Position numbers and translations under genes: made by a program. Below the pieces are notes generated by a model. That model saw only the letters and a program-made list of their open reading frames with translations. It was not told where the DNA came from and made no database searches. A DNA stretch of 64,000 nt from contig OZ244034.1 in assembly GCA_965215185.1 (NCBI GenBank), positions 1,632,001-1,696,000 of the forward strand. The letters run 5' to 3'. This DNA is from Acidimicrobiia bacterium (GTDB lineage: Bacteria; Actinomycetota; Acidimicrobiia; Spongiisociales; ZC4RG35). Shown here in pieces: positions 1 to 64,000 of this stretch. The number at the start of each line of letters is the position of its first letter. The first letter of the stretch is position 1.

Positions 1-109
1 AATAAATGGACCAGACATCTTGGTGGCCTGTGGGCCACCACCCCTGACCTGCGACTTCGATGGGACTCCACATGAGGCTCCACATTCAAACCGGGAAGGC
101 TCCACATTT
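1..109 (+). repeat. Array junction module, copy 1 (ATAAATGGACCA-7nt-TGGTGG...CTCCACATTT), cut by the window start
   Basis: Same sequence as the modules at 1.6, 7.2, 9.6, 21.4, 27.8 and 29.4 kb; ends ctccacattt at 100-109. Confidence 0.9.
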
Positions 110-278
110 AAGTAACCGCCGGGTTCTTTCCGCAAGGTAGCGGACCGTGGGTATATCCTGTTTCATAGCTGAAGTGGTTGGCACAGAACCGCCGCAGCAC
201 TGTCTCGCTGGACATCACCGGATCAGCGCTGGTGGCTTCCAATAGATTAGGTTGCCAACTCCGCAAACAGGTAGCAGA

Positions 279-686
279 TTACGGCAGGTACCTGATCCGA
301 TAGTCCCATCCGCCCCTTTGTGGATCCGACAGGTCATCGGCCTCTATCAGGATATCTTCGGCTAGTCCCCTCAAAGTGATGTTTCTACTAGCTGGGAGGT
401 CTCTTGGCCTGGCTACCACAATCATGCCTTTCATAAGGAGGCCCTGTTCTGCGACGAGTGCGCTGGCCGTATAGGGCATGGTGGTGCGGTCATGTGTCAG
501 TACCACCCGGTTGTTGCCGGAGGCCCACCGTAGGATTGCGGTGTCGGATGCTCCCGACAACCCGACCTCTCTGTCCTGCACCCGAACCAAGTCAACTGGT
601 AGGTTGTTGATGGATGCCAGCCTTGGCAGGGCTTCGGTCAGGTAGCCGTGAAAGTCCTCGTCCGTAACAAACCGGATGGGAGCCAT
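279..686 (-). CDS. DUF5615/VapC45-like PIN-fold toxin
   Basis: FVTDED N-terminus, GLSGASDxxILxWA, RVVLTHD motifs; directly downstream of a DUF433 gene. Confidence 0.8.
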   Translation of the reverse strand: MAPIRFVTDEDFHGYLTEALPRLASINNLPVDLVRVQDREVGLSGASDTAILRWASGNNRVVLTHDRTTMPYTASALVAEQGLLMKGMIVVARPRDLPASRNITLRGLAEDILIEADDLSDPQRGGWDYRIRYLP

Positions 687-692
687 GAGACT

Positions 693-1046
693 CTACGCGG
701 GTTGCGTTTTCGGCAGCCTGTACGGAAGGCCCTTTCTTGATCGCGTGTTCCCATCCACATGCGGAGCGATCTCGTCCATGACAACTATCGCTTGCTGTTC
801 GCTCCACTCCATGTACGCATCCACTTCTTCCCGACGGGTGTGGTGCCAATCTATGATCTGTTGGGCCTGGTCAAAACTCAAAGTGTCATATATGGCCACG
901 ACATCAGCGGCCCGCGTGTAGCCCTCGTACAGCACCGCTATGACGCTTTGTAGCTTCAGTCGGCTGCCCACGATCCGGACCATTCCGGTTTCTCGGTCCA
1001 CCCAAAGCGGCACCTTCTCATCGGGAGATATCTCTATCGGGCGCAC
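693..1046 (-). CDS. DUF433 (VapB45-like) antitoxin
   Basis: G-x-VRIVGSRLxLxxVI...Y...LS...I..Y/H pattern; GTG at 1046 after AGAGG; the longer track ORF runs into antisense of the transposase remnant. Confidence 0.75.
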   Translation of the reverse strand: MRPIEISPDEKVPLWVDRETGMVRIVGSRLKLQSVIAVLYEGYTRAADVVAIYDTLSFDQAQQIIDWHHTRREEVDAYMEWSEQQAIVVMDEIAPHVDGNTRSRKGLPYRLPKTQPA

Positions 1047-1079
1047 TGTGCCTCTTCTCGCTTGGAACTTGATTATACC

Positions 1080-1745
1080 AAAGACAAACAATGCTGTCAT
1101 GGCATGGTCAGCATCCCAGTCGACCTTCTCGACGCTTACCAGGACATTCCCTTCGGCACCCCCGCCTGGAAACGGAGCTACGGCCGTCGTAACCCCAGCG
1201 AGAAAACCTTCTCCATGATCAAGGACAAAGGCGGCCTGAAAGCCGGATGGTGCCGGGCTTTCGGTCTCGCCGATCACACCATCGGCGTGTTGGCTCTAGC
1301 CATCGCTCACAACCTCAAACAAACCTTCAGGGTCGAAAGAACCCAAACCCAAAAGCCCACCGCTCCGGCCAGGCCCAAGAGTCACCAACCGACCCGCAGG
1401 AACATCAGCGCCGACAGCCTCTCCGCACGGGCACCGCCCGCATAGGCACACAGCCCGCACCCGGCGCCGACAGTAAACCCCTTACTGTCGGCTTTGCCGC
1501 GCCCGGAAAACCAATACCGGCACCCCCAAACCTCCCAACGCACCCAAGAACCCCCACAGCACGCCGACAGGCACAAGAAAGGCCCGAAAACAGGCAAAAA
1601 AAGGAGAAAAACGACCTAACTGGTCCACTTATTTCGAATAAATGGACCAGAGGTCGCAGTGGCCTATGGGCCACCAACCCTGGCCTGGGCCTCCGCAGGG
1701 CCTCCGCATAGGACTCCACATTCAAACGAGGGTGGCTCCACATTT
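1080..1745 (+). mobile_element. 5'-truncated DDE transposase remnant plus junction module, copy 2
   Basis: Encodes YGRRNPSEKTFSMIK (Y-x2-R-x3-E-x6-K) ... ARAPP stop, then GCCGACAGTAA hairpin and the conserved end. Confidence 0.9.
1465..1496 (+). terminator. Hairpin after transposase stop (GCCGACAGTAA-loop-TTACTGTCGGC-TTT), repeated in many copies
   Basis: 11-bp stem followed by short T run; also near 7062, 9463, 27595, 29213, 30878, 38608, 40214. Confidence 0.55.
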
Positions 1746-1781
1746 GCCGGGCGATCTTCATAGGCAAGGCCCCCGAGCGGC

Positions 1782-2078
1782 TTGGGACATCCCATTAACA
1801 TGGGTTACATGGCATTGAGGCGAGACCGCAAGGTCGCCACCACTCATCCGCAGGCGGGGCTAGAGGAAGCCATTAGGGAGGAGCAGGATTTTCTTGATCG
1901 GCGCTATCCCGCCGATTGGGACTACTACGAAGAAGTGGTGGCGAAAAACCCGCCCAACGGTGAGGTGACAATACCGCACCGGATCACAGGAGACCCCGTG
2001 CGGATCGATTTGCTCACTGTCACACCAGACGAGATCATCGAACAGTGCGGATTCCCCGACCACCTGCAGGAGCAATCC
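1782..2078 (+). pseudogene. Truncated copy of family-A partner gene (full copy at 5280-5678)
   Basis: Identical to the reverse complement of ~5381-5678 until ...QEQS, then diverges. Confidence 0.8.
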
Positions 2079-2179
2079 GGAAACGCCGAGAGGACATCCA
2101 AGTGTCCGTCCGGCTCCGCATCGAACAATCGGGGGCATCCTGACTCGCGAACGGCCAATATCTCCCCCATTAGACACCC

Positions 2180-2685
2180 GAACACCGCGGGACTTTTCTA
2201 AGGAACTTGCGACTTCTCCCTGGTATCCCGACCCGCCAACTTGTTGTGGTGCCGACCAACCGGCCGAATTGGTGGGCACATCTGATGAACCTGTCCAGAT
2301 ATTGTTTGGTCGGACCGTTGACAAGATTCCGCATCTTGTCAACCACTGGAAAGCGCATCGCATGCGCTACGAGTGACAGGCGTTAGGGCAGTTCGTGAAA
2401 GACTGGAACAGTCTCCCCCACTATCGAAATTGCATGCTGTCCAAGCCCATCCGGGGAGCCGTTGGAAACCCAAAGTTGGCGTATATAGCGGCCACCGTAC
2501 ACGCGTTGTGTCTACGAGACGAGTGGCCCGTGCCAAACTGGGTACACAAATTCGTGGCCGATGACTTGTTCATAGGACGATTCACAAGAGAACAGTGGGA
2601 AAGCAACACCCCCGACATCATTGCGCTGAAGAAGCATCTCCATCCAGTGGGACAAGCACACAACGTAGTGTTGGAGCAGTTCTGA
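2180..2685 (+). pseudogene. Degraded antitoxin-like partner of a nucleotidyltransferase
   Basis: Frame of 2395-2685 continues upstream through a TGA near 2374; AYIAATVHALC..WPVPxW motif; TGATG overlap with next gene. Confidence 0.4.
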
Positions 2686-3030
2686 TGCGGATAACGCCAG
2701 AGCACCTCACCTCCAACCAGATGCTTTTCCTCTTGAAAGAACTGGACCGCTAACTGGTATTGATGTCCATCAGGAACACCGAGTCGGTCCTAGTCGGTGG
2801 CGCAGCCATGGCGGTCCGCCCATCGGATCGTGAGTCAGTGGACATCGACTCTATTTCTAGGCTTTCCACTGACTTGAAAACAGCCATCGCCAGCGTCGCC
2901 CGAAGACACCCGGGATTGTCGCCCGACTGGTTAAATGACCACGCGGCGGTGTTTCGCTTGCGGATGGACACGGAAGAAACCTTGTGGTACGAAGGCGAAC
3001 GCCTTCGGGTTAATATCGCAGACCCAAAAG
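2685..3030 (+). pseudogene. DUF6036-like nucleotidyltransferase, premature TAA at 2751 and 3' truncated
   Basis: LVGGAAMA...RxSxDID...GLxxDWLND motifs; ATG at 2685 then in-frame stop after 22 codons. Confidence 0.7.
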
Positions 3031-3430
3031 GTCCACACCACCAGCAGCAGCATCCGCCACCACCCCAGCAGCCGCGGGAATCGACCGCGCCATCGCCAAA
3101 CCTAAGTCCAATCAGCCCTCTAGCGGGGGTCCGGGTCTCGAAGAGGCTGTGGCCTCTTGCTCGTCAGGGCACAGAGAGGGTAAAGATCCTTCACATCGGG
3201 ACAGAGCGCCCCCTCTGTTGCGTTCCTGCCGGACGCAACCTGTGAACCTACTGGCCGAGTAGGAGAATCGTTACACCGCCCCTCACTTAGTGCACCAAGC
3301 GTTACAGACCAGACAGAGAGCTGTTGACGTAACAGCCCTCCCATTTGAGGACCAACAGTAGGCAACCGCTATCCCGAAGAAAGTGCGGGGTGCTAATGTG
3401 TAGTGGTTAAGGGGCAAGAAGAACCAGCTA

Positions 3431-3799
3431 ATGGGCTTGTTACAAATCGGAGAGCATGAGAACGTGCCACTTGTAGTGGACCGCGAATATGGAATGATCC
3501 GTATCCCGGGAACCCGCCTGAAACTGCAAACGGTGATAGGCATGTATTACATGGGCTGCTCCAACCCCGAGGAGATGGCTCGAAGGTTCGACAGCCTGGA
3601 CGCGGAAACAGCGAAACGCATCTTAGATTGGTATCACACCCGACAAAAAGACGTAGATGCCTATATGGAATGGGTTGAGCTAAGAGCGGAAGCCGTCAGA
3701 GCCGAGCTAGAACCGCGTGTGGCCATGCACCGGGACCGTGCTCGGCGGAGAAGGCTAACCGGCAACCGTCACAGCAATGTTCGCACTGTTGGTGGATGA
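3431..3799 (+). CDS. DUF433 antitoxin (second, diverged paralog)
   Basis: VPLxVDRExGMIRIxGTRLKLQxVI, clearly homologous to 693-1046. Confidence 0.8.
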   Translation: MGLLQIGEHENVPLVVDREYGMIRIPGTRLKLQTVIGMYYMGCSNPEEMARRFDSLDAETAKRILDWYHTRQKDVDAYMEWVELRAEAVRAELEPRVAMHRDRARRRRLTGNRHSNVRTVGG

Positions 3800-3878
3800 G
3801 GACTTTGACAGAAACGTCTTAGCTGCCATCGAGAACGTGGCGCTGAGATACGACACCTCCATTCATACAGCCCGGGTA
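3777..3878 (+). pseudogene. 5' fragment of DUF5615 PIN-like toxin, truncated at junction module
   Basis: MFALLVDEDF..RVPEV matches N-terminus of 279-686; runs into module at ~3878. Confidence 0.7.
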
Positions 3879-3977
3879 CCAGAGGTCGCGGTGGCCTGTC
3901 GGCCATCACCCTTGACCTGCGGCGCAGTAGGGGCTCCACATAGGACTCCACATTCAAACTGGGAAGGCTCCACATTT
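3878..3977 (+). repeat. Junction module, copy 3 (no transposase remnant)
   Basis: ACCAGAGGTCGCGGTGG...CTCCACATAGGACTCCACATTCAAACTGGGAAGGCTCCACATTT. Confidence 0.9.
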
Positions 3978-4070
3978 GCTGGGCCGAAGCTCTGATAGCG
4001 GCGACTATATGATGTGTTAACCGGCATTGTCCGCACACTTACCGGCACACCGCCACTAGGACGGTTCCGG

Positions 4071-4373
4071 TTAGCGATACCGGGCATGAAACACGGAACG
4101 CTCTTCATGCGGCTCTCGGAAATCCCGGCGGAAACCGATTTGCAGCAAACGCCTACCAGAAACCTCCGCAACGGCCATGGTGGGGCGAACGATCCTTATC
4201 CCCCCACCGTACACCACATCCCATTTGGTTGGCCATCCCTTATAGGTGTCCGCTTCAGAGGGGTACAACGAAAGAAGGTACTCGATGTCCGATTTCAACA
4301 CGCGGTTCTTGAAAACGGGGCCACGATAGACGATTTTTGCCTCGTCTGAGGGCCAGTACATGTAGGGAGGCAC
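4071..4373 (-). CDS. Family-B small protein, putative BrnT/RelE-like toxin (cassette copy 1 of 3)
   Basis: MP..WP start, C-terminal VFHA motif; paralogs at 9832, 29585, 19841, 32459, 39227. Confidence 0.6.
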   Translation of the reverse strand: MPPYMYWPSDEAKIVYRGPVFKNRVLKSDIEYLLSLYPSEADTYKGWPTKWDVVYGGGIRIVRPTMAVAEVSGRRLLQIGFRRDFREPHEERSVFHARYR

Positions 4374-4391
4374 CAGATCCCCCTCCTGGTT

Positions 4392-4760
4392 TTAGTCCCC
4401 CAGCAGAGGAACGGTTCGTTCTGGTCCGTCGTAATGCTCAAGGAAGTGCTCAGCGAAAGCGCGATATCGCAATCGTCGTTGCTCTCTCTGTTCCTCGGGC
4501 ACAGCGCACTCTCTCATGATGTCATCCAAGGTGACCGTTAGGATGTCGAACCACACGAATCTGTCTTCGGTGCAGTGGCCAGTAGCAAACAGCGTGTCCC
4601 CTGGAGTGAAAGCTCCGTTTTCTGTTATGTAATCGGAGTACTCTTCCATCCCCCTGTCGATTTCTTCCTCAGATATGTCGTGGCTTAGATCCACGGTGGA
4701 GGTGTCTAACGCGGGGCTATTCATAGCGCACAGCATAACGCTCTCAACGGCCAACGGCAT
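4392..4760 (-). CDS. Family-A acidic protein, putative antitoxin (copy 1 of 3)
   Basis: FDILTVTxDDIxxEC.xP ... RTVPLL motif; upstream of a family-B gene. Confidence 0.6.
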   Translation of the reverse strand: MPLAVESVMLCAMNSPALDTSTVDLSHDISEEEIDRGMEEYSDYITENGAFTPGDTLFATGHCTEDRFVWFDILTVTLDDIMRECAVPEEQREQRRLRYRAFAEHFLEHYDGPERTVPLLGD

Positions 4761-4822
4761 TCCACATTCAGGTACCGATCTGCTCTGTTTCAGCGACGGT
4801 AGGCGGCCGAACAGCCCCTAGC

Positions 4823-5131
4823 CCAACCGGCCGCTGTGGCGGTGGACACGAAACCGCAAACTCGACAACGGCGGCGGCCAGTTCTCCTGTTCCCAGTGCG
4901 CCGGGAGGGTCACCACCAACGCCAAAACCCGCAACACCAGCGTCGTGCCAGCTGACACCGCTCCGTTCCTGCCCATCGAAGACGAACAATGCTGCCATGG
5001 CAAGGTCAGCGTCCCGGTCGACCTGCTCGATGCCTACCAAGACATCCCCTTCGGCACTCCCGCACACGACAAAAGCTACGGACGTCGCAACCCCGTCGAG
5101 AAAACCTTTTCCATGATCAAGGACAAAGGCG
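4823..5131 (+). mobile_element. Transposase remnant cut after KDKGG by an inverted segment
   Basis: LWRWTRNRKLDNGGGQFSCSQC...YGRRNPVEKTFSMIKDKGG. Confidence 0.85.
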
Positions 5132-5134
5132 GCC

Positions 5135-5253
5135 GCCCTCCTTACCCCATGCTTGGATGCTGAACGAGCAAAGAGGACGATGACATCCTCGACGCCTGGC
5201 CAGAAGAGGCCTTGGTAATACTCTAAGGGTTCTGGGTGCGCCCAACAGGGCAT
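5135..5253 (-). pseudogene. 5' fragment of family-B toxin-like gene
   Basis: MPCWAHPEPLEYYQGLFWP..ASKHGV resembles N-terminus of 19841-20233. Confidence 0.6.
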
Positions 5254-5279
5254 GGATGATCGCTGATTCCTATTGACAC

Positions 5280-5678
5280 CTAAGGGCTATCTTCTTCATC
5301 CAAAAGGGGGATGGAATCGGGAAGAAGTCGCTGGTCCCAATAGGGCAATCGTGCTTTTAGAAACAAGCGGTATGGTTCGAGGGATTGCTCCTGCAGGTGG
5401 TCGGGGAATCCGCACTGTTCGATGATCTCGTCTGGTGTGACAGTGAGCAAATCGATCCGCACGGGGTCTCCTGTGATCCGGTGCGGTATTGTCACCTCAC
5501 CGTTGGGCGGGTTTTTCGCCACCACTTCTTCGTAGTAGTCCCAATCGGCGGGATAGCGCCGATCAAGAAAATCCTGCTCCTCCCTAATGGCTTCCTCTAG
5601 CCCCGCCTGCGGATGAGTGGTGGCGACCTTGCGGTCTCGCCTCAATGCCATGTAACCCATGTTAATGGGATGTCCCAA
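5280..5678 (-). CDS. Family-A protein, putative antitoxin
   Basis: IDLLTVTPDEIIEQCGFP...SIPLL; homologous to 19385-19798. Confidence 0.65.
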   Translation of the reverse strand: MGHPINMGYMALRRDRKVATTHPQAGLEEAIREEQDFLDRRYPADWDYYEEVVAKNPPNGEVTIPHRITGDPVRIDLLTVTPDEIIEQCGFPDHLQEQSLEPYRLFLKARLPYWDQRLLPDSIPLLDEEDSP

Positions 5679-5824
5679 GCCGCTCGGGGGCCTTGCCTAT
5701 GAAGATCGCCCGGCAAATGTGGAGCCCTCCCGGGTTGATCAGGGCATCCGATTTCAGCGCCAAGCGGTAGGCATCCGTATGTGTCGTTGACTTGGGCTTT
5801 GGCCGGATCGGGAATTTGGAACGG

Positions 5825-6352
5825 TCAATACCTCACCGATGGCCATTCCTCCCTCAACTCCCAAGAAAGGCTGTCTTTGCTAGTTCTCCCAACAAAAACG
5901 GCCATGATGCGATCCTGCCCTGTAGAGGAAAAGGAAACAACCGCCTGCAACCCTGACAGATACGCTTCTCTGCCTATGGCCCGGCATATTCGATGGTCGT
6001 CCGATGTCAGGTCCTGTTGGGACACTCCCACCGATTCCATGCTTGCTGGGATAGTGAGATCCAATACTCTTTCCAGGTCAACGCCGTAATTGTAGAGATT
6101 CTTGCGGGGCACCACTACGGGCACGGAATGGTTATGGGCAAGCCAAAGTGCCCTGTCGACCTGTTTGTCGTACTCAGCGACAGCGCAGGCCCTGGTTGTG
6201 CAGAGATACACAGTAAAGACTCCCTTGGGATTGAACCTGCCTCCATTCCACCAAGCACCCACCCCGCTGGACGGATCGTGCTCTGGGCTGCAATGCCTCC
6301 ACGCCACACCCCTATAGGATGTTGTTGGCAAGTCGGACAGCAAGAACCTCAA
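5825..6352 (-). CDS. RES-domain toxin
   Basis: WR...SGxGA..xGGRFNP...YL...A.AE...C.xIG..A...GLQA...S pattern. Confidence 0.85.
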   Translation of the reverse strand: MRFLLSDLPTTSYRGVAWRHCSPEHDPSSGVGAWWNGGRFNPKGVFTVYLCTTRACAVAEYDKQVDRALWLAHNHSVPVVVPRKNLYNYGVDLERVLDLTIPASMESVGVSQQDLTSDDHRICRAIGREAYLSGLQAVVSFSSTGQDRIMAVFVGRTSKDSLSWELREEWPSVRY

Positions 6353-6649
6353 CTACGCTGGGAGAAAATCGGCTTCCACAGCCAAGAAGCCATGGGCACC
6401 GCGATAGTCGCCCTCCCTGAGATAATCCATCAATGTACCTCGGTTGCCTCTCTGGATACCCGGCTGCCAGGGGACATACCTCTCGACAGGATGGTACATC
6501 CGCACGACCTTTTCGATGACCGTCCTGATGTCGTCGAAGTCCTGCTGAGAAACCTCTTCCGGGCAACGCACCTCGGAAAGTCCCCTTTCCAGCATGTCCC
6601 CCACCAATGCGTCCAAGCTCGTGGTTCCCTCAGGTTGAGGCAGTGTCAT
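6353..6649 (-). CDS. Putative antitoxin partner of RES toxin
   Basis: Abuts RES gene; homologous to 28502-28828 (both end FLPA). Confidence 0.65.
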   Translation of the reverse strand: MTLPQPEGTTSLDALVGDMLERGLSEVRCPEEVSQQDFDDIRTVIEKVVRMYHPVERYVPWQPGIQRGNRGTLMDYLREGDYRGAHGFLAVEADFLPA

Positions 6650-6794
6650 ACCGTCGGATAATAACACCACCGTTCTGGACCAGGCACAGAGGTTGCCCTG
6701 CATCACTGGGGGAACGGCACCTACCAAATCGGCCCACCGGCGCTCATTGCAAAGCATCTCCCTTGCTCCTTTTCCGCTCTAGCCACTCCACCCC

Positions 6795-7330
6795 CTCCGA
6801 AGGAGCCACCAAGTGGCATGCGAACCGGGCGCTGTGGCGGTGGGCACGAAACCGCAAACTCGACGACGGCGGCGGCCAGTTCTCCTGCTCCCAGTGCGCC
6901 GGGAGGGTCACCACCAACGCCAAAACCCGCAACCCTGACACGGTTCCCAACAAGACCGCTCCGTTCCTGCCCCAAAAACTTCGAACCGACCCGCCGCAAC
7001 ATCCTCGCCGACAGCCTCACCGCACGGGCACCGCCCGACTAGGCACACAGCCCGTACCCGGCACCGACAGTAACCCTTACTGTCGGCTTTAGCGCGCCCG
7101 AAAAACCCAAACCGGCCACCCAAACCTCCCAACGCACCCAGAACCCATCACAGCACGCCGACACAGGCACAAGAAATGCCCGAAAACAGGCACAAAAGGA
7201 AGAAAAACGACCTAACTGGGCCCACTTATTTGAGATAAATGGACCAGAGACCTTGGTGGCCTGTGTGCCACCACCCCTGACCTGGGACTCCGCAGGGGCT
7301 CCACATTCAAACCGGGAAGGCTCCACATTT
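6795..7330 (+). mobile_element. Transposase remnant with internal deletion (~6972) plus junction module
   Basis: NRALWRW...TAPFLP joined directly to the KNFEPTRR region; end ctccacattt 7321-7330. Confidence 0.9.
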
Positions 7331-7433
7331 GCTGGCCGATGCTCTGATGCAGAGGGCACCCATGGTGCGGGTGGAGGCCATTGCCTGCAATTTGGGACCC
7401 TCCCGCTCCTGGGAGGGTACTTATCATGAGGCT

Positions 7434-7784
7434 ATGAGGCAGACCGTGCCCGCAGGTGCTTTGCAGGAGTCCAAGGTTGACCCCGACGAGATCCGCGACC
7501 GGTTCCGGCACTTGTTCGATGTGTGGGACAAAGACACTTTCATTTTTTCTTTTCCCTACCAGATATTCAACCATTGGGCATACGAAGAACTCGTGAGCCT
7601 CGGCGAACCAGCCGTTCCTTACATGCTGGGAGAATTGCAGAGGGGCTACCCGGATATTGTGAGGGCGTTGCGCACCATTTCTGGGGAATCTCTCGTCCAA
7701 GGCCTGGGGTTGACCACAGAAGAGGTTATGGAGAGATGGCTGGCCTGGGGGGTAGAGAAAGGGCATGTCCCTACCGTCGCGTGA
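7434..7784 (+). CDS. Hypothetical protein (HEAT-like helical), partner of papain-like gene; copy 1 of 2
   Basis: Near-identical to 22790-23140; LGEPAVPYML...ALxTISGE. Confidence 0.65.
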   Translation: MRQTVPAGALQESKVDPDEIRDRFRHLFDVWDKDTFIFSFPYQIFNHWAYEELVSLGEPAVPYMLGELQRGYPDIVRALRTISGESLVQGLGLTTEEVMERWLAWGVEKGHVPTVA

Positions 7785-7930
7785 TGACGCGATAGAAACA
7801 CTGTTTCCCGAGTTCGCTTCTGGCTACTCGTGGATAGCAAGCCCACCTGACGACAGATGCAACTGCATGGCCTTTGCTGTGGGAGACACGGACAAAAGAT
7901 GATCGCCAATAAAGGACGGTAACGAAGAGC
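7765..7930 (+). pseudogene. Decayed 5' part of papain-like (DUF7689-like) gene
   Basis: Matches start of 23121-23585 with indels and truncation. Confidence 0.7.
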
Positions 7931-8020
7931 GGCACCGGATCATCCAGCGGAGTCACTCGGATATTCGTACCCGATCGAAAAAGGAACCGGTTGAACTGTG
8001 AGGATTCTCCTAGGCGTTGT

Positions 8021-9094
8021 TTACCAGGGAGCGCCCCACCCGTGCGGCGGTGTCCCATCGGGATATAGCCAGTAGCGGTCAGACATTCTATCGTAAATGG
8101 ACGCAACCGTTCGGCGCACTCTGTTGATGCCTGTTCTAAGGTCTTCGGTGTTGGGTATCTCGCTCTTGGAAACCCGGCCTTCGACTATCGCCACGGCCGC
8201 TTCTGATATTGTGACCACAGCCTCTGTATATGTGACTGTGTTCTCCACCAATACAGATGCCAGGTTTGCTGTCTGATCGGCCACGGTGGCGGAGGCTCTG
8301 CCCAACTCCGCGGTGCTGTCCTCGCTTCGAGCCAGGTCTGCTCGGTGCGATGCCCCTGCTCTCCACTCTTCCACCCACTTCAGGTCAATGCCCTCGAGCC
8401 AGGAATCCAGATCGTCGAGTCCGTAGCGTTTCAGGTCGTCGTAGAGCGGCAGCAGGTCATGGGAGGTGACGCTGTACGGAGCCCCGATCAGGTGGCACAG
8501 CACAACGAAAGACTGTTCCACCGCCATGTGTAGATGAGAGTTGATGGTTCCCAGCCTGGCCCAGACCGCACTCCAGTATTCTTCTTGCTCCTGGTCGCGG
8601 GCAATTTTGATCTCCTCGCTGTCGGGAGTCATGTCGCGAAGGGCCGCATACAAGTCGGTGTATGTGTTGTTGAGAGAAGCCGCTACAGCGGCGGATCTTA
8701 TCCGTTGCGGGACCATCTTCTTATTCCAGTTGACGCCGGGTCCGGGTGGTTGATGCTTCAGCCATATACCCTCTCGGGAGGCGCTACTCTCCAATGTGGA
8801 GGGCCACTTTTTCCATGATAGCCATCCGGGCCAGTCCGTCAGCACGACTTCTACTTTCCACCCGCATGCTCGCCTGCCCCGTTTCAACAGCGCCAATTCC
8901 ATGCCGGCTCTTTCGGATGTTTCCACGTCGTCTACTACGCACATCAGGTCGATATCCGACCAAGGCCCAGCTTCGCCGCGTGCCACGGAACCGAACAACA
9001 TCACGCTCCCCGGGAGCACCTCGGCCGCCCGGCGGGCATCGTGGATCGTCGGGACGGGTCCGTCGCGGGCAGGGGCCTCAGTCATGATCTCCAT
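8021..9094 (-). CDS. Fused minimal nucleotidyltransferase (MNT)-HEPN protein, copy 1 of 2
   Basis: LFGSVARG...SDIDL N-terminus; SHDLxxL and R-x4-H (RAGASH) in C-terminal part. Confidence 0.75.
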   Translation of the reverse strand: MEIMTEAPARDGPVPTIHDARRAAEVLPGSVMLFGSVARGEAGPWSDIDLMCVVDDVETSERAGMELALLKRGRRACGWKVEVVLTDWPGWLSWKKWPSTLESSASREGIWLKHQPPGPGVNWNKKMVPQRIRSAAVAASLNNTYTDLYAALRDMTPDSEEIKIARDQEQEEYWSAVWARLGTINSHLHMAVEQSFVVLCHLIGAPYSVTSHDLLPLYDDLKRYGLDDLDSWLEGIDLKWVEEWRAGASHRADLARSEDSTAELGRASATVADQTANLASVLVENTVTYTEAVVTISEAAVAIVEGRVSKSEIPNTEDLRTGINRVRRTVASIYDRMSDRYWLYPDGTPPHGWGAPW

Positions 9095-9189
9095 AGCCTA
9101 GATGTACTTCCTAGGGATGAGGTTGACGGTCTGGGTGCCTGGTTGTTGAGCGTCAACTACGGGCAGGGATTCACTTTCAGGGGAAAAGC

Positions 9190-9740
9190 CCCAGCGAGAA
9201 AACCATCTCCATGATCAAGGACAAAGGCGCACTCAAAGCCGGATGGTGCCGCTCTTTCGGTCTCGCCGCACACACCATCGGCGTGCTGACACTAGCTATT
9301 GCTCACAACGTCAAACAAACCCTCAGGATCGAGAGAACCAAAACAGAAAAGCCCACTTCTTCGGCCAGGCCGGAGAATTTCGAGCCTACCCGCAGGAAGG
9401 TCAGCGGCGACAGCCTCACCCCCAGGGCACCGCCCGACTAAGACACACCGCCTCCACCCGGTGCCGACAGTAAACCCTTACTGTCGGCTTCAGCGCGCCC
9501 GAAATGCCTTAACCGGCACCCCCAAACCTCCCAACCCACACAGAACCCCTCACAGCACGCCGACAGACACAAGAAATGCCCGAAAACAGGCACAAAAGGA
9601 AGAAAAACGACCTAACTGGCCCACTTATTTGAGATAAATGAACCAGACATCCTGGTGGCCTGTGGTCCACCACTCCTGACCTGGCCTCGGCAGGGGTTCC
9701 ACATAGGACTCCACATTCAAACTGGGAGGGCTCCACATTT
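9190..9740 (+). mobile_element. Transposase remnant plus junction module
   Basis: PSEKTISMIKDKG...PRAPPD; end at 9740. Confidence 0.9.
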
Positions 9741-9831
9741 GCTGGCCGAAGCTCTGATAGCAGCGGCTATGTGGTGTGATAACAGGCATTATTCGCACAC
9801 TTGCCGGCCACCGCCCCTAGGACGGTTCCGG

Positions 9832-10134
9832 TTAGAGATGCCGGGCATGAAACACGGAACACTCTTCGTACGGTTTTCGGAGATACTCACGGAAACCGAT
9901 TTCCAGCAAGCGTCCGCCAGAAACCTCCGCAACGGCCATGGTGGATCGAACGACCCTTTTCCCCCCACCGTACACCTCATCCCATTCGGACGGCGTTCCC
10001 TTATGGGTGTGCGCTTCAAAGAAATACAACGCAAGAACATCCAAGATGTCCGCTTTCAACACGCGGTTGTCGAAAGCGGAGCAACGATAGACGATTTTTG
10101 CCTCGTCTGAGGGCCAGTACATGTAGGGAGGCAC
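9832..10134 (-). CDS. Family-B toxin-like protein (cassette copy 2 of 3)
   Basis: Diverged copy of 4071-4373. Confidence 0.6.
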   Translation of the reverse strand: MPPYMYWPSDEAKIVYRCSAFDNRVLKADILDVLALYFFEAHTHKGTPSEWDEVYGGGKRVVRSTMAVAEVSGGRLLEIGFREYLRKPYEECSVFHARHL

Positions 10135-10152
10135 CAGATCCCCCTCCTGGTT

Positions 10153-10515
10153 TTAGTATTCCAGCAGAGGAACCGTTCGTTCCGGTCCGTCGTAGTATTG
10201 AAGGAAGTGCTTAGCGAAGGCGCGCGATCGCGATCGTTGTTTTTCTCTCTGATCCTCTGGTGCCGCGCACTCTCTCATGATGTCATCCGAGGTGACCGTT
10301 AGGATATCAAACCACACGAATCTGTCTTCGGTGTAGTGTCCAATAGCGAACATCGTGTCCCCTGGAGCGAAAGCTCCGTTTTCTGTTATGTAAGCGGAGT
10401 AATCTGCCAGCCCCCTGTCGATTTCTTCCTCAGATATGTCGTGGCTTAGATCCACGGTGGAGGTGTCCGACGCGGGGTTGGTCATAGCGCACAGCATAAC
10501 GCTCTCAACGGCCAA
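10153..10515 (-). CDS. Family-A antitoxin-like protein (copy 2 of 3)
   Basis: Diverged copy of 4392-4760. Confidence 0.6.
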   Translation of the reverse strand: MAVESVMLCAMTNPASDTSTVDLSHDISEEEIDRGLADYSAYITENGAFAPGDTMFAIGHYTEDRFVWFDILTVTSDDIMRECAAPEDQREKQRSRSRAFAKHFLQYYDGPERTVPLLEY

Positions 10516-10716
10516 CGGTCAGCGTGTGGTCGGAAAACCAACCGGGAAGAATGCATGTTGGACGAACTGGACCGGATATTGGGTATATGTTTGGAAAACG
10601 ACAACGGGCGATTCTATACTGTGCTTATCAATGCGGAATGTGTTGTCCAAGGTCGATGCAAGAGTGATCATTGCGAGACACAGCCCGCACGTTTAGTGTG
10701 TTCGGAGGACTTTCCC

Positions 10717-11424
10717 ATGGTTAGACGAATCGCCCGCATCGCAACCGTTGCAATCGCCGCCTCATTGTTGCTGTCAGGCCCAGTCTTGGCGCACCCTCTC
10801 GGTGCAGACGTCCCGGACCATGCTCATGACGGCCAAAAGGTGCACTGCGACGACGACCCGGACGACCAATACGACTCGATCGGTCAGTACGACCATTGCG
10901 TAGAACTGGCACGCAGCGCCAGTCAGACACTGACCGTGTATTTGAATACTCACCAGTACCTGAACCGGATCAGCCGCATCGCCCGGATAGACGAACATGG
11001 CAACCCGATCGCCTCTCCCGTCTGCGTGAACAACAACGGCCTTCAAGTGGCGACAGTCCAAAGCCTGGGTCGCATAAACGGCACGAATTGGACCCACACG
11101 TTCCGCAACAGCAACAGCGGCACCGAATACCGGCGGGTCGTTCACTACGTCGAAATAACGGTCATCACCCCCGACGAATGCGCAGGGTCGTTCTGGTTCA
11201 CAGTAGCGGTCGTAGAAGCCCCCCGTTCGTCTTACACCCCGAGTCCCGCTTTGACACCGCACAACCCGGATGTTCCCACCAAGGAAACCCCGCACAACCA
11301 GTTCGACGATGACGGATGGGCGATCGGTTCCGGCGGCAAGCTGTTCGAAAAACGAGCAGGCGGCGTTTGTTACGAGTACTACCCGAACGAACCGACACGG
11401 ATACCTAGACGGTTCTCCTGCTGA
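10717..11424 (+). CDS. Secreted hypothetical protein, His/Asp/Cys-rich
   Basis: GGAGGA RBS; signal peptide MVRRIARIATVAIAASLLLSGPVLA. Confidence 0.7.
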   Translation: MVRRIARIATVAIAASLLLSGPVLAHPLGADVPDHAHDGQKVHCDDDPDDQYDSIGQYDHCVELARSASQTLTVYLNTHQYLNRISRIARIDEHGNPIASPVCVNNNGLQVATVQSLGRINGTNWTHTFRNSNSGTEYRRVVHYVEITVITPDECAGSFWFTVAVVEAPRSSYTPSPALTPHNPDVPTKETPHNQFDDDGWAIGSGGKLFEKRAGGVCYEYYPNEPTRIPRRFSC

Positions 11425-11631
11425 AACCACGGGTGCATACCCAACGGGTTCAAGCTAGTCGCCCGCCTCCCCTATCCCCTACTGGAACATACGGTGTTAA
11501 TGTCCCATAGTGGGGCTGACTTTAGGTTTAATCCTGACGGGCGGTTGACCATGTTGCGTTCCGACCTGGCAACCCGGTGTCGCCTCGGAGCGGGCGACAA
11601 GCACCTGGGACGCGCCAAGCGTAAACGCTCT

Positions 11632-11674
11632 CTGACCTGCGGCTCAGCAGGGGGTCCTGAGGTCGCTCCACATT
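11632..11674 (+). repeat. Degenerate remnant of junction module
   Basis: CTGACCTGCGGCTCAGCAGGGG...GCTCCACATT. Confidence 0.5.
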
Positions 11675-11996
11675 CGGAAGTCTTTCGCCTTACCCGAAGC
11701 CCGAGACAAATCCTGAGAAGCCGGGCCGTCCAACCAGACGTTGGAGGTGTCATCAGTCCGCCCACCCAATACGTCGGTGCCCCGTCAACCGCCATGGAAG
11801 AGACGCTGTATCCGCATCTCGTGTCAATGTGAATCGCCACTCACTATCCAAATATCCCCTCCAACCCCTTTGTCCGATTGCGGATACCCTTCCCCACTCG
11901 TTGGTTAGCCGCGGCCCTAGGGCATACAGTGTTTTCGGTATAATGGTATTCGGATGATGACTGGATCGGGGGGAATCTACTCGGCTTCCACTATCT

Positions 11997-12057
11997 GGTA
12001 GAGGGTCACTTTGCTGGGCAAAACCGCAGGTCAGAGAGCCAAACTGACCCACTACCC
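11997..12057 (+). repeat. 60-bp palindromic MITE-like element, copy 1
   Basis: GGTAGAGGGTCACTTTG...CCGCAGGTCAG...CAAACTGACCCACTACCC. Confidence 0.8.
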
Positions 12058-12340
12058 ATTGGCTCCCTCGTTCTGGATCATATTCTTCGTCTGGGCTACC
12101 TTTTTTATCGACACTATTTTAGTTGCCGTTTTAACTGCTAGCTCTCCCATACTATTCGTTATGTTCCGCCAGAGGCACGACAAACAACGCAACGCGCGGC
12201 GGTACAAATCTGTAATACTAAAAGATTGGGCAATGTTGTGCGTTGCGTTGGCCAGTATCAGCCTTGTTACCTTATCACAAACTGGCGCCCTATTGATTGA
12301 AGGTAGTTGGTGGCGAATCCCTGTAGGGTTGCTGTTAACT

Positions 12341-12401
12341 GGGTAGTGGGTCACTTTGCCTCCCCGACCTGCGGCTTAACCCCTCAAACTGGCCCACTAC
12401 C
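12341..12401 (-). repeat. 60-bp palindromic MITE-like element, copy 2 (opposite orientation)
   Basis: GGGTAGTGGGTCACTTTG...GACCTGCGG...CAAACTGGCCCACTACC. Confidence 0.8.
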
Positions 12402-12521
12402 TGCCCTTGCGGGGAAAGTCGGCCTGCCACCCCGTTGGGTTCAGTAGAACATAGCGAATATCGTCTTCGGAGATCCGTTTGGTGGCAGACGGGAGCACCC
12501 GCTCTTCACCAGAAAATAGGA

Positions 12522-12890
12522 TCAGACCACTCCCACGGAGGTAGCTGATATGATGCTTTGCGCTAGTTCGTCGGGTAGACGGGAAATGACACGCCCTCTT
12601 TCCAGAGCACCCATCTGGGCCAAAAGTCTCGCGGAAACATGTGCGGGCAAATGAAGAATGTCGTCAATCTGATCTTCTAGGGAAAGTTTGAAGAACAGGC
12701 CATCCGCCAGAGAGGTTACCCACGCAATATCCTCGGGAGTGAGGGGGCGACTGTCTATGTTCTTGAAATCCTCGTTCGGATCTTCACAGCGAGCAATGAT
12801 CTCAGCGTCTTCGCGGAGGGCAGCGATCTCATCGTCTGTCATACTTGCCAGCATTTCGCCAGCCATTTCCCTCAGCATCTCGTCGCTCAT
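12522..12890 (-). CDS. Acidic hypothetical protein, copy 1 of 2
   Basis: Near-identical to 35846-36190; segment ~12401-13045 is an inverted duplicate of ~35695-36335. Confidence 0.65.
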   Translation of the reverse strand: MSDEMLREMAGEMLASMTDDEIAALREDAEIIARCEDPNEDFKNIDSRPLTPEDIAWVTSLADGLFFKLSLEDQIDDILHLPAHVSARLLAQMGALERGRVISRLPDELAQSIISATSVGVV

Positions 12891-13188
12891 ACTTCACAGC
12901 GTAGCGGGCACCCAAGTGGGCGGGCCTCAATATAGCGAAGCATGGCCGGGCGGTGCTGGCCGTGGATTCACGGGAGTAGGGCAACCTTGTCGGGAGAATA
13001 ACCTTCGGACTCGCCCCGGGCCTTATACAAAAGAGGCTGGCTTGAGCGCAGCCTCAAACAGGCGCACCTTTCGCGAGACCCCTGCTAAGACCCAGGTCAG
13101 AGGTAGTGGACAACAAGCCCCAATGCGCCGAGAGGGTCTCACCAACACGCAACGCATGCTTGGAGACACTCTCGCTATTCTGTGAACT

Positions 13189-13623
13189 ATGAGAAGCGGA
13201 ATGGATGTGCTACCCATGTGGGAACCGGTTGTTCCGGTTCCGTTTGACAGCGAACAAGAAGCCAACGTGGCTGGTATTGCCGCTGCGGAACGGGTCGCTG
13301 AGAGTAGCGGTTTTAAGTGGGAGCGATATGGGTCCGCTTTTTGGCAGAGTCAACCTGACCCCATGCTGCCCTGCGACCTCCTGGTAGGGTCGGTGCCGCA
13401 TTCCGACGGCTGGTGGCCTGTCCTTTCCCTGTCAGCGGGAGTTCGAGGTGGGGGTAGGTATTGGCAATTCAGCACCCATCAGGGAAGCGACACTCATATT
13501 CCTTTAGAGGTAGCGCCCTCTGCCATGGTGGTCATGTTGGAGACGTATTTACTACTTGTCCGCTCCGAAGTGTGGCACCCCTCCGACGTTGAGCGACGCG
13601 AGGCTATGTTCGGAACCGGTTAG
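13189..13623 (+). CDS. Hypothetical protein
   Basis: Open frame co-oriented with the next two genes; no recognised motif. Confidence 0.4.
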   Translation: MRSGMDVLPMWEPVVPVPFDSEQEANVAGIAAAERVAESSGFKWERYGSAFWQSQPDPMLPCDLLVGSVPHSDGWWPVLSLSAGVRGGGRYWQFSTHQGSDTHIPLEVAPSAMVVMLETYLLLVRSEVWHPSDVERREAMFGTG

Positions 13624-13663
13624 CCCACATGACCACATTCCCTATGACTAAGCGGCTTTTGCC

Positions 13664-14176
13664 ATGATCGTTTGGGAGCATTATGTGATAAGAGGCCGTG
13701 CCCGTGGAGAGAACGATGCCAACCGGGTACGAGGCGAATTCTACCACTTCTTGAGGGAGGAATACGAGGGTCCTTTACCTCTGGGGGGACACACCCAATG
13801 GGAGGCGGGGGATATTCTGTGGGAACTGGCCGCCAATGCTGCGGAGTGGTCCAGGGAACCCTCCGCTGATGTTGCTTTGGAAGCATCGGAGGATTACGCG
13901 GCTATACATGTATCGGACCGGGGTGTAGGAGTCGAGCGGGCATTGGGGCGTCCTGTCGTGGAGGCTTTCCAACATGGAACTACCTCGTCTCGACGCAGCG
14001 GCAGAGGCAGGGGACTGAATTGTGTAACACAGATGACGATCAAGGGAGGTCGGTTTGTGTTGGAAAGCATAGATATTGCGGTTACTTGCATCAACGGGAA
14101 GGTAGCCTCCTCCGCTAAATCAGCCAGTCCCATCACGGGCACTCACACCACCTTCATTTTCTGTTCACCCACCTGA
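13664..14176 (+). CDS. HATPase_c (GHKL) domain protein
   Basis: ELAANAxE (N box), DxGxG (G1), GxGRGL (G2), GT near C-terminus. Confidence 0.75.
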   Translation: MIVWEHYVIRGRARGENDANRVRGEFYHFLREEYEGPLPLGGHTQWEAGDILWELAANAAEWSREPSADVALEASEDYAAIHVSDRGVGVERALGRPVVEAFQHGTTSSRRSGRGRGLNCVTQMTIKGGRFVLESIDIAVTCINGKVASSAKSASPITGTHTTFIFCSPT

Positions 14177-14255
14177 GTGGCTTGAAGATAACGATCTGGC
14201 CTTGTTTGGCAGCCTGTACGCCGGGGGATCAGTTGCCATCCTCCCGGAGGCGGAT

Positions 14256-14714
14256 ATGGCAAATCTTCCAGACAGCGACGCCATCAGGGAAAACTTGCAG
14301 CGACTACATCGCCAACTCGAAAGCGGTGATGCCGCGGCTATGATCGGAGTCGCTAAAGATCTTCTCGAATCCACCGCGAAGGTGGTGCTGAAAGCTGAAG
14401 GTGAAGCCGTAGGGCGCGATGCAAACCTGCCTTCCCTGATAGCACGAACCCACGAGACATTGGATATCCATACCAAGAACGCAACACATCACGATCCTGA
14501 CATCCAGTTAGCAGTCAAGAAAATAAGGGGTGGCCTCCAGCGCATAGCCTTGGGAGTCACTGACCTTAGGAACGCGGTTGGGACAGGCCACGGGCGGCTA
14601 ATGCCCAGCCCTTCTGGTCTAGTCGATGACGGACGACTAGCTGCTGAAGCGGCAGCGGCCTGGATCCGATCAATTCTTGCCGCCTACCCCAAACACACAA
14701 ACAAGACCATATAG
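14256..14714 (+). CDS. Abortive-infection family protein (Abi_C-like)
   Basis: IGxAKxLLESxxKxxL...LRNxxGTGHGR motif. Confidence 0.75.
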   Translation: MANLPDSDAIRENLQRLHRQLESGDAAAMIGVAKDLLESTAKVVLKAEGEAVGRDANLPSLIARTHETLDIHTKNATHHDPDIQLAVKKIRGGLQRIALGVTDLRNAVGTGHGRLMPSPSGLVDDGRLAAEAAAAWIRSILAAYPKHTNKTI

Positions 14715-14736
14715 ACCGGTCGGAAAGACGGACGGT

Positions 14737-15146
14737 GTCTGGGCTTTCGGTCTCGCCGCACACACCATCGGCGTGCTGGCACTAGCCATCGCCCACAACG
14801 TCAAAGAAACCATCGAGATCGAAGAAACCCAGACCGACAAACCTGTTCCTCCGGCCAGCCCCAAGCACTTCGAACCGACCCGCCGCAACATCCTCGCCGA
14901 CAGCCTCGCAGCACGGGCACCCCTAAGCCTCCCAACGCACCCAGAACCTCCCACAGCAGCCCGATAGGCAACCTCAAACCCCCAAGAACGGGCAAGAACA
15001 GGAAAAAACGGCCTAACTGGCCCACCTATTTGGGATAAATGGACCAGAGACCCGGGTGGCCTGTGGGACACTACCCCTGACCTGCGGCTCAGCAGAGGGT
15101 TCCGATGGCCGTACTTCCACATTTGAAAGGGGTGGTGCTCCACATT
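14737..15146 (+). mobile_element. Transposase remnant plus junction module
   Basis: FGLAAHTIG...HNVKETIEIEETQ; end ctccacattt at 15146. Confidence 0.85.
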
Positions 15147-15191
15147 TGTGAACACCCCACGGATGAGGGCTGGAAGCCATTTCGAGGTTAG

Positions 15192-16463
15192 TGAGCTCCT
15201 ATGTCAAAATCGGGGTTGGTTTTGGTGGTTGGAGGTGGGTCCAGATGCGGTCTGAGATTCGGCGTTTGAGGACGCGTATGGCGTCTCTGTGGGTCTTTCC
15301 TCGGGTGATGAGTTTCTGGTAGTAGCGGCGGCCTTCGCTGTCTGCGCGGGCGATCTGGGTCAAAGCGGCGGTGTGGATGGCCCGGTTTAGTTGGCGGTTC
15401 CCACCCCGGTTGAGTCGATGGCGTACTACTCGTCCGCTGCTGGCTTCGATGGGTGCGGTGCCGTTGGCCATGGCGAACTTGTCTTTGGTCGCATAGCGGT
15501 GTGGGTTGCCCACCTCCGAAAGGATGGTGGCAGCGACCAGTACACCCACCCCGTGAATGTCTAGTAGACGGGTTTCGGATTGGTCGACCAGTGTTTTGAT
15601 CTCGGCGGTGAGTTGTTTGATCTCGGTGTCCAGTTGTCGCAGTCTTCGGATGCGTTGTTTGGCTACCCGCCCGTGGGGGGTGGTGTCCCGCCAACACAGT
15701 TTCATGGCCTGGTCGAGGGCTTTTCGGGTGGTGAGCCGGGGAATGTTCTGGTGGTAGCCTGGTCGGAGTTTCCCCAGGTCGGCGTGGAGCCGGTTGGCCT
15801 GGGCGGTGCGGTCTTCTACCAGTTCACGGCGGTATGAGACCAGCACACGGAGGTCTTCGGTGTCCTCCCAAAACGTCGGCGGGGCGAGCGTGTTGTCTCG
15901 GAGAGCGACCCTGGCGATCACCCAAGCGTCGACCTGGTCGGTTTTGGTCTGGGTACGGCCCCGGCGCCGGACCTGGGCGGTCAGCTGCGGTGGAACCTCC
16001 CGGATGTCCAGACCAGCGGCCATAGCGGCGACCGCGGCTGGGCGGCCGAACGTGCCGGACCCCTCGACCGCTACCCTGGCGGCGTTGGTGGTGTGAGCCC
16101 AATCTATGAGTTGACGGTGACCAGTAGGGGTGTTAGCGATGGTCCGGTACTCCAGGGCGGTGCCCAGGTGGTCTACCAAACAGGCAGAAAGGGTATCCTT
16201 GTGCGAGTCGATCCCGATAACGAACATGGTTCAATCCTCCAATTTCGGGGGTTTGCGGGAGCGGCAGAAGGCTCGGCGAAGCGCATCCATGCGTCGAAAC
16301 AACACCCCCACAGGGGGCAGATACAAGTCACGCTCCTATCAAGCGACAACACCGAGCGGGCAACCGGTGGGGAGACACTCACTAACTAAGCCACCACAAT
16401 GGGGCAGGGTCGTTTGGAGTCATCCCCACCGGCACTGCCACACCCCAACATATAACACGCATG
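15192..16463 (-). mobile_element. IS110-family insertion sequence (apparently intact)
   Basis: Transposase plus ~235-bp upstream non-coding end; boundaries inferred from a repeated TG/CA dinucleotide. Confidence 0.75.
15199..16227 (-). CDS. IS110 DEDD recombinase/transposase
   Basis: IGIDSHK, VEGSGTFG, KTDQVDA, APIEASSG...HRLNRGGNRQLN. Confidence 0.95.
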   Translation of the reverse strand: MFVIGIDSHKDTLSACLVDHLGTALEYRTIANTPTGHRQLIDWAHTTNAARVAVEGSGTFGRPAAVAAMAAGLDIREVPPQLTAQVRRRGRTQTKTDQVDAWVIARVALRDNTLAPPTFWEDTEDLRVLVSYRRELVEDRTAQANRLHADLGKLRPGYHQNIPRLTTRKALDQAMKLCWRDTTPHGRVAKQRIRRLRQLDTEIKQLTAEIKTLVDQSETRLLDIHGVGVLVAATILSEVGNPHRYATKDKFAMANGTAPIEASSGRVVRHRLNRGGNRQLNRAIHTAALTQIARADSEGRRYYQKLITRGKTHRDAIRVLKRRISDRIWTHLQPPKPTPILT

Positions 16464-16603
16464 GGTCATTTTGAGGGGTGCCACCACAGAGGTCATAGCC
16501 AAACAGACCTACTACCCCTGACGCTACCACCCAGACCGTTTAGTTGACGGCGCCGCTGGTCTGATGGCGCCTGCGAGTGCGATCCCAGACACGGTAAGAT
16601 GGA

Positions 16604-16933
16604 ATGCGTATGGTGAGCGATCTTCCCTACGAGGCACTCCTTGCTCAGATAGCCAGAGTTGTGAACTCTCGCGCTAAGGGTGCGGTCAAGGTCTTGCTTT
16701 TTGGCTCCATTGCCCGTCGGGATGCTCAAGAGTCGAGCGATGTTGACTTGTTGCTTGTTTGGCCAGCCAGCATCGATGAGGACGAACAGTGGGAAGCGTC
16801 ACGGGAGATAGCGCACGGCATCAATCAGGCTACTCAAAGAGTGTGCCTTCCTTTGATCTACACAGAAGACGAATACTGCGACATGCCGCGCAGTTCTCCC
16901 CGTTTAGCGGAAGCTCTCTCGAGACGCTATTGA
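16604..16933 (+). CDS. MNT nucleotidyltransferase (antitoxin of MNT-HEPN pair)
   Basis: LLFGSIARRDA..SDVDLLLV; homologous to 25860-26210. Confidence 0.8.
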   Translation: MRMVSDLPYEALLAQIARVVNSRAKGAVKVLLFGSIARRDAQESSDVDLLLVWPASIDEDEQWEASREIAHGINQATQRVCLPLIYTEDEYCDMPRSSPRLAEALSRRY

Positions 16934-16951
16934 CCTCATGGAACATGCGAG

Positions 16952-17187
16952 ATGAAGGCAACCCCAACAAGGCAATGCGACAAAGCATTCGCTAACGCCC
17001 GATATGACAAAGCGGTGTCCTTTGCTTTTCAGGCTACCTTATATCCCTACTCCGAAGACGGGGGCACACGTTCCGTGGCGGTGAGCAACGCCGCCAATGC
17101 TGCCATAGCCGCCGCCGACGTTATCTGTTGCAATGAACTAGGAGAGCGATCTTCCAGTTCGGACCACGCAGATGGCATATATCTATT
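16952..17187 (+). pseudogene. HEPN-like gene truncated at MITE copy 3
   Basis: Homologous to 26216-26611 up to ...GIYLL, then 60-bp palindrome. Confidence 0.75.
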
Positions 17188-17248
17188 GGGTAGTGGTTCA
17201 CTTTGAGGGGTAAAGCCGCAGGTCAGAGAGTCAAACTGAGCCACTACC
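17188..17248 (+). repeat. 60-bp palindromic MITE-like element, copy 3
   Basis: GGGTAGTGGTTCACTTTG...CAAACTGAGCCACTACC. Confidence 0.8.
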
Positions 17249-17291
17249 ATATCTTGGAACCCACCTCTGTGAGGATGGCACCCTAGTGGCT

Positions 17292-17702
17292 CTATCTAGT
17301 CGGCAGGTCAACACTGCCCTCCGAAAGCCTCTCCGAAATCTCCGGGTCGTCAACCACCGCCACCGAAAACTCGGATTCCGTGTACACCCAGGGGACACAG
17401 GGCCGCCCTATGACTTCTCCCACTCTCCGAGCCGTTTCCATTCCGACCATCCACAGATCGTTTTCGTCGCCGCTGTCGTCGGGCCAGACAAGCAACAGCC
17501 CCACCTCGGTCTCCTTGCGAGAATGCTTCCGGCGGGCCAAGGAACCGAACATCGCCGCTCTGGAAACTCCCTCCGCCACCACCGCTACTACCTCGGCCAC
17601 CTCCGCGAATAAAGCGTCATAGTCCACAACTGGCCGTCCGGCGCCGATCCCCAGATTGTCGAGCACATCATCAAGCACCCGAGGGAGGCCTCTCAGTCCC
17701 AT
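17292..17702 (-). CDS. MNT-like nucleotidyltransferase (catalytic DxD degenerate; start uncertain)
   Basis: MFGSLARR..TEVGLLLVWP...CVPWVYTESE, paralogous to 16604-16933. Confidence 0.55.
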   Translation of the reverse strand: MGLRGLPRVLDDVLDNLGIGAGRPVVDYDALFAEVAEVVAVVAEGVSRAAMFGSLARRKHSRKETEVGLLLVWPDDSGDENDLWMVGMETARRVGEVIGRPCVPWVYTESEFSVAVVDDPEISERLSEGSVDLPTR

Positions 17703-17723
17703 ATCGGTTTTTCGTTGCTCCGC

Positions 17724-18113
17724 TCACCGGACGCTTATCAATTCCCAGTCAACCCGCCCACCAGCGAACTTCGCTAGGTTTGCTGCTTCGTCCCAGGTGA
17801 CATCGGTGCCGTCGGTTGCTTGTACAAGACGATCCATCATCAGGTCGTTGAGCGAGATGACCCGCAAGGGATACCCGTTCACAAACACGATATCCGGCGT
17901 GTCCACTCCGTACGACTCTTCGGAGGGCACCTCCACAAGCACCCCGCTCTCATGCTCCCATCCGTAGTACCAGTGGCGGCCTTTCTTCTCGAACCCGGCG
18001 GCCGCCAGAGATTCCATGTCCCGAGAGGTGACCCGGCCCACCATATCTATGTCGGTGGGTCGGGCCTGTTGCGTATAGAACACCTGGGCGCCGCCGCGGC
18101 GTACAGTACCCAC
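17724..18113 (-). pseudogene. Nucleotidyltransferase-like fragment
   Basis: GG.AxxFYT...TxDIDMV...LMMDRL; N-terminus looks frameshifted. Confidence 0.5.
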
Positions 18114-18184
18114 TCGGGACTACCAGGTTTTAATCGGAATATCCCCTCCAATAAACCAGCCGTGTCAGCGTTCACCTACGCCCG

Positions 18185-18409
18185 TCAGAGAGGTGTTTTG
18201 GGTCGGAGACCGCAGGCTTGTTCCTCGGCAGTGGTATCTATCCCCCGGAAACGTTTCCACGCCAATCGCTTTTCGATGTTACGAACCGGCGACCCACCGG
18301 CAGCGATCCCACGTTTGTAGTTTTCCCGGCCCCGAGCCAGCGCCTCTTCCATCGTCAGGATCGTCGGAGGAGGCGAAGCGCAAGGATCGATGGTGGGCTG
18401 CTCGGGCAT
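18185..18409 (-). CDS. Small hypothetical protein, copy 1 of 2
   Basis: Near-identical to 26835-27059, with identical flank up to the transposase remnant. Confidence 0.5.
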   Translation of the reverse strand: MPEQPTIDPCASPPPTILTMEEALARGRENYKRGIAAGGSPVRNIEKRLAWKRFRGIDTTAEEQACGLRPKTPL

Positions 18410-18595
18410 GACCCTCAGTATACCACTGGAGGGTCCGAGCGACCGACGACAGTTTGTCGTTCCTTTCTGGATAGACGGTTGTTTTGCACGGTTGTCTGTG
18501 CGTGATGGGGCCGGCGCGTTACTTGAGAACGCTTGTTCGTGACGCTGCCCTCAGCGGGCCAATGGACGACACCCAACCACAGATGTGTGGCTTTC

Positions 18596-18870
18596 GCCAG
18601 CGTCCCAGTTGACCTGCTCGATACCTACCAGGACATTCCCTTCGGCACCCCGCCTGGAAACGGAGCTACGGCCGCCGCAACCCCGTCGAGAAAACCTTTT
18701 CCATGATCAAGGACAAAGGCGGCCTGAAAGCCGGATGGTGCCGCTCCTTCGGTCTCGCCGCTCACACCATCGGCGCGTTGGCACTGGCCATCGCCCACAA
18801 CCTCAAACAAACCCTCACGGTCGAAAGTACCCAAACCGAAAAACCCGCCCCACCGGCCAGGCCCAAGAGC
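18596..18870 (+). mobile_element. Transposase remnant lacking the junction module
   Basis: YGRRNPVEKTFSMIKDKGG...PARPKS then unrelated sequence. Confidence 0.85.
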
Positions 18871-19384
18871 CGCCACGGCATGGTGGTGATCGCGGCGGAT
18901 CCCGCCTACACCAGTATCTGGGGAGCCAGATACTGGAAGAAGCCCCCTAGACATATCTCGCCGACAACGACTGGCGCGAAGCCCCCACATTCTGTGGGTG
19001 TTACGACCGCCCGAGCGGAACCCTGATTAGTGAGTCGCACAGGCGTTCAAGATCGTTCGGAACGCCGGGATAATAATAATCCTCTATCCAAAAAGGAACG
19101 GTTCCCTGAATGCACATCGAGTGATTTAAGACATGAAGAACCCAAAGACCAGCGTTTTGTCGATGTGCATGCCTAGAAGAATGGATTTATGTGGGAATGA
19201 AATCCGACACCCACAGCAGATACCCAAAAGCACCTTCGTAGTCGCCGCGTTTCAACAGATCTATCATGCGTTCGCCTTTTAGCGCCCGCTCGTTGGGTTT
19301 CCACATTAACCTCAACGCCGAGTCTTGGTAGTATCCCTCGTTCACGCGAGACATGATGTCTCGGAGTTGCTACAATAAGCACTA

Positions 19385-19798
19385 ATGGCTTCGAAACGAC
19401 GCAACGGCACTCTGACCCAGGAAGGCGTGGGGGCCGAACGCCCCGTGGCTGGTCGTTGGTTGGCTGTCGGTCCTACAGTGACCAACAAGCCATCACATGG
19501 CGTCCAAGAGGATGCCGAGGCATATTCGCGGGTTTATCCCTCCGATTTCGACTATTACAGAGATGTTGTAGCCAACAACGCACCCAGTGGGCTGCTGGGG
19601 ATCCCTCATCGCCAAAGCGGCGAACTGATAATGGTTGATCTGTTTGACATTTCCGCTGAGGACCTTGTGGAAAAATGCGGAATCCCCGATAACCAGCAAG
19701 AGGTCGCTCTTGACTGTTACCGGACTTACCTGTTGGGAAGAATCCCATACTGGGACGAGAACGCTGTCCCCGATCACATTCCCCTCTTGGACGAATAG
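19385..19798 (+). CDS. Family-A antitoxin-like protein
   Basis: VDLFDISAEDLVEKCGIP...HIPLL; homologous to 5280-5678. Confidence 0.65.
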   Translation: MASKRRNGTLTQEGVGAERPVAGRWLAVGPTVTNKPSHGVQEDAEAYSRVYPSDFDYYRDVVANNAPSGLLGIPHRQSGELIMVDLFDISAEDLVEKCGIPDNQQEVALDCYRTYLLGRIPYWDENAVPDHIPLLDE

Positions 19799-19840
19799 AC
19801 CCGAACTCTCAACACTGCCAGATGGGGCCGTGACAAGATC

Positions 19841-20233
19841 GTGCCCTGCTATGACGATCCTCGGCACCTAGCTCACTATCAGTGCCTTTTCTGGCCTCAC
19901 CCAGAAACTGTCCGGTTGGACATTTTGCCGACTGCGGCTCGGCGGGGAATCACAGAGGAAGAAATCAAGTGGGTTATGAAGCACGAACCGCGAGACACGA
20001 TAGCTTTCAATGGCAACGATCCCGATCCAGATGCTGACAAGCTCCATCAAACATTCGCAACATACGCCATGGTTCTGCAAGACGATAACTACATGATCGA
20101 GATCGTTTTGCGACAGGACTTGAGCGAGAAGTGGAAGGAACGGTGCCGAAGAGAGAGGCGAGCCCTCCCACAGTGCATCGTGTTCCACGCCATGAGAAAA
20201 CCTCGCATGGGCCGACGGAGACGCAGGAGATAA
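19841..20233 (+). CDS. Family-B BrnT/RelE-like putative toxin
   Basis: WP...AARRGITEEEI...IEIVLR...CIVFHAM. Confidence 0.65.
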   Translation: MPCYDDPRHLAHYQCLFWPHPETVRLDILPTAARRGITEEEIKWVMKHEPRDTIAFNGNDPDPDADKLHQTFATYAMVLQDDNYMIEIVLRQDLSEKWKERCRRERRALPQCIVFHAMRKPRMGRRRRRR

Positions 20234-20302
20234 TCGGGTTCGTCGGAATGAACGAGGGAGTTAGGAACCCGTCGAAATTCGAGGGAGTTCTCCACAAGTA
20301 GC

Positions 20303-21352
20303 GGTTCTGACGGAAGGTACATCCGCAGTTACGACATCGACGCCCGACCGGGTTATAGGAGCGCTACCAACAAAGAACCGGCCTCACTGTTCCTCGGTTT
20401 CGACGCTCACATCGCCGTGGCCGTCGCCGAGGCCGTGTGGTCGGGCAACCCCAACCAGGTCGCCATCAAACCGGCCCCACCGGGATACATCCTCGCTCTC
20501 CATGTCGCTGCGGGAGCAACCAATCCCGGACCCATCGGACTGGAACTCGCCCTCCAATCTCTCGAGATCGCACCAAACATCGGCGACGTTGTCGTAGATC
20601 GTGCCTACAGCAACAAACGACAGTCGTTCGTCAGGCCCCTCCACCAAATGGGAAAAAACGTGACCATGGACTACACGATTACCGAGATCAACAACCCCAA
20701 GTTCATCAAGGTCGGAACAAACGGCCAACGACTCCTCAACTCGACAGGAACCCTCCTGCCGCCGGGACTGCCCGAATACATGCAGATCCCGTCCGAAGAT
20801 GCAAAACCCGAAGACCTGACCGAGTGGTACGTCAACCGTGCCCTGTGGCGGTGGACACGAAACCGGAAACTCGACAACGGCGGCGGACAGTACTCGTGTT
20901 CACAATGCGCCGGGAGGGTCACCACCAAGGCCCCAACCCGCAACGCCAGCGTCGTGCCAGCTGAAACCGCTCCGTTCCTGCCCATCGAAGACACACAATG
21001 CTGTCATGGCAAGGTCAGCATCCCAGCCGACCTGCTCGATGCCTACCAGGACATTCCCTTCGGCACCCCCGCCTGGAAACGGAGCTACGGCCGCCGTAAC
21101 CCCAGCGAGAAAACCTTCTCCATGATCAAGGACAAAGGCGGCCTCAAAGCCGGATGGTGCCGCTCCTTCGGTCTCGCCGCCCACACCATCGGCGCCCTGG
21201 CACTAGCCACCGCTCACAACCTCAAACAAACCCTCACGGTCGAAAGAACCCAAACCGACAAACCCGCCCCTCCGGCCAGGCCCAAGAGTCACCAGCCGAC
21301 CCGCAGGAACATCCTCGCCGACAGCCTCACCCCACGGGCCGCCGCCCGGCTA
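20303..21352 (+). pseudogene. IS4/IS5/IS1182-superfamily DDE transposase, C-terminal portion
   Basis: Second catalytic D (DRAY) and E (YGRRNPSEK) present; no first-D region or native start. Confidence 0.8.
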
Positions 21353-21556
21353 GGCACACAGCCCGACCCGGCGCCGACAGGCACAAGAAATGCCCGAAAA
21401 CAGGCAAAAAAGGAAGAAAAACGGCCTAACTGGCCCACTTATTTGAGATAAATGGACCAGAGACCGTGGTGGGGTGTGGGTCACCACCCCTGACCTGGGA
21501 CTCCGCAGGGGCTCCCACATAGGACTCCACATTAAAACCGGGAAGGCTCCACATTT
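20303..21556 (+). mobile_element. Longest transposase remnant plus junction module
   Basis: DxDARxGYR, LGFDAH, VVVDRAYS, CxxC...CC, YREK motif; N-terminal part still missing. Confidence 0.9.
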
Positions 21557-21837
21557 GGGTTCGGCCTAGTGGTGTGCCTGTCGATGATCGGGTAGATTCC
21601 CGCCGCTGGCGTTGTCCTTGCTTGTGACCACCCCGCTATTAGCCGACAGCACACTAGCGGGATGATCTATTTGCCTTCCAAAAAAGAAGTATCCACATAA
21701 CTACCGCAGTTGATATCAAGAACTCGTTCTGCGTAATCCCGGCTGCGACAGTGGAAGCGGCCACCCCTAGCAGAGCCAGTGCTCTATGAAGGCTACGGGC
21801 CGGTACCCGGAAAAGGCTTACCCTTGCAAGCACCATC

Positions 21838-22400
21838 GTGTATTTGTTGTCGAGTCACAGAGAAACGATGAAGTGGGTGTTTCGCCGTATCAAGCGGCGG
21901 CAGGGTGGGTGGTCACCAGGGTTGCTGCTGCTGTCCGTGTTGGGGCAGATAGCTTCGGCCGTGTTCGACTGGTCGTTGGAGTCCGTAGAAGCGGTTGCGC
22001 CAGTGGTAGTGGCAGGCGTAGGTCCGATCATTTTCGTGCTGGTTCTGTCCCGTTCGGACCGTGCCCGGTACCAGAGGGTGGGGCCGTTCACGACAGGTGT
22101 CTTAGCGGGTGCACTACGCTGCGGCGGGTTGTTTCGCGGGTGCGGCGAACGCTGCGGCGGGTTGTTTCGCGGGTGCGGCGAACCTGTTCCTAGCCAGTAT
22201 GCACGACGTGGCCTTGCCGGGATGGGCCGTGGCAGCGTCGGTTGGTTACGGACTGGTCGTGTGGGCGCCGTCCGCGGTGATAGCTAGGCGAGCAAACTTG
22301 GTCACAGATGACCTGGCAGTGAACGGGCTGGGTTACGCCGCTGCGGCTCTGGCGTTGGTGTGGCTGGGCTCCCTGGCGGGGAAGCCAGTCAACGTCGGAA
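21838..22400 (+). pseudogene. Frameshifted membrane protein with a 33-bp tandem duplication (22116-22181)
   Basis: Hydrophobic helices continue from frame of 21838 into frame of 22109. Confidence 0.5.
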
Positions 22401-22502
22401 GCGAGAGCGACGAGCGCATCCAAGGGCGTTCGGGAGTTCCTGGTGACACGGAACCTCACCTCCGGAGATTCGTCACCTACCATCGCGCGTAGCGTTTCGA
22501 GA

Positions 22503-22689
22503 GCACGGGCGCCGCCCGCATAGGCGGACTTCGCCCGAAAGCGCCGACAGGCACAAGAAAAGCCCGAAAATTGACGAAACAGGGCCAAACGGACCTAACT
22601 GGCCTACATAAACAGCCATGACTGTACCTGAGACCTGTGGCCTCTTGGACACCACCCGTGACCTGCGGGTCTGTAGGGGATCCACATTT
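22503..22689 (+). mobile_element. Short diverged junction copy
   Basis: GCACGGGCGCCGCCCGCATAG...CCTAACTGGCC...GACCTGCGG...TCCACATTT. Confidence 0.75.
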
Positions 22690-22789
22690 GCTGGCCGGTG
22701 CTCTGATGCAGAGGCTCCATGGTGCGGGTGGAGGCCATTGCCTGCATTAGACCCCCCCCCCACCCTCGGAAAAGCCTTATAATGAGGCT

Positions 22790-23140
22790 ATGAGACCAGC
22801 CGTGTCCACAACTGCTCTGCCGGAGTCCAAGGTCGACTCCGGCGAGATCCGCAACCGGTTCCGTCACTTGTTTGATGTGTGGGACAAAGACACTTTCATT
22901 TTTTCCTTTTCCTATCAGATATACAACCATTGGGCATACGAAGAACTCGTGAGCCTCGGCGAACCCGCCATTCCTTACATGCTGGGAGAATTGCAGAGGG
23001 GCAGGTCGAAGGTCGTGGCAGCGTTGCACACCATTTCTGGGGAATCCCTCGTCCAAGGTCTGAGATTGACCACAGAAGAGATCATGGAGAGATGGCTGGC
23101 CTGGGGAGAAGAGAAAGGGCATGTCCCTGCCATCGCGTGA
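22790..23140 (+). CDS. Hypothetical HEAT-like protein, copy 2 of 2
   Basis: Near-identical to 7434-7784; overlaps next gene. Confidence 0.65.
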   Translation: MRPAVSTTALPESKVDSGEIRNRFRHLFDVWDKDTFIFSFSYQIYNHWAYEELVSLGEPAIPYMLGELQRGRSKVVAALHTISGESLVQGLRLTTEEIMERWLAWGEEKGHVPAIA

Positions 23141-23585
23141 CGACGCAATAGAAACACTGTTTCCCGAGTTTGTTTCCGGCTACTCGTGGTATGAGATAAC
23201 AAGCCCCCCTGACGACAGATACAACTGCACGGCCTTCGCTGTGGGAGACACGACACAGAAATGGTCGCCAATAAAAGGGGATAACGAACGTGGGTTTTAT
23301 TGGCCCTTCGAACCGATGGATGACCATTTTGCCAACTTCCTGGCCGTGTTCAAATTGGAGGGGTATCGGCGATGCGACCACGGAGAACCAGAGGACGGCT
23401 TCGACAAAGTGGCCCTTTTCATAAACGAATGGGGAGACGTGGCACACGTTGCTTTCCAGCCCGAAGGCACTGACCACTGGCTTAGCAAGCTGGGAGAATG
23501 GTACGACATCAGACACGAAAAGGTTGACGCTGTGAGCGGCTCGCTATACGGCTGGCCGGATTTTTTCCTGAGCCGACCAGCCTGA
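23121..23585 (+). CDS. Papain-like Cys/His protein (DUF7689-like)
   Basis: ITSP...YNCxAFA, HVAxQ...WxSKLG, YG motifs. Confidence 0.6.
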   Translation: MSLPSRDDAIETLFPEFVSGYSWYEITSPPDDRYNCTAFAVGDTTQKWSPIKGDNERGFYWPFEPMDDHFANFLAVFKLEGYRRCDHGEPEDGFDKVALFINEWGDVAHVAFQPEGTDHWLSKLGEWYDIRHEKVDAVSGSLYGWPDFFLSRPA

Positions 23586-23614
23586 CATCTGACAGGACTT
23601 TTCCTAGGGTCGCT

Positions 23615-23971
23615 ACATGCCACGGGGTATGGTCAGCATCCCAGCCGACCTGCTCGACGCCCACAACGTCAAGCAAACCATCGGGATCGAAAGAACCCAA
23701 ACCGAAAAACCCGCCCCGCCGGCCAGTCCCAAGAACTTCGAGCCGACCCGGCGCAACATTCTCGCTGACAGTCTCACCGCACGGGCGCCACCCGACTAGG
23801 CACACGAAATGCCCGAGAACGGGCAAAAACAGGAAAAAGTACCTAACTGGCCCACTTATTTGGGATAAATGGACCAGAGATCTTGGTGGCCTGTGGGCCA
23901 CCACCCCTGACCTGGGACTCCGCAGGGACTCCGCATGGGTCTCCACATTCAAACGAGGGTGGCTCCACATT
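23615..23971 (+). mobile_element. Internally deleted transposase remnant plus junction module
   Basis: VSIPADLLDA joined to HNVKQ; end ctccacatt ~23971. Confidence 0.85.
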
Positions 23972-24025
23972 CGTCTAACCTCGGGACACTGCCGTTTCGG
24001 GGATGAACGGACGCGGCGGCATCCA

Positions 24026-24727
24026 TCAAGTTGATTCAGGTGCTGTGATGAATGTAAGGAATCTGTTGCCTATATCACTTGACTGTTTGGCAAGCATGTA
24101 GCCATCGACTGTACCCATTGTGTGAAGTGAGTCAATTGTGGCTATTCCCGCTCGATGCAAGTCCGCAACGATTAAGTCGTAGAAGTCACGTCGACCTTGA
24201 AGTTCGGGATAGACGTGTTCCAGCACCGTTGATACCCCTCCCATATACCAACCCGGGAAGGGTAGCTTTGCTCGCTTCTGGGCAATCGCTTTCTTGTCAG
24301 CCAGAAAAGCCGAAATTCTGAGGTGCCAAGGCGTGAAGGCGTCGATTAGTGAGATGAACAGTTCATGTTCGTCTTCGCCAGGTGTCGATGAGACTGCTAC
24401 GTTCAGTACGGCGTTGCGAAGAGCTGCGAGCTTTTCTTCGTCGTGATTTCGGAGTGCTATGGCGCTGGCCTGTAGCACGGCTGATACGAAAGCTGGCTGG
24501 CCGGCCAGGTCGTTGACCTGAAATCCGTCTATGCGACTCTCTAAGTTTGCCAGGTCTTCTGCTAAAGAGTTCAACCAGTCGGTCTGCCGCTGCTCGATCC
24601 GAGGCCGGATCACTAAGTCCAGCAACTCTGCTGCGGCACCTCCCAGAACTGGTAGGACGCTTAGGGCAGCCTTTGCCAGACCCAGTTTTCTCTCGGCACC
24701 CTTTGAGTCAGGAACCGAACTTGTCAT
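24026..24727 (-). CDS. Hypothetical protein, Abi-alpha/DUF4393-like defence candidate
   Basis: PxxGGxxAELL...EEKLxALRNAVLN...wHTH-like end GxRFLxFI. Confidence 0.55.
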   Translation of the reverse strand: MTSSVPDSKGAERKLGLAKAALSVLPVLGGAAAELLDLVIRPRIEQRQTDWLNSLAEDLANLESRIDGFQVNDLAGQPAFVSAVLQASAIALRNHDEEKLAALRNAVLNVAVSSTPGEDEHELFISLIDAFTPWHLRISAFLADKKAIAQKRAKLPFPGWYMGGVSTVLEHVYPELQGRRDFYDLIVADLHRAGIATIDSLHTMGTVDGYMLAKQSSDIGNRFLTFITAPEST

Positions 24728-24962
24728 TGTTGGTTGGGTCTCGGTAGGTGCTGGTGAGGCTTTGTCATTATCGATCCATAATACCGCGTTTGAGGTCCCT
24801 GCTTGACTCCCGCGGACACGTTACTCGCGGAGGTTTTCCAGCCTCAACGATGGCGAGAACCCTGACCAAAACGAAGGGGCCCTTCGCGAATCCTTGGGAT
24901 TTGGTCTTGCTAGATGGGTGGTGTGGTTCATGTTAGGAGGAGTGCTCGGGCGGCGTAGTTGT

Positions 24963-25055
24963 GTGAGCTCCTATGATGCTTCTATGATCTCCAAATCGGG
25001 TTTCTGGAGGGGGTGAGGTGTTTAGGTGGGTGGTGGGTTTTCGAGGAGTCGGAGC
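24963..25055 (-). mobile_element. IS110 end remnants
   Basis: GAGCTCCTATG and GATGCTTCTATG..CTCCAAATCG match ends at 15194 and 33808. Confidence 0.5.
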
Positions 25056-25069
25056 TTATGGGAAGCTCA

Positions 25070-25600
25070 AGCGTGGGCAAGCTCTAGCGGTGATTGTACA
25101 GGTCGTGGGGGCTGTTCCAGTGGTGGAGTCGTCGTGGCATGTGGTTGAGGTTGTCTTCGATGAGAGTGAGGGGTATTTGGCCGATGTTGAGGTTGGTTCC
25201 TTTGGGCAACCATCGGCGGAGCATTCCGTTGGTGTGTTCGTTGGTGGCCCGATGCCAGGGCGAGCGGGGCTCGCAGAAATAGACGGTGAGACCGGTGCGT
25301 TGTTCGATGTCGCACCAGTTGGCCATCTCTCTTCCTTGGTCCCAGGTGAGCGTTTTCCGCAGGACAGGAGGCACGCGGGAGAAGGCCGTGCAGACCGCTT
25401 CTGCGGTCCGGGAGGCTTTGTACCCGTTGGGCAACGCGGCCAGGAGAGTGTGACGGGTTGTGCGTTCGGTGAGTGTCACGACCGCTGAGCGGTTGCGGGC
25501 GCCGATGATCAGGTCGCCTCACCGAGTGACCCGGCTCGGTGCGGCCTTCGATCTCTGGGGAACGCTCTGCTATGAGTCGGATCTCACCGAGAGGTTGACG
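25070..25600 (-). pseudogene. IS30-family transposase C-terminal fragment, frameshifted
   Basis: R.EPGH..GDLI.G, TLTWDQGREM, FCEPRSPWxRxTNExTNGMLR. Confidence 0.85.
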
Positions 25601-25859
25601 TTTGGCCTGCTCACAGCGGCTACGGGGCTTGCGCCGACGGCGACGGCGGGGCAGCATCCGCCACGAACCTGCTGCCAGTCCCCGACGCCCGCACGGTTCA
25701 TAACACGCCTGATAGATCGTCTCTGCGCACACCCTCTGCTCAGCCGACAAACCCTCGTTGCACAGATCGGCCGCCACCGCATGGGGGACCATCCCATCTC
25801 CATCCGTTCCGTCCCATTTGTTATCGATGATCGCCATCACATTAGTTATAATGCGCCGC

Positions 25860-26210
25860 ATGAGTAGAACCGATCTGAGTGATGTTTCCTACGATGCCCT
25901 GATTGATCGAATCGCTGAGGTGGTGCGTTCCCACGCCAAGGGTGCCCTAAAGGCTTTATTGTTCGGGTCAGTTGCTCGCCGTGAAGCCGACCCGGCTAGC
26001 GATGTTGATATATTGCTCGTTTGGCCATCCATCACCGATGAGGACACTCTGCGTTTCGCCGCATTCGAGACAGCCAATAGCATCAACAGCATTACGAATC
26101 GAAGATGCATCCCTTTGATATTCAGCGAGGACGAGTACTTAGAAATACCGAAGGCCTCTCCCGCGTTCGCTGATGCCCTAAGTCAGGATGCCATCGACCT
26201 TTTGGCGTAA
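25860..26210 (+). CDS. MNT nucleotidyltransferase
   Basis: LLFGSVARREA..SDVDILLV. Confidence 0.85.
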   Translation: MSRTDLSDVSYDALIDRIAEVVRSHAKGALKALLFGSVARREADPASDVDILLVWPSITDEDTLRFAAFETANSINSITNRRCIPLIFSEDEYLEIPKASPAFADALSQDAIDLLA

Positions 26211-26215
26211 GGCGA

Positions 26216-26611
26216 ATGGGGCAAACAAATCGGTGCGGCAGGGCAGAAGCCCTCTCTCGTTTGGAGCAAGCATATGCGCATGCGCTTTATGCTGAGATGG
26301 ATCCCTTTTCGGAGGATGGGGCAACGCGTTCCGTTACGGTGAGCAACGCTGTGCTAGCCGGCATAGCAGCATCCGATACGATTTGTTGCTTGACTCTTGG
26401 GGAACGTTCATCCAGCGACAATCACGAAGACTCTGTGAGGTTGATAGGATCGGTGTCAGGCATAGGGCGGGATGCGGCATCGTACTTAGTGGTGTTGCTT
26501 GGAGCCAAGAATAAAGCGCAGTACCTTTCTATCCATCCCAACATTGCGGAAACGAAGCGTTCAATGAGGGCGATGCGAGCGTTGATCGAAATGGCTAGTT
26601 CATATAGGTAG
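26216..26611 (+). CDS. HEPN-like protein (MNT-HEPN pair)
   Basis: AVxAGIxAxDxxC..LGxRS...H..LLxxKNKAQY; follows MNT by 5 bp. Confidence 0.75.
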   Translation: MGQTNRCGRAEALSRLEQAYAHALYAEMDPFSEDGATRSVTVSNAVLAGIAASDTICCLTLGERSSSDNHEDSVRLIGSVSGIGRDAASYLVVLLGAKNKAQYLSIHPNIAETKRSMRAMRALIEMASSYR

Positions 26612-26771
26612 CGCTACGGGGCGAAACGCTAATCGCCACCAACCGCCAAGAAGTTGCCTTTACCAAACCCCTGTTGTATAGGTTCCCTGGCTAGCTCCAC
26701 CGGTGGTCGTTGGTGATCGGCCATTATTGGTCGTGAAGAACAAGCGACCACACGGTGGAGGTGGGTTTTAT

Positions 26772-26833
26772 GGGTAGTGGGTCACTTTGCTGGGTAAAGC
26801 CGGAGGTCAGAGAGTCAAACTGACCCACTACCC
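26772..26833 (+). repeat. 60-bp palindromic MITE-like element, copy 4
   Basis: GGGTAGTGGGTCACTTTG...CAAACTGACCCACTACCC. Confidence 0.85.
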
Positions 26834-26834
26834 G

Positions 26835-27059
26835 TCAGAGAGGGGTTTTGGGTCGGAGACCGCAGGCTTGTTCCTCGGCAGTGGTATCTATCCCCCGGGA
26901 ACGTTTCCACGCCAATCGCTTTTCGATGTTACGAACCGGCGACCCGCCGGCGGCGATCCCACGTTTGTAGTTTTCCCGGCCCCGAGCCAGCGCCTCTTCC
27001 ATCGTCAGGATCGTCGGAGGAGGCGAAGCGTAAGGATCGATGGTGGGCTGCTCGGGCAT
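26835..27059 (-). CDS. Small hypothetical protein, copy 2 of 2
   Basis: Duplicate of 18185-18409. Confidence 0.5.
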   Translation of the reverse strand: MPEQPTIDPYASPPPTILTMEEALARGRENYKRGIAAGGSPVRNIEKRLAWKRSRGIDTTAEEQACGLRPKTPL

Positions 27060-27244
27060 GACCCTCAGTATACCACTGGAGGGTCCGAGCGACCGACGAC
27101 AGTTTGTCGTTCCTTTCTGGATAGACGGTTGTTTTGCACGGTTGTCTGTGCGTGATGGGGCCGGCGCGTTACTTGAGAACGCTTGTTCGTGACGCTGCCC
27201 TCAGCGGGCCAATGGACGACACCCAACCACAGATGTGTGGTTTT

Positions 27245-27871
27245 CGCCAGCGTCCCATCCGACCCGCTCGACGCCTACCAGGACATTCCCTTCGGCACCC
27301 CCGCCTGGAAACGGAGCTACGGCCGCCGTAACCCCAGCGAGAAAACCTTTTCCATGATCAAGGACAAAGGCGGCCTGAAAGCCGGATGGTGCCGCTCCTT
27401 CGGTCTCGCCGCTCACACCATCGGCGTGCTGGCACTGGCCATCGCCCACAACCTCAAACAAACCCTCACGGTCGAAAGTACCCAAACCGAAAAACCCGCC
27501 CCTCCGGCCAGGCCCAAGAGTCACCAGCCGACCCGCCGCAACATCCTCGCAGCACGGGCACCGCCCGACTAGGCACACTTGCCGCACCCGCAGCACCGAC
27601 AGTAACCCCTACTGTCGGCTTTAGCGCGCCCGGACAACCCAAACCGGCACTCCCAAGCCTCCCAACGCACCCAGAACCCCTCAACGCACGCCGACAGGCA
27701 CAAGAGATGCGCGAAAACAGGCAACAATTGGAGAAAAACGGCCTAACTGGCCCACTTATTTGGGATAAATGGACCAGAGACTGGGTGGCCTGTGGGCCAC
27801 CACCCCTGACCTGCGGCTCCGCAGGGGCTCCACATAGGACTCCACATTCAAACCGGGAGGACTCCACATTT
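27245..27871 (+). mobile_element. Transposase remnant plus junction module
   Basis: Same left breakpoint as 18596; end at 27871. Confidence 0.9.
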
Positions 27872-27934
27872 GCCGGAGCCCCTATGGTGCCGCTTGGGGA
27901 GATGTGGAGAACGCATTTTGAATCCTGGTGGGTC

Positions 27935-28495
27935 TTACCCTAGTTCAACAGCGGTCCATTCAGTGACTTCTCGGAGGTCGCCAAAACCCGAACCTTGATC
28001 AAGGTTGTCAACATAAACGGCGAGCACCGCGCCCACATTCGTGGCCGAAGGTGATAACACAGCTTGAATCTCCGCATTGAACGCGTCAGCACCTATGGCC
28101 TGGCACGGACCCCAATGTCCGATGAGAGTATCAATGTTCGCCCCCACCTGCTGGCGGGTGCCCGCATCAGTCAGATTCAACACCCTGTTCAATGTCACCA
28201 TAACGGAGTAGAGCCTTTTTGGAGGAAACACCCGGGTAGCGGCTTCGCTGCCACTGATGTTCTTTGGCGGGTTGCGAACAGCCCACCGTTGGGATTTAGA
28301 GAGTTGTTTGGCGTATTCAGCTTCGCTACATTCCCTGATGTCGCAGAAATACAATGTGGGAATATCGGGTGGCTTGAACCTCCCCCCTGTTACGGTTGAG
28401 CCGGTAGCGTCCAGCACATCCCTGTGTATGCTGCAGAACCGCCACGCAGTGCCCGCGTAGGCTGTGGCTAAACCAGTATCCATAGGATGTCGCAA
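27935..28495 (-). CDS. RES-domain toxin (second, diverged)
   Basis: AWR...GSxxxGGRF.P...LY...EAE...CQAIG...QAVLSPS. Confidence 0.85.
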   Translation of the reverse strand: MRHPMDTGLATAYAGTAWRFCSIHRDVLDATGSTVTGGRFKPPDIPTLYFCDIRECSEAEYAKQLSKSQRWAVRNPPKNISGSEAATRVFPPKRLYSVMVTLNRVLNLTDAGTRQQVGANIDTLIGHWGPCQAIGADAFNAEIQAVLSPSATNVGAVLAVYVDNLDQGSGFGDLREVTEWTAVELG

Positions 28496-28501
28496 GAGTA
28501 G

Positions 28502-28828
28502 TTACGCGGGTAGAAATCCGCTTTCTAGCTCAATAAAGTCCCACGCCGCCTCATAGTCACGGCTCTTGAGGTGATCCATAATAGAAGCGGTATTCGGAAG
28601 TTGTTGCCATCCGGGTTGGTACAACACCTGACGGCTGGTTACCCCGAACATAGCTCGGAGGTCAGAGACGATGGCTTTGATGTTTTCAAGGTCATATCGA
28701 GAAAGTCCCCGGGGTCGGTCCTTGCTGCGGAGTTTCCCTTGGAACATGGCGACCACAAAATCCTCAAAATCGGACTCGTTGCCGAGCACCACCGACGAGA
28801 TCTCCGAGTCTGCTGACATAATTGGCAC
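28502..28828 (-). CDS. Putative antitoxin partner of RES toxin
   Basis: Homologous to 6353-6649 (QPG...MDxL..xDY..A..F...E..FLPA). Confidence 0.65.
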   Translation of the reverse strand: MPIMSADSEISSVVLGNESDFEDFVVAMFQGKLRSKDRPRGLSRYDLENIKAIVSDLRAMFGVTSRQVLYQPGWQQLPNTASIMDHLKSRDYEAAWDFIELESGFLPA

Positions 28829-28959
28829 CTATTGTAATAGCCTCTCCTGGCCCTTGACGTGTCGAATGCCATTCCGAGGGCGTCCTTGTTCGGCGACCAT
28901 CAGGCTAAGTGTTCCTGACAACCAGCCGCTGCCAGCGGAACAGCATCGAAACTCGCAAC

Positions 28960-29491
28960 TCGATGATCAAGGACAAAGGCGGCCTGAAAGCCGGATGGTG
29001 CCGCTCCTTCGGTCTCGCCGCACACACCATCGGCGTGCTGGCACTAGCCATCGCCCACAACGTCAAAGAAACCATCGAGATCGAAGAAACCCAAACCGAC
29101 AAACCTGTTCCTCCGGCCAGCCCCAAGCACTTCGACCCGACCCGCCGCAACATCCTCGCCGACAGCCTCACACCTAGGGCACCGCCCGACTAGGCACACT
29201 TGCCGCACCCGGCGCCGACAGTAACCCCTACTGTCGGCTTTAGCGCGCCCGGACAACCCAAACCGGCACCCCCAAACCTCTCAACGCACCCAAAACCCAC
29301 CACAGCACGCCGACAGGCACAAGAGATGCGCGAAAACAGGCAACAATTGGAGAAAAACGGCCTAACTGGCCCACTTATTTGGGATAAATGGACCAGAGGT
29401 CGTGGTGGCCTGTGGTCCATCACCCTTGACCTGGGACTCCGCAGGGGCTCCACATAGGACTCCACATTCAAACCGGGAAGGCTCCACATTT
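28960..29491 (+). mobile_element. Transposase remnant plus junction module
   Basis: MIKDKGGL...PRAPPD; end at 29491. Confidence 0.9.
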
Positions 29492-29584
29492 GCTGGGCCG
29501 AAGCTCTGATAGCGGCGACTACATGATGTGTTGACAGGCATTGTCCGCATACTTACCGGCCCACCGCCCCTAGGACGGTTCCGG

Positions 29585-29887
29585 CTAGAGATACCGGGCA
29601 TGAAACACGGAACACTCTTCGTGCGGCTGTCGGAGATCCTCACGGAAACCGATTTGCAGCAAACGTCTACCAGAAACCTCCGCAACGGCCATGGTGGGGC
29701 GAACGATCCTTATCCCCCCACCGTACACCTCATCCCATTTGGTTGGCCTTCCCTTATACCTATGCGCTTCAGAGGGCTGCAACGAAAGAAGGTACTTGAT
29801 GTCCGATTTCAACACGCGGTTCTTTAAAACGGAGGGACGATAGACGATTTCTGCCTCGTCTGAGGGCCAGTACATGTAGGGAGGCAC
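29585..29887 (-). CDS. Family-B toxin-like protein (cassette copy 3 of 3)
   Basis: Diverged copy of 4071-4373. Confidence 0.6.
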   Translation of the reverse strand: MPPYMYWPSDEAEIVYRPSVLKNRVLKSDIKYLLSLQPSEAHRYKGRPTKWDEVYGGGIRIVRPTMAVAEVSGRRLLQIGFREDLRQPHEECSVFHARYL

Positions 29888-29905
29888 CAGATCCCCCTCC
29901 TGGTT

Positions 29906-30274
29906 TTAGTCCTCCAGCAGAGGAACGGTTCGTTCTAGTCCGTCGTAGTGCTCAAGGAAGTGCTCAGCGAAGGCGCGTGATAGAAATCGTTGTCGCTCTC
30001 TCCGTTCCTCGGGCATAGCGCACTCTCTCATGATGTCATCCAAGGTGACCGTTAGGACGTCGAACCATACATCTCTGTCCTCAGTGCAGTGTCCGATAAC
30101 GAACAGGGTATCCCCTGGGGTGAAAGCTCCGTTTTCTGTTATGTAATCGGAGTACTCTTCCATCCCCCTGTCGAGTTCTTCCTCAGATATGTCGTGGCTT
30201 ATATCCACGGTGGAGGCGTCTAACGCTGGGCTAGTCATAGCGCACAGCATAACGCTCTCAACGGCCAACGGCAT
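29906..30274 (-). CDS. Family-A antitoxin-like protein (copy 3 of 3)
   Basis: Diverged copy of 4392-4760. Confidence 0.6.
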   Translation of the reverse strand: MPLAVESVMLCAMTSPALDASTVDISHDISEEELDRGMEEYSDYITENGAFTPGDTLFVIGHCTEDRDVWFDVLTVTLDDIMRECAMPEERRERQRFLSRAFAEHFLEHYDGLERTVPLLED

Positions 30275-30337
30275 TCCACATTCAGGTACCGATCTGCTCG
30301 GCTTCAGCGACGGTAGGCGGCCGAACAGCCCCTAGCC

Positions 30338-31169
30338 CAACCGTGCCCTGTGGCGGTGGACACGAAACCGGAAACTCGACAACGGCGGCGGACAGTACTC
30401 GTGCCCCCAATGCGCCGGGAGGGTCACCACCAACGCCCCAACCCGCAACACCAGCGTCGTGCCAGCTGAAACCGCTCCGTTCCTGCCCATCGAAGACACA
30501 CAATGCTGTCATGGCAAGGTCAGCATCGGAGTAGACAAGCTCGATGCCTACCAAGACATCCCCTACGGCACTCCCGCGCACGACAAAAGCTACGGACGTC
30601 GCAACCCCAGCGAGAAAACCTTTTCGATGATCAAGGACAAAGGCGGCCTGACACCCGGATGGTGCCGCTCCTTCGGTCTCGCCGCACACACCATCGGCGC
30701 CCTAGCCCTAGCCATCGCTCACAACCTCAAAGAAACCATCGGGATCGAAAGAACCCAAACCGAAAAACCCGCCGCTCCGGCCAGGCCCAAAAGTCACCAG
30801 CCGACCCGCAGAAAAATCCTCGCCGACAGCCTCTCCGCACGGGCACCGCCCGACTAGGCATACGGCCGCTCCGCAGCACCGACAGTAACCCTTACTGTCG
30901 GCGTTAGCGCGCCCGGACAACCCAAACCGCCACCCTGCCACCCCGCCACCCCGAAGCCTCCCAGCCCACCCAGAACTCCCCACAGCACCCCGACAGGCAA
31001 CAGAAAACCTCCGAAAACAGGCAAAAACAAAAAAAGGACCTAACTGGCCCACTTATTTGCGATAAATGGACCAGAGGCCTTGGTGGGCTGTGGGCCACCA
31101 CCTCTGACCTGGGACTCCGCAGGGGCTCCACATAGGACTCCACATTTGAACCGGGGAGGCTCCACATTT
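30338..31169 (+). mobile_element. Transposase remnant plus junction module
   Basis: Same left breakpoint as 4823; end at 31169. Confidence 0.9.
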
Positions 31170-31225
31170 GGAATTTGTTCAACCTCCGCGGCCAACCCTG
31201 CGGCCTCGGGTCTGGGTGGCGCCGC

Positions 31226-31816
31226 TCACTCGGTTCCGCCATGTCTGTCTGATTTAGGGGAGTCCACTGCCCGTCCGCTCCCAAACTTCCAGCGGTTGTC
31301 GAACGAGTTACCGCATACGGCCCAGCGGGCGTAACGGTCGAGGTCGCAGGCGGGATCCACGAAACGCCGGTTATCCATCGGGCTGTCCAACGCCACCCGA
31401 ACCGAGAAACCAGTTCCCGTACCCTTGCATCCCGGCCAGAAGCCATCACCCTCGGGCGGACCTAGCCATGTCTCAATGGTCACAGTATCGGCCGTCTCGT
31501 AGACCTCAACGCGGTCGAAAGTTTCCTGCACCTGGCCGAATGGATGCTCTTTGCTGAGGTTGCAGGCGTATGACTGAGCATTCACCATGAGCACTGTCGC
31601 GTCCACTTCCGCTGGCGCTGTGAGTCTCCACGGGACCAGCCGCGGGTAGGTCTCCAATCTCGTTAGCGGAGGGATTCTTCCCATATGGTTATCAGGGTTT
31701 CTAAAGAGAAGAAGCGTGAATCCTGGCGGGGAGTTCACCCACCAGATGGCCAGCCCACCCGCCAACAGCCCAACCCCAATCACCGCCACCGTCACCGCTT
31801 TCTTGATCTTTGCCAT
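31226..31816 (-). CDS. Membrane-anchored/secreted hypothetical protein
   Basis: MAKIKK + hydrophobic helix, paired Cys; ATG at 31816 preferred over track start. Confidence 0.6.
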   Translation of the reverse strand: MAKIKKAVTVAVIGVGLLAGGLAIWWVNSPPGFTLLLFRNPDNHMGRIPPLTRLETYPRLVPWRLTAPAEVDATVLMVNAQSYACNLSKEHPFGQVQETFDRVEVYETADTVTIETWLGPPEGDGFWPGCKGTGTGFSVRVALDSPMDNRRFVDPACDLDRYARWAVCGNSFDNRWKFGSGRAVDSPKSDRHGGTE

Positions 31817-32191
31817 CGCAAACCCGACCTTACTTGGTGCTAGCAGACCGACTCCTCTTTCGCTGAGGTCTTCTAGTCTGTCAAAACCCTTACGGAACAT
31901 CCTCACTTCCAAGGGCATCTTCTGACGCTTGTGGGTGGTCTCCCAAGATTCCTCGGTGGACCCTCCGTCGTCAGTCTCAAAACGCACCCGCAGTTGCCAG
32001 GCGTACACGGCCGGGTGCGGCAGGTAGAAGTCGCAGTCAACCCGCGGGGGTCGCCCGAGGTCATCGGGCAGACTGGGAAGGACGAGTTGGAGTGCCTGTG
32101 CCCGTTGCGGAGGGTGTCTGAGGCATGGCTTCAGGTGCGGGACAGAAGTCCGAGTTGAATAGCAATCCCACAATGAGTATGTGGGATTGCT

Positions 32192-32416
32192 ATGATTGTA
32201 CCCGTGAAAGAGAGGACACAAGTGGCGCTGTCAAAGGGTGGTGCTGTCACCTACACCGAGCGGGGAGCAATCGTCAGGCACCCTAGCGGGGGAATTACCA
32301 TCAGATCCCAAGGGAGAGAATTGACTGAGGATCACCTCCAGCGCCTCCATGAAAGCGCGGAGGCTGCCGAGCGCATTCTCTCGGAGTGTTACGGTGACGG
32401 GGAGTCTCTCGTCTAG
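32192..32416 (+). CDS. Small hypothetical protein
   Basis: 74-aa open frame only. Confidence 0.35.
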   Translation: MIVPVKERTQVALSKGGAVTYTERGAIVRHPSGGITIRSQGRELTEDHLQRLHESAEAAERILSECYGDGESLV

Positions 32417-32458
32417 CGAAGGCGTGGTATCGGTACCCGCCATTGTCACAACCGCATG

Positions 32459-32917
32459 TCAGGGGTTTACCCGAAGGTGCCTTCTGCGCTTTATATCGGA
32501 CCGAGATAAACGCATAGCGTGAAACACGAAGCATTGGTAGGTCAACTCTCGGTCCCGAAGGCACTGTAGTTGATGCTGGTAACTGAGATTTTGTCTCAGC
32601 GCTATCTCAATCCCCGTTCCCTTGTAGGGCTCCAAGGCAGATGCGTAGATGGCTCTGGTGCCCCCAAATTTTCCGTCTGCGTCCAAGTTTTCTTTGTTCG
32701 GCCTGAAGGCAAACAGTTTGTCCGGGTCATGGCTTATTGCCCATAGAATTTCGCTCTCCGTCACACCCCCATCAGCAATACCCCTATCGAATATCCGCTT
32801 GGAGATATTGATATCAACCACTTCGTAGGGAACGGGCCAGTAAAGCCAGTCGGTATCACCAGCAAGCCCCCGCGCCTCATGGTGGGTGGCAGGGGTCGCG
32901 TTGATGTAACAGGGCAC
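32459..32917 (-). CDS. Family-B BrnT/RelE-like putative toxin (partner apparently lost)
   Basis: MPCY...YWP...GVTESEI...IEIALRQ...CFVFHAM. Confidence 0.65.
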   Translation of the reverse strand: MPCYINATPATHHEARGLAGDTDWLYWPVPYEVVDINISKRIFDRGIADGGVTESEILWAISHDPDKLFAFRPNKENLDADGKFGGTRAIYASALEPYKGTGIEIALRQNLSYQHQLQCLRDRELTYQCFVFHAMRLSRSDIKRRRHLRVNP

Positions 32918-33061
32918 GCCTCAAGGATACCTATCAGCGACTCCTTCACCCCTCCCATGTAGGTCACTTGCGGTGGTGTCTGGGGCTTAGCAGGGGGTTC
33001 GGGGAGGACGCCACAGTTTTTGAGAGGGGACACCACCGTTCGGAATTTCGCATTCAGCGTA

Positions 33062-33807
33062 TCATCTGGGAATGATCTTCGTGTAACCGCACGACGGTTC
33101 GGTCCGGTACCTGGAACACGCCCAGAAGCGTCCGTATCTGATCTTCTCTACGAGAATGCCTATCTCGCACTGTGGGCAGGCCTTTGGTCTATATTCGCAG
33201 GAAATGTTGGTGCATTCGGGTTGCCCACGCTCACCAGAGACCAACGAGTAACCGACTCTGCACCTAATGCATCGGGGTGCGAGATAGTCACAGGTCGGAT
33301 AGTTCGAACACCTCAGGTTCTTGCCACTCTGGGACCGGGTCAGACGGCCGCTTCGGCAACGGGCGCACTTCGGAGCGAGGTCGCCAAGTCGCGATATGAC
33401 ATTGGACTCGCCGAGTAGTTCGGTGACGAAGATGGATGGTCGCATGGGATCCGCGACCAGATAGGTTCCGATACGGGCGCGTGTCATCGCCACATAGAAG
33501 AGGCGCCGATCCTCGGCGAATGGGAACGCCTTTCCGCGCAGAGGGGGTAGCACTAGGTCCAGTAACGGGTCGTCGTCTACCCGGCATGGGAATCCCATGC
33601 GGTCATCCTTGAGGTCCACTACTACCACATAGTCGGCCTCTTTCCCTTTGGCACTGTGCGCTGTGCTGAACTGCACCTTCAACTGACCGGGCGGTCGGAG
33701 CGGTCGGAGGGCCTTTCGACTGGAGCGATAACGGCCGAGGACAAGCACTGACCGGCGTTCACCCTTTGCATGGGTTTTGATCTGATCAAGGGCTTGTCGT
33801 ATCCCGT
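33062..33807 (-). pseudogene. UvrD/helicase IV-like gene, 3' part with C-terminal Zn ribbons
   Basis: STAHSAKGKEADYV, EDRRLFYVAMTRAR, CxxC/CSNYPxC repeats. Confidence 0.85.
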
Positions 33808-35206
33808 GATGCTTCTATGTTCTCCAAATCGAAGCTTTTGGCGGGGAATGGGATTTTGAGCTTGTGGGGGTGTTGCGGCGTTTCCGAGTGGAACGGTGGG
33901 GCTGGTTCGGCCGGGGTTGGGGGCGGGTTTTGTAGGAGTCGGTAGAGGTGGCGGGCGATGTACCGTTTGAGGCAGCGGCGGGCTTCTCGGGTGGTTTTTC
34001 CTTGGCTGATGCGTTTGGCGATGTAGGCCCGGGTTTTGGGGCAGTCCCGAGCGCGGGTGATAGCGATGGTGTGGAGGGCGCGGTTGAGTTGGCGGTCGCC
34101 GTAGCGGCTTAGCCGGTGGCGGGTTTGTTGCCCCGAAGAAGCTTGGAGGGGTGCTACGCCGGCCAGGCGAGCGACGCGGCCTCGTTGCGGCATCGGCCTG
34201 GGTGGGACCAGGCGATGAACACCTGCGCGGCGGTGACCGGACCAATCCCGAATTGGTCGAGCAACTGCGGAACTGCGGCTGTGACCATTTCGGCGATGGG
34301 CGTTTTCAGCTCTGCTATTTCATTGTTGAGGTTGCGGATGCGTCTGGCTGTAGAACGTAGGGCTTGTTTGGTGGCGGTCAGTTCGTTGACGGAGGCGGGT
34401 CGGATTCGAAACGCCGCGCACTTGGCCACCAGAGCAGTTGTGCTCAGACCTCGGAGTTGGTCCCGAAGATCGACCGGAGCGGTCACTACCAGGGCTTTTA
34501 GCTGGTTGATGGCCGATACTCTGGCCCCTTGGGCGCCCTGGCGGGTGGTCTCCAACACTCGCAAGGCTTCGCGGTCTCCCCTAGCCCGCGGGACAGATGG
34601 CCAAGGACGGCCCAGCACCTGGCGAGCGGCCCGCCGAGCGTCCAGTGCGTCGGTTTTGGCGCCGTCGCGGGTAGGGGTGGGATCGTTGAACTCCACCACT
34701 AGTTCACCTCGGGCGGCGAGATAGGTGGTCACGCCTGCTCCGTAACTGCCCGAGCCTTCCACCGACCACACCCGCTCAGCCGTCTGAGTGTGCTGGTCTG
34801 CCCATTTCAACAACCGGTCATATCCCAGCCGGGTGGTTCCGAACACCGCAGTCGCTTGTTCTCCGGTGGTGGAAGTGTCTACTACCGCGGCGGTGACCCG
34901 GTCACGATCAGGATCGATCCCGATCACATGCTCTACCATTGTGGCCAACATAAGAAACCTTCTCTTTCTTGTGCGAACTGGGCTAGTGCCTCACAAGGCG
35001 CAAACCGTGACGGCAGGACTGTGATGAGTCACACCCCATGGGTGGACAAGCTTCTGATCAGGCCAGCAACGGAACGCCCAGGGGCGTCAGCGGCGGTGTC
35101 GGACATATCACGGCAAAGACACAAAGGTCAGAGTGGTCTCGGGTCACGACACCACCGCTGACGCCAATCCTGGCAGCCTCTACAAGGCCCCCCCAATACT
35201 CACAGA
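33808..35206 (-). mobile_element. IS110-family element inserted in the UvrD gene; transposase 34951-33786 has a 1-bp deletion near 34175
   Basis: IGIDP, VEGSGSYG, KTDALDA, APLQASSG; GA dinucleotide at both ends, removal restores the UvrD frame. Confidence 0.85.
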
Positions 35207-35550
35207 GTGGTATCTGACTCGAATATGACGCTGATCCCGGTATCGTCTCCGCTGCTGCTCGAACGTAGTGGCCTTCGTGTCTGCTCTGGGTTGCGCCGCA
35301 CGAACGCGGTCGACGGGTCAAGGATGCCGCGACCAAAGCGGAAAGTCTGACTGAGGGTTCGCTCCGTGGTATAACCGAGATAGGCCTGACAGGTGCGCAC
35401 GAGACCCACATCACTACCGGCGAAGCGGTAGATGGACTGCCAGTCATCACCAACCAGGAACCAAGCAACATCGAACCGCGCGAGCGCCTGCAGCAACGCC
35501 ATCCGACCCCTGGAGATGTCCTGAAACTCGTCTACCAAGACATAGGCGCG
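35207..35550 (-). pseudogene. UvrD/helicase IV-like gene, middle fragment
   Basis: YVLVDEFQDIS, VGDDWQSIYRFAGSD, LSQTFRF; Walker A region missing. Confidence 0.85.
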
Positions 35551-35845
35551 ACAGCACGGCCTGTTGGCCACCACTTTTGACCTGGAACTCAATAGAGGTT
35601 CCAGCGAGGGCACCGCGATTAAATCGGGGGGTCGCCACGGTTGAAATACCATAAGTGGGCACCCACTTGAGGCCGTGTGTCTGGTTGTGTTGCTAGGGCA
35701 GCCTCCTTGCATAAGGCCCGGGCGAGCCTGAGGGATTTCCCCCCGACAAGGTTGCCCTATCCCCATGCATCCACGACCAGCGCCATCCGCCCATGTTTTG
35801 CGATATCGAGACCCGCCCACTTGGGCATCCGTTATGCTGTGATGT

Positions 35846-36190
35846 ATGGGCGAAGAGATTCTGAGGGAAATGGCTGGCGAAATGCTGGCAAGCATGACAG
35901 ATGCTGAGATCGCTGCCCTCCGCGAGGACGCTGAGATCATTGCTCGCTGCGAAGATCCGAGCGAGGATTTTGAGAACATAGACAGCCGCCCACTCACTCC
36001 CGAGGAGATCGCATGGGTGACCTCTCTGGCGGATGGCATGTTCTTCAATCTTTCTCCAGAAGGCCAGATTGACGACATCCTTCATCTGCCCGCACATGTT
36101 TCAGCGAGGCTCTTGGCCCAGATGAGCGCTTCAGAAAGAGAGAACATCCTTTCCCGCCTACCCGAAGAACTAGCGCAAAGCATCATATAG
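35846..36190 (+). CDS. Acidic hypothetical protein, copy 2 of 2
   Basis: Duplicate of 12522-12890. Confidence 0.65.
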   Translation: MGEEILREMAGEMLASMTDAEIAALREDAEIIARCEDPSEDFENIDSRPLTPEEIAWVTSLADGMFFNLSPEGQIDDILHLPAHVSARLLAQMSASERENILSRLPEELAQSII

Positions 36191-36529
36191 GCCGCCTCCG
36201 TGAGAGTGGCCTGATCCTATTTTCTGGCGAAGAACGGGTACTCCCGTCCGCCACCAAGCGATTCTCCGAATACGACATTCGCTATGTTCTACTCAACCCA
36301 ACGGGGTGGCAGGCCGATTTTCCCCGCAAGGGCAGACTCGCTGTTGGCGGGTGGACGAAAAGCAATAACGTTCCAATGGTCGTGCTGATCAACATGAGGA
36401 TGGGTTGGGTGTACCACTCTCAGAGATACGAACAGAAATACCAAAGGCTTTTCCCCTAGTGGCGGGTCTGCGAGTCAGCGAACAGGTAAGGGCGGAGGGA
36501 AGTGGCCTCTCCCTAAGTTAGAAGAAGTC

Positions 36530-36798
36530 ATAGCCCAAGCGGTGGCTCACAACCTGTGAGAAGCCAAAGGCTACGCCTACGGCACGCAGCCACTGGAAGA
36601 GGACGACAAGCAGCCGCCCGAAACCGAACCGCTCAGCACCCCCGAAACAGGCAAAAACGGAGAAACGGCAACTAGATGGCCCACACAAACAGCCACAAAT
36701 GGCCCAGGGGTGGTGGCCTGAGGGCCACCAAACCTGACCTGGGGCTCCGCAGGCGTTCCCGGGAGGGTTCCACATTCGAAAGGCCGAGGCTCCACATT
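36530..36798 (+). mobile_element. Diverged transposase tail plus junction module
   Basis: AVAHNL remnant, TGGTGGCCTGAGGGCCACCA hairpin, two CCACATT repeats. Confidence 0.75.
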
Positions 36799-36931
36799 TG
36801 GACAGATCCCAGTGGGCCATCCATGCCCCTCACATGGGGGCTGTATCGTCGGGGGCTTCCCTCGTGCTCAACCAGGGATTATGGATCAGATGCCATCCGA
36901 GAGGCACATCTTTGTGGTGTTGCTTAGCGTT

Positions 36932-37200
36932 CTACTCGGAACCTGCACTACGCACAGGAGGAGAGTCGTGTCGAAAACCAACTTGACTCCCCTCGATTTC
37001 GTAGAGAGTGCCTCGCGCTGCTTGATATGCCGCTTTCATTTCATGTGGGGCATCGGCTACCGAACGCAACTCGCCATTCTCGAACGCTTCGAGAATATTT
37101 AGCTCTTCTTCGCTTAGTTCGTAGTCCACGATGACTACCTCCTCTGGTAGCGTTTCATCGCCTTTCGGCTAGGAATGATAATTTTGAGGAATATGCCCCA
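36932..37200 (-). pseudogene. BrnT-like toxin C-terminus and CopG/BrnA-like antitoxin fragment
   Basis: IFLKxIIPSRKAxKRY followed by LSEEExxILEAFENGE. Confidence 0.65.
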
Positions 37201-37224
37201 ATCGGTTCTCGGGCCGCTCTTGCC

Positions 37225-37284
37225 GGTGGTGGTTCAGTTTGGCTCTCTGACCTGCGGTCCACCACTCAAAGTGAACCACTACCC
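37225..37284 (-). repeat. 60-bp palindromic MITE-like element, copy 5
   Basis: GGTGGTGGTTCAGTTTG...TGACCTGCGG...CAAAGTGAACCACTACCC. Confidence 0.8.
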
Positions 37285-37329
37285 TAAAAAGGAACCGGTT
37301 GAACTGTGAGGAGTTCTCCCGGGCGTTGT

Positions 37330-38403
37330 TTACCAGGGAGGTTTCCACCCGTGCGGCGGTGTCCCGTCGGGATATAGCCAGTAGCGGGAGGACATCTGAT
37401 CGTAAATGGACGCAACCGTTCGGCGGACTCTGTTGATGCCTGTTCTGAGGTCTTCAGTGTTGGGTATCTCGCTCTTGGAAACCCGTCCTTCGACTATAGC
37501 CACGGCCGCTTCTGATATTGTGACCACAGCCTCTGTATATGCGACCGTGTTCTCCACCAGCAAAGATGCCAGGTTTGCTGTTTGATCGGCCACGGTGGCG
37601 GAGGCTCTGCTCAACTCCCAAGTGGTGTCCTCGCTTCGTTCCAAGTCTGCTCGGTGCGATCCCCCTGCTCTCCACGCTTCCACCCACTCCAGGTCAATGC
37701 CCTCGAGCCAGGAATCCAGATCGTCGAGTCCGTAGCGTTTCAGGTTGTGATAGAGCGGCAACAGGTCATGGGAGGTGACGCTGTACGGAGCCCCGATCAG
37801 GTGGCACAGCACAACGAAAGACTGTTCCACCGCCATGTGCAGGTGAGAGTTAATTCCTCCCAGCCTGACCCAGACCGCACTCCAGTATTCCTCTTGCTCC
37901 TGGTCGCGGGCAATTCCGATCTCCTCGCTACTGGGAGTCATGGCGTAAAGAGCCTGAGACAAGTCGGTGTATGTGTTGTTGAGAGAAGCCGCTACAGCGG
38001 CGGATCTTATCCGTTGCGGGACCATTTTCTTATTCCAGTTGACGCCGGGTCCGGGTGGTTGATGCTTCAGCCATATACCATCTCGGGAGGCGCTACTCTC
38101 CAATGTGGAGGGCCACTTTTTCCATGATAGCCATCCGGGCCAGTCCGTAAGGACCACTTCTACTTGCCGCCCGCACGCTCGTCTGGCCCGTTTCAACAAC
38201 GCCAATTCCATGCCTGCTCTTTCGGATGTTTCCACGTCGTCTACTACGCACATCAGGTCGATATCCGACCAAGGCCCAGCTTCGCCGCGTGCCACGGAAC
38301 CGAACAACATTACGCTCCCCGGGAGCACCTCGGCCGCCCGACGGGCATCGTGGACCGTCGGGGCGGGTCCGTCGCGGGCAGGGGCCTCGGTCATGATCTC
38401 CAT
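37330..38403 (-). CDS. Fused MNT-HEPN protein, copy 2 of 2
   Basis: Same length and close paralog of 8021-9094; RAGGSH motif. Confidence 0.75.
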   Translation of the reverse strand: MEIMTEAPARDGPAPTVHDARRAAEVLPGSVMLFGSVARGEAGPWSDIDLMCVVDDVETSERAGMELALLKRARRACGRQVEVVLTDWPGWLSWKKWPSTLESSASRDGIWLKHQPPGPGVNWNKKMVPQRIRSAAVAASLNNTYTDLSQALYAMTPSSEEIGIARDQEQEEYWSAVWVRLGGINSHLHMAVEQSFVVLCHLIGAPYSVTSHDLLPLYHNLKRYGLDDLDSWLEGIDLEWVEAWRAGGSHRADLERSEDTTWELSRASATVADQTANLASLLVENTVAYTEAVVTISEAAVAIVEGRVSKSEIPNTEDLRTGINRVRRTVASIYDQMSSRYWLYPDGTPPHGWKPPW

Positions 38404-38559
38404 AGCCTAGATGTGCTTCCCCAGGGATGCGGTTGACAGTCTGGGGTGTCTGGTTGTCGAGTGCCAACTACGGGAATACGACACAGCTCGGAAGGTGGTT
38501 GTCGGTGGATCGGAAAGGACTCGGCTTGGCTCTCCGGTGGTGTTTCACTTTCGGGGTTA

Positions 38560-38810
38560 CTCACCCCCAGGGCACCGCCCGACTAGACCACAACGCCGCA
38601 CCCGCAGCGCCGACAGTAAACCCTTACTGTCGGCTTTAGCGGCGCCCGAAAAGACCCAAACCAGCCGTCAAAGCCTCCCAACACACCCAGAAGTTCTCAC
38701 GGCAGGCCAACAGGCACTAGAAATGCCCGAAAACAGGCAAAAAGACAACAAAAATGGCCTAACTGGCCCACTTATTTTTGATAAATGGACCAGAGGCCGT
38801 CGGGTGGCCG
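38560..38810 (+). mobile_element. Transposase tail and right-end palindrome, CTCCACAT module missing
   Basis: TPRAPPD stop, hairpin, ATAAATGGACCAGAGG. Confidence 0.8.
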
Positions 38811-38899
38811 GTGGTGACATTCTGACCGACGGGGAGCCACTGAGATGTGTATACTCCGGCCTATGTCAATCCTGTGGATGGATGAGAGGCACAAACAAG

Positions 38900-39226
38900 A
38901 TGACTGAGAGCCAATCCTTAAGTGACGAGGCTCTACATAGCTTGGATGACGAGGCCGCCCTGATAGATGCGGAAGGACCCTGGGATCCTTACGACACCAC
39001 CTACACAGTCCCGCATCAGCGCGACATTGGCCGGGTGGTTGAGTTCGACCTGCGCACAGTCACGATCGACGACATAATCGTTCAGTGTGGATATCCCGAG
39101 AGCGCCAGGCGCGAACTCGTCGAAATCCATCGGCGCATTGCCTCCAACATGCTCCATTACCACAAGGGTTCTATCAAAAGAACCATTCCCCTATTGGAGG
39201 CAACCCTGCAGACCGGCGTTGCCTGA
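38900..39226 (+). CDS. Family-A antitoxin-like protein
   Basis: FDLRTVTIDDIIVQCGYP...RTIPLL. Confidence 0.65.
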   Translation: MTESQSLSDEALHSLDDEAALIDAEGPWDPYDTTYTVPHQRDIGRVVEFDLRTVTIDDIIVQCGYPESARRELVEIHRRIASNMLHYHKGSIKRTIPLLEATLQTGVA

Positions 39227-39523
39227 ATGCCGCTCGACTGGCCCAACCACCTACCCGAGCAGGAGATCGAGATCAGACCCTCGGCACTGGACTGGAATGT
39301 GATCGAGGAATACATATGGGAGGTTCTCCAGATTCCCCCGCACAGACTGGCGCGCATTACCCACGGGAAGACCCATGAGAGGAACGACCGTATTTACGGG
39401 AGTCGGAGCATCGTGGGTGTTGGTACAACCCGTAGGGGAGACCTATTACGCGTTGTCTTGCGTTTCGACAACAGGACAGGTTCCGACTACAACTGCCTGG
39501 TGTTTCACGCCGAATACCTCTAG
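39227..39523 (+). CDS. Family-B BrnT/RelE-like putative toxin
   Basis: MP..WP...VGxTRxGxLLRVVLR...CLVFHA. Confidence 0.65.
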   Translation: MPLDWPNHLPEQEIEIRPSALDWNVIEEYIWEVLQIPPHRLARITHGKTHERNDRIYGSRSIVGVGTTRRGDLLRVVLRFDNRTGSDYNCLVFHAEYL

Positions 39524-39529
39524 AGCGCC

Positions 39530-39755
39530 GTATGCCTGGGGTGATAGGAACCCAAGTGACGGTGCGTTGGCGGCTTGGAGACCCCACCATCGATATGGTG
39601 TCCGAGTCGGGGAGGCTGGTAGCCACGCATCGGAAGGCACCCAGGGGTCTGGGACGGGTGGTGCGTTTGCCCGAGCACACCTCGGCTTTGGTGAACGCCG
39701 TGTTGGCGGCGTTCACCACCAAACGGCCGTGCAAACCGAAACCGAACCGGCCGCC
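39530..39755 (+). pseudogene. IS21 IstA-like C-terminal fragment
   Basis: V.VRxRLG...VAxHRxAPxG.GxxVRLPEH..AL..xVLxxF...PC..K.NRPP as in actinobacterial IS21 transposases. Confidence 0.6.
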
Positions 39756-40426
39756 CACCACCGCCAAGACCCGCAAGCCCCGGACCGCGAACAGAAACGG
39801 ACCGCATCTGCCTATCGAAGACGAGGTCTGCTGTTTGGCTTTCGCCAGCGTCACCGTGGACCTGCTCGACTCCTTTCAACGCATCCCCTACGGCACGCTC
39901 GCTTGGAAACAGTCCTACGGCCGGCGCAACATCATCGAAAAAGCCAACTCAATGCTCAAAGACAAAGGCGGACTTAACGCCGGATGGTGCCGGGCTTTCG
40001 GCCTCGCCGCTCAAACCATCGGAGCCCTAGCCCTGACCGTAGTCCACAACCTAAAGGAACTGAAGCGCTTCCTCGGGCGCCAAAAACGCAACGGCACCGT
40101 CCCCAAGCCCGCTTTGAACGGAACAGGCCCTGCCAATCCTGCTGAGGAAGAACCCTCCGGCACCCTGTCAACCCGGGGCCCGCCCTAACCACCCTCAAGG
40201 GCCACCCGGCAGCACCGACAGTAACCCCCCTTACTGTCGGCTTTAGCGCGCCCGGAAAGACCAAAACAGGCACCCCAACACCCCAACAGGCCTCCCGGAA
40301 CGCCTACGCGCCGTCCGAAACAGCCTGACACACCCCAGCAACGGCTGAAAACCCCCCAAACCCTCCGAAAACACCAATTTTGCTGCTAAATGGCCAACAA
40401 AAACGAAATAAATCGCCCATTGGCCG
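39755..40426 (+). mobile_element. tmRNA-proximal, most diverged transposase remnant and right end
   Basis: YGRRNIIEKANSMLKDKGG...TRGPP, hairpin at ~40214, end colinear with other copies up to tmRNA CCA. Confidence 0.85.
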
Positions 40427-40780
40427 TGGTGGAGGTGCGGGGAGTCGAACCCCGGTCCGATGAGTTCTTCGTGTCGAATTCTCCGAGCGCAGCCGCCGGT
40501 GGTTTCTCGGCTCGTGGGATCACGGCAGCTATCTCCCACGGCCCATCCGGTTAACTTGGCCCGGCGGTCCCGGAAGTCCGCCAGGGGCATCCCGCATTAG
40601 CGTCGCCCTGGGCCAACGGGGCGGGAACCCATCGGACAGGACGGGCTACCTATCTATCAGGCAGCCAGCGCCATTTGTGGTTTGGCACTTGTTTGTTTAC
40701 CCAGTTGTTTTACGAGGTACCGGAAACCTCGGCTCGCTTTCGACACGGCGATTACTCAACGTCGAATCCAAGTCACCCCC
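40427..40780 (-). ncRNA. ssrA: tmRNA; tag peptide AKPQMALAA (40686-40657)
   Basis: GGGGGTG/CACCTCC-ACCA acceptor stem with G3-U, GGTTCGACTCC T-arm, ALAA-stop tag, next to smpB. Confidence 0.95.
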
Positions 40781-40853
40781 ATGGTTTTTTTGTGTTCGTA
40801 GAACTATACAGCCCTGTGGCGACAATCGCCCTTCCCTTTTTGACCTGCCTTGT

Positions 40854-41324
40854 TTAGTACCCTTCCAGGCGGCGACCCACCCTGCGCACTCCCCGTTCCA
40901 TCTCCCGCCGTTCCTCCCGCTCCCTGATTACGTGTCGCTTGTCTACTTTGCTACGTCCCTTGGCCAGGGCCAACTCCATTTTTGCCTTCCCGTCCTTGAA
41001 ATAGAGTCGCAGCGGCACCAGGGTCAAACCCCGCTCGGCCACCCGGGAGGTGATCCGCTCTATCTCCCGGCGGTGCAAGAGGAGCTTTCGAGGCCTGAGG
41101 GGATCATGCCCTCCATCCCGAGCGAAGGCGTATGGGGAGATGTGCATCCCCGTCAACCACACTTCACCCGATTTGATTGTCGCAAACGCCTCGCTGATAG
41201 AACCTCCATGGTTACGGAGGCTTTTAACTTCGGAGCCGACCAGTATCAGGCCAGCCTCAAAAGTCTCCTGCACGTCATAGTCAAATCGGGCCCGTCGGTT
41301 GGTGGCGATCAGTTTCACTCCCAC
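40854..41324 (-). CDS. smpB: SsrA-binding protein
   Basis: NRRARFDY, EAGLxLxGSEVKSLR, RKLLLH, LAKG..DKR. Confidence 0.97.
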   Translation of the reverse strand: MGVKLIATNRRARFDYDVQETFEAGLILVGSEVKSLRNHGGSISEAFATIKSGEVWLTGMHISPYAFARDGGHDPLRPRKLLLHRREIERITSRVAERGLTLVPLRLYFKDGKAKMELALAKGRSKVDKRHVIREREERREMERGVRRVGRRLEGY

Positions 41325-41331
41325 AAGTATG

Positions 41332-42576
41332 TCATCCCTGCAGGTATTTGAGAGGATCCACCGTGCCACCGCTCTCTCGCACCTCGAAGTGAAGATGAGG
41401 CCCGGTACAAAGTCCCGTGCAGCCCATGTATCCAATCACCTCCCCCTCACTGACACTGCGGCCTACCGAGGTCCCTAGACGGGAAAGGTGGGCATAGATG
41501 CTGGTCACATCCCCTCCGTGTTGGAGCACTATGGCGTTTCCGTAGCCGCCCCACGACTGAGCAAGAATCACTCTGCCTTCGGAGGCGGCCCGGATCGGGG
41601 TGCCCGTCGACCCGCCCAGATCCAGGCCGTTGTGAAAAATCCGCCGATTAAGAATGGGATGGGTCCTCCAGCCGTAACGACTGGTGATCGCACCATCCGT
41701 CGGCCACGACATTTTCCCCGGACGAAGGGCCCGCTGCAGGAGCACCTTCCGGTAGATGATCTCTTTGGCCAAGGCGGCGGCGGCCTCCTGCATGCCTTCC
41801 TTCGCCTCCTGGAAAGCGTGGATCTGCACCTGCACACCGGCAACGAGATCCTCCACCACAGACAGCTGGGAAGACGCCTCCAGGCGCAGTCTTTCCACCT
41901 CCCACAAGTCCGCGACCCTCACCTCCCGCTGTTCATCCAATAAGACAAGTTGGTCGGAAGCGGCAGTCTGCTCCTTCTCGAGAAGGGACTCTCTTTCCTC
42001 ACGGTCCTGGTCCAACGCATGCAGGTCACGAATCTCCTGATCAGCCTCGGCCAGCAGGTCCCCTCCGTAGACCCTCCCCAGGGTCAAGTCGATGACATCC
42101 TCCTGCTGAAGCACCGCCCATCTGCCCGCCGAGAAGAATTCCATGTACAGATCCACCGCTCGGCTCTCTATGGCGAGGGTTTTCTCCACTATGTGGGAGC
42201 GAATCGTGGCCAACTGCAGTTCCAGAAGGCCTATCCGGTTCTCCACTGCGGAAAGTCGGCGTTCCCCGGCAGCCACTTCCTCCTCGGCCAGAATCAATCG
42301 GACCCGCGCCGCATCCAAGTCCACCTTCACTTGGGTGAGACGATGGCGGGCGATGTCGACCTCTTCCTCGGTGGCAACCAAGACTTCCAGGTTCACATCT
42401 ACGGACTGCTCTACCTCAGAGATCCCCTCCCGGACACCTTTCAACTCCTCTTCCAGTTCCGCGATCCGCTGGGCGATTTCATCGGCCGTGTCTGCCTCAA
42501 CCGGGATACCGGGGGATAGTGACACGACAATCAACGCCAATACCACCGCCGCCCAACCTCCCCATCCCCTTTTCAC
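41332..42576 (-). CDS. Coiled-coil M23 peptidase (EnvC-like)
   Basis: Signal peptide, long coiled coil, HxGxD and TGPHLHFE. Confidence 0.9.
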   Translation of the reverse strand: MKRGWGGWAAVVLALIVVSLSPGIPVEADTADEIAQRIAELEEELKGVREGISEVEQSVDVNLEVLVATEEEVDIARHRLTQVKVDLDAARVRLILAEEEVAAGERRLSAVENRIGLLELQLATIRSHIVEKTLAIESRAVDLYMEFFSAGRWAVLQQEDVIDLTLGRVYGGDLLAEADQEIRDLHALDQDREERESLLEKEQTAASDQLVLLDEQREVRVADLWEVERLRLEASSQLSVVEDLVAGVQVQIHAFQEAKEGMQEAAAALAKEIIYRKVLLQRALRPGKMSWPTDGAITSRYGWRTHPILNRRIFHNGLDLGGSTGTPIRAASEGRVILAQSWGGYGNAIVLQHGGDVTSIYAHLSRLGTSVGRSVSEGEVIGYMGCTGLCTGPHLHFEVRESGGTVDPLKYLQG

Positions 42577-42589
42577 TTGTGACCATCCA

Positions 42590-43486
42590 CTACGAATCAA
42601 CTTCCCGCAGATGCCGACTAAGCCCCAAGAGAGATCCTGCCACACCCACCGTAGCCCCGAACAGCACCAACACCAATCCCCAGCGGAAGAAGAACCTGCC
42701 TGGGATGCTGAGGGTGATCAATTGGATACTTTCTCCCAGGCTGTCGAGATTGCGAGAAGCGACCCAAACGGTTAACACTGCCATGAGAGCCCCGACCATG
42801 CCCTCGATCAAGCCCTCCAAGACGAACGGGACACGGATGAACCAATTGGACGCACCCACCAACTTCATCACAGACACCTCGTTGCGACGGGAGTAGATGG
42901 CGAGGCTGATGGTGTTGGAGATAAGGATCACCGCCGAGAGGCCCAGCACCAACGCCAATCCCCAGCCCAGCAGGTTGAGCACCCGAGAGATGGTTGAGAG
43001 TTGGTCTATCTGCTCCCCGAACGATCTGACTTCCCACACCACCGGATTCGCAGCGAGACGGAACTGGACATCGCGATACAGGTCGATGGTCTGCAGTTCG
43101 ATCCGAAGGGAGGCAGGCAACTTGAGTGGATCGGTCACCTCGATCAATTCTGGACGGGAAGCGAAGATCTCCTTGAACTCCTCATAGGCCGCCGCCTTGT
43201 CGACGTAGTTGACCGTCGCCACCTCTTCCCAAGACTCCACTTCAACCCGATAGGTCATTTGCCCGGCTGCGTCAAGACCGCCCTGGTCGGGATCCTTCAA
43301 AAAGGCGATGATGTGGGTGCCCTGCTGCCATCCGATGGTATTGAGACGCAGTAATTCGTTGACCACCAGTGCTCCGAACGCCAAGGTCAGGGAGATGAAG
43401 ACCGCCAAAACCGCCCCGGTGGCCACCAGGGCATTGCGCCGCAGGTTTACCAGCGACTCCCCTACCAAAAAGATCATCCTGCCCAT
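42590..43486 (-). CDS. ftsX: Cell-division permease FtsX
   Basis: NTIxLAIxxRRxExxVMKLVGAxxWFIxxPF; follows ftsE. Confidence 0.93.
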   Translation of the reverse strand: MGRMIFLVGESLVNLRRNALVATGAVLAVFISLTLAFGALVVNELLRLNTIGWQQGTHIIAFLKDPDQGGLDAAGQMTYRVEVESWEEVATVNYVDKAAAYEEFKEIFASRPELIEVTDPLKLPASLRIELQTIDLYRDVQFRLAANPVVWEVRSFGEQIDQLSTISRVLNLLGWGLALVLGLSAVILISNTISLAIYSRRNEVSVMKLVGASNWFIRVPFVLEGLIEGMVGALMAVLTVWVASRNLDSLGESIQLITLSIPGRFFFRWGLVLVLFGATVGVAGSLLGLSRHLREVDS

Positions 43487-43498
43487 GGAAGTTCGCCT

Positions 43499-44284
43499 CT
43501 AAAGCTCCGACCGAGCGGCGCCGGAATCACCGGAGCCCGGCGCCGCTGGCGTGTCCGATGCGGAAGGAGGGGTGGAGTCCGGAATATCGGAATCCGTGGC
43601 CTCCTCGAATCCGCCTACCTTCTCGTCCCGCACTATTGCGCCCGCATCGATGGCCACCACCCGGCGCCTCATGGCGTTGACGATGGCATGATCGTGGGTG
43701 GCCATCACCACGGTGGTGCCAGAGCGGTTGATGCGATCCAGGATTCTCATGATCCCCACCGAGGTGGAGGGATCGAGGTTCCCGGTGGGTTCGTCGGCTA
43801 ACAGGATCAGGGGACGGTTTACAAAGGCTCTGGCGATGGAGACCCGCTGCTGCTCTCCCCCCGAGAGCTGATCAGGGTACCGGGCGCCCAGTTCTTCGAG
43901 TCCCACCAACTCCAGGACCTGATCAACTTGGGATCGGATCGCCGATCGGGGCCGGCCTATTACTTCTAAAGCGAACGCTACGTTTTCCGCAACGGTCTTG
44001 GTGGACAGCAGCTTGAAGTCCTGAAAGACGGTGCCCATTGATCGGCGTAGAAAAGGCACCTTCCATCCCGGAAGGCGGGTTATGTCTTTTCCCGCAACCC
44101 AGATCCTCCCCCGGGTGACCATCTCCTGGCGAAGCAACAATCGGACTAGCGTGGATTTTCCCGACCCGGAGGGGCCAACCAGAAACACGAACTCGCCTCG
44201 GCGGATGTTGAGGGAGACATCGCGGGCTGCCACGGTACCACCTTTATACACCTTTGTGACAGAATCAAGCCTGATCAAAACCAA
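43499..44284 (-). CDS. ftsE: Cell-division ATPase FtsE
   Basis: [34 protein letters not shown]. Confidence 0.95.
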
Positions 44285-44355
44285 CTCTCCGACGGCTCAG
44301 GGAAGGGGCCTACCAACTGGCCAAAAATGATGCTACCACTCACAGGGACCAATAC

Positions 44356-45517
44356 TCAGGATCCCTTCTCAGAGAGAGTCCCCGTGCGGGATCGGCGCTC
44401 ATGGTTGGCACGCCGCCACTGCAGATAGGACTCCACCAGTGGCCCGATATCACCATTTAGGACCCGATGGACATCTCCGATTTCCAATCCGGTACGGATA
44501 TCTTTACATAGCTGAAAGGGCTGAAGGACATAAGACCTGATTTGTCGTCCCCATCCTGCTTCTCCCTGCTCTCCCCGGATGGCGTCTAGTTCGGCCTGGT
44601 GCTCTCGGCGGGACAACTCGGCCAGTCGGGAACGAAGAATATCCATGGCGCGGGAGCGATTCTGCAACTGAGAGCGCTCGTTCTGACACTGAACCACCAC
44701 CCCGGTGGGAAGGTGGGTGATGCGCACGGCCGAGTCGGTGGTGTTCACATGCTGTCCACCGGCCCCGGTGGATCGGTAGGTGTCGATGCGCAGATCGTCA
44801 TCATTGATCTGTATCTTCGACTCCTTTCCCATCTCTGGTGAGACATCCACACCGGCAAAAGAAGTATGTCGGCGGCTTTGGGAGTCGAAAGGGGAAATCC
44901 GCACCAATCGATGCACTCCTCGCTCCGATTCCAGATTTCCGTAGACTCTCTCCCCGCTGACCGTCAGGGTGGCCGACTTGATACCGGCCTCTTCCCCGGG
45001 CGTGATTTGAATCAAATCCCACCGATAGCCCCGGTCGGAGAGATAGCGCTGGTACATACGCATGAGCATTTCGGCCCAATCCTGGGCGTCCACTCCACCC
45101 GCTCCGGCATGGACGCTGAGAATGGCCGGATAGTCGTCGTACTCCCCGAAATAGAGGCTGGAGATTTCCAACTCCCCCAGAATGGATTCGGCGATACGCA
45201 ATTCGCCGGAGGCCTCCTCCAGAGCCTCATCGGCGCCCGCTCCTCCTTCATCAGCCATTCCCAGGAGCACCTCGGCGTCGTCCAGACGCTGGGCGAGACC
45301 GTCGAAAGCCGCGATCAGGCTTTCGTGTCCGGCTATGCGGCGACCGATCTCCCGAGCGCGTTCGGGGTCTGACCAGAATCCGGGAGCGGCCGAGGCGCGG
45401 TGTAACAGGATCGCCTCTGATCTCTTCTGGTCGAGGTCAAAGGAACCTCCCGGCTTCGTCCAGACGGAAACGTAATTCGGCGAGGATCGCCTCGGGGTCG
45501 AAGTGCTCTATAGACAT
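44356..45517 (-). CDS. prfB: Peptide chain release factor 2 with programmed +1 frameshift
   Basis: SPF and GGQ motifs; ATG 45517, GGGAGG-TTC-CTT-TGA-C at 45451-45436. Confidence 0.95.
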
Positions 45518-45590
45518 AATCAGGCTTCTGGGTTGCTTGGTGGTGGCCGAACAACAAGGCTAACCCGACCACAGGCCCTTCCGGTTGCCT

Positions 45591-48206
45591 TTATGCCTTG
45601 GTCGCTACTTGGTTTCCATGGCAGCGCTTGAACTTTTTGCCGCTGCCGCATGGACAGGGGGTGTTGCGCCCCACTTTGGGGCCCCGCACCCGAGCCGAGC
45701 GTTGAGGTTGGGGAACGGCTGGGACCGCGGGGCGGGAGGGCTTGGTCGCCTTGACGTGAAAGAGGTAGCGAACCGCGTCCCGTTTAATGGAGTCCACCAT
45801 CTCCGCGAAGAGATCGTAAGCCTCCCGCTGGTATTCGGTAAGTGGGTCCCTCTGACCCATCGCCCTAAGGCCTATGCCCGAGCGCAGGTAGTCCATCTCG
45901 GCCAGGTGTTCTCGCCATTTGTGGTCTATAACCGAGAGCATCACCGAACGTTCCACCGCCGCGACGACCCGCGGACCCAATTCCTCCACCTTCTGGCGGT
46001 AAGCTTCCCGCGCCTCTTCCAGGGCCATCTCGGCGACCTGTTCCGAGGTGAGCCTTGTTTTTCCTCCGTTGGGGGACAGTTGGCTTGGGTAGTAGATCTC
46101 AAGTTCGCTGTTGAGTTTCTCCCAATCCCATTCGCCGGGCGCTAGAGCACCGAACTCTCCGGACACCACCCCGCCGATGGTCTCCTCCATCCATCTGCCC
46201 ATCAACCCGCCGGTCTCCTTGTTCACGAGGATCTCATTTCGCCATGCATAGATCCGCTCTCGCTGGCGGTTGATCACCTCGTCGTATTTGAGTACGTTCT
46301 TTCGGATCTCGAAGTTCTGCGCTTCCACCTGCCGCTGGGCTCTCTCCACCGCCCCGGTGACCATCTTGTGCTCGATGGGCACCTCGTCGGGGATTTTGAG
46401 CCTGTCCATGATCGACGCCACCCGTTCCCCCTGAAAACGACGCATCAGGTCGTCCTCCAATGACAGGAAAAACCGGGTGCGGCCCGGATCGCCCTGCCGG
46501 CCTGACCGGCCCCGCAACTGGTTGTCGATCCGGCGTGACTCGTGCCGCTCGGTTCCCAATACCAGCAAACCCCCGGCGCTGAGCACTTTCTGCCGATCCT
46601 CGGCGAGGTCTTCTTGAAATTCGGCGGCCATCTCCCGATAGCGCAGTTCGTAGTTGGGGTCTTGGAGGTCTACTCCGGCTCTGCGCAGATGCAACCGGGC
46701 CAGCGACTCGTGGTTGCCTCCCAACATGATGTCCACTCCCCTGCCCGCCATATTGGTGGCGACCGTCACCGCGCCGGGCCGACCGGCTTGGGCGATGATG
46801 TCTGCTTCACGGGCGTGATGTTTGGCGTTGAGCACTTCGTGGGGGATGCCCCGACGGGTCAGCGAGGTAGATAGACGCTCGGAGTTTTCGATGGAGACGG
46901 TGCCCAACAGCACCGGCTGTCCTCGCTCGTGGGCTTCGGCTACCTCCTCCACAACGGTGTGGTATTTGGCGCTCTCCGTTTTGTATACCTGGTCTCCCTG
47001 ATCGTCGCGGACCACCGGTTGGTTGGTGGGGATGCTTACCACCTCCAGGTTGTAAATCTGGGCAAGTTCGGGCGCCTCGGTCACAGCGGTCCCGGTCATG
47101 CCAGACAGTTTCTCGTACATGCGAAAGTAGTTCTGCAAGGTGATCGTGGCCAGCGTCTGGTTCTCATCGAGGATTCTCACTCCCTCCTTGGCCTCGATGG
47201 CCTGATGGAGCCCTTCCGAATAGCGACGGCCTTCCAGCACCCGCCCGGTGAATTCGTCCACGATCTTCACCTGTCCGCGATCGAGGAGGTATTCCTGGTC
47301 CCGGTGGTAGAGTTCCTTGGCTCTCAGCGCCGTTTCCAAATAGCTGACAAAATCCACCGCCGCTTGGTCGTAGAGGTTTTCCACCCCCAGGAACTCCTCC
47401 ACCTGAGTAACCCCCTCCTCGGTGGTCAGCACCTGTCTTTTACCCTCGTCCACCTCGTAATGGATGTCCCTGTGCAGCCGGGTGGAGATCCGGGCAAAGT
47501 CCCGGTACCACTTGGCGCTGTCGGACACCCGGCCCGAGATGATTAGTGGAGTCCGAGCCTCGTCGATGAGGATTGAGTCGACTTCGTCCACGATGCCGTA
47601 GTTATGCCCCCGCTGCACCATGTTGTCAGGACTCATCGACATGTTGTCCCGCAGGTAGTCGAAGCCAAACTCGTTGTTGGTCCCGTAAGTGATGTCACAC
47701 CGGTAGGCGGGACGGCGTTCGGCCGGAGACATGGAAGACTGGATAAGGCCTATTTCCATACCCAGGAACCGATGCACAGAGCCCATCCACTCCGCATCCC
47801 GGGCAGCCAGGTAGTCGTTGACCGTTACCAAATGAACGCCCCGGCCGCTCAGGGCATTCAGGTAGGCAGGCATGGTGGAAACCAGGGTCTTCCCCTCGCC
47901 GGTTTTCATCTCGGCGACTTTCCCCTCATGAAGGGCCCCCGCCCCCACTATCTGCACGTCATAGGGCCGCTGGCCCAGCACTCGGCGGGCGACTTCCCGC
48001 ACCACTGCAAACGCCTCGGGCATCAGGTCGTTGAGGCTTTCGCCTCGTTCAATTCTTTGTCGAAATTGGCCCGTCTTGGCGGAAAGCTCCGCGTCGGAGA
48101 GGCGCTCGGTTGCGCCTTCCAACGCGTTCACTCGCTGCGCCAAACCGGTTAGACGCTTGAGTGAACGGCTTTCCCCTGCCTTGAGAACCTTGCTGAGCAT
48201 TCCCAT
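45591..48206 (-). CDS. secA: Preprotein translocase ATPase SecA
   Basis: [31 protein letters not shown] motif. Confidence 0.98.
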
Positions 48207-48267
48207 CCGATAACCAATGTTATCTCGCCCGAAGAATTATGCGGGAGCAATTGCCCCCGACCCATCC

Positions 48268-48798
48268 TCAGCCCTGTGACTCAATGAGACCCAACCGACC
48301 ATCGCGTCGACGGTATAGAACGCTGTGGCAGTTGTTGGTGGAATTGAGGAAAAAGAAGAAATCGTGGCCCAGCATCTCCATCTGCAACTGTGCCTCGGCC
48401 ACATTCATCGGCTTGATTATGAACCTTTTCACCCGCACTATCTCATCGGCTTCCGGCTCCAGGGTCGCTGGCGGCATCGATCCGGTGTGACGAGTTCGGT
48501 CTATCACCTTTGTTTTGAGCCGGCGGACGCGGCGGGTGAAACGGTCGGTGGCGGAGTCAAGCGCCGTCACCGGGGTGGGGGCGGCCGCCTCCGCTCGAAT
48601 CGTTCTGCCTAGTGCCTGGCCGGTCAATTCGACGCGAAAACGCGCTTCCGCCAATCGGGGATTGGTTTCCCGGATGATCTCCACGTCTACCGACTTGAGA
48701 TCGGAGAACACCCGCGCGGCCCGGTTCACCTTATCGGACACGGTTTGACGGAAGCCTGGGGTCAATTCCGTGTTCCGGGAGCTGAGTCTTATCTCCAC
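48268..48798 (-). CDS. hpf: Ribosome hibernation factor (long HPF)
   Basis: IVRVKRF..KPM..EA..QMExLGHDFFxF...YRRxDG; upstream of secA. Confidence 0.9.
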   Translation of the reverse strand: MEIRLSSRNTELTPGFRQTVSDKVNRAARVFSDLKSVDVEIIRETNPRLAEARFRVELTGQALGRTIRAEAAAPTPVTALDSATDRFTRRVRRLKTKVIDRTRHTGSMPPATLEPEADEIVRVKRFIIKPMNVAEAQLQMEMLGHDFFFFLNSTNNCHSVLYRRRDGRLGLIESQG

Positions 48799-48852
48799 TA
48801 TTGAGATCCCTTTTCTTAGGTGAGCACCTAAAGAGTAGCCCGTCCAACCCCT

Positions 48853-49422
48853 CTAGGAAGGACATCTAGGGGAACAGGTTGCGGTCACCGCCGTCTCCAC
48901 CCGGGATGTACCCAGCGTCGCCACGGCGGCTTCCAGGGTCATTCCGGTGGTGATCACATCGTCGACCAGCACCAAACCTTGCGGCGGAATCCATCGGCGG
49001 TGAAACCGCGGGACGGTGCGGACCGAGCGGCTCAGCCCGGTGTTGGCTGCGCCCCACAGGCGGGGGCCCAGCATATGGCATAGCTCATGGCCCGAGCGTC
49101 GGGAAAGCGCCTGCGCCAAAAGCAGGCCCGGGTCGGACCGGTATTTCAGACGGCGCGAGTAGATGCGGGGTATGGGGCCCAGCACCGAAGCGTCTGCGAG
49201 CAGCAGAGGCGCCATCACGGCCGCCAGCACTTCGGCTGCCTCCGGGCACAACCCTGGTATTTGAGGCGCAGCACCAACTGACGCCGCCGCCCGGTGTAAC
49301 AGACCCGAGGACACTCTCGTCCCCGAGTCCAACCTTCTTTGGGGCGGCGGTCTCATGGTGTGAACGCATGCCGGGCAAACAAACGATTCGCTGCTGGCAC
49401 GACAGGAAAGACACCAGATCAT
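48853..49422 (-). CDS. ComF-family phosphoribosyltransferase (possible local frameshift near 49260-49290)
   Basis: CxxC..CxxC N-terminus, LVDDVITTGxT; comF-hpf-secA synteny. Confidence 0.7.
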   Translation of the reverse strand: MIWCLSCRASSESFVCPACVHTMRPPPQRRLDSGTRVSSGLLHRAAASVGAAPQIPGLCPEAAEVLAAVMAPLLLADASVLGPIPRIYSRRLKYRSDPGLLLAQALSRRSGHELCHMLGPRLWGAANTGLSRSVRTVPRFHRRWIPPQGLVLVDDVITTGMTLEAAVATLGTSRVETAVTATCSPRCPS

Positions 49423-49514
49423 GTTGCCAATCTGATCTCTGCCTGTGACACACCGGCCCTCGGCGCTTCACCCACGCCGGCTAAGCCTGCTGCAACGGAG
49501 CCCAATGCGGGCTG

Positions 49515-51152
49515 CTACACCACCACTATCTCGACCAGCACCACCGGCCGCTGGCGTGTCTCGCTTCTCACCACCCGGGCCACGGTCCTTCTCGCCACCG
49601 CCCGCAGATGGCCCGGATCGGTCAAACCGTCCGCTACCCGCGCCGCTACCAATTCCGCCAGTTCGCTAACGGCCATATCCAACACCGCCACCGGGTCGTC
49701 CACCAGGCCCCGGCTCTCGATAGAGGGCTCGGAAACCAATTCGCCGGTCTCCCGGTCGGTCACCAGGGTCACCGTGACCACCCCGGCCTCGGATAGGCGG
49801 CCGCGATCCCGAAGCGCCCGGGTCTGCACCTCGCCCAGTGAGGATCCATCCAAGAACACATAGTCGGCTTCCACCACCCCGCGCTCCACCCACAGATCGT
49901 CTCCTTCCATCACCACCCGGTCTCCATCCTCCAAGACCTTGATCTGTTCCACCCCCACTTGTTCTGCCAATCGGGCATGAGCATGCAGGTGCCGGTACTC
50001 ACCGTGCACGGGCACAAAGGCCTCCGGTCGCACCAGTCGAAGCATGACCGCCAACTCGTCACGGGCGGCGTGTCCCGAGACATGTACTGGCGAGTTGAGC
50101 CCGTGAAACACCTCCGCTCCCAGGCGGAGCATGCCCGACACCAATTTGGAGACGGCCTTTTCGTTTCCGGGAACCGGGGTGGCGCTGATCAATACCGTGT
50201 CCCCATTTTGCAAAGAGAACTGACGGTGTGTCCCGTTGGACATGCGGGTCAGCGCCGAGAAGGGCTCCCCCTGACTGCCCGTGGCGATGAGCATCTGTTG
50301 TGAAACGGGGAGCCTGAGCAGCTCGGCGACAGTGACAATATGCTCTTCGGGCAACCAAAGCGCATCCAGTTCGGAGGCAATGCGGCTATTTCGCAGCATC
50401 GATCGGCCCGCCAGTGCTATTTTGCGGCCCGCTGCCACTCCCGCGTTGACGATCTGCTGCACCCGGTGAATGTGGGAGGAGAAACATGCGGCAAGCACCC
50501 GCCCTTCGGCGGCGGCGACGATGTCGGCGATGGGTTTGGACAATGATCCCTCGGAGGGCACGAATCCCGCCCGCTCGGCGTTGGTGCTGTCCCCCAGGTA
50601 CAGCCGCACTCCCCGATCACCGAATTCCGCCAGGGCCCCCAAGTCGGTGGCCCGGTTGTCGATGGGAGTCGGGTCAAGCTTGAAGTCCCCGGAGTGGAGT
50701 ATCACCCCCTCGGGAGTGTCGAATGCCAACGCCACCGCATCGGGAATGGAGTGACAGACCGGGATCAAGGTGAAATAGAAGGGCCAGTGGTCGATCTCCT
50801 CCCCGGTGGGGACCGGGCGAAGATCCGGAACCACCCCCAGTTCTTTGATCCGCTCTCCGGCTATTCGCAAAGAAAGCTCTGTCCCATAAACAGGAACGTT
50901 CACCTGCTGCAGAAAATACCCCAGCGCTCCCACATGGTCCTCGTGACCATGCGTCAACACCACGCATTCCACATCCTCAGACCTCTCCACCACCCAGGAC
51001 CAGTCGGGGAAAACCAGATCCACTCCCAGCATGTCGGCCTCCGGAAACATCAGTCCACAGTCGATCAGACAGATCTTTCCCTCCACCTCCAGGGCAGCAC
51101 AGTTGCGTCCGACCTCACCCAACCCCCCAAGGAACGTGATTTGTACGCTCAC
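49515..51152 (-). CDS. rnj: Ribonuclease J
   Basis: GGLGEVGRN, THGHEDH, TGSQGEP, HVSGH, PVHGE. Confidence 0.95.
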   Translation of the reverse strand: MSVQITFLGGLGEVGRNCAALEVEGKICLIDCGLMFPEADMLGVDLVFPDWSWVVERSEDVECVVLTHGHEDHVGALGYFLQQVNVPVYGTELSLRIAGERIKELGVVPDLRPVPTGEEIDHWPFYFTLIPVCHSIPDAVALAFDTPEGVILHSGDFKLDPTPIDNRATDLGALAEFGDRGVRLYLGDSTNAERAGFVPSEGSLSKPIADIVAAAEGRVLAACFSSHIHRVQQIVNAGVAAGRKIALAGRSMLRNSRIASELDALWLPEEHIVTVAELLRLPVSQQMLIATGSQGEPFSALTRMSNGTHRQFSLQNGDTVLISATPVPGNEKAVSKLVSGMLRLGAEVFHGLNSPVHVSGHAARDELAVMLRLVRPEAFVPVHGEYRHLHAHARLAEQVGVEQIKVLEDGDRVVMEGDDLWVERGVVEADYVFLDGSSLGEVQTRALRDRGRLSEAGVVTVTLVTDRETGELVSEPSIESRGLVDDPVAVLDMAVSELAELVAARVADGLTDPGHLRAVARRTVARVVRSETRQRPVVLVEIVVV

Positions 51153-52039
51153 TCTCCGTCCAAACCGGCCAAAGCTTCCCTGACCGCCTGGAGGGTCCCC
51201 TGGGAGGAAGCAACCAGAGGAAGTCGAAGGCCACCCAGCGGTTCCCAAAGTTCCTCCAGGGCTCCTTTCACCGGACCGGGATTGGTCTCCAAGAAACACG
51301 CCACACACAAAGGCATCAGCGCATGGTGCAAAGCAGTGGCTTTCCCGTAGTCTCCCCGGGCCGCGGCATGCACCATCTCTGCCACCGTCCTGCCGGCCAG
51401 GTGTGAGATCACCGAGACCACCCCCACCGCTCCCACCGACATCATGGGAAGTGTGTAGGAGTCCTGTCCGGAGTAAACCGTCAGCCCTGGTGCGGCCGCC
51501 GCCGTGAGCGAGGTGAAGTCAAGGTCCATGACCGCGTCTTTGGTGGCGACGATATTGGGGTGTTCGGCAAGTCGGGCCAGAGTGGCGACTTCGATGAGCC
51601 GCGCCGAGCGGGAAGGGATGTTGTAAACCAACATTGGCAGTTCAGTGGCGTCCGCTATCGCCTCGAAATGCGCCACCAGCCCGTCTTGGGTGGGTTTGTT
51701 GTAGTAGGGGGTGACCGCCATAACTCCCCCACAGCCCAACTGGGCCGCTCGGCGGCTGAGCGCCACCGAGGCCGCGGTGTTGTAGGTGCCGGTTCCTGCC
51801 ACCACCATCGCCCGTTCGCCCACCGCTTCCGAAATCGCCTTGTACATTCGCACCTTCTCGTCGGTGGAAAGCGTGGGTGATTCGCCGGTGGTGCCGGTGA
51901 TGACCAGCCCGTCGGAACCGTTTTCCACCAGGTGCTGCGCCAGCCGACGGGCCCTTTCAACATCCAATGAGCCGTCGGGGGCGAAGGGGGTGACCATCGC
52001 AGTAAGGACCCGGCCGAAGGGCGGCACTTGAGAATTCAC
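51149..52039 (-). CDS. dapA: 4-hydroxy-tetrahydrodipicolinate synthase
   Basis: GTTGESPTL, PYYNKP, YNIPxR, K Schiff-base site. Confidence 0.95.
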   Translation of the reverse strand: MNSQVPPFGRVLTAMVTPFAPDGSLDVERARRLAQHLVENGSDGLVITGTTGESPTLSTDEKVRMYKAISEAVGERAMVVAGTGTYNTAASVALSRRAAQLGCGGVMAVTPYYNKPTQDGLVAHFEAIADATELPMLVYNIPSRSARLIEVATLARLAEHPNIVATKDAVMDLDFTSLTAAAAPGLTVYSGQDSYTLPMMSVGAVGVVSVISHLAGRTVAEMVHAAARGDYGKATALHHALMPLCVACFLETNPGPVKGALEELWEPLGGLRLPLVASSQGTLQAVREALAGLDGE

Positions 52040-52069
52040 ACTGGGGAGGATAGCTACCGGGGCGAGGCC

Positions 52070-52831
52070 CTACTCATCGAGCAGAACCCCTAGCCCCACC
52101 GACACCCCGGCCCCCAGTCTGGCCACTCCCCGGACCGCCAGCATCACCCCCGGCAGAAAGGACACCCGGTCGTTGGAGTCATGCCGGATGGTGAGAATCT
52201 CTCCGGGGTTGCCGAACAGCACTTCCTGATGGGCCAGCAGCCCAGGTAGCCGCACCGAGTGAATCGGCACCCCCTCAACTTTGGCCCCCAGCGCTCCGGC
52301 ATAGATCTCTTCGGACAACACCTGCCGGGACTGGTTTCCGGTTTCGGCCATTTCCACCGCGGTTAAAACCGCCGTGCCCGAGGGAGCGTCGGCTTTCTGG
52401 TCGTGGTGGAACTCGATCACCTCCGAAGCTTGGAAATATCCGGCAGCAGCTTTGGCGAACCGCATCATCAGCACCGCGCCGATCGAGAAATTGGGAACGA
52501 TCAAACAATTGGTGGCAGAGTCGGTCCCCCACATCCGGTGGACCGAGGCGATCCTCTCCGAAGTAAAACCTGACGTTCCCACCACCGCATGGCAGTGCAT
52601 CTGTCGGTATCGGGACAGATTGTCCATCACCACCTCGGGATGAGTGAAGTCCACCACCACTTCGGCTGAGGCCAGGCCGCTGGCGTCCCTACCCACCGGT
52701 ACACCCGCCACCTCTCCCTCGAAGCGGTCAAACCCGGCCACCAACTCCATGTCCGGCTCTTGGGCAACCCTCTGTGCGATCACCGAACCCATCCGGCCCA
52801 GAGCGCCGGCCACCCCCACTCGAATGGTCAC
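52070..52831 (-). CDS. dapB: 4-hydroxy-tetrahydrodipicolinate reductase
   Basis: GAxGRMG, ExHHxxKxDAPSGTA. Confidence 0.95.
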   Translation of the reverse strand: MTIRVGVAGALGRMGSVIAQRVAQEPDMELVAGFDRFEGEVAGVPVGRDASGLASAEVVVDFTHPEVVMDNLSRYRQMHCHAVVGTSGFTSERIASVHRMWGTDSATNCLIVPNFSIGAVLMMRFAKAAAGYFQASEVIEFHHDQKADAPSGTAVLTAVEMAETGNQSRQVLSEEIYAGALGAKVEGVPIHSVRLPGLLAHQEVLFGNPGEILTIRHDSNDRVSFLPGVMLAVRGVARLGAGVSVGLGVLLDE

Positions 52832-54081
52832 GTGACGTATCCGGTCAGATCGGACTTCTCGAAGGGGCCCACCGCTGCCAGGGCCTTGGGGCCCGAGAAC
52901 ATCTGACGGGCGACTTCTATCACTTCCCCACGGTTAACAGCCAGAATCCGCTCCAGCCGCTCGTCCATCGAGTAGTGCTCCATGCCGGTGATCTCATCCC
53001 GACCGAGCCCGACCATCCGGCTTGGGGAATCTTCCATCGCTAACGCCAGAGCGCCCCGCGCCGCGCCCCGCGCCTTCTCCAGTTCCGCTTCGGTGATGCC
53101 ATCTTCCATCACAGTGGAGAGTTCGCGGTGGATGATGTCCATCACTTCGGCCGTTTGCCGCGGAGTGGTCCCCACATAGATTCCCCAGACTCCCAAATCG
53201 GCATATGACCGGTTGAAGCTGACAATGGAATAGGCCAAGCCCCGCTCCTCCCGCACGCTGGTGAAAAGCCGGGAGGACATCCCGCCCCCCAACACCAGAT
53301 TGAGAATCCCGAACGCCCACCGCCGCTCGTCGGCGCGGTCCATGCTTTCTCCACCCAATACCAGGTGGGCCTGTTCGGTGTCCCGCTCCACCAGACCCAC
53401 TGACGAGGACACTGAATTGGGACAGAAGTGGTGGCCCACCGCCTCTCCCGACCACTCGCCGAATAGCTGCTCGCTAAGCGCCACCGCCTCCGAATGTCGG
53501 ACCGCGCCGGCCAAGGCCACCACTACCGAGCGGGGACCGTACCGGCGCCGCCAGTAACCGGACAGGTCTTCACGGGTCATCGCCCCGATCGACGGGCGGG
53601 TTCCCAGCACCGGGCGGGCCAGTGCGTGACCCTCGTGAACCGTCCGGCTGAAGACCTCGAATACCGAATCCTGAGGATCATCCTCATGCATGTTGATTTC
53701 CTCGACGACCACCTGCCGCTCCGAGTCGATCTCCTTGGGCCGAAAGGCGGGCCGCTGCAGCATCTCGGATAAGAGCCCCATCCCCACCGGCAGGTCGTCG
53801 TCCACCAGCCGCGCCCAATAGCAAGTTTGTTCCTTGGAAGTGAAGGCATTGGATTCGGCGCCCATGCCGTCGAATGTCTCCGAGATCTGGCGGGCGGAAA
53901 GCTCTTCGGTGCCTTTGAACAGCAGGTGCTCCAAGAAGTGTGAGGCGCCCGCCTCATTGACCCGTTCATCTCGAGCGCCGGTGTCCACCCAACATCCCAC
54001 CGAGACAGAACGCAGAGACGGCATATGTTCGGATACAACACGCAAACCGTTGGGCAAAGTGGTTAGAGAAAAATGAGTCAT
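52828..54081 (-). CDS. M16 family zinc peptidase
   Basis: HFLEH...E, LGGGMSSRLF..VRE.RGLAY. Confidence 0.92.
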   Translation of the reverse strand: MTHFSLTTLPNGLRVVSEHMPSLRSVSVGCWVDTGARDERVNEAGASHFLEHLLFKGTEELSARQISETFDGMGAESNAFTSKEQTCYWARLVDDDLPVGMGLLSEMLQRPAFRPKEIDSERQVVVEEINMHEDDPQDSVFEVFSRTVHEGHALARPVLGTRPSIGAMTREDLSGYWRRRYGPRSVVVALAGAVRHSEAVALSEQLFGEWSGEAVGHHFCPNSVSSSVGLVERDTEQAHLVLGGESMDRADERRWAFGILNLVLGGGMSSRLFTSVREERGLAYSIVSFNRSYADLGVWGIYVGTTPRQTAEVMDIIHRELSTVMEDGITEAELEKARGAARGALALAMEDSPSRMVGLGRDEITGMEHYSMDERLERILAVNRGEVIEVARQMFSGPKALAAVGPFEKSDLTGYVT

Positions 54082-54127
54082 GCCATCGCAAAAGTGTAGG
54101 GGAACAGATGAGGGATAATAGGTAGTT

Positions 54128-56164
54128 ATGGCAACGCGCCCCGCAACCGTATTGCGTCGGTTTCTTTCTGCGGAGGAAACCACCATCGAAGAAGTGGTTA
54201 ACCGATACCAGCGGGTCGCCCCTGCCATAACCCGCTTCGCCCGCACCCTTTCCGGAGATCCGGAGCTGCGGGTGCGGTTGGGTTCCTATTCCCGCCAGGC
54301 CCCCGGGGAGGTGGTGTGTGACCCCCGACTCTTCCAAACCGCCTACCACCGCCGGGCGCCGGTCACTCCCGAGGAAGTGGCGGTGGCCTCGGCTCTCCAC
54401 GAGGTGGTGCATCTGATCTCCAGCCGGTTTGATGAGAAGAGACCGGTCCCCCTGCATTGGTCCCACCTGCTCGGCGAAGAGGCTTCCCGCCCCACCCCAC
54501 CCCCCGAACGCTCCGTCGACGTGCTGTCTGCCCTTGAGGAAACGGGCGGCGAGTTGGCGGCGTTGCTCTTCTTCGCCCTCGAGGACGCTCGCCAGGAACA
54601 ACGCGGGTTGGTCAACTATCCCGGCGCCCGGTCGATTTTGAACGACCTCTATCGGGCAGCAGCGCCATCGCTGGTATCCCAGCCCGCCATTTCCCAGTTC
54701 ACCGCCGGGTGTTTCCTGGCGGCCGCCGGCGCCTATCCCGCCCAACATCCCCCCGACTTCGTGAGCAGAGTCGTCGGGGATGCTCTGGGGGAAGCGGCGG
54801 AATTATTGATGGAGATCTCCAATCTGGACGATCCCTGGGCGGTGGGAGAAACGGCGCTCAACATGCTTCGGATCGCTATCAACCACAACTTGGTGCCCCC
54901 CACTCTTCCCCGGGAACCGGTCGCCGGGAAGGCCGTTGCAGAAAAAGTAAACCAGACTCTGGACATGATCCGGCTCCCCAGCCCGGTGGTTACCAACTCC
55001 GAGTCTTATCGCCAGGCCGTCGGCGCCGAGGGGGCTACCACCAGAGAGGTACGACTCTCCGAAGAAACCGACCGTTCCACCACCGATCAGTTGCTCCGAG
55101 TCGGCGCGGCCCCATTGATCCATCTTCCCAATGGCCAGAGCGGGCGACTGGTGATCTCCCCTGCTCCGGTGGCGTTCTCCCGTTATGCCGAGCAAGGACG
55201 CCAGGCTTATCACCAAGCCATTGAACGGTGGGGTGTTGCGCCACGACGCGTGTCGGGGGAGCTGTTCCATCTCTTCGCCGCCAACCAGCGGCGAGGGTTG
55301 AGATCGGGCTTCGATCAAGGCGATGTCTCTCCCTATGCAGCGTTATTCATCGGCGCCGGATTGTATCAGCGACTCTACGAACGGCGGCATTTTCCCTCTC
55401 GCCGCCGCTACGCGGTGAGTATTCTGGTGGACGGTTCGGCTTCAATGCTGCAATCTCGCGGCGTGGGCCGGTTTGAGACCGGATGGGGAATGGCCGCTGC
55501 TCTGCTGGGCGCTTGGACAGTGGCGGGGCTTTGTTATGAGTTGCAGATTGACTTTGAAGTGAGCATCTTCAACCGGTCCTTTGCGGCCCGGGAACAGGAC
55601 ACCGAGTGGTCCTACACTCGTTCTCTCAGCCAGTCCACGGCCGGTCTGAGGGCCACCCACGGAACTTCAGCCGATCGGCTCACTACTACTGTGAATCATT
55701 ATCTCATCAAACCATTCGACAAACGCTGGTCCAGCGCCGAGGCAGTGCTGGCGGGAATGCTGTGGACCGCTTTCGCTCCCCGCGAAGCGGCCCGGCAGGC
55801 TCGCCGGGAGCCCCGAATCGCCCCACCGGTCTCCATGTTCGACAAGGCCTCCAACGTGGATGAGTTGAATATCATCCACGCCGCTCACCGACTGGCCGGC
55901 CAAGGCGCCGAGACCCGACTCCTGATGGTCTTGGCCGATGGAATGACCCGAGGGTCGGTCCGCAATCTGGCCAACGCGGTCTCGGCGATCGAGAGAGGAG
56001 GCGCCACCGTGTTGGGTATTGGGATAGGTGACGACACCGTGGCCGCTGCCTACCCGCGTCATCAAATTGTGCAGCAACCGGAAGAACTGGCTCGAGCCAT
56101 GGTGGATGGAACCAAGGATCTGTTGCGAAAGAGCCTGATCAAACTGAAGGCGCCGGCGGCATGA
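54128..56164 (+). CDS. VWA-domain protein, CobT-like N-terminus
   Basis: HEVVH and EDARxE in N-terminal half; DGSASM MIDAS, ADG, GIGIG. Confidence 0.75.
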   Translation: MATRPATVLRRFLSAEETTIEEVVNRYQRVAPAITRFARTLSGDPELRVRLGSYSRQAPGEVVCDPRLFQTAYHRRAPVTPEEVAVASALHEVVHLISSRFDEKRPVPLHWSHLLGEEASRPTPPPERSVDVLSALEETGGELAALLFFALEDARQEQRGLVNYPGARSILNDLYRAAAPSLVSQPAISQFTAGCFLAAAGAYPAQHPPDFVSRVVGDALGEAAELLMEISNLDDPWAVGETALNMLRIAINHNLVPPTLPREPVAGKAVAEKVNQTLDMIRLPSPVVTNSESYRQAVGAEGATTREVRLSEETDRSTTDQLLRVGAAPLIHLPNGQSGRLVISPAPVAFSRYAEQGRQAYHQAIERWGVAPRRVSGELFHLFAANQRRGLRSGFDQGDVSPYAALFIGAGLYQRLYERRHFPSRRRYAVSILVDGSASMLQSRGVGRFETGWGMAAALLGAWTVAGLCYELQIDFEVSIFNRSFAAREQDTEWSYTRSLSQSTAGLRATHGTSADRLTTTVNHYLIKPFDKRWSSAEAVLAGMLWTAFAPREAARQARREPRIAPPVSMFDKASNVDELNIIHAAHRLAGQGAETRLLMVLADGMTRGSVRNLANAVSAIERGGATVLGIGIGDDTVAAAYPRHQIVQQPEELARAMVDGTKDLLRKSLIKLKAPAA

Positions 56165-57174
56165 ATGCCTCCGCCATCTTCGCCCACCCCTCCGGTTTAC
56201 CGCAGCGGCAGATCAGCCTGGCGCCTTTTGCCCTGCCCACTGAACTGGCCGACTACCAACAGCGGCGCGGCAAGATCCCGGTTCCCGATCCCTACTACGT
56301 GGATATGGGGATGCTCTACAGGTTCGCCACGTTGGAGAGGGTCCATCGTCTTCGACCTCCAGGTTATGTCCCCCTGCATGTCGCGGTCCGGGGCCACATG
56401 GGAACCGGCAAGGATCACGACATCGAACAATTCGCGGCCCGGTTGAGGCTTCCCTACTACCGCATACCCATGACCGGCGAGGTGCGAGACCTCACCCTGA
56501 TCGGGTCCACCCGGCTCCAAGGAGACGGCAAGGGCGGCACGGAGAGCCGGTGGGAAGACGGCGACATAACCCGCGCCTTGCGAGGGCCGGCTCTCATCAA
56601 CCTCTCTGAGTTGAATGCCGCCGGCGCCGAGACACTGTTCGCCCTCCACGGGCTGCTGGATCGCTACGCGGCTTTGGATCTGCCTACCGGCGAGACCATC
56701 CGGCTGCGAGACGATGTGCGTATCTTCGGAACCATGAACCCCACCGACCTGCGAGACTACGCCGGAACCCAAACCCTCAACAAGGCCTTTGCCGACCGAT
56801 GGGTGATCTGGGAGAAGAACTTTCCCACCGCTGCGCAGGTGCAGGCCATGCTCCACCTGCGCTACCCGAGCATGGCCTCACCGTTCGTCGATGCGATCGC
56901 CCGGCTCACCGTGGACGTCAATGCCTCATTCGAGGCTGCCGACGCCGACACCAGGGTGGAGACGCCGCTGTCGCTGCGAGGGGCGCTCGACCGCCTGCCC
57001 ACCGGCCTTCGTATCTTCGCCGAACACCCAGATCCCCTCCGTCGCGCCTGGGAGGAATTGGTGCTTCCCAGGGTGGATTCCCACGACCGGGATCACTATG
57101 AAACGGTGTGGAGAGCGGTGGTCCGACAGGGTCCCGAGGGCCCACCCTTCGTAAAACGATCTGCAAAATCCTGA
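56161..57174 (+). CDS. MoxR/CobS-like AAA+ ATPase
   Basis: GxxGTGK, WEDGxIxxA, GTMNP..YAGT..LNxAFADR; ATGA overlap with VWA gene. Confidence 0.8.
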   Translation: MNASAIFAHPSGLPQRQISLAPFALPTELADYQQRRGKIPVPDPYYVDMGMLYRFATLERVHRLRPPGYVPLHVAVRGHMGTGKDHDIEQFAARLRLPYYRIPMTGEVRDLTLIGSTRLQGDGKGGTESRWEDGDITRALRGPALINLSELNAAGAETLFALHGLLDRYAALDLPTGETIRLRDDVRIFGTMNPTDLRDYAGTQTLNKAFADRWVIWEKNFPTAAQVQAMLHLRYPSMASPFVDAIARLTVDVNASFEAADADTRVETPLSLRGALDRLPTGLRIFAEHPDPLRRAWEELVLPRVDSHDRDHYETVWRAVVRQGPEGPPFVKRSAKS

Positions 57175-57178
57175 TAGA

Positions 57179-57904
57179 ATGAGGGTGGTGCGAACCATCC
57201 TCTCAGATCTGGTAGCCGAGCAACAGTCCCTAGATCAATTCCTGCAGAAAATACCGGTGCATGATTGGAGTCTCCCCACCGCCGTGCACGGTTGGGATAT
57301 CCGCGACACTGTGAGCCATTTGGCACATTTTGAGGAGTTGGCCGCCCAGACGGTGCTCGGGGAGCCCCCTCCCCCTCCCGAGGCCATGCACGATCTGCAT
57401 TGGGAGGGAATCCATCGAGGCCGAGACATCCGCCCTCAGGATGTGATCGAATGGTGGAGAAAGGGCCGCGCCAAACTGATCGAGCCCCTCTCGGAGATGA
57501 CCGCTTCCCAACTCACCCCGTGGTTCGCCGGTTCCATCTCTGCTGAGATGGTGGCGGCATACCGGCTGACCGACACTTGGGCCTACGGACTTGACATCTA
57601 TGAGGCGGTCGGTGAGGAGTACGAGGACACCACCCGAATTCGTCACATTTGCCAACTGGGCTGGTCGACGCTGGCCGGTCAGTTCGAAGAACACGGGGAA
57701 CCATACCAACCCATCCGGGTGGAGGTCATCGGACCGCAGTACTACAAATGGGTTTATGGGGAAGAGGAATCTTCCCACCTCATCAAGGGAAGCGCTTCCG
57801 ATTGGGCGCGACTGGCAGTGCACAAGCTGGCGCCATCGGAAACCCATCTGCAGTGCGCCACCCAGATAGCCGAGCGGGCGCTGGAGTTTGTCTCTATCTA
57901 CTAA
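57179..57904 (+). CDS. Maleylpyruvate isomerase (MDMPI)-family protein
   Basis: W.xPT...GWxIRDxVSHLA; PWF...S...R. Confidence 0.7.
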   Translation: MRVVRTILSDLVAEQQSLDQFLQKIPVHDWSLPTAVHGWDIRDTVSHLAHFEELAAQTVLGEPPPPPEAMHDLHWEGIHRGRDIRPQDVIEWWRKGRAKLIEPLSEMTASQLTPWFAGSISAEMVAAYRLTDTWAYGLDIYEAVGEEYEDTTRIRHICQLGWSTLAGQFEEHGEPYQPIRVEVIGPQYYKWVYGEEESSHLIKGSASDWARLAVHKLAPSETHLQCATQIAERALEFVSIY

Positions 57905-57953
57905 CCCGGTCCCACTGGCAGAACCTCGAACCACAGAAACAAGCCTCCGTCAA

Positions 57954-58589
57954 CTACCGCTGATCGGGATCAGCCAGCATTCCCCGGCAGACGACCTCGA
58001 CGGTCTGTCGTATCCACTCCTCAGACTCCTGTATGCCGAGAAGGCGCCTCGCGAACATCGACCCGGCGATGGCATGGACAACAGCCTCCGGATTGATATC
58101 CGGTCGGATCTCGCCTCGTTCCAGGCTGCGTTGCAACATCCCCACTACTTCGTCCCTGCGGGGCCCGAGAATCCTCTCTCTGAATAGTTCCAGCAATCGG
58201 GGGTGACGTGACTCCTCGACCAGCAAGGCGCCCATCAGGGCAAGGCCACGCTCCAAGAAGCCCAGGGTCGGTGACATCATCCCGACGAGGTCACTGTGAA
58301 TGCTTCCCGTCTCGGGGAGTGAAGGAGACTGGTCTCTGATAGTTCTGGCCGCCGCCACCACCAGTTCCTCCTTGGAGGCGTATCGTCGGTAAATGGTGGT
58401 CTTCCCCACCCCTGCCTCGGCAGCCACCCCCTCGACCGACAAGCCACCGTAACCCTGGTCCGCCAGCACTTTCAAGGTGGCCGCCACAATAGCCCGGTCG
58501 ACCTGCGGATCGCGGGGACGACCGGGCTTTGCATCTCTTTCTATCCCAATCTCTGATTCCTTCGCCACACTCATCTGGTGCTCTTGCAT
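57954..58589 (-). CDS. TetR-family regulator
   Basis: GRPR...VAxxAGVGKTTIYRR. Confidence 0.92.
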   Translation of the reverse strand: MQEHQMSVAKESEIGIERDAKPGRPRDPQVDRAIVAATLKVLADQGYGGLSVEGVAAEAGVGKTTIYRRYASKEELVVAAARTIRDQSPSLPETGSIHSDLVGMMSPTLGFLERGLALMGALLVEESRHPRLLELFRERILGPRRDEVVGMLQRSLERGEIRPDINPEAVVHAIAGSMFARRLLGIQESEEWIRQTVEVVCRGMLADPDQR

Positions 58590-60152
58590 CTACGCTGGAT
58601 CGGAAACTGGGGACGAGCCTTGGGCTTCCGGCAAATGGCGAGCCGGCATGAACCTGACGATCAAAACGGCGCCGATGAGGGCCACCCCCGCCGATACCAG
58701 CACGGCGAACCCCAGGGCATCACTGAACGCGGTCCTTGCCGCATCAGCCAATCGGGCCGCCGGCTCTGCGGGCAGGTTGGAGGCGATTCTGACCGCGGCG
58801 CCCACCGAGTCACTGGCGGCCTCCGCCGCCTGAGACGGGAGGCCCGCCACCATTTCAGTCATATTGTTCCGGTAAGCGGTGTTGATCAACGATCCCGTCA
58901 CTGCCACACCGAAAGCCCCCGCCACCATGCGGGTGACATCGTTCATCGCCGACGCTATGCCGGCATTGGCCTCGGGAACCGCCCCCATAACCGCGTCGGT
59001 GGAGGGCGCCATCAGATTGCCCATGCCGAACGCCATCAGGAAGAAACTGGACCCCAGCACCCAGTATTCGGTGCCGGGCGCCCAAAAGGACATGGAGATC
59101 AAAACCCCGGCCAGGATTGCCAGGCCCATCCCCACCACTTTGTTGGTTCCCAGCCTTCCAACCAGGCGATGACTCATACCCGCTCCCAACGCCATGCCCA
59201 GGGCTATCGGAACCATCCGCAGGCCTGCTTGAAGCGGCGTGTATCCCTGAACAAACTGCAGGAACAGCGTCAGCCCGAATATGATCCCGAACAGTGAGAA
59301 AAAACCGATGGCAATGGCGCCCGCCCCGGCGGAGAATCGCGGGTTCTTGAAGAAAGTGAGGTTGAGCATGGGATGCTCGGTCCTCCTCTCCCAGTACAGG
59401 AACATCACCAAAAGGACCACGCCCGCAACGAAGGAGGTTATGACCAGGCCATCGGTCCAACCAAGGGTCGGGGCTTCGATGATGCCGTAAACCAGGGTTG
59501 TCACGGCCGATATGGACAAAAGGGCGCCCGGTATGTCCAGCCGAGGGGTGTTGGGGTCGCGGCTCTCGGGTACCAGAAAGATTCCGGCCACCAGGCCGGT
59601 AACCGCCACCGGGATGTTTACAAAAAAGACCGATCCCCACCAGAAATGCTCCAGAAGGTATCCCCCGAGCAGCGGCCCCAGACCGACGCCCAGACCGGCG
59701 ACCGCCGCCCATACCCCGATGGCCTTTCCCCGTTCCTCTCGGGGAAAGACATTGGTAATGATGGACAGGGTGGATGGCATGATCAGCGCCCCGCCGATAC
59801 CCATCAGCGCTCGCCCTCCTATCAATTGAGCAGTGGAGTCGGCGTAGGCAGCAAAGGTGCTCGAAAGGCCGAAGAGTACGAGCCCGACTTGAAGAGCGCG
59901 TTTGCGCCCGAACCGGTCGCCGAGGGAACCCATCGTCAAGAGCAGACCGGCGAACACCAGAATATAGGCGTCGATCATCCATTGCAGCGAGGTCGAGGAT
60001 GCGTTGAATTGGCGCTGCAGGGTGGGGATGGCCACGTTGAGGATAGTGTTGTCAAGCCCGATGATGAGAAGGCTCGTAGACAGGGTGACAAGGGTCCACC
60101 ACCGCCTCCGGTAGATGGCGGAACCGGCTGAGGCTGAATTTGGATATGTCAT
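58590..60152 (-). CDS. DHA2/EmrB-QacA MFS exporter
   Basis: LDNTILNVA, GxLGDRFGRK, WxxVFFVNIP, many TM helices. Confidence 0.92.
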   Translation of the reverse strand: MTYPNSASAGSAIYRRRWWTLVTLSTSLLIIGLDNTILNVAIPTLQRQFNASSTSLQWMIDAYILVFAGLLLTMGSLGDRFGRKRALQVGLVLFGLSSTFAAYADSTAQLIGGRALMGIGGALIMPSTLSIITNVFPREERGKAIGVWAAVAGLGVGLGPLLGGYLLEHFWWGSVFFVNIPVAVTGLVAGIFLVPESRDPNTPRLDIPGALLSISAVTTLVYGIIEAPTLGWTDGLVITSFVAGVVLLVMFLYWERRTEHPMLNLTFFKNPRFSAGAGAIAIGFFSLFGIIFGLTLFLQFVQGYTPLQAGLRMVPIALGMALGAGMSHRLVGRLGTNKVVGMGLAILAGVLISMSFWAPGTEYWVLGSSFFLMAFGMGNLMAPSTDAVMGAVPEANAGIASAMNDVTRMVAGAFGVAVTGSLINTAYRNNMTEMVAGLPSQAAEAASDSVGAAVRIASNLPAEPAARLADAARTAFSDALGFAVLVSAGVALIGAVLIVRFMPARHLPEAQGSSPVSDPA

Positions 60153-60162
60153 GGAATGACCT

Positions 60163-60210
60163 CCTGGCCTACCCTTACGATACCGTAGCGTATCGTAAGG
60201 GTAGGCCAGG
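60163..60210. promoter_or_regulatory. Perfect 21-bp inverted repeat, probable TetR operator
   Basis: CCTGGCCTACCCTTACGATAC-cgtagc-GTATCGTAAGGGTAGGCCAGG between a minus-strand TTGACA (~60227) and the MFS RBS. Confidence 0.75.
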
Positions 60211-60404
60211 CTTCTCATCTGTGTCAAGTCTCAAGACAAAGTGGCCGCCAAGGCTGTTTTGAGCCTTCAGACCACTGGTGAACTGTGTTTGACGAGTCAG
60301 CTCACCTCCTCCCTTCAGGTAGCAGTCCGGCGGGAACGCTTTGTAAGGCTCCAAATGGCCTGTCCAGGTTATATGTCACGGGGAGACCCTACCCTGATTG
60401 GACG

Positions 60405-63400
60405 ATGGATACTTTGGCGCTTGAGAAGTTCGCTCCCGCCACCCGGGCCTGGTTCGAGGCAGCTTTCGACGCTCCCACCGCCGCCCAAGCCCGCGGTTGG
60501 CCTGCCATCGCCTCCGGCGCTCACACCCTGATCCAGGCGCCCACCGGCTCGGGAAAGACACTGGCCGCCTTCCTGTGGACCCTCGATCAACTGTGTCACC
60601 AGCCGCTGCCGCCCTCTGCCCGGCGATGCCGGGTGCTCTACATCTCCCCGCTCAAGGCACTGGCATACGACATTGATCGCAATCTGCGGGCGCCCCTGAC
60701 CGGGATCCGCCACACCACCCTCCGACTGGGTCTTCCGCCACCGCCGAGTATCACCACCTTCATGCGCACCGGGGATACTCCCGCCTCGGAGCGCCAGCGA
60801 ATGCTGCGCCGGCCCCCCGACATCCTCATCACCACTCCCGAGTCCCTGTATTTGATGCTCACCTCCGCGGCCCGGCAGCGGTTGACCTCGGTGCAGTGGG
60901 TAATAGTCGACGAAGTGCATGCGGTGGCGGGAAACAAGCGGGGCGCCCATTTGGCCGTATCTTTGGAACGACTGGAGGAGATCGCCGAAACCTCCCCCCA
61001 GCGGATCGGGCTGTCAGCCACCCAACGCCCTCTCCAAACCATCGCCCAGTTTCTGGGCGGGGGAAACGTAGCCCAACCAGATGCTCCGTGGCGGCCCCGT
61101 CCGGTAACCATCATCAATGCGGAGCATCGCCGTCCCCTCGATCTGGAATTGGTGGTGCCCAGCCGGGACATGACCCGCCCCGAGGTGGGTTCGGACAACG
61201 AACCGGGGACCCGGTCCATCTGGCCGTCCATCTACCAGCGGCTGCTGGAACTGGTCAACGAGCACACCTCCACCATCGTTTTCACCAACAGCCGACGGCT
61301 GGCCGAACGAGTATGCGCTGAATTGAACAACCTCGCCGAACGAGAAATCGCCCGCGCCCACCACGGATCGGTGGCCCGCAGCCGCCGCCTGGAGATCGAA
61401 GACGGCCTGAAAAGAGGTGAACTGCGGGCGGTGGTGGCCACCTCCTCGCTGGAGTTGGGGATCGACATGGGAGCCGTCGATCTGGTCGTGCAAATCGAGT
61501 CGCCTCCCGGGGTGGCCTCCGGGCTGCAGCGGGTGGGGAGATCCGGCCACCAAGTCGGCGGAACCAGCCGGGCCAAGCTGTTTCCCAAATATCGCGGTGA
61601 CCTGCTCACTTCCACCGTGGTGGCCCAACGAATGCGAGATGGGGAGGTCGAGCACACCGTCATCCCTCGCAACCCCCTGGATGTGGCCGCGCAGCAACTG
61701 GTGGCCGCGGTGGTTACCGCCGAACGCACCGTCGACGACCTTCATCTCCTGCTGCGCCGCGCCGCTCCCTTCGCCGAACTCTCCCGAGAGGTGTTCCTCG
61801 CCACCTTGGACATGCTGGCCGGCCGTTACCCGTCCGATCTTTTCGCCGAACTGCGGCCCCGGTTGGTCTGGGACCGGGTGTCCGACGTCGTCACCGCCCG
61901 GACCGGGGCCAGGCAACTGGCCGTGACTAATGCCGGCGTCATTCCTGATCGGGGCCTGTACCGGGTGCAACTCCCGGACGGAAGTCGGGTGGGCGAATTG
62001 GACGAGGAGATGGTGTATGAGTCACGACCGGGCGACGTCTTTCTACTCGGATCCACCTCCTGGCGGATCGTCGAGATCACCCATGACCGCATCGAGGTCA
62101 CCCCGGCGCCGGGGGTGACCGCCCAGATGCCGTTTTGGCGGGGAGATTCCATAGGGCGCTCGGCGGAGACCGGGCTGGCCATTGGCCGGTTCCTCAGGCA
62201 AATGTCCGCCCTGTCTCCCCGTGAGGCCGAACGCCGCCTCATCGACCGTCAGGGACTGGACGAATGGGCCGCGCAGAATCTGGTTTCCTACTTGGAGGAC
62301 CAGCGGGCATCGGGAAGCGTTATCCCCAACGACCGCACGCTGGTGGTTGAACACTTCCGCGATGAGATCGGGGATTGGAGAATGGTGGTGCTCTCTCCCC
62401 TGGGAGCGCGGGTCCACGCTCCGTGGGCCATGGCCGTGATGGATCACCTCCGTCCCCGTTATGGAACCGATCTTGATGCGGCCTGGTCCGACGACGGCAT
62501 AATTTTCCGGTTTCCGGATTCGGACCAACCTCCCTCCGCTGACGAGATTCTGCTCAGCCCGGACGAAGTCTCCGACCTTCTCATGAAACACCTGCCGGGC
62601 ACTGCCCTGTTCGCCTCCCGGTTTCGGGAAGCGGCGGGGCGGGCGCTACTGCTGCCCCGCCGGCGCCCGGGACATCGCACCCCCCTGTGGCTGCAGCGGC
62701 GCCGAGCGGCCGACCTGTTGTCGGTTGCCCGGAGATTCGACTCCTTTCCGATCATCCTCGAGACTTACCGAGAGGTCCTACAGGACGATTTCGACCTGCC
62801 CTTCCTGCGGTCTCTGCTCTCTGACCTTCGCAGCCGAAAACTCCGCTTGGTGGAAGTCGAACTCCCCCAGGCGTCACCCTTCTCCTCCTCCCTCATGCAG
62901 GCCTTCTTGGCGGGGTTCCTCTATGACACCGACGGCCCCGCCGCGGAGAGAAAGGCCATGGCCATCACTTTGGATCGTCACCTTCTCTCCCAACTATTGG
63001 GGGAAGGAGAGATCGGTGAACTCATCTCCCCGGAGGTAACCGCCTCCCTGGAGTTGGAACTGCAGCATCTCACCCCGCAACGCCAGGTGCGCGGGGCCGA
63101 CGCCATCCATGACCTGCTTCGGCGGCTGGGACCTTTCAACCTCACCGACCTGGAGTTGCGGGCTGCCGGGGCGGGCCCTGCTTTAGATGAACTGAAGAAA
63201 GCCCGCCGAGTGATCGAGGTGCGGTTGGCGGCCCGCCCGGTTTGGGCGGCGGTCGAGGATGCCGCTCGTTTGCGCGACGCCTTGGGCTGCCAACTCCCGC
63301 CCGGGGTTCCAGACGTCTTCTCCACACCCGTGGAAGACCCGCTCGGAGATGTGGTCGCCCGCTACGCCCGCACCCATGCTCCGTTCCCCGCTTCCCAAGC

Positions 63401-64000
63401 CGCCACCGCCCTGGGACTGCCCACCTCGGTAGTGGAGGAAGTCCTGTCCCGATTGGCGGGCGAGGACCGAGTTGTCAACGGAAGCTTCTCCGTCGGTGGG
63501 CCGCCCGAATGGGTGGATGTCGAGGTGCTTCGAAGGTTGAAGCGTCGCTCCCTGGCCTTGCTCCGCCGCCAGGTGGAGCCGGTTGATTCCGCGGCACTCG
63601 CCCGGTTTCTCACCGGCTGGCACCGGATAGTCGAGCAACCCTCGGGCGGTTTGGGGTCATTGATCGGGACCATCTCCCAAATACAGGGTTATCCGGTGCC
63701 GGCCTCCATGCTGGAAAGCGACATTCTCGCCGTCCGTCATCCTCGGCCCTCCGGCAGGCTCGATCAACTCTTGGCTGAGGGAAGGGTTATCTGGATGGGA
63801 AAGGGAGCTTTGGGCCGTCGGGATGGAAAAATCGCTCTCTATCTTCGCCACCAATTCTCTCAACTGGATTCCGGGCCTTCGCCCGATCCCCCCGACCAGC
63901 CACTCCATAAAGCAATCCTGGACCACTTGGAGCGCAGAGGAGCGTCCTTTTTCGGGGAGATATTCCACGCCGCGGGCACCGAAGAGCTCTCGGAAGTGGT
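60405..64000 (+). CDS. lhr: Lhr-family SF2 helicase (runs off window end; absent from ORF track)
   Basis: APTGSGKT, YISPLKAL, TTPESL, DEVH..KRG, HHGS, TSSLELGIDMG, QRVGRSGH read in frame from ATG 60405. Confidence 0.93.
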   Translation, partial: MDTLALEKFAPATRAWFEAAFDAPTAAQARGWPAIASGAHTLIQAPTGSGKTLAAFLWTLDQLCHQPLPPSARRCRVLYISPLKALAYDIDRNLRAPLTGIRHTTLRLGLPPPPSITTFMRTGDTPASERQRMLRRPPDILITTPESLYLMLTSAARQRLTSVQWVIVDEVHAVAGNKRGAHLAVSLERLEEIAETSPQRIGLSATQRPLQTIAQFLGGGNVAQPDAPWRPRPVTIINAEHRRPLDLELVVPSRDMTRPEVGSDNEPGTRSIWPSIYQRLLELVNEHTSTIVFTNSRRLAERVCAELNNLAEREIARAHHGSVARSRRLEIEDGLKRGELRAVVATSSLELGIDMGAVDLVVQIESPPGVASGLQRVGRSGHQVGGTSRAKLFPKYRGDLLTSTVVAQRMRDGEVEHTVIPRNPLDVAAQQLVAAVVTAERTVDDLHLLLRRAAPFAELSREVFLATLDMLAGRYPSDLFAELRPRLVWDRVSDVVTARTGARQLAVTNAGVIPDRGLYRVQLPDGSRVGELDEEMVYESRPGDVFLLGSTSWRIVEITHDRIEVTPAPGVTAQMPFWRGDSIGRSAETGLAIGRFLRQMSALSPREAERRLIDRQGLDEWAAQNLVSYLEDQRASGSVIPNDRTLVVEHFRDEIGDWRMVVLSPLGARVHAPWAMAVMDHLRPRYGTDLDAAWSDDGIIFRFPDSDQPPSADEILLSPDEVSDLLMKHLPGTALFASRFREAAGRALLLPRRRPGHRTPLWLQRRRAADLLSVARRFDSFPIILETYREVLQDDFDLPFLRSLLSDLRSRKLRLVEVELPQASPFSSSLMQAFLAGFLYDTDGPAAERKAMAITLDRHLLSQLLGEGEIGELISPEVTASLELELQHLTPQRQVRGADAIHDLLRRLGPFNLTDLELRAAGAGPALDELKKARRVIEVRLAARPVWAAVEDAARLRDALGCQLPPGVPDVFSTPVEDPLGDVVARYARTHAPFPASQAATALGLPTSVVEEVLSRLAGEDRVVNGSFSVGGPPEWVDVEVLRRLKRRSLALLRRQVEPVDSAALARFLTGWHRIVEQPSGGLGSLIGTISQIQGYPVPASMLESDILAVRHPRPSGRLDQLLAEGRVIWMGKGALGRRDGKIALYLRHQFSQLDSGPSPDPPDQPLHKAILDHLERRGASFFGEIFHAAGTEELSEV

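What the first reader, a model, noticed from the sequence alone, without database searches (positions are those of the whole stretch)
1..40426. Integron-like tandem array of transposon-derived toxin-antitoxin/defence cassettes anchored at tmRNA
Seen: at least 40 kb of roughly 17 same-orientation units; junction modules end CTCCACATT(T) at 109, 1745, 3977, 7330, 9740, 15146, 21556, 22689, 23971, 27871, 29491, 31169 and 36798, mostly preceded by a 5'-truncated DDE transposase remnant and followed by different cargo, overwhelmingly TA-like pairs (DUF433/PIN, RES, MNT-HEPN, BrnT-like, Abi_C-like). No integrase, attC or intact transposase is in the window. Known: the YREK motif marks IS4/IS5-superfamily DDE enzymes, which usually scatter rather than stack. 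Inference: a family of non-autonomous cargo elements mobilised in trans that accumulates at one locus as a cassette library, analogous to a superintegron but apparently DDE-associated. I know no named system with this architecture.
Basis: partly seen in the sequence, partly recalled or inferred. Interest (0 to 1): 0.92.

Follow-up and report, generated by a model that had tools for sequence, protein, structure and literature searches.

The report
tRNA-homing transposon cassette array
An 83-kb stretch beside the tmRNA gene of an Acidimicrobiia bacterium is a head-to-tail pile of cargo-carrying transposons from an unnamed Tn5-like family that inserts at the 3' ends of tRNA and tmRNA genes, so these genes collect toxin-antitoxin and defence cassettes.

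Summary
The ~105-nt junction module recurs 16 times in the window, 15 in one orientation. The array runs 83.5 kb, from genome position 1,588,920 to the tmRNA 3' end; a relative with the same left flank has 6.1 kb there.

It is not integron-like. Each unit has a left end (short inverted repeat, CCACCCCTGACCTGGG, three CTCCACAT sites), cargo, a 5'-deleted DDE transposase remnant and a right end with two direct TAAATGGACCA sites. Neighbouring units are separated by five variable bases that behave like a target duplication.

Full-length copies (587-596 aa) lie at a tRNA-Met in this genome and at ssrA in relative G011. They carry a DDE/YREK signature, their best fold match is Tn5 transposase, and each follows a small gene resembling a catalytically dead tyrosine recombinase.

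In 8 of 10 loci from relatives, the transposase gene ends 200-320 bp from a convergent tRNA or tmRNA. The same genome has like arrays at tRNA-Lys, Leu, Ser and Met.

Best reading (confidence 0.62): an unnamed family of tDNA-homing Tn5-like cargo transposons whose repeated insertion and decay build the arrays. The mechanism is inferred; no transposition was observed.

The parts
40427..40780 (-). tmRNA gene (ssrA), tag AKPQMALAA. Its 3' end at 40427 abuts the right end of the last unit.
   Evidence: ARAGORN; Rfam RF00023, 157.5 bits; sequence
40854..41435 (-). smpB, the first conserved gene beyond the array
   Evidence: Homologues carry PF01668 and are named SsrA-binding protein
11..114 (+). Junction module: left end (LE) of unit 1
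   Evidence: nhmmer E 3e-29; alignment
1647..1752 (+). LE module of unit 2. The 5-nt spacer GTCGC before it is repeated before the next module.
3879..3984 (+). LE module of unit 3. The preceding right end is deleted down to CCAGAG.
7244..7337 (+). LE module of unit 4, with two instead of three CTCCACAT sites
9643..9747 (+). LE module of unit 5
11630..11677 (+). Partial LE module
   Evidence: nhmmer E 4.5e-5
13069..13121 (-). Partial LE module, the only one in inverted orientation. It belongs to the cassette 12401-13039, an inverted paralogue of 35699-36335.
15044..15152 (+). LE module of unit 7
21457..21560 (+). LE module of unit 8
22630..22688 (+).
   Evidence: nhmmer E 1.3e-6
23874..23978 (+). 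LE module of unit 10
27774..27876 (+). LE module of unit 11
29393..29498 (+). LE module of unit 12. Unit 12 is a 92% copy of unit 3's left part (3878-5134).
31071..31175 (+). LE module of unit 13
35558..35647 (+). Diverged LE module of a 1.15-kb one-gene unit with no transposase remnant
36705..36804 (+). LE module of unit 15
35758..36801 (+). Cassette that is 97.2% identical over 1048 bp to a cassette in the ssrA array of relative G011
   Evidence: ssrA-smpB of the same two genomes is 82% identical
20303..21340 (+). Longest transposase remnant of the window (residues 241-584 of 587; ORF 20417-21451, 344 aa)
   Evidence: tblastn 82% to the G011 full-length protein; Pfam DDE_Tnp_1_6 at 20.5 bits, below cut-off
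1080..1439 (+). Transposase remnant (residues 469-586), followed by a right end (RE) with two TAAaTGGaCCA sites
30339..30854 (+). Transposase remnant (residues 418-587). It has the same truncation point as the remnant at 4825-5133.
39730..40059 (+). Transposase remnant of a different subfamily in the tmRNA-proximal unit (60% identity). Its RE (two TAAATsGCC sites) ends 7 nt from the tmRNA.
279..686 (-). Cargo: PIN-like protein (DUF5615/PIN_10)
3431..3799 (+). Cargo: DUF433 protein
5825..6352 (-). Cargo: RES-domain protein, with upstream partner ORF 6353-6757. A second RES gene lies at 27935-28495.
8021..9094 (-). Cargo: 357-aa nucleotidyltransferase-domain protein, with a 92.8% copy at 37330-38403. 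Smaller NTases lie at 16604-16933 and 25758-26210.
13664..14714 (+). Cargo: HATPase_c protein (13664-14176) and Abi_C protein (14202-14714)
15184..16471 (-). Unrelated intact IS110-family insertion, 99.7% identical to two other copies in the genome
33806..35211 (-). Second IS110-like insertion. It is absent, with a precise joint 33807-35205, from contigs of three public runs.

Best explanation
The region is a tandem, head-to-tail array of cargo transposons from an unnamed family of the IS4/Tn5 DDE superfamily. These elements insert, in one orientation, at the 3' end of tRNA and tmRNA genes.

An autonomous element reads:
- left end: a G(G)TGG prefix, a short inverted repeat, CCACCCCTGACCWGGG, and 2-3 subterminal repeats;
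- cargo;
- a small accessory gene that resembles a catalytically dead tyrosine recombinase;
- a 590-aa transposase whose start overlaps the accessory gene's stop;
- right end: two direct 11-bp sites about 21 nt apart.

The right end lands 7-9 nt from the last base of the tDNA and leaves the gene intact. The target therefore survives, and further copies insert at the same 5 bp (a target duplication). Possibly they also insert beside the left end of a resident copy, which begins with the same GGTGG as the reverse complement of a CCA end. The result is RE-5 nt-LE junctions.

Older copies lose the accessory gene and the 5' part of the transposase, but keep both ends and their cargo. Cargo loss may be opposed where it is an addictive TA pair. 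These copies persist as non-autonomous cassettes. In principle they could move alone or as multi-unit blocks when a full-length copy of the same subfamily is present.

Shown: the anatomy, the tDNA association, the orientation, and the family and signature of the enzyme.
Inferred: the transposition chemistry, the role of the accessory protein, mobilisation in trans, and retention through TA addiction.
For: 1. tDNA homing.
- In relatives, 8 of the 10 best transposase loci (one per genome) have a convergent tRNA or tmRNA 200-320 bp after the transposase stop: Val-tac, Lys-ttt x3, Ser-tga, Ser-gct, Leu-taa and tmRNA.
- In this genome the same geometry holds at tmRNA, tRNA-Lys(ttt), Leu(cag), Ser(tga) and Met.
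- The tRNA-Lys(ttt) site is occupied in 9 of 17 genomes of the genus.

2. Orientation and clustering. Of 43 module hits, 39 lie in five arrays next to a t(m)RNA gene. Of those 39, 38 point toward it. Four hits are isolated.

3. Transposon ends.
- In the tRNA-Met array, all 8 junctions read CGCGAAGAC, then 11 nt, then GTCTTCGCG. That is a perfect 9-bp inverted repeat.
- The distal-most boundary shares GCTGTGGG with the tRNA-proximal junction.
- In the main family, 14 aligned junctions give TGGACCAGAG, 5 variable nt, then GGTGGC-CTGTGGGCCA. The inverted repeat matches at 8 of 10 positions.

4. Duplication-like spacer.
- In G011 the 5-mer GTCCG stands between RE and the tmRNA, and at 2 of 3 internal junctions.
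- In G000 two units are flanked by the same 5-mer on both sides: GTCTG/GTCTG and GTCGC/GTCGC.

5. Enzyme.
- D213, D336 and E511 are invariant, with the Y504-x2-R-x3-E signature of the YREK motif, in 16 sequences.
- The best PDB fold match is Tn5 transposase, 1muh_A, E 7e-4, probability 1.00.
- Intact copies: L004:432-2222 and L004:14946-16730 at tRNA-Met; L023:10555-12318 in the G011 ssrA array.

6. Accessory gene. It was found next to all 7 full-length copies held: 3 in the tRNA-Met array of G000 and 1 each in G011, G013, G016 and G007.

7. No other recombinase.
- Inside the 83.5-kb array the only tyrosine-recombinase hits are two fragments, 75-80 kb from the tmRNA.
- There are none in the window or in the Met, Leu or Ser arrays.
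- The single serine-recombinase hit in the genome lies elsewhere.

8. Mobility.
- One cassette is 97.2% identical between genomes whose ssrA-smpB is 82% identical.
- Array size is 83.5 kb here against 6.1 kb in G004, next to a left flank that is 95% identical.
Against: - No transposition event, empty site or excised form was seen. Every tRNA-Lys and tRNA-Met site I fetched was occupied by something or was not syntenic, so the exact cut positions and duplication length are not fixed.
- The 5-nt spacers differ between most junctions of this genome. Simple repeated insertion at one site does not predict that. It needs old age with drift, block transposition, or insertion beside resident left ends.
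- Two adjacent identical pairs among about 15 spacers is only modestly unlikely. My rough estimate is about 0.05; it was not computed in a call.
- The main-family inverted repeat is short and imperfect, and on the left end it lies 6 nt inside the tip.
- The transposase model is mediocre (pLDDT 64; TM 0.31-0.39 to Tn5), and Pfam DDE_Tnp_1_6 scores are below the cut-off.
- The integrase-like reading of the accessory protein rests on weak signals: model pLDDT 53, Foldseek E at least 0.15, hhalign probability 33%.
- The motif CTGACCWGGG inside the left end is also part of what look like att sites of tyrosine-integrase islands at other tRNAs. G004's ssrA island carries a 12-nt ssrA direct repeat. 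So integrases do act at the same sites.
- Public-run contigs gave no well-supported joint that removes or adds a unit.
Confidence: 0.62

Rival explanations
1. Tandem genomic islands made by tyrosine integrases (Islander-type tDNA islands, with accretion). The junction modules would be att sites, and the DDE gene a conserved passenger or a decayed IS.
For: - CTCTGACCWGGG lies 10-30 nt downstream of many tRNAs here: three tRNA-Ala genes, Val, SeC, Met and three tRNA-Leu genes.
- It also lies beside displaced tRNA 3' fragments close to PF00589 genes.
- The same core sits in every left end.
- G004's 6.1-kb ssrA island ends in a 12-nt copy of the ssrA 3' end.
- Two integrase fragments lie in the distal part of the array.
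- The accessory protein looks integrase-like.
Against: - No copy of the ssrA 3' end (12-mer with up to 1 mismatch) lies at a unit junction of the G000 array. The only three such hits within the array's span are on the opposite strand and away from junctions.
- No integrase hit lies in the window or in the Met array, whose units are otherwise intact.
- The accessory protein lacks a tyrosine at the expected place in all 7 copies.
- The left end is not tRNA-like beyond its first 5 nt; its alignment scores against tRNA 3' halves fall within the shuffled range.
- The ends carry inverted repeats and repeated sites typical of transposons.
Confidence: 0.15
2. A true cassette-capture platform (integron-like, the first reader's idea). 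One recombinase encoded elsewhere would insert and excise single cassettes at the junction modules.
For: - Same-orientation short cassettes are separated by a conserved about 105-nt module.
- Cargo is rich in TA-type genes, as in chromosomal integrons.
- Cassette copies recur within the array at 85-97% identity.
Against: - No integron-type integrase or platform end was found. The array ends at a tmRNA gene on one side and in unrelated genes on the other.
- The module is not an imperfect palindrome. It is split between the right end of one element and the left end of the next.
- Each unit carries its own transposase remnant, which integron cassettes do not.
- The same structure occurs at five or more tDNAs.
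Confidence: 0.05
3. An ordinary, non-targeted IS family whose copies decayed in a tolerant region. The array would have grown mainly by unequal homologous recombination between repeats.
For: - There are in-array duplications at 85-97% identity, a 100% identical inverted 345-bp duplicate (1734-2078 and 5382-5726), and unrelated IS110, IS1182 and IS3-like insertions in the same region.
Against: - The tDNA adjacency and fixed orientation in 8 of 10 loci of other genomes, and at five tDNAs here.
- No match to a named IS family model: NCBIfam gave none, and Pfam only below cut-off.
- A genuine IS1182 transposase in the same array scores E 9e-18 on the same Pfam model, and also matches DUF772.
Confidence: 0.08

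Closest known systems
Tn7-like transposons that home to attachment sites downstream of tRNA genes, including type V-K CRISPR-associated transposons
   Same: - They are DDE transposons with orientation-specific insertion just downstream of a tRNA gene, and the gene stays intact.
- Their ends carry several subterminal transposase-binding repeats.
- Their cargo is rich in defence and TA genes (PIN, RES, ParE, nucleotidyltransferases).

[quoted passage not shown]
   Different: - The enzyme here is one Tn5/IS4-like protein, not TnsA/TnsB/TnsC with TniQ/TnsD. No such Pfam domains were found in the ORFs of an intact unit.
- There are no CRISPR parts.
- The candidate targeting subunit is a 146-aa integrase-like protein.
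- The spacer is 5 nt, the same length as the Tn7 target duplication as I recall it (no call supports that figure). So spacer length does not tell the two apart.
- Arrays of 16 or more units suggest no target immunity.
tDNA genomic islands made by site-specific recombinases (Islander-type islands; ssrA islands of Dehalococcoides)
   Same: Tandem islands lie within about 100 kb downstream of ssrA, differ between strains, and include members without their own recombinase.

   Basis: PMC3146451, passages read; PMC4383910, abstract in the search listing.
   Different: - Those islands are bounded by direct repeats of the ssrA or tRNA 3' end (20 bp in Dehalococcoides), and they encode serine or tyrosine recombinases.
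- The G000 array has no ssrA repeat at its unit junctions and no intact recombinase of these kinds.
Chromosomal integrons (superintegrons)
   Same: A long one-orientation array of short cassettes, many with TA genes, separated by a recurring site.
   Different: No IntI, attI, attC or common promoter. Each unit has its own transposon ends and a transposase remnant. There are several arrays per genome, each at a tDNA.
Non-autonomous IS derivatives with passenger genes (mobile insertion cassettes, MITE-like elements)
   Same: Both IS ends are kept, the transposase is lost or truncated, and one or a few passenger genes lie between. The 1.15-kb unit at 35558-36704 fits this. The concept is recalled, not read here.
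   Different: Those elements scatter. These are confined to tDNA 3' ends and stack head to tail.
Dada DNA transposons of eukaryotes
   Same: DDE transposons with strict targeting of tRNA and other small-RNA genes (PMC3706591; title and abstract in the search listing).
   Different: They are eukaryotic, belong to another transposase superfamily, insert inside multicopy RNA genes, and are not described as cargo arrays in the text I saw.

Membership tests
IS4/Tn5 superfamily DDE transposase | Catalytic D, D, E triad with the Y-(2)-R-(3)-E-(6)-K signature around the E | tested here: met
   D213, D336, E511, Y504 and R507 are invariant in 16 aligned sequences. The consensus reads YAGRNPVEGVNSMIK. 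The window remnants read YGRRNPSEKTFSMIK.
IS4/Tn5 superfamily DDE transposase | Tn5-like fold (RNase H core with an insertion domain between the second D and the E) | tested here: inconclusive
   The best PDB match is Tn5 transposase 1muh_A (E 7.4e-4, probability 1.00). However TM is only 0.31-0.39 and model pLDDT is 64. A profile search of PDB sequences found nothing.
IS1182 family (Pfam DUF772 + DDE_Tnp_1 + DDE_Tnp_1_6) | N-terminal DUF772 and full-length DDE_Tnp_1/DDE_Tnp_1_6 matches above the cut-off | tested here: not met
   Only the last about 65 positions of DDE_Tnp_1_6 match, at 20-25 bits (cut-off 25.1). There is no DUF772 match and no NCBIfam match. A genuine IS1182-type gene in the same array meets all three.
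Classical insertion sequence or transposon | Terminal inverted repeats | tested here: met
   tRNA-Met subfamily: GTCTTCGCG and CGCGAAGAC at 8 of 8 junctions. Main subfamily: CTGTGGGCCA against TGGACCAGAG, 8 of 10 positions.
Classical insertion sequence or transposon | Fixed-length target-site duplication flanking each copy | tested here: inconclusive
   G011 has the same 5-mer at the tmRNA junction and at 2 of 3 internal junctions. Two G000 units have the same 5-mer on both sides, while the other junctions differ. No empty site was available.
Integron | IntI-type tyrosine integrase with attI and a promoter at one end of the array | tested here: not met
   PF00589 hits inside the array are two fragments, at 1,592,303-716 and 1,598,061-468. 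The ends of the array are a tmRNA gene and unrelated genes.
Integron | attC sites (imperfect palindromes with R''-L''/L'-R' boxes) between cassettes | not tested
   No attC model was run. By eye the module is a conserved directional sequence split between two transposon ends. Rfam found only the tmRNA in 1-42000.
tDNA island made by a site-specific recombinase | A displaced copy of the tDNA 3' end at each island boundary | tested here: not met
   No 12-mer copy (up to 1 mismatch) of the ssrA 3' end lies at a unit junction of the G000 array; the three hits within its span are opposite-strand and non-junctional. Such a copy is present in G004's different 6.1-kb island.
Tn7-like transposon | TnsB (rve-type) transposase with TnsC ATPase and a TniQ/TnsD target selector | tested here: not met
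   None of the 10 ORFs scanned in the tRNA-Met array, including the intact units, hit these families. The only rve hit in the window is a 131-aa fragment below the cut-off. No dedicated TnsC or TniQ search was run.
Tyrosine recombinase (accessory protein) | Catalytic-domain fold with the R-K-H-R-H/W-Y residues | tested here: inconclusive
   The leading Foldseek ranks are nearly all tyrosine recombinases (XerA, Cre, XerD, XerH, P2 Int, IntI, Tn1549 Int), but E is at least 0.15 and the model pLDDT is 53. hhalign against 15 integrases of this genome gives P 4.6e-4, 113 columns, probability 33%. No Tyr is conserved after the AGPLS motif in the 7 copies. Assigning the motifs to the integrase boxes is my own reading.

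The most novel reading that the evidence does not exclude
A previously undescribed two-gene transposition module: a Tn5-like DDE transposase plus a catalytically dead tyrosine-recombinase derivative that acts as target or end selector. It homes to the 3' terminus of any tRNA or tmRNA gene. Each element's left end begins with a CCA-end look-alike (GGTGG), so every inserted copy creates a new landing site. The arrays would then be self-propagating cassette libraries of TA and defence genes that can also move as multi-unit blocks between species.
Probability: 0.3. Interest if true: 0.85.

Novelty: new variant of a known kind. Interest (0 to 1): 0.78.

Why it matters
Site-specific 'safe-harbour' insertion next to tRNA genes is known for integrase islands and for multi-protein Tn7-like elements. 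A single Tn5-like enzyme with one small helper doing the same job would be a much simpler natural system for orientation-specific, gene-sparing insertion at a conserved site. It would be of interest for mechanism (how a Tn5-type enzyme gains target specificity) and as a possible tool.

It would also explain how some Acidimicrobiia devote a sizeable part of a 3.1-Mb genome to TA and defence cassettes parked behind tDNAs. My sum of the spans between each t(m)RNA gene and its farthest same-orientation end is about 190 kb, or about 6%; it is taken. It would give a second route, besides integrons, to long one-orientation cassette arrays.

The family has 252 clusters at E up to 1e-30 in 1.84 billion representative proteins. 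The 10 clusters I looked up carry only the names 'hypothetical protein' or 'transposase'. Such arrays are therefore probably being overlooked in metagenome-assembled genomes.

Tried and rejected
- Left end as a tRNA 3'-half mimic. Local alignment of the 44-nt left ends of both subfamilies against all 50 t(m)RNA 3' halves scored within the range of 200 shuffles. Rejected beyond the first 5 nt.
- 11-bp target duplication including 6 nt of the tmRNA end. Real sequence from G011 shows GTCCG-GGTGG both at the tmRNA and at internal junctions. The GGTGG is therefore element-encoded or tmRNA-encoded, and only 5 nt behave as a duplication.
- Empty sites. The tRNA-Met next to the intact elements is an extra copy with no syntenic counterpart in 16 relatives. 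The tRNA-Lys(ttt) flank held some element in all 12 relatives fetched, and the one candidate 'native' flank (G012/G014) is itself a 116-nt shared repeat.
- Left end of the Lys-type full-length elements. It was not found within 10-12 kb.
- Public runs. Contigs of 4 runs from 3 studies were laid on window 21000-40900. They are short. Joints between modules have sides of 21-30 nt and may be repeat artefacts. They give no support for or against excision or cassette polymorphism. Only the IS110-like empty site (33807-35205) is well bridged.
- NCBIfam on 20 unnamed cargo ORFs: 0 of 20 had a hit.
- Sequence-profile searches of the PDB for both proteins found nothing meaningful.
- The plasmid collection gave one weak hit, 24% identity, to a Streptomyces hypothetical protein.
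- Literature. Searches found no paper describing an IS4/Tn5-like transposon that targets bacterial tRNA or tmRNA 3' ends, or such arrays. ISfinder cannot be searched here, and subscription journals and supplementary files were not seen.

Full report
**Observation.** The motif CTCCACATT occurs 26 times in the window against 0.41 expected by chance. It belongs to a roughly 105-nt module. A profile of 11 copies finds 16 hits in window 1-40426: 15 on the + strand and one partial copy on the - strand. The tmRNA gene lies at 40427-40780 on the - strand, with its 3' end facing the array. Rfam finds no other RNA family in 1-42000.

**Extent of the array.** The window lies at 1,632,001-1,696,000 of a single 3.12-Mb contig. 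Modules continue leftward to 1,590,621, giving 23 hits of which 22 are on the + strand. Relative G004 shares the left flank at 95% identity up to G000 position 1,588,919. It then has 6.1 kb before its tmRNA gene, where G000 has 83.5 kb.

**Anatomy of a unit.** Fourteen aligned junctions give this consensus:

...CCTAACTGGCCCACTTATTTGgGATAAATGGACCAGAG - 5 variable nt - GGTGGCCTGTGGGCCACCACCCCTGACCTGGGACTCCGCAGGGGCTCCACATAGGACTCCACATTCAAACCGGGAAGGCTCCACATTTG

- The part before the variable bases is the right end (RE) of the unit on the left. It carries two direct TAAaTGGaCCA sites about 21 nt apart and follows a transposase remnant.
- The part after the variable bases is the left end (LE) of the next unit. 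It is followed by cargo.
- TGGACCAGAG and CTGTGGGCCA form an 8-of-10 inverted repeat.

**Transposase remnants.** The window's remnants start at residues 241 to 541 of a 587-aa protein, and most run to its end. None reaches the first 240 residues.

**Full-length copies and a sharper picture of the ends.** tblastn found three longer copies directly next to a tRNA-Met at 3,084,044-118: two intact (596 and 594 aa) and one frameshifted.

- That array runs to at least 3,113,451 and has 8 junctions.
- All 8 read CGCGAAGAC + CCCnnnGTGGG + GTCTTCGCGACCACCCCTGACCAGG. That is a perfect 9-bp inverted repeat around an 11-nt gap.
- At the tRNA the same right end is followed by CCCGCTG and then the tRNA's own TGGGCCCGG.
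- The distal-most left end is preceded by ATGGCTGTGGG, which shares GCTGTGGG with the proximal junction.

**An intact main-family element.** An intact copy of the window's subfamily lies in the ssrA array of relative G011, at L023:10555-12318 (587 aa). It is 34% identical to the Met type and 82% identical to the longest window remnant.

**The enzyme.**

- Sixteen aligned homologues keep D213, D336 and E511, and the Y504-x2-R507-x3-E511 signature. A CPQC...CC motif lies in the stretch between the second D and the E.
- Pfam sees only the tail of DDE_Tnp_1_6, below its cut-off. NCBIfam sees nothing.
- A genuine IS1182-type gene elsewhere in the array scores E 9e-18 on the same model, and also matches DUF772.
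- An AlphaFold model (pLDDT 64) matches Tn5 transposase best: 1muh_A, E 7.4e-4, probability 1.00, TM 0.31-0.39.
- The family has 26 close relatives among 5.8 billion protein clusters. A profile search of 1.84 billion representatives gives 252 clusters at E up to 1e-30 and 1,356 at E up to 1e-3, many of them short C-terminal pieces.
- In 10 clusters looked up, the only public names were 'hypothetical protein' and one 'transposase', all from Acidimicrobiia or unclassified bacteria.
- SmpB neighbours also place the organism in Acidimicrobiia.

**An accessory gene.** Upstream of every full-length transposase I hold (7 copies) lies an ORF whose stop overlaps the transposase start. Its last ~146 residues are conserved, at 43-51% identity across subfamilies and genomes.

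- It has no Pfam or NCBIfam match.
- Its motifs (GAGL.g.E; RGr..R.VPiR; S.RRARSTWL.aHl.AGT.L..L..iAGPLS) read to me like boxes I and II of tyrosine recombinases, without the catalytic Tyr.
- A low-confidence model (pLDDT 53) draws mainly tyrosine recombinases among its leading Foldseek ranks, though none better than E 0.15.
- hhalign against 15 integrases of this genome gives P 4.6e-4 over 113 columns in the expected register, at 33% probability.
- I treat this as a lead, not a finding. No copy of this gene lies in the main array of G000.

**Targeting of tDNA 3' ends.**

- In this genome the transposase genes or remnants nearest a tDNA are convergent with it. This holds at the tmRNA, tRNA-Leu(cag), tRNA-Ser(tga) and tRNA-Met.
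- The right-end sites stand 7-9 nt from the last base of the tmRNA, tRNA-Lys(ttt), tRNA-Leu(cag) and tRNA-Ser(tga).
- Of the 10 best loci in relatives (one per genome), 8 have a convergent tRNA or tmRNA 200-320 bp beyond the transposase stop: Val-tac, Lys-ttt x3, Ser-tga, Ser-gct, Leu-taa and tmRNA. The same two-site right end lies next to it in 7 of the 8. The remaining 2 are an internal unit of an array and one locus with no tRNA in reach.
- tRNA-Lys(ttt) is occupied in 9 of 17 genomes of the genus.
- The ssrA flank carries the same right end in G011, G003 and G006.
- Of the 43 module hits in G000, 39 lie in five arrays beside a t(m)RNA gene. Of those, 38 point toward it.

**The five variable bases.**

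- In G011 the true sequence reads RE-GTCCG-GGTGGAGG at the tmRNA, and RE-GTCCG-GGTGGCC at two of three internal junctions. The third has GTCGC.
- G003 has RE-GCCCT-GGTGGAGG and G006 has RE-GCCTT-AGTGGAGG.
- In G000 two units have the same 5-mer on both sides (GTCTG/GTCTG and GTCGC/GTCGC). The other junctions differ, but follow a loose RYCNK pattern.
- This is what a 5-bp target duplication immediately 3' of the tDNA end would give, followed by drift or by import of multi-unit blocks. Without an empty site it is not proven.
- The left end itself begins with the GGTGG that also ends the tmRNA in reverse complement. It could therefore serve as a second landing site. Beyond those 5 nt it does not resemble tRNA.

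**Other recombinases.**

- PF00589 has 29 hits in the genome. Only two fragments lie in the array, both 75-80 kb from the tmRNA, and none lies in the window or in the Met, Leu or Ser arrays.
- The single resolvase hit in the genome lies elsewhere.
- No copy of the ssrA 3' end lies at a unit junction of the G000 array.

Integrases clearly do use the same sites in this lineage:

- CTCTGACCWGGG stands 10-30 nt downstream of many tRNAs and beside displaced tRNA fragments near integrase genes.
- G004's ssrA island ends in a 12-nt ssrA repeat preceded by that motif.
- The same core inside every left end of the DDE elements is unexplained. One possibility is that the integrase-like accessory protein binds it.

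**Cargo.** Of 47 cargo ORFs scanned in the window, 18 have a Pfam hit at E up to 0.01.

- Ten are TA or abortive-infection types: PIN_10/DUF5615, DUF433, RES x2, NTP_transf_2 x4, Abi_C and weak Abi_alpha.
- Three are parts of other mobile elements: IS110 x2 and an rve fragment.
- Five are others: HATPase_c, DUF7689, a UvrD_C fragment and two weak MgtE_N hits.
- None of 20 unnamed ORFs matched NCBIfam.
- The part of the array left of the window carries larger genes: a hybrid histidine kinase, an fn3-repeat protein, an SLH protein, a YscW-like lipoprotein and an IS1182-type IS.

**Signs of movement.**

- Cassette 35758-36801 is 97.2% identical over 1048 bp to one in G011's ssrA array. The ssrA-smpB genes of the two genomes are only 82% identical.
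- Units recur within the array at 85-97% identity. Examples are 3878-5134 with 29392-30648 (same transposase truncation point) and 7978-9163 with 37286-38474.
- Public-run contigs confirmed that near-identical cargo exists in samples of three studies. They showed an empty site for the IS110-like element at 33807-35205. They were too short to show gain or loss of units.

**Comparison with what is known.**

- In operation, the nearest parallel is Tn7-like elements. These integrate downstream of tRNAs by way of dedicated target selectors and carry defence and TA cargo (PMC8649781, passages read). The proteins here are different.
- In appearance, the nearest parallel is the tandem ssrA islands of Dehalococcoides. 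They lie within 100 kb of ssrA and are bounded by 20-bp ssrA repeats, with serine recombinases (PMC3146451, passages read). Tyrosine-integrase tDNA islands are similar (PMC4383910, abstract in the search listing). This array lacks their defining repeats and enzymes.
- The integron analogy fails on every defining part I could test.
- Four literature searches found no description of a Tn5/IS4-like element homing to bacterial tDNA 3' ends.

**Verdict.** The 'integron-like' part does not. The most likely mechanism is tDNA-3'-end homing transposition by an unnamed Tn5-like family with a small accessory protein (confidence 0.62). I rate it a new variant of a known kind, the site-homing cargo transposon, at interest 0.78.

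Noticed in passing
Genome-wide, e.g. 10-30 nt downstream of tRNA-Ala (1,302,999; 2,523,096; 2,993,081), Val (1,473,181), SeC (1,541,240), Met (1,782,349) and Leu (622,261; 818,157; 834,106); also beside displaced tRNA 3' fragments at 21,726, 968,292, 2,582,841 and 2,628,883: The motif CTCTGACCWGGG stands at a short, variable distance downstream of many tRNA genes. It also stands next to displaced tRNA 3' fragments near tyrosine-integrase genes, so it is probably part of the att sites of an integrase-island family. The same core lies inside the left end of the DDE elements. The link is unexplained.
   Followed up: partly
Genome 3,084,044-3,084,118 (L004:144-218): The tRNA-Met that anchors the array with intact elements is a second copy, 99% identical to the one at 858,714. 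Its upstream flank is not next to a tRNA-Met in any of 16 relatives. The tRNA copy itself may have been brought in by a mobile element.
   Followed up: partly
Window 33806-35211: The IS110-like insertion is absent, with a precise joint 33807-35205, in contigs of three public runs. It is a recent, polymorphic insertion unrelated to the array's own family.
   Followed up: yes
Window 1734-2078 and 5382-5726: A 345-bp stretch that starts in a left-end module is present twice at 100% identity in inverted orientation. This is either a very recent rearrangement or an assembly artefact.
   Followed up: no
L029 (G003 ssrA flank), about 280-6500: A motif recurs every 366 nt at least 17 times. This indicates a long tandem repeat, perhaps a repeat protein gene, inside the ssrA-linked region of relative G003.
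   Followed up: no
Window 40427-41440 compared with genome 1,581,334-1,588,919: Between G000 and G004 the ssrA-smpB stretch is 83% identical, but the left flank of the array is 95% identical. The two sides of the array have different histories (recombination or transfer).
   Followed up: no
Window 20303-21451; G011 L023:14003-14938 and 18852-19787: A shortened form of the transposase gene, lacking about the first 240 residues, is kept as an open frame of 311-412 aa in several copies in two species, with the same 5' breakpoint. It may be a propagated deletion derivative, or a shorter product with a role of its own.
   Followed up: partly
Window 4071-4760, 9832-10515 and 29585-30274: A pair of small ORFs (100 and 120-122 aa) with no Pfam or NCBIfam match occurs three times in the array at 85-92% DNA identity, directly after a left end. 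It is a candidate new TA-like pair.
   Followed up: partly
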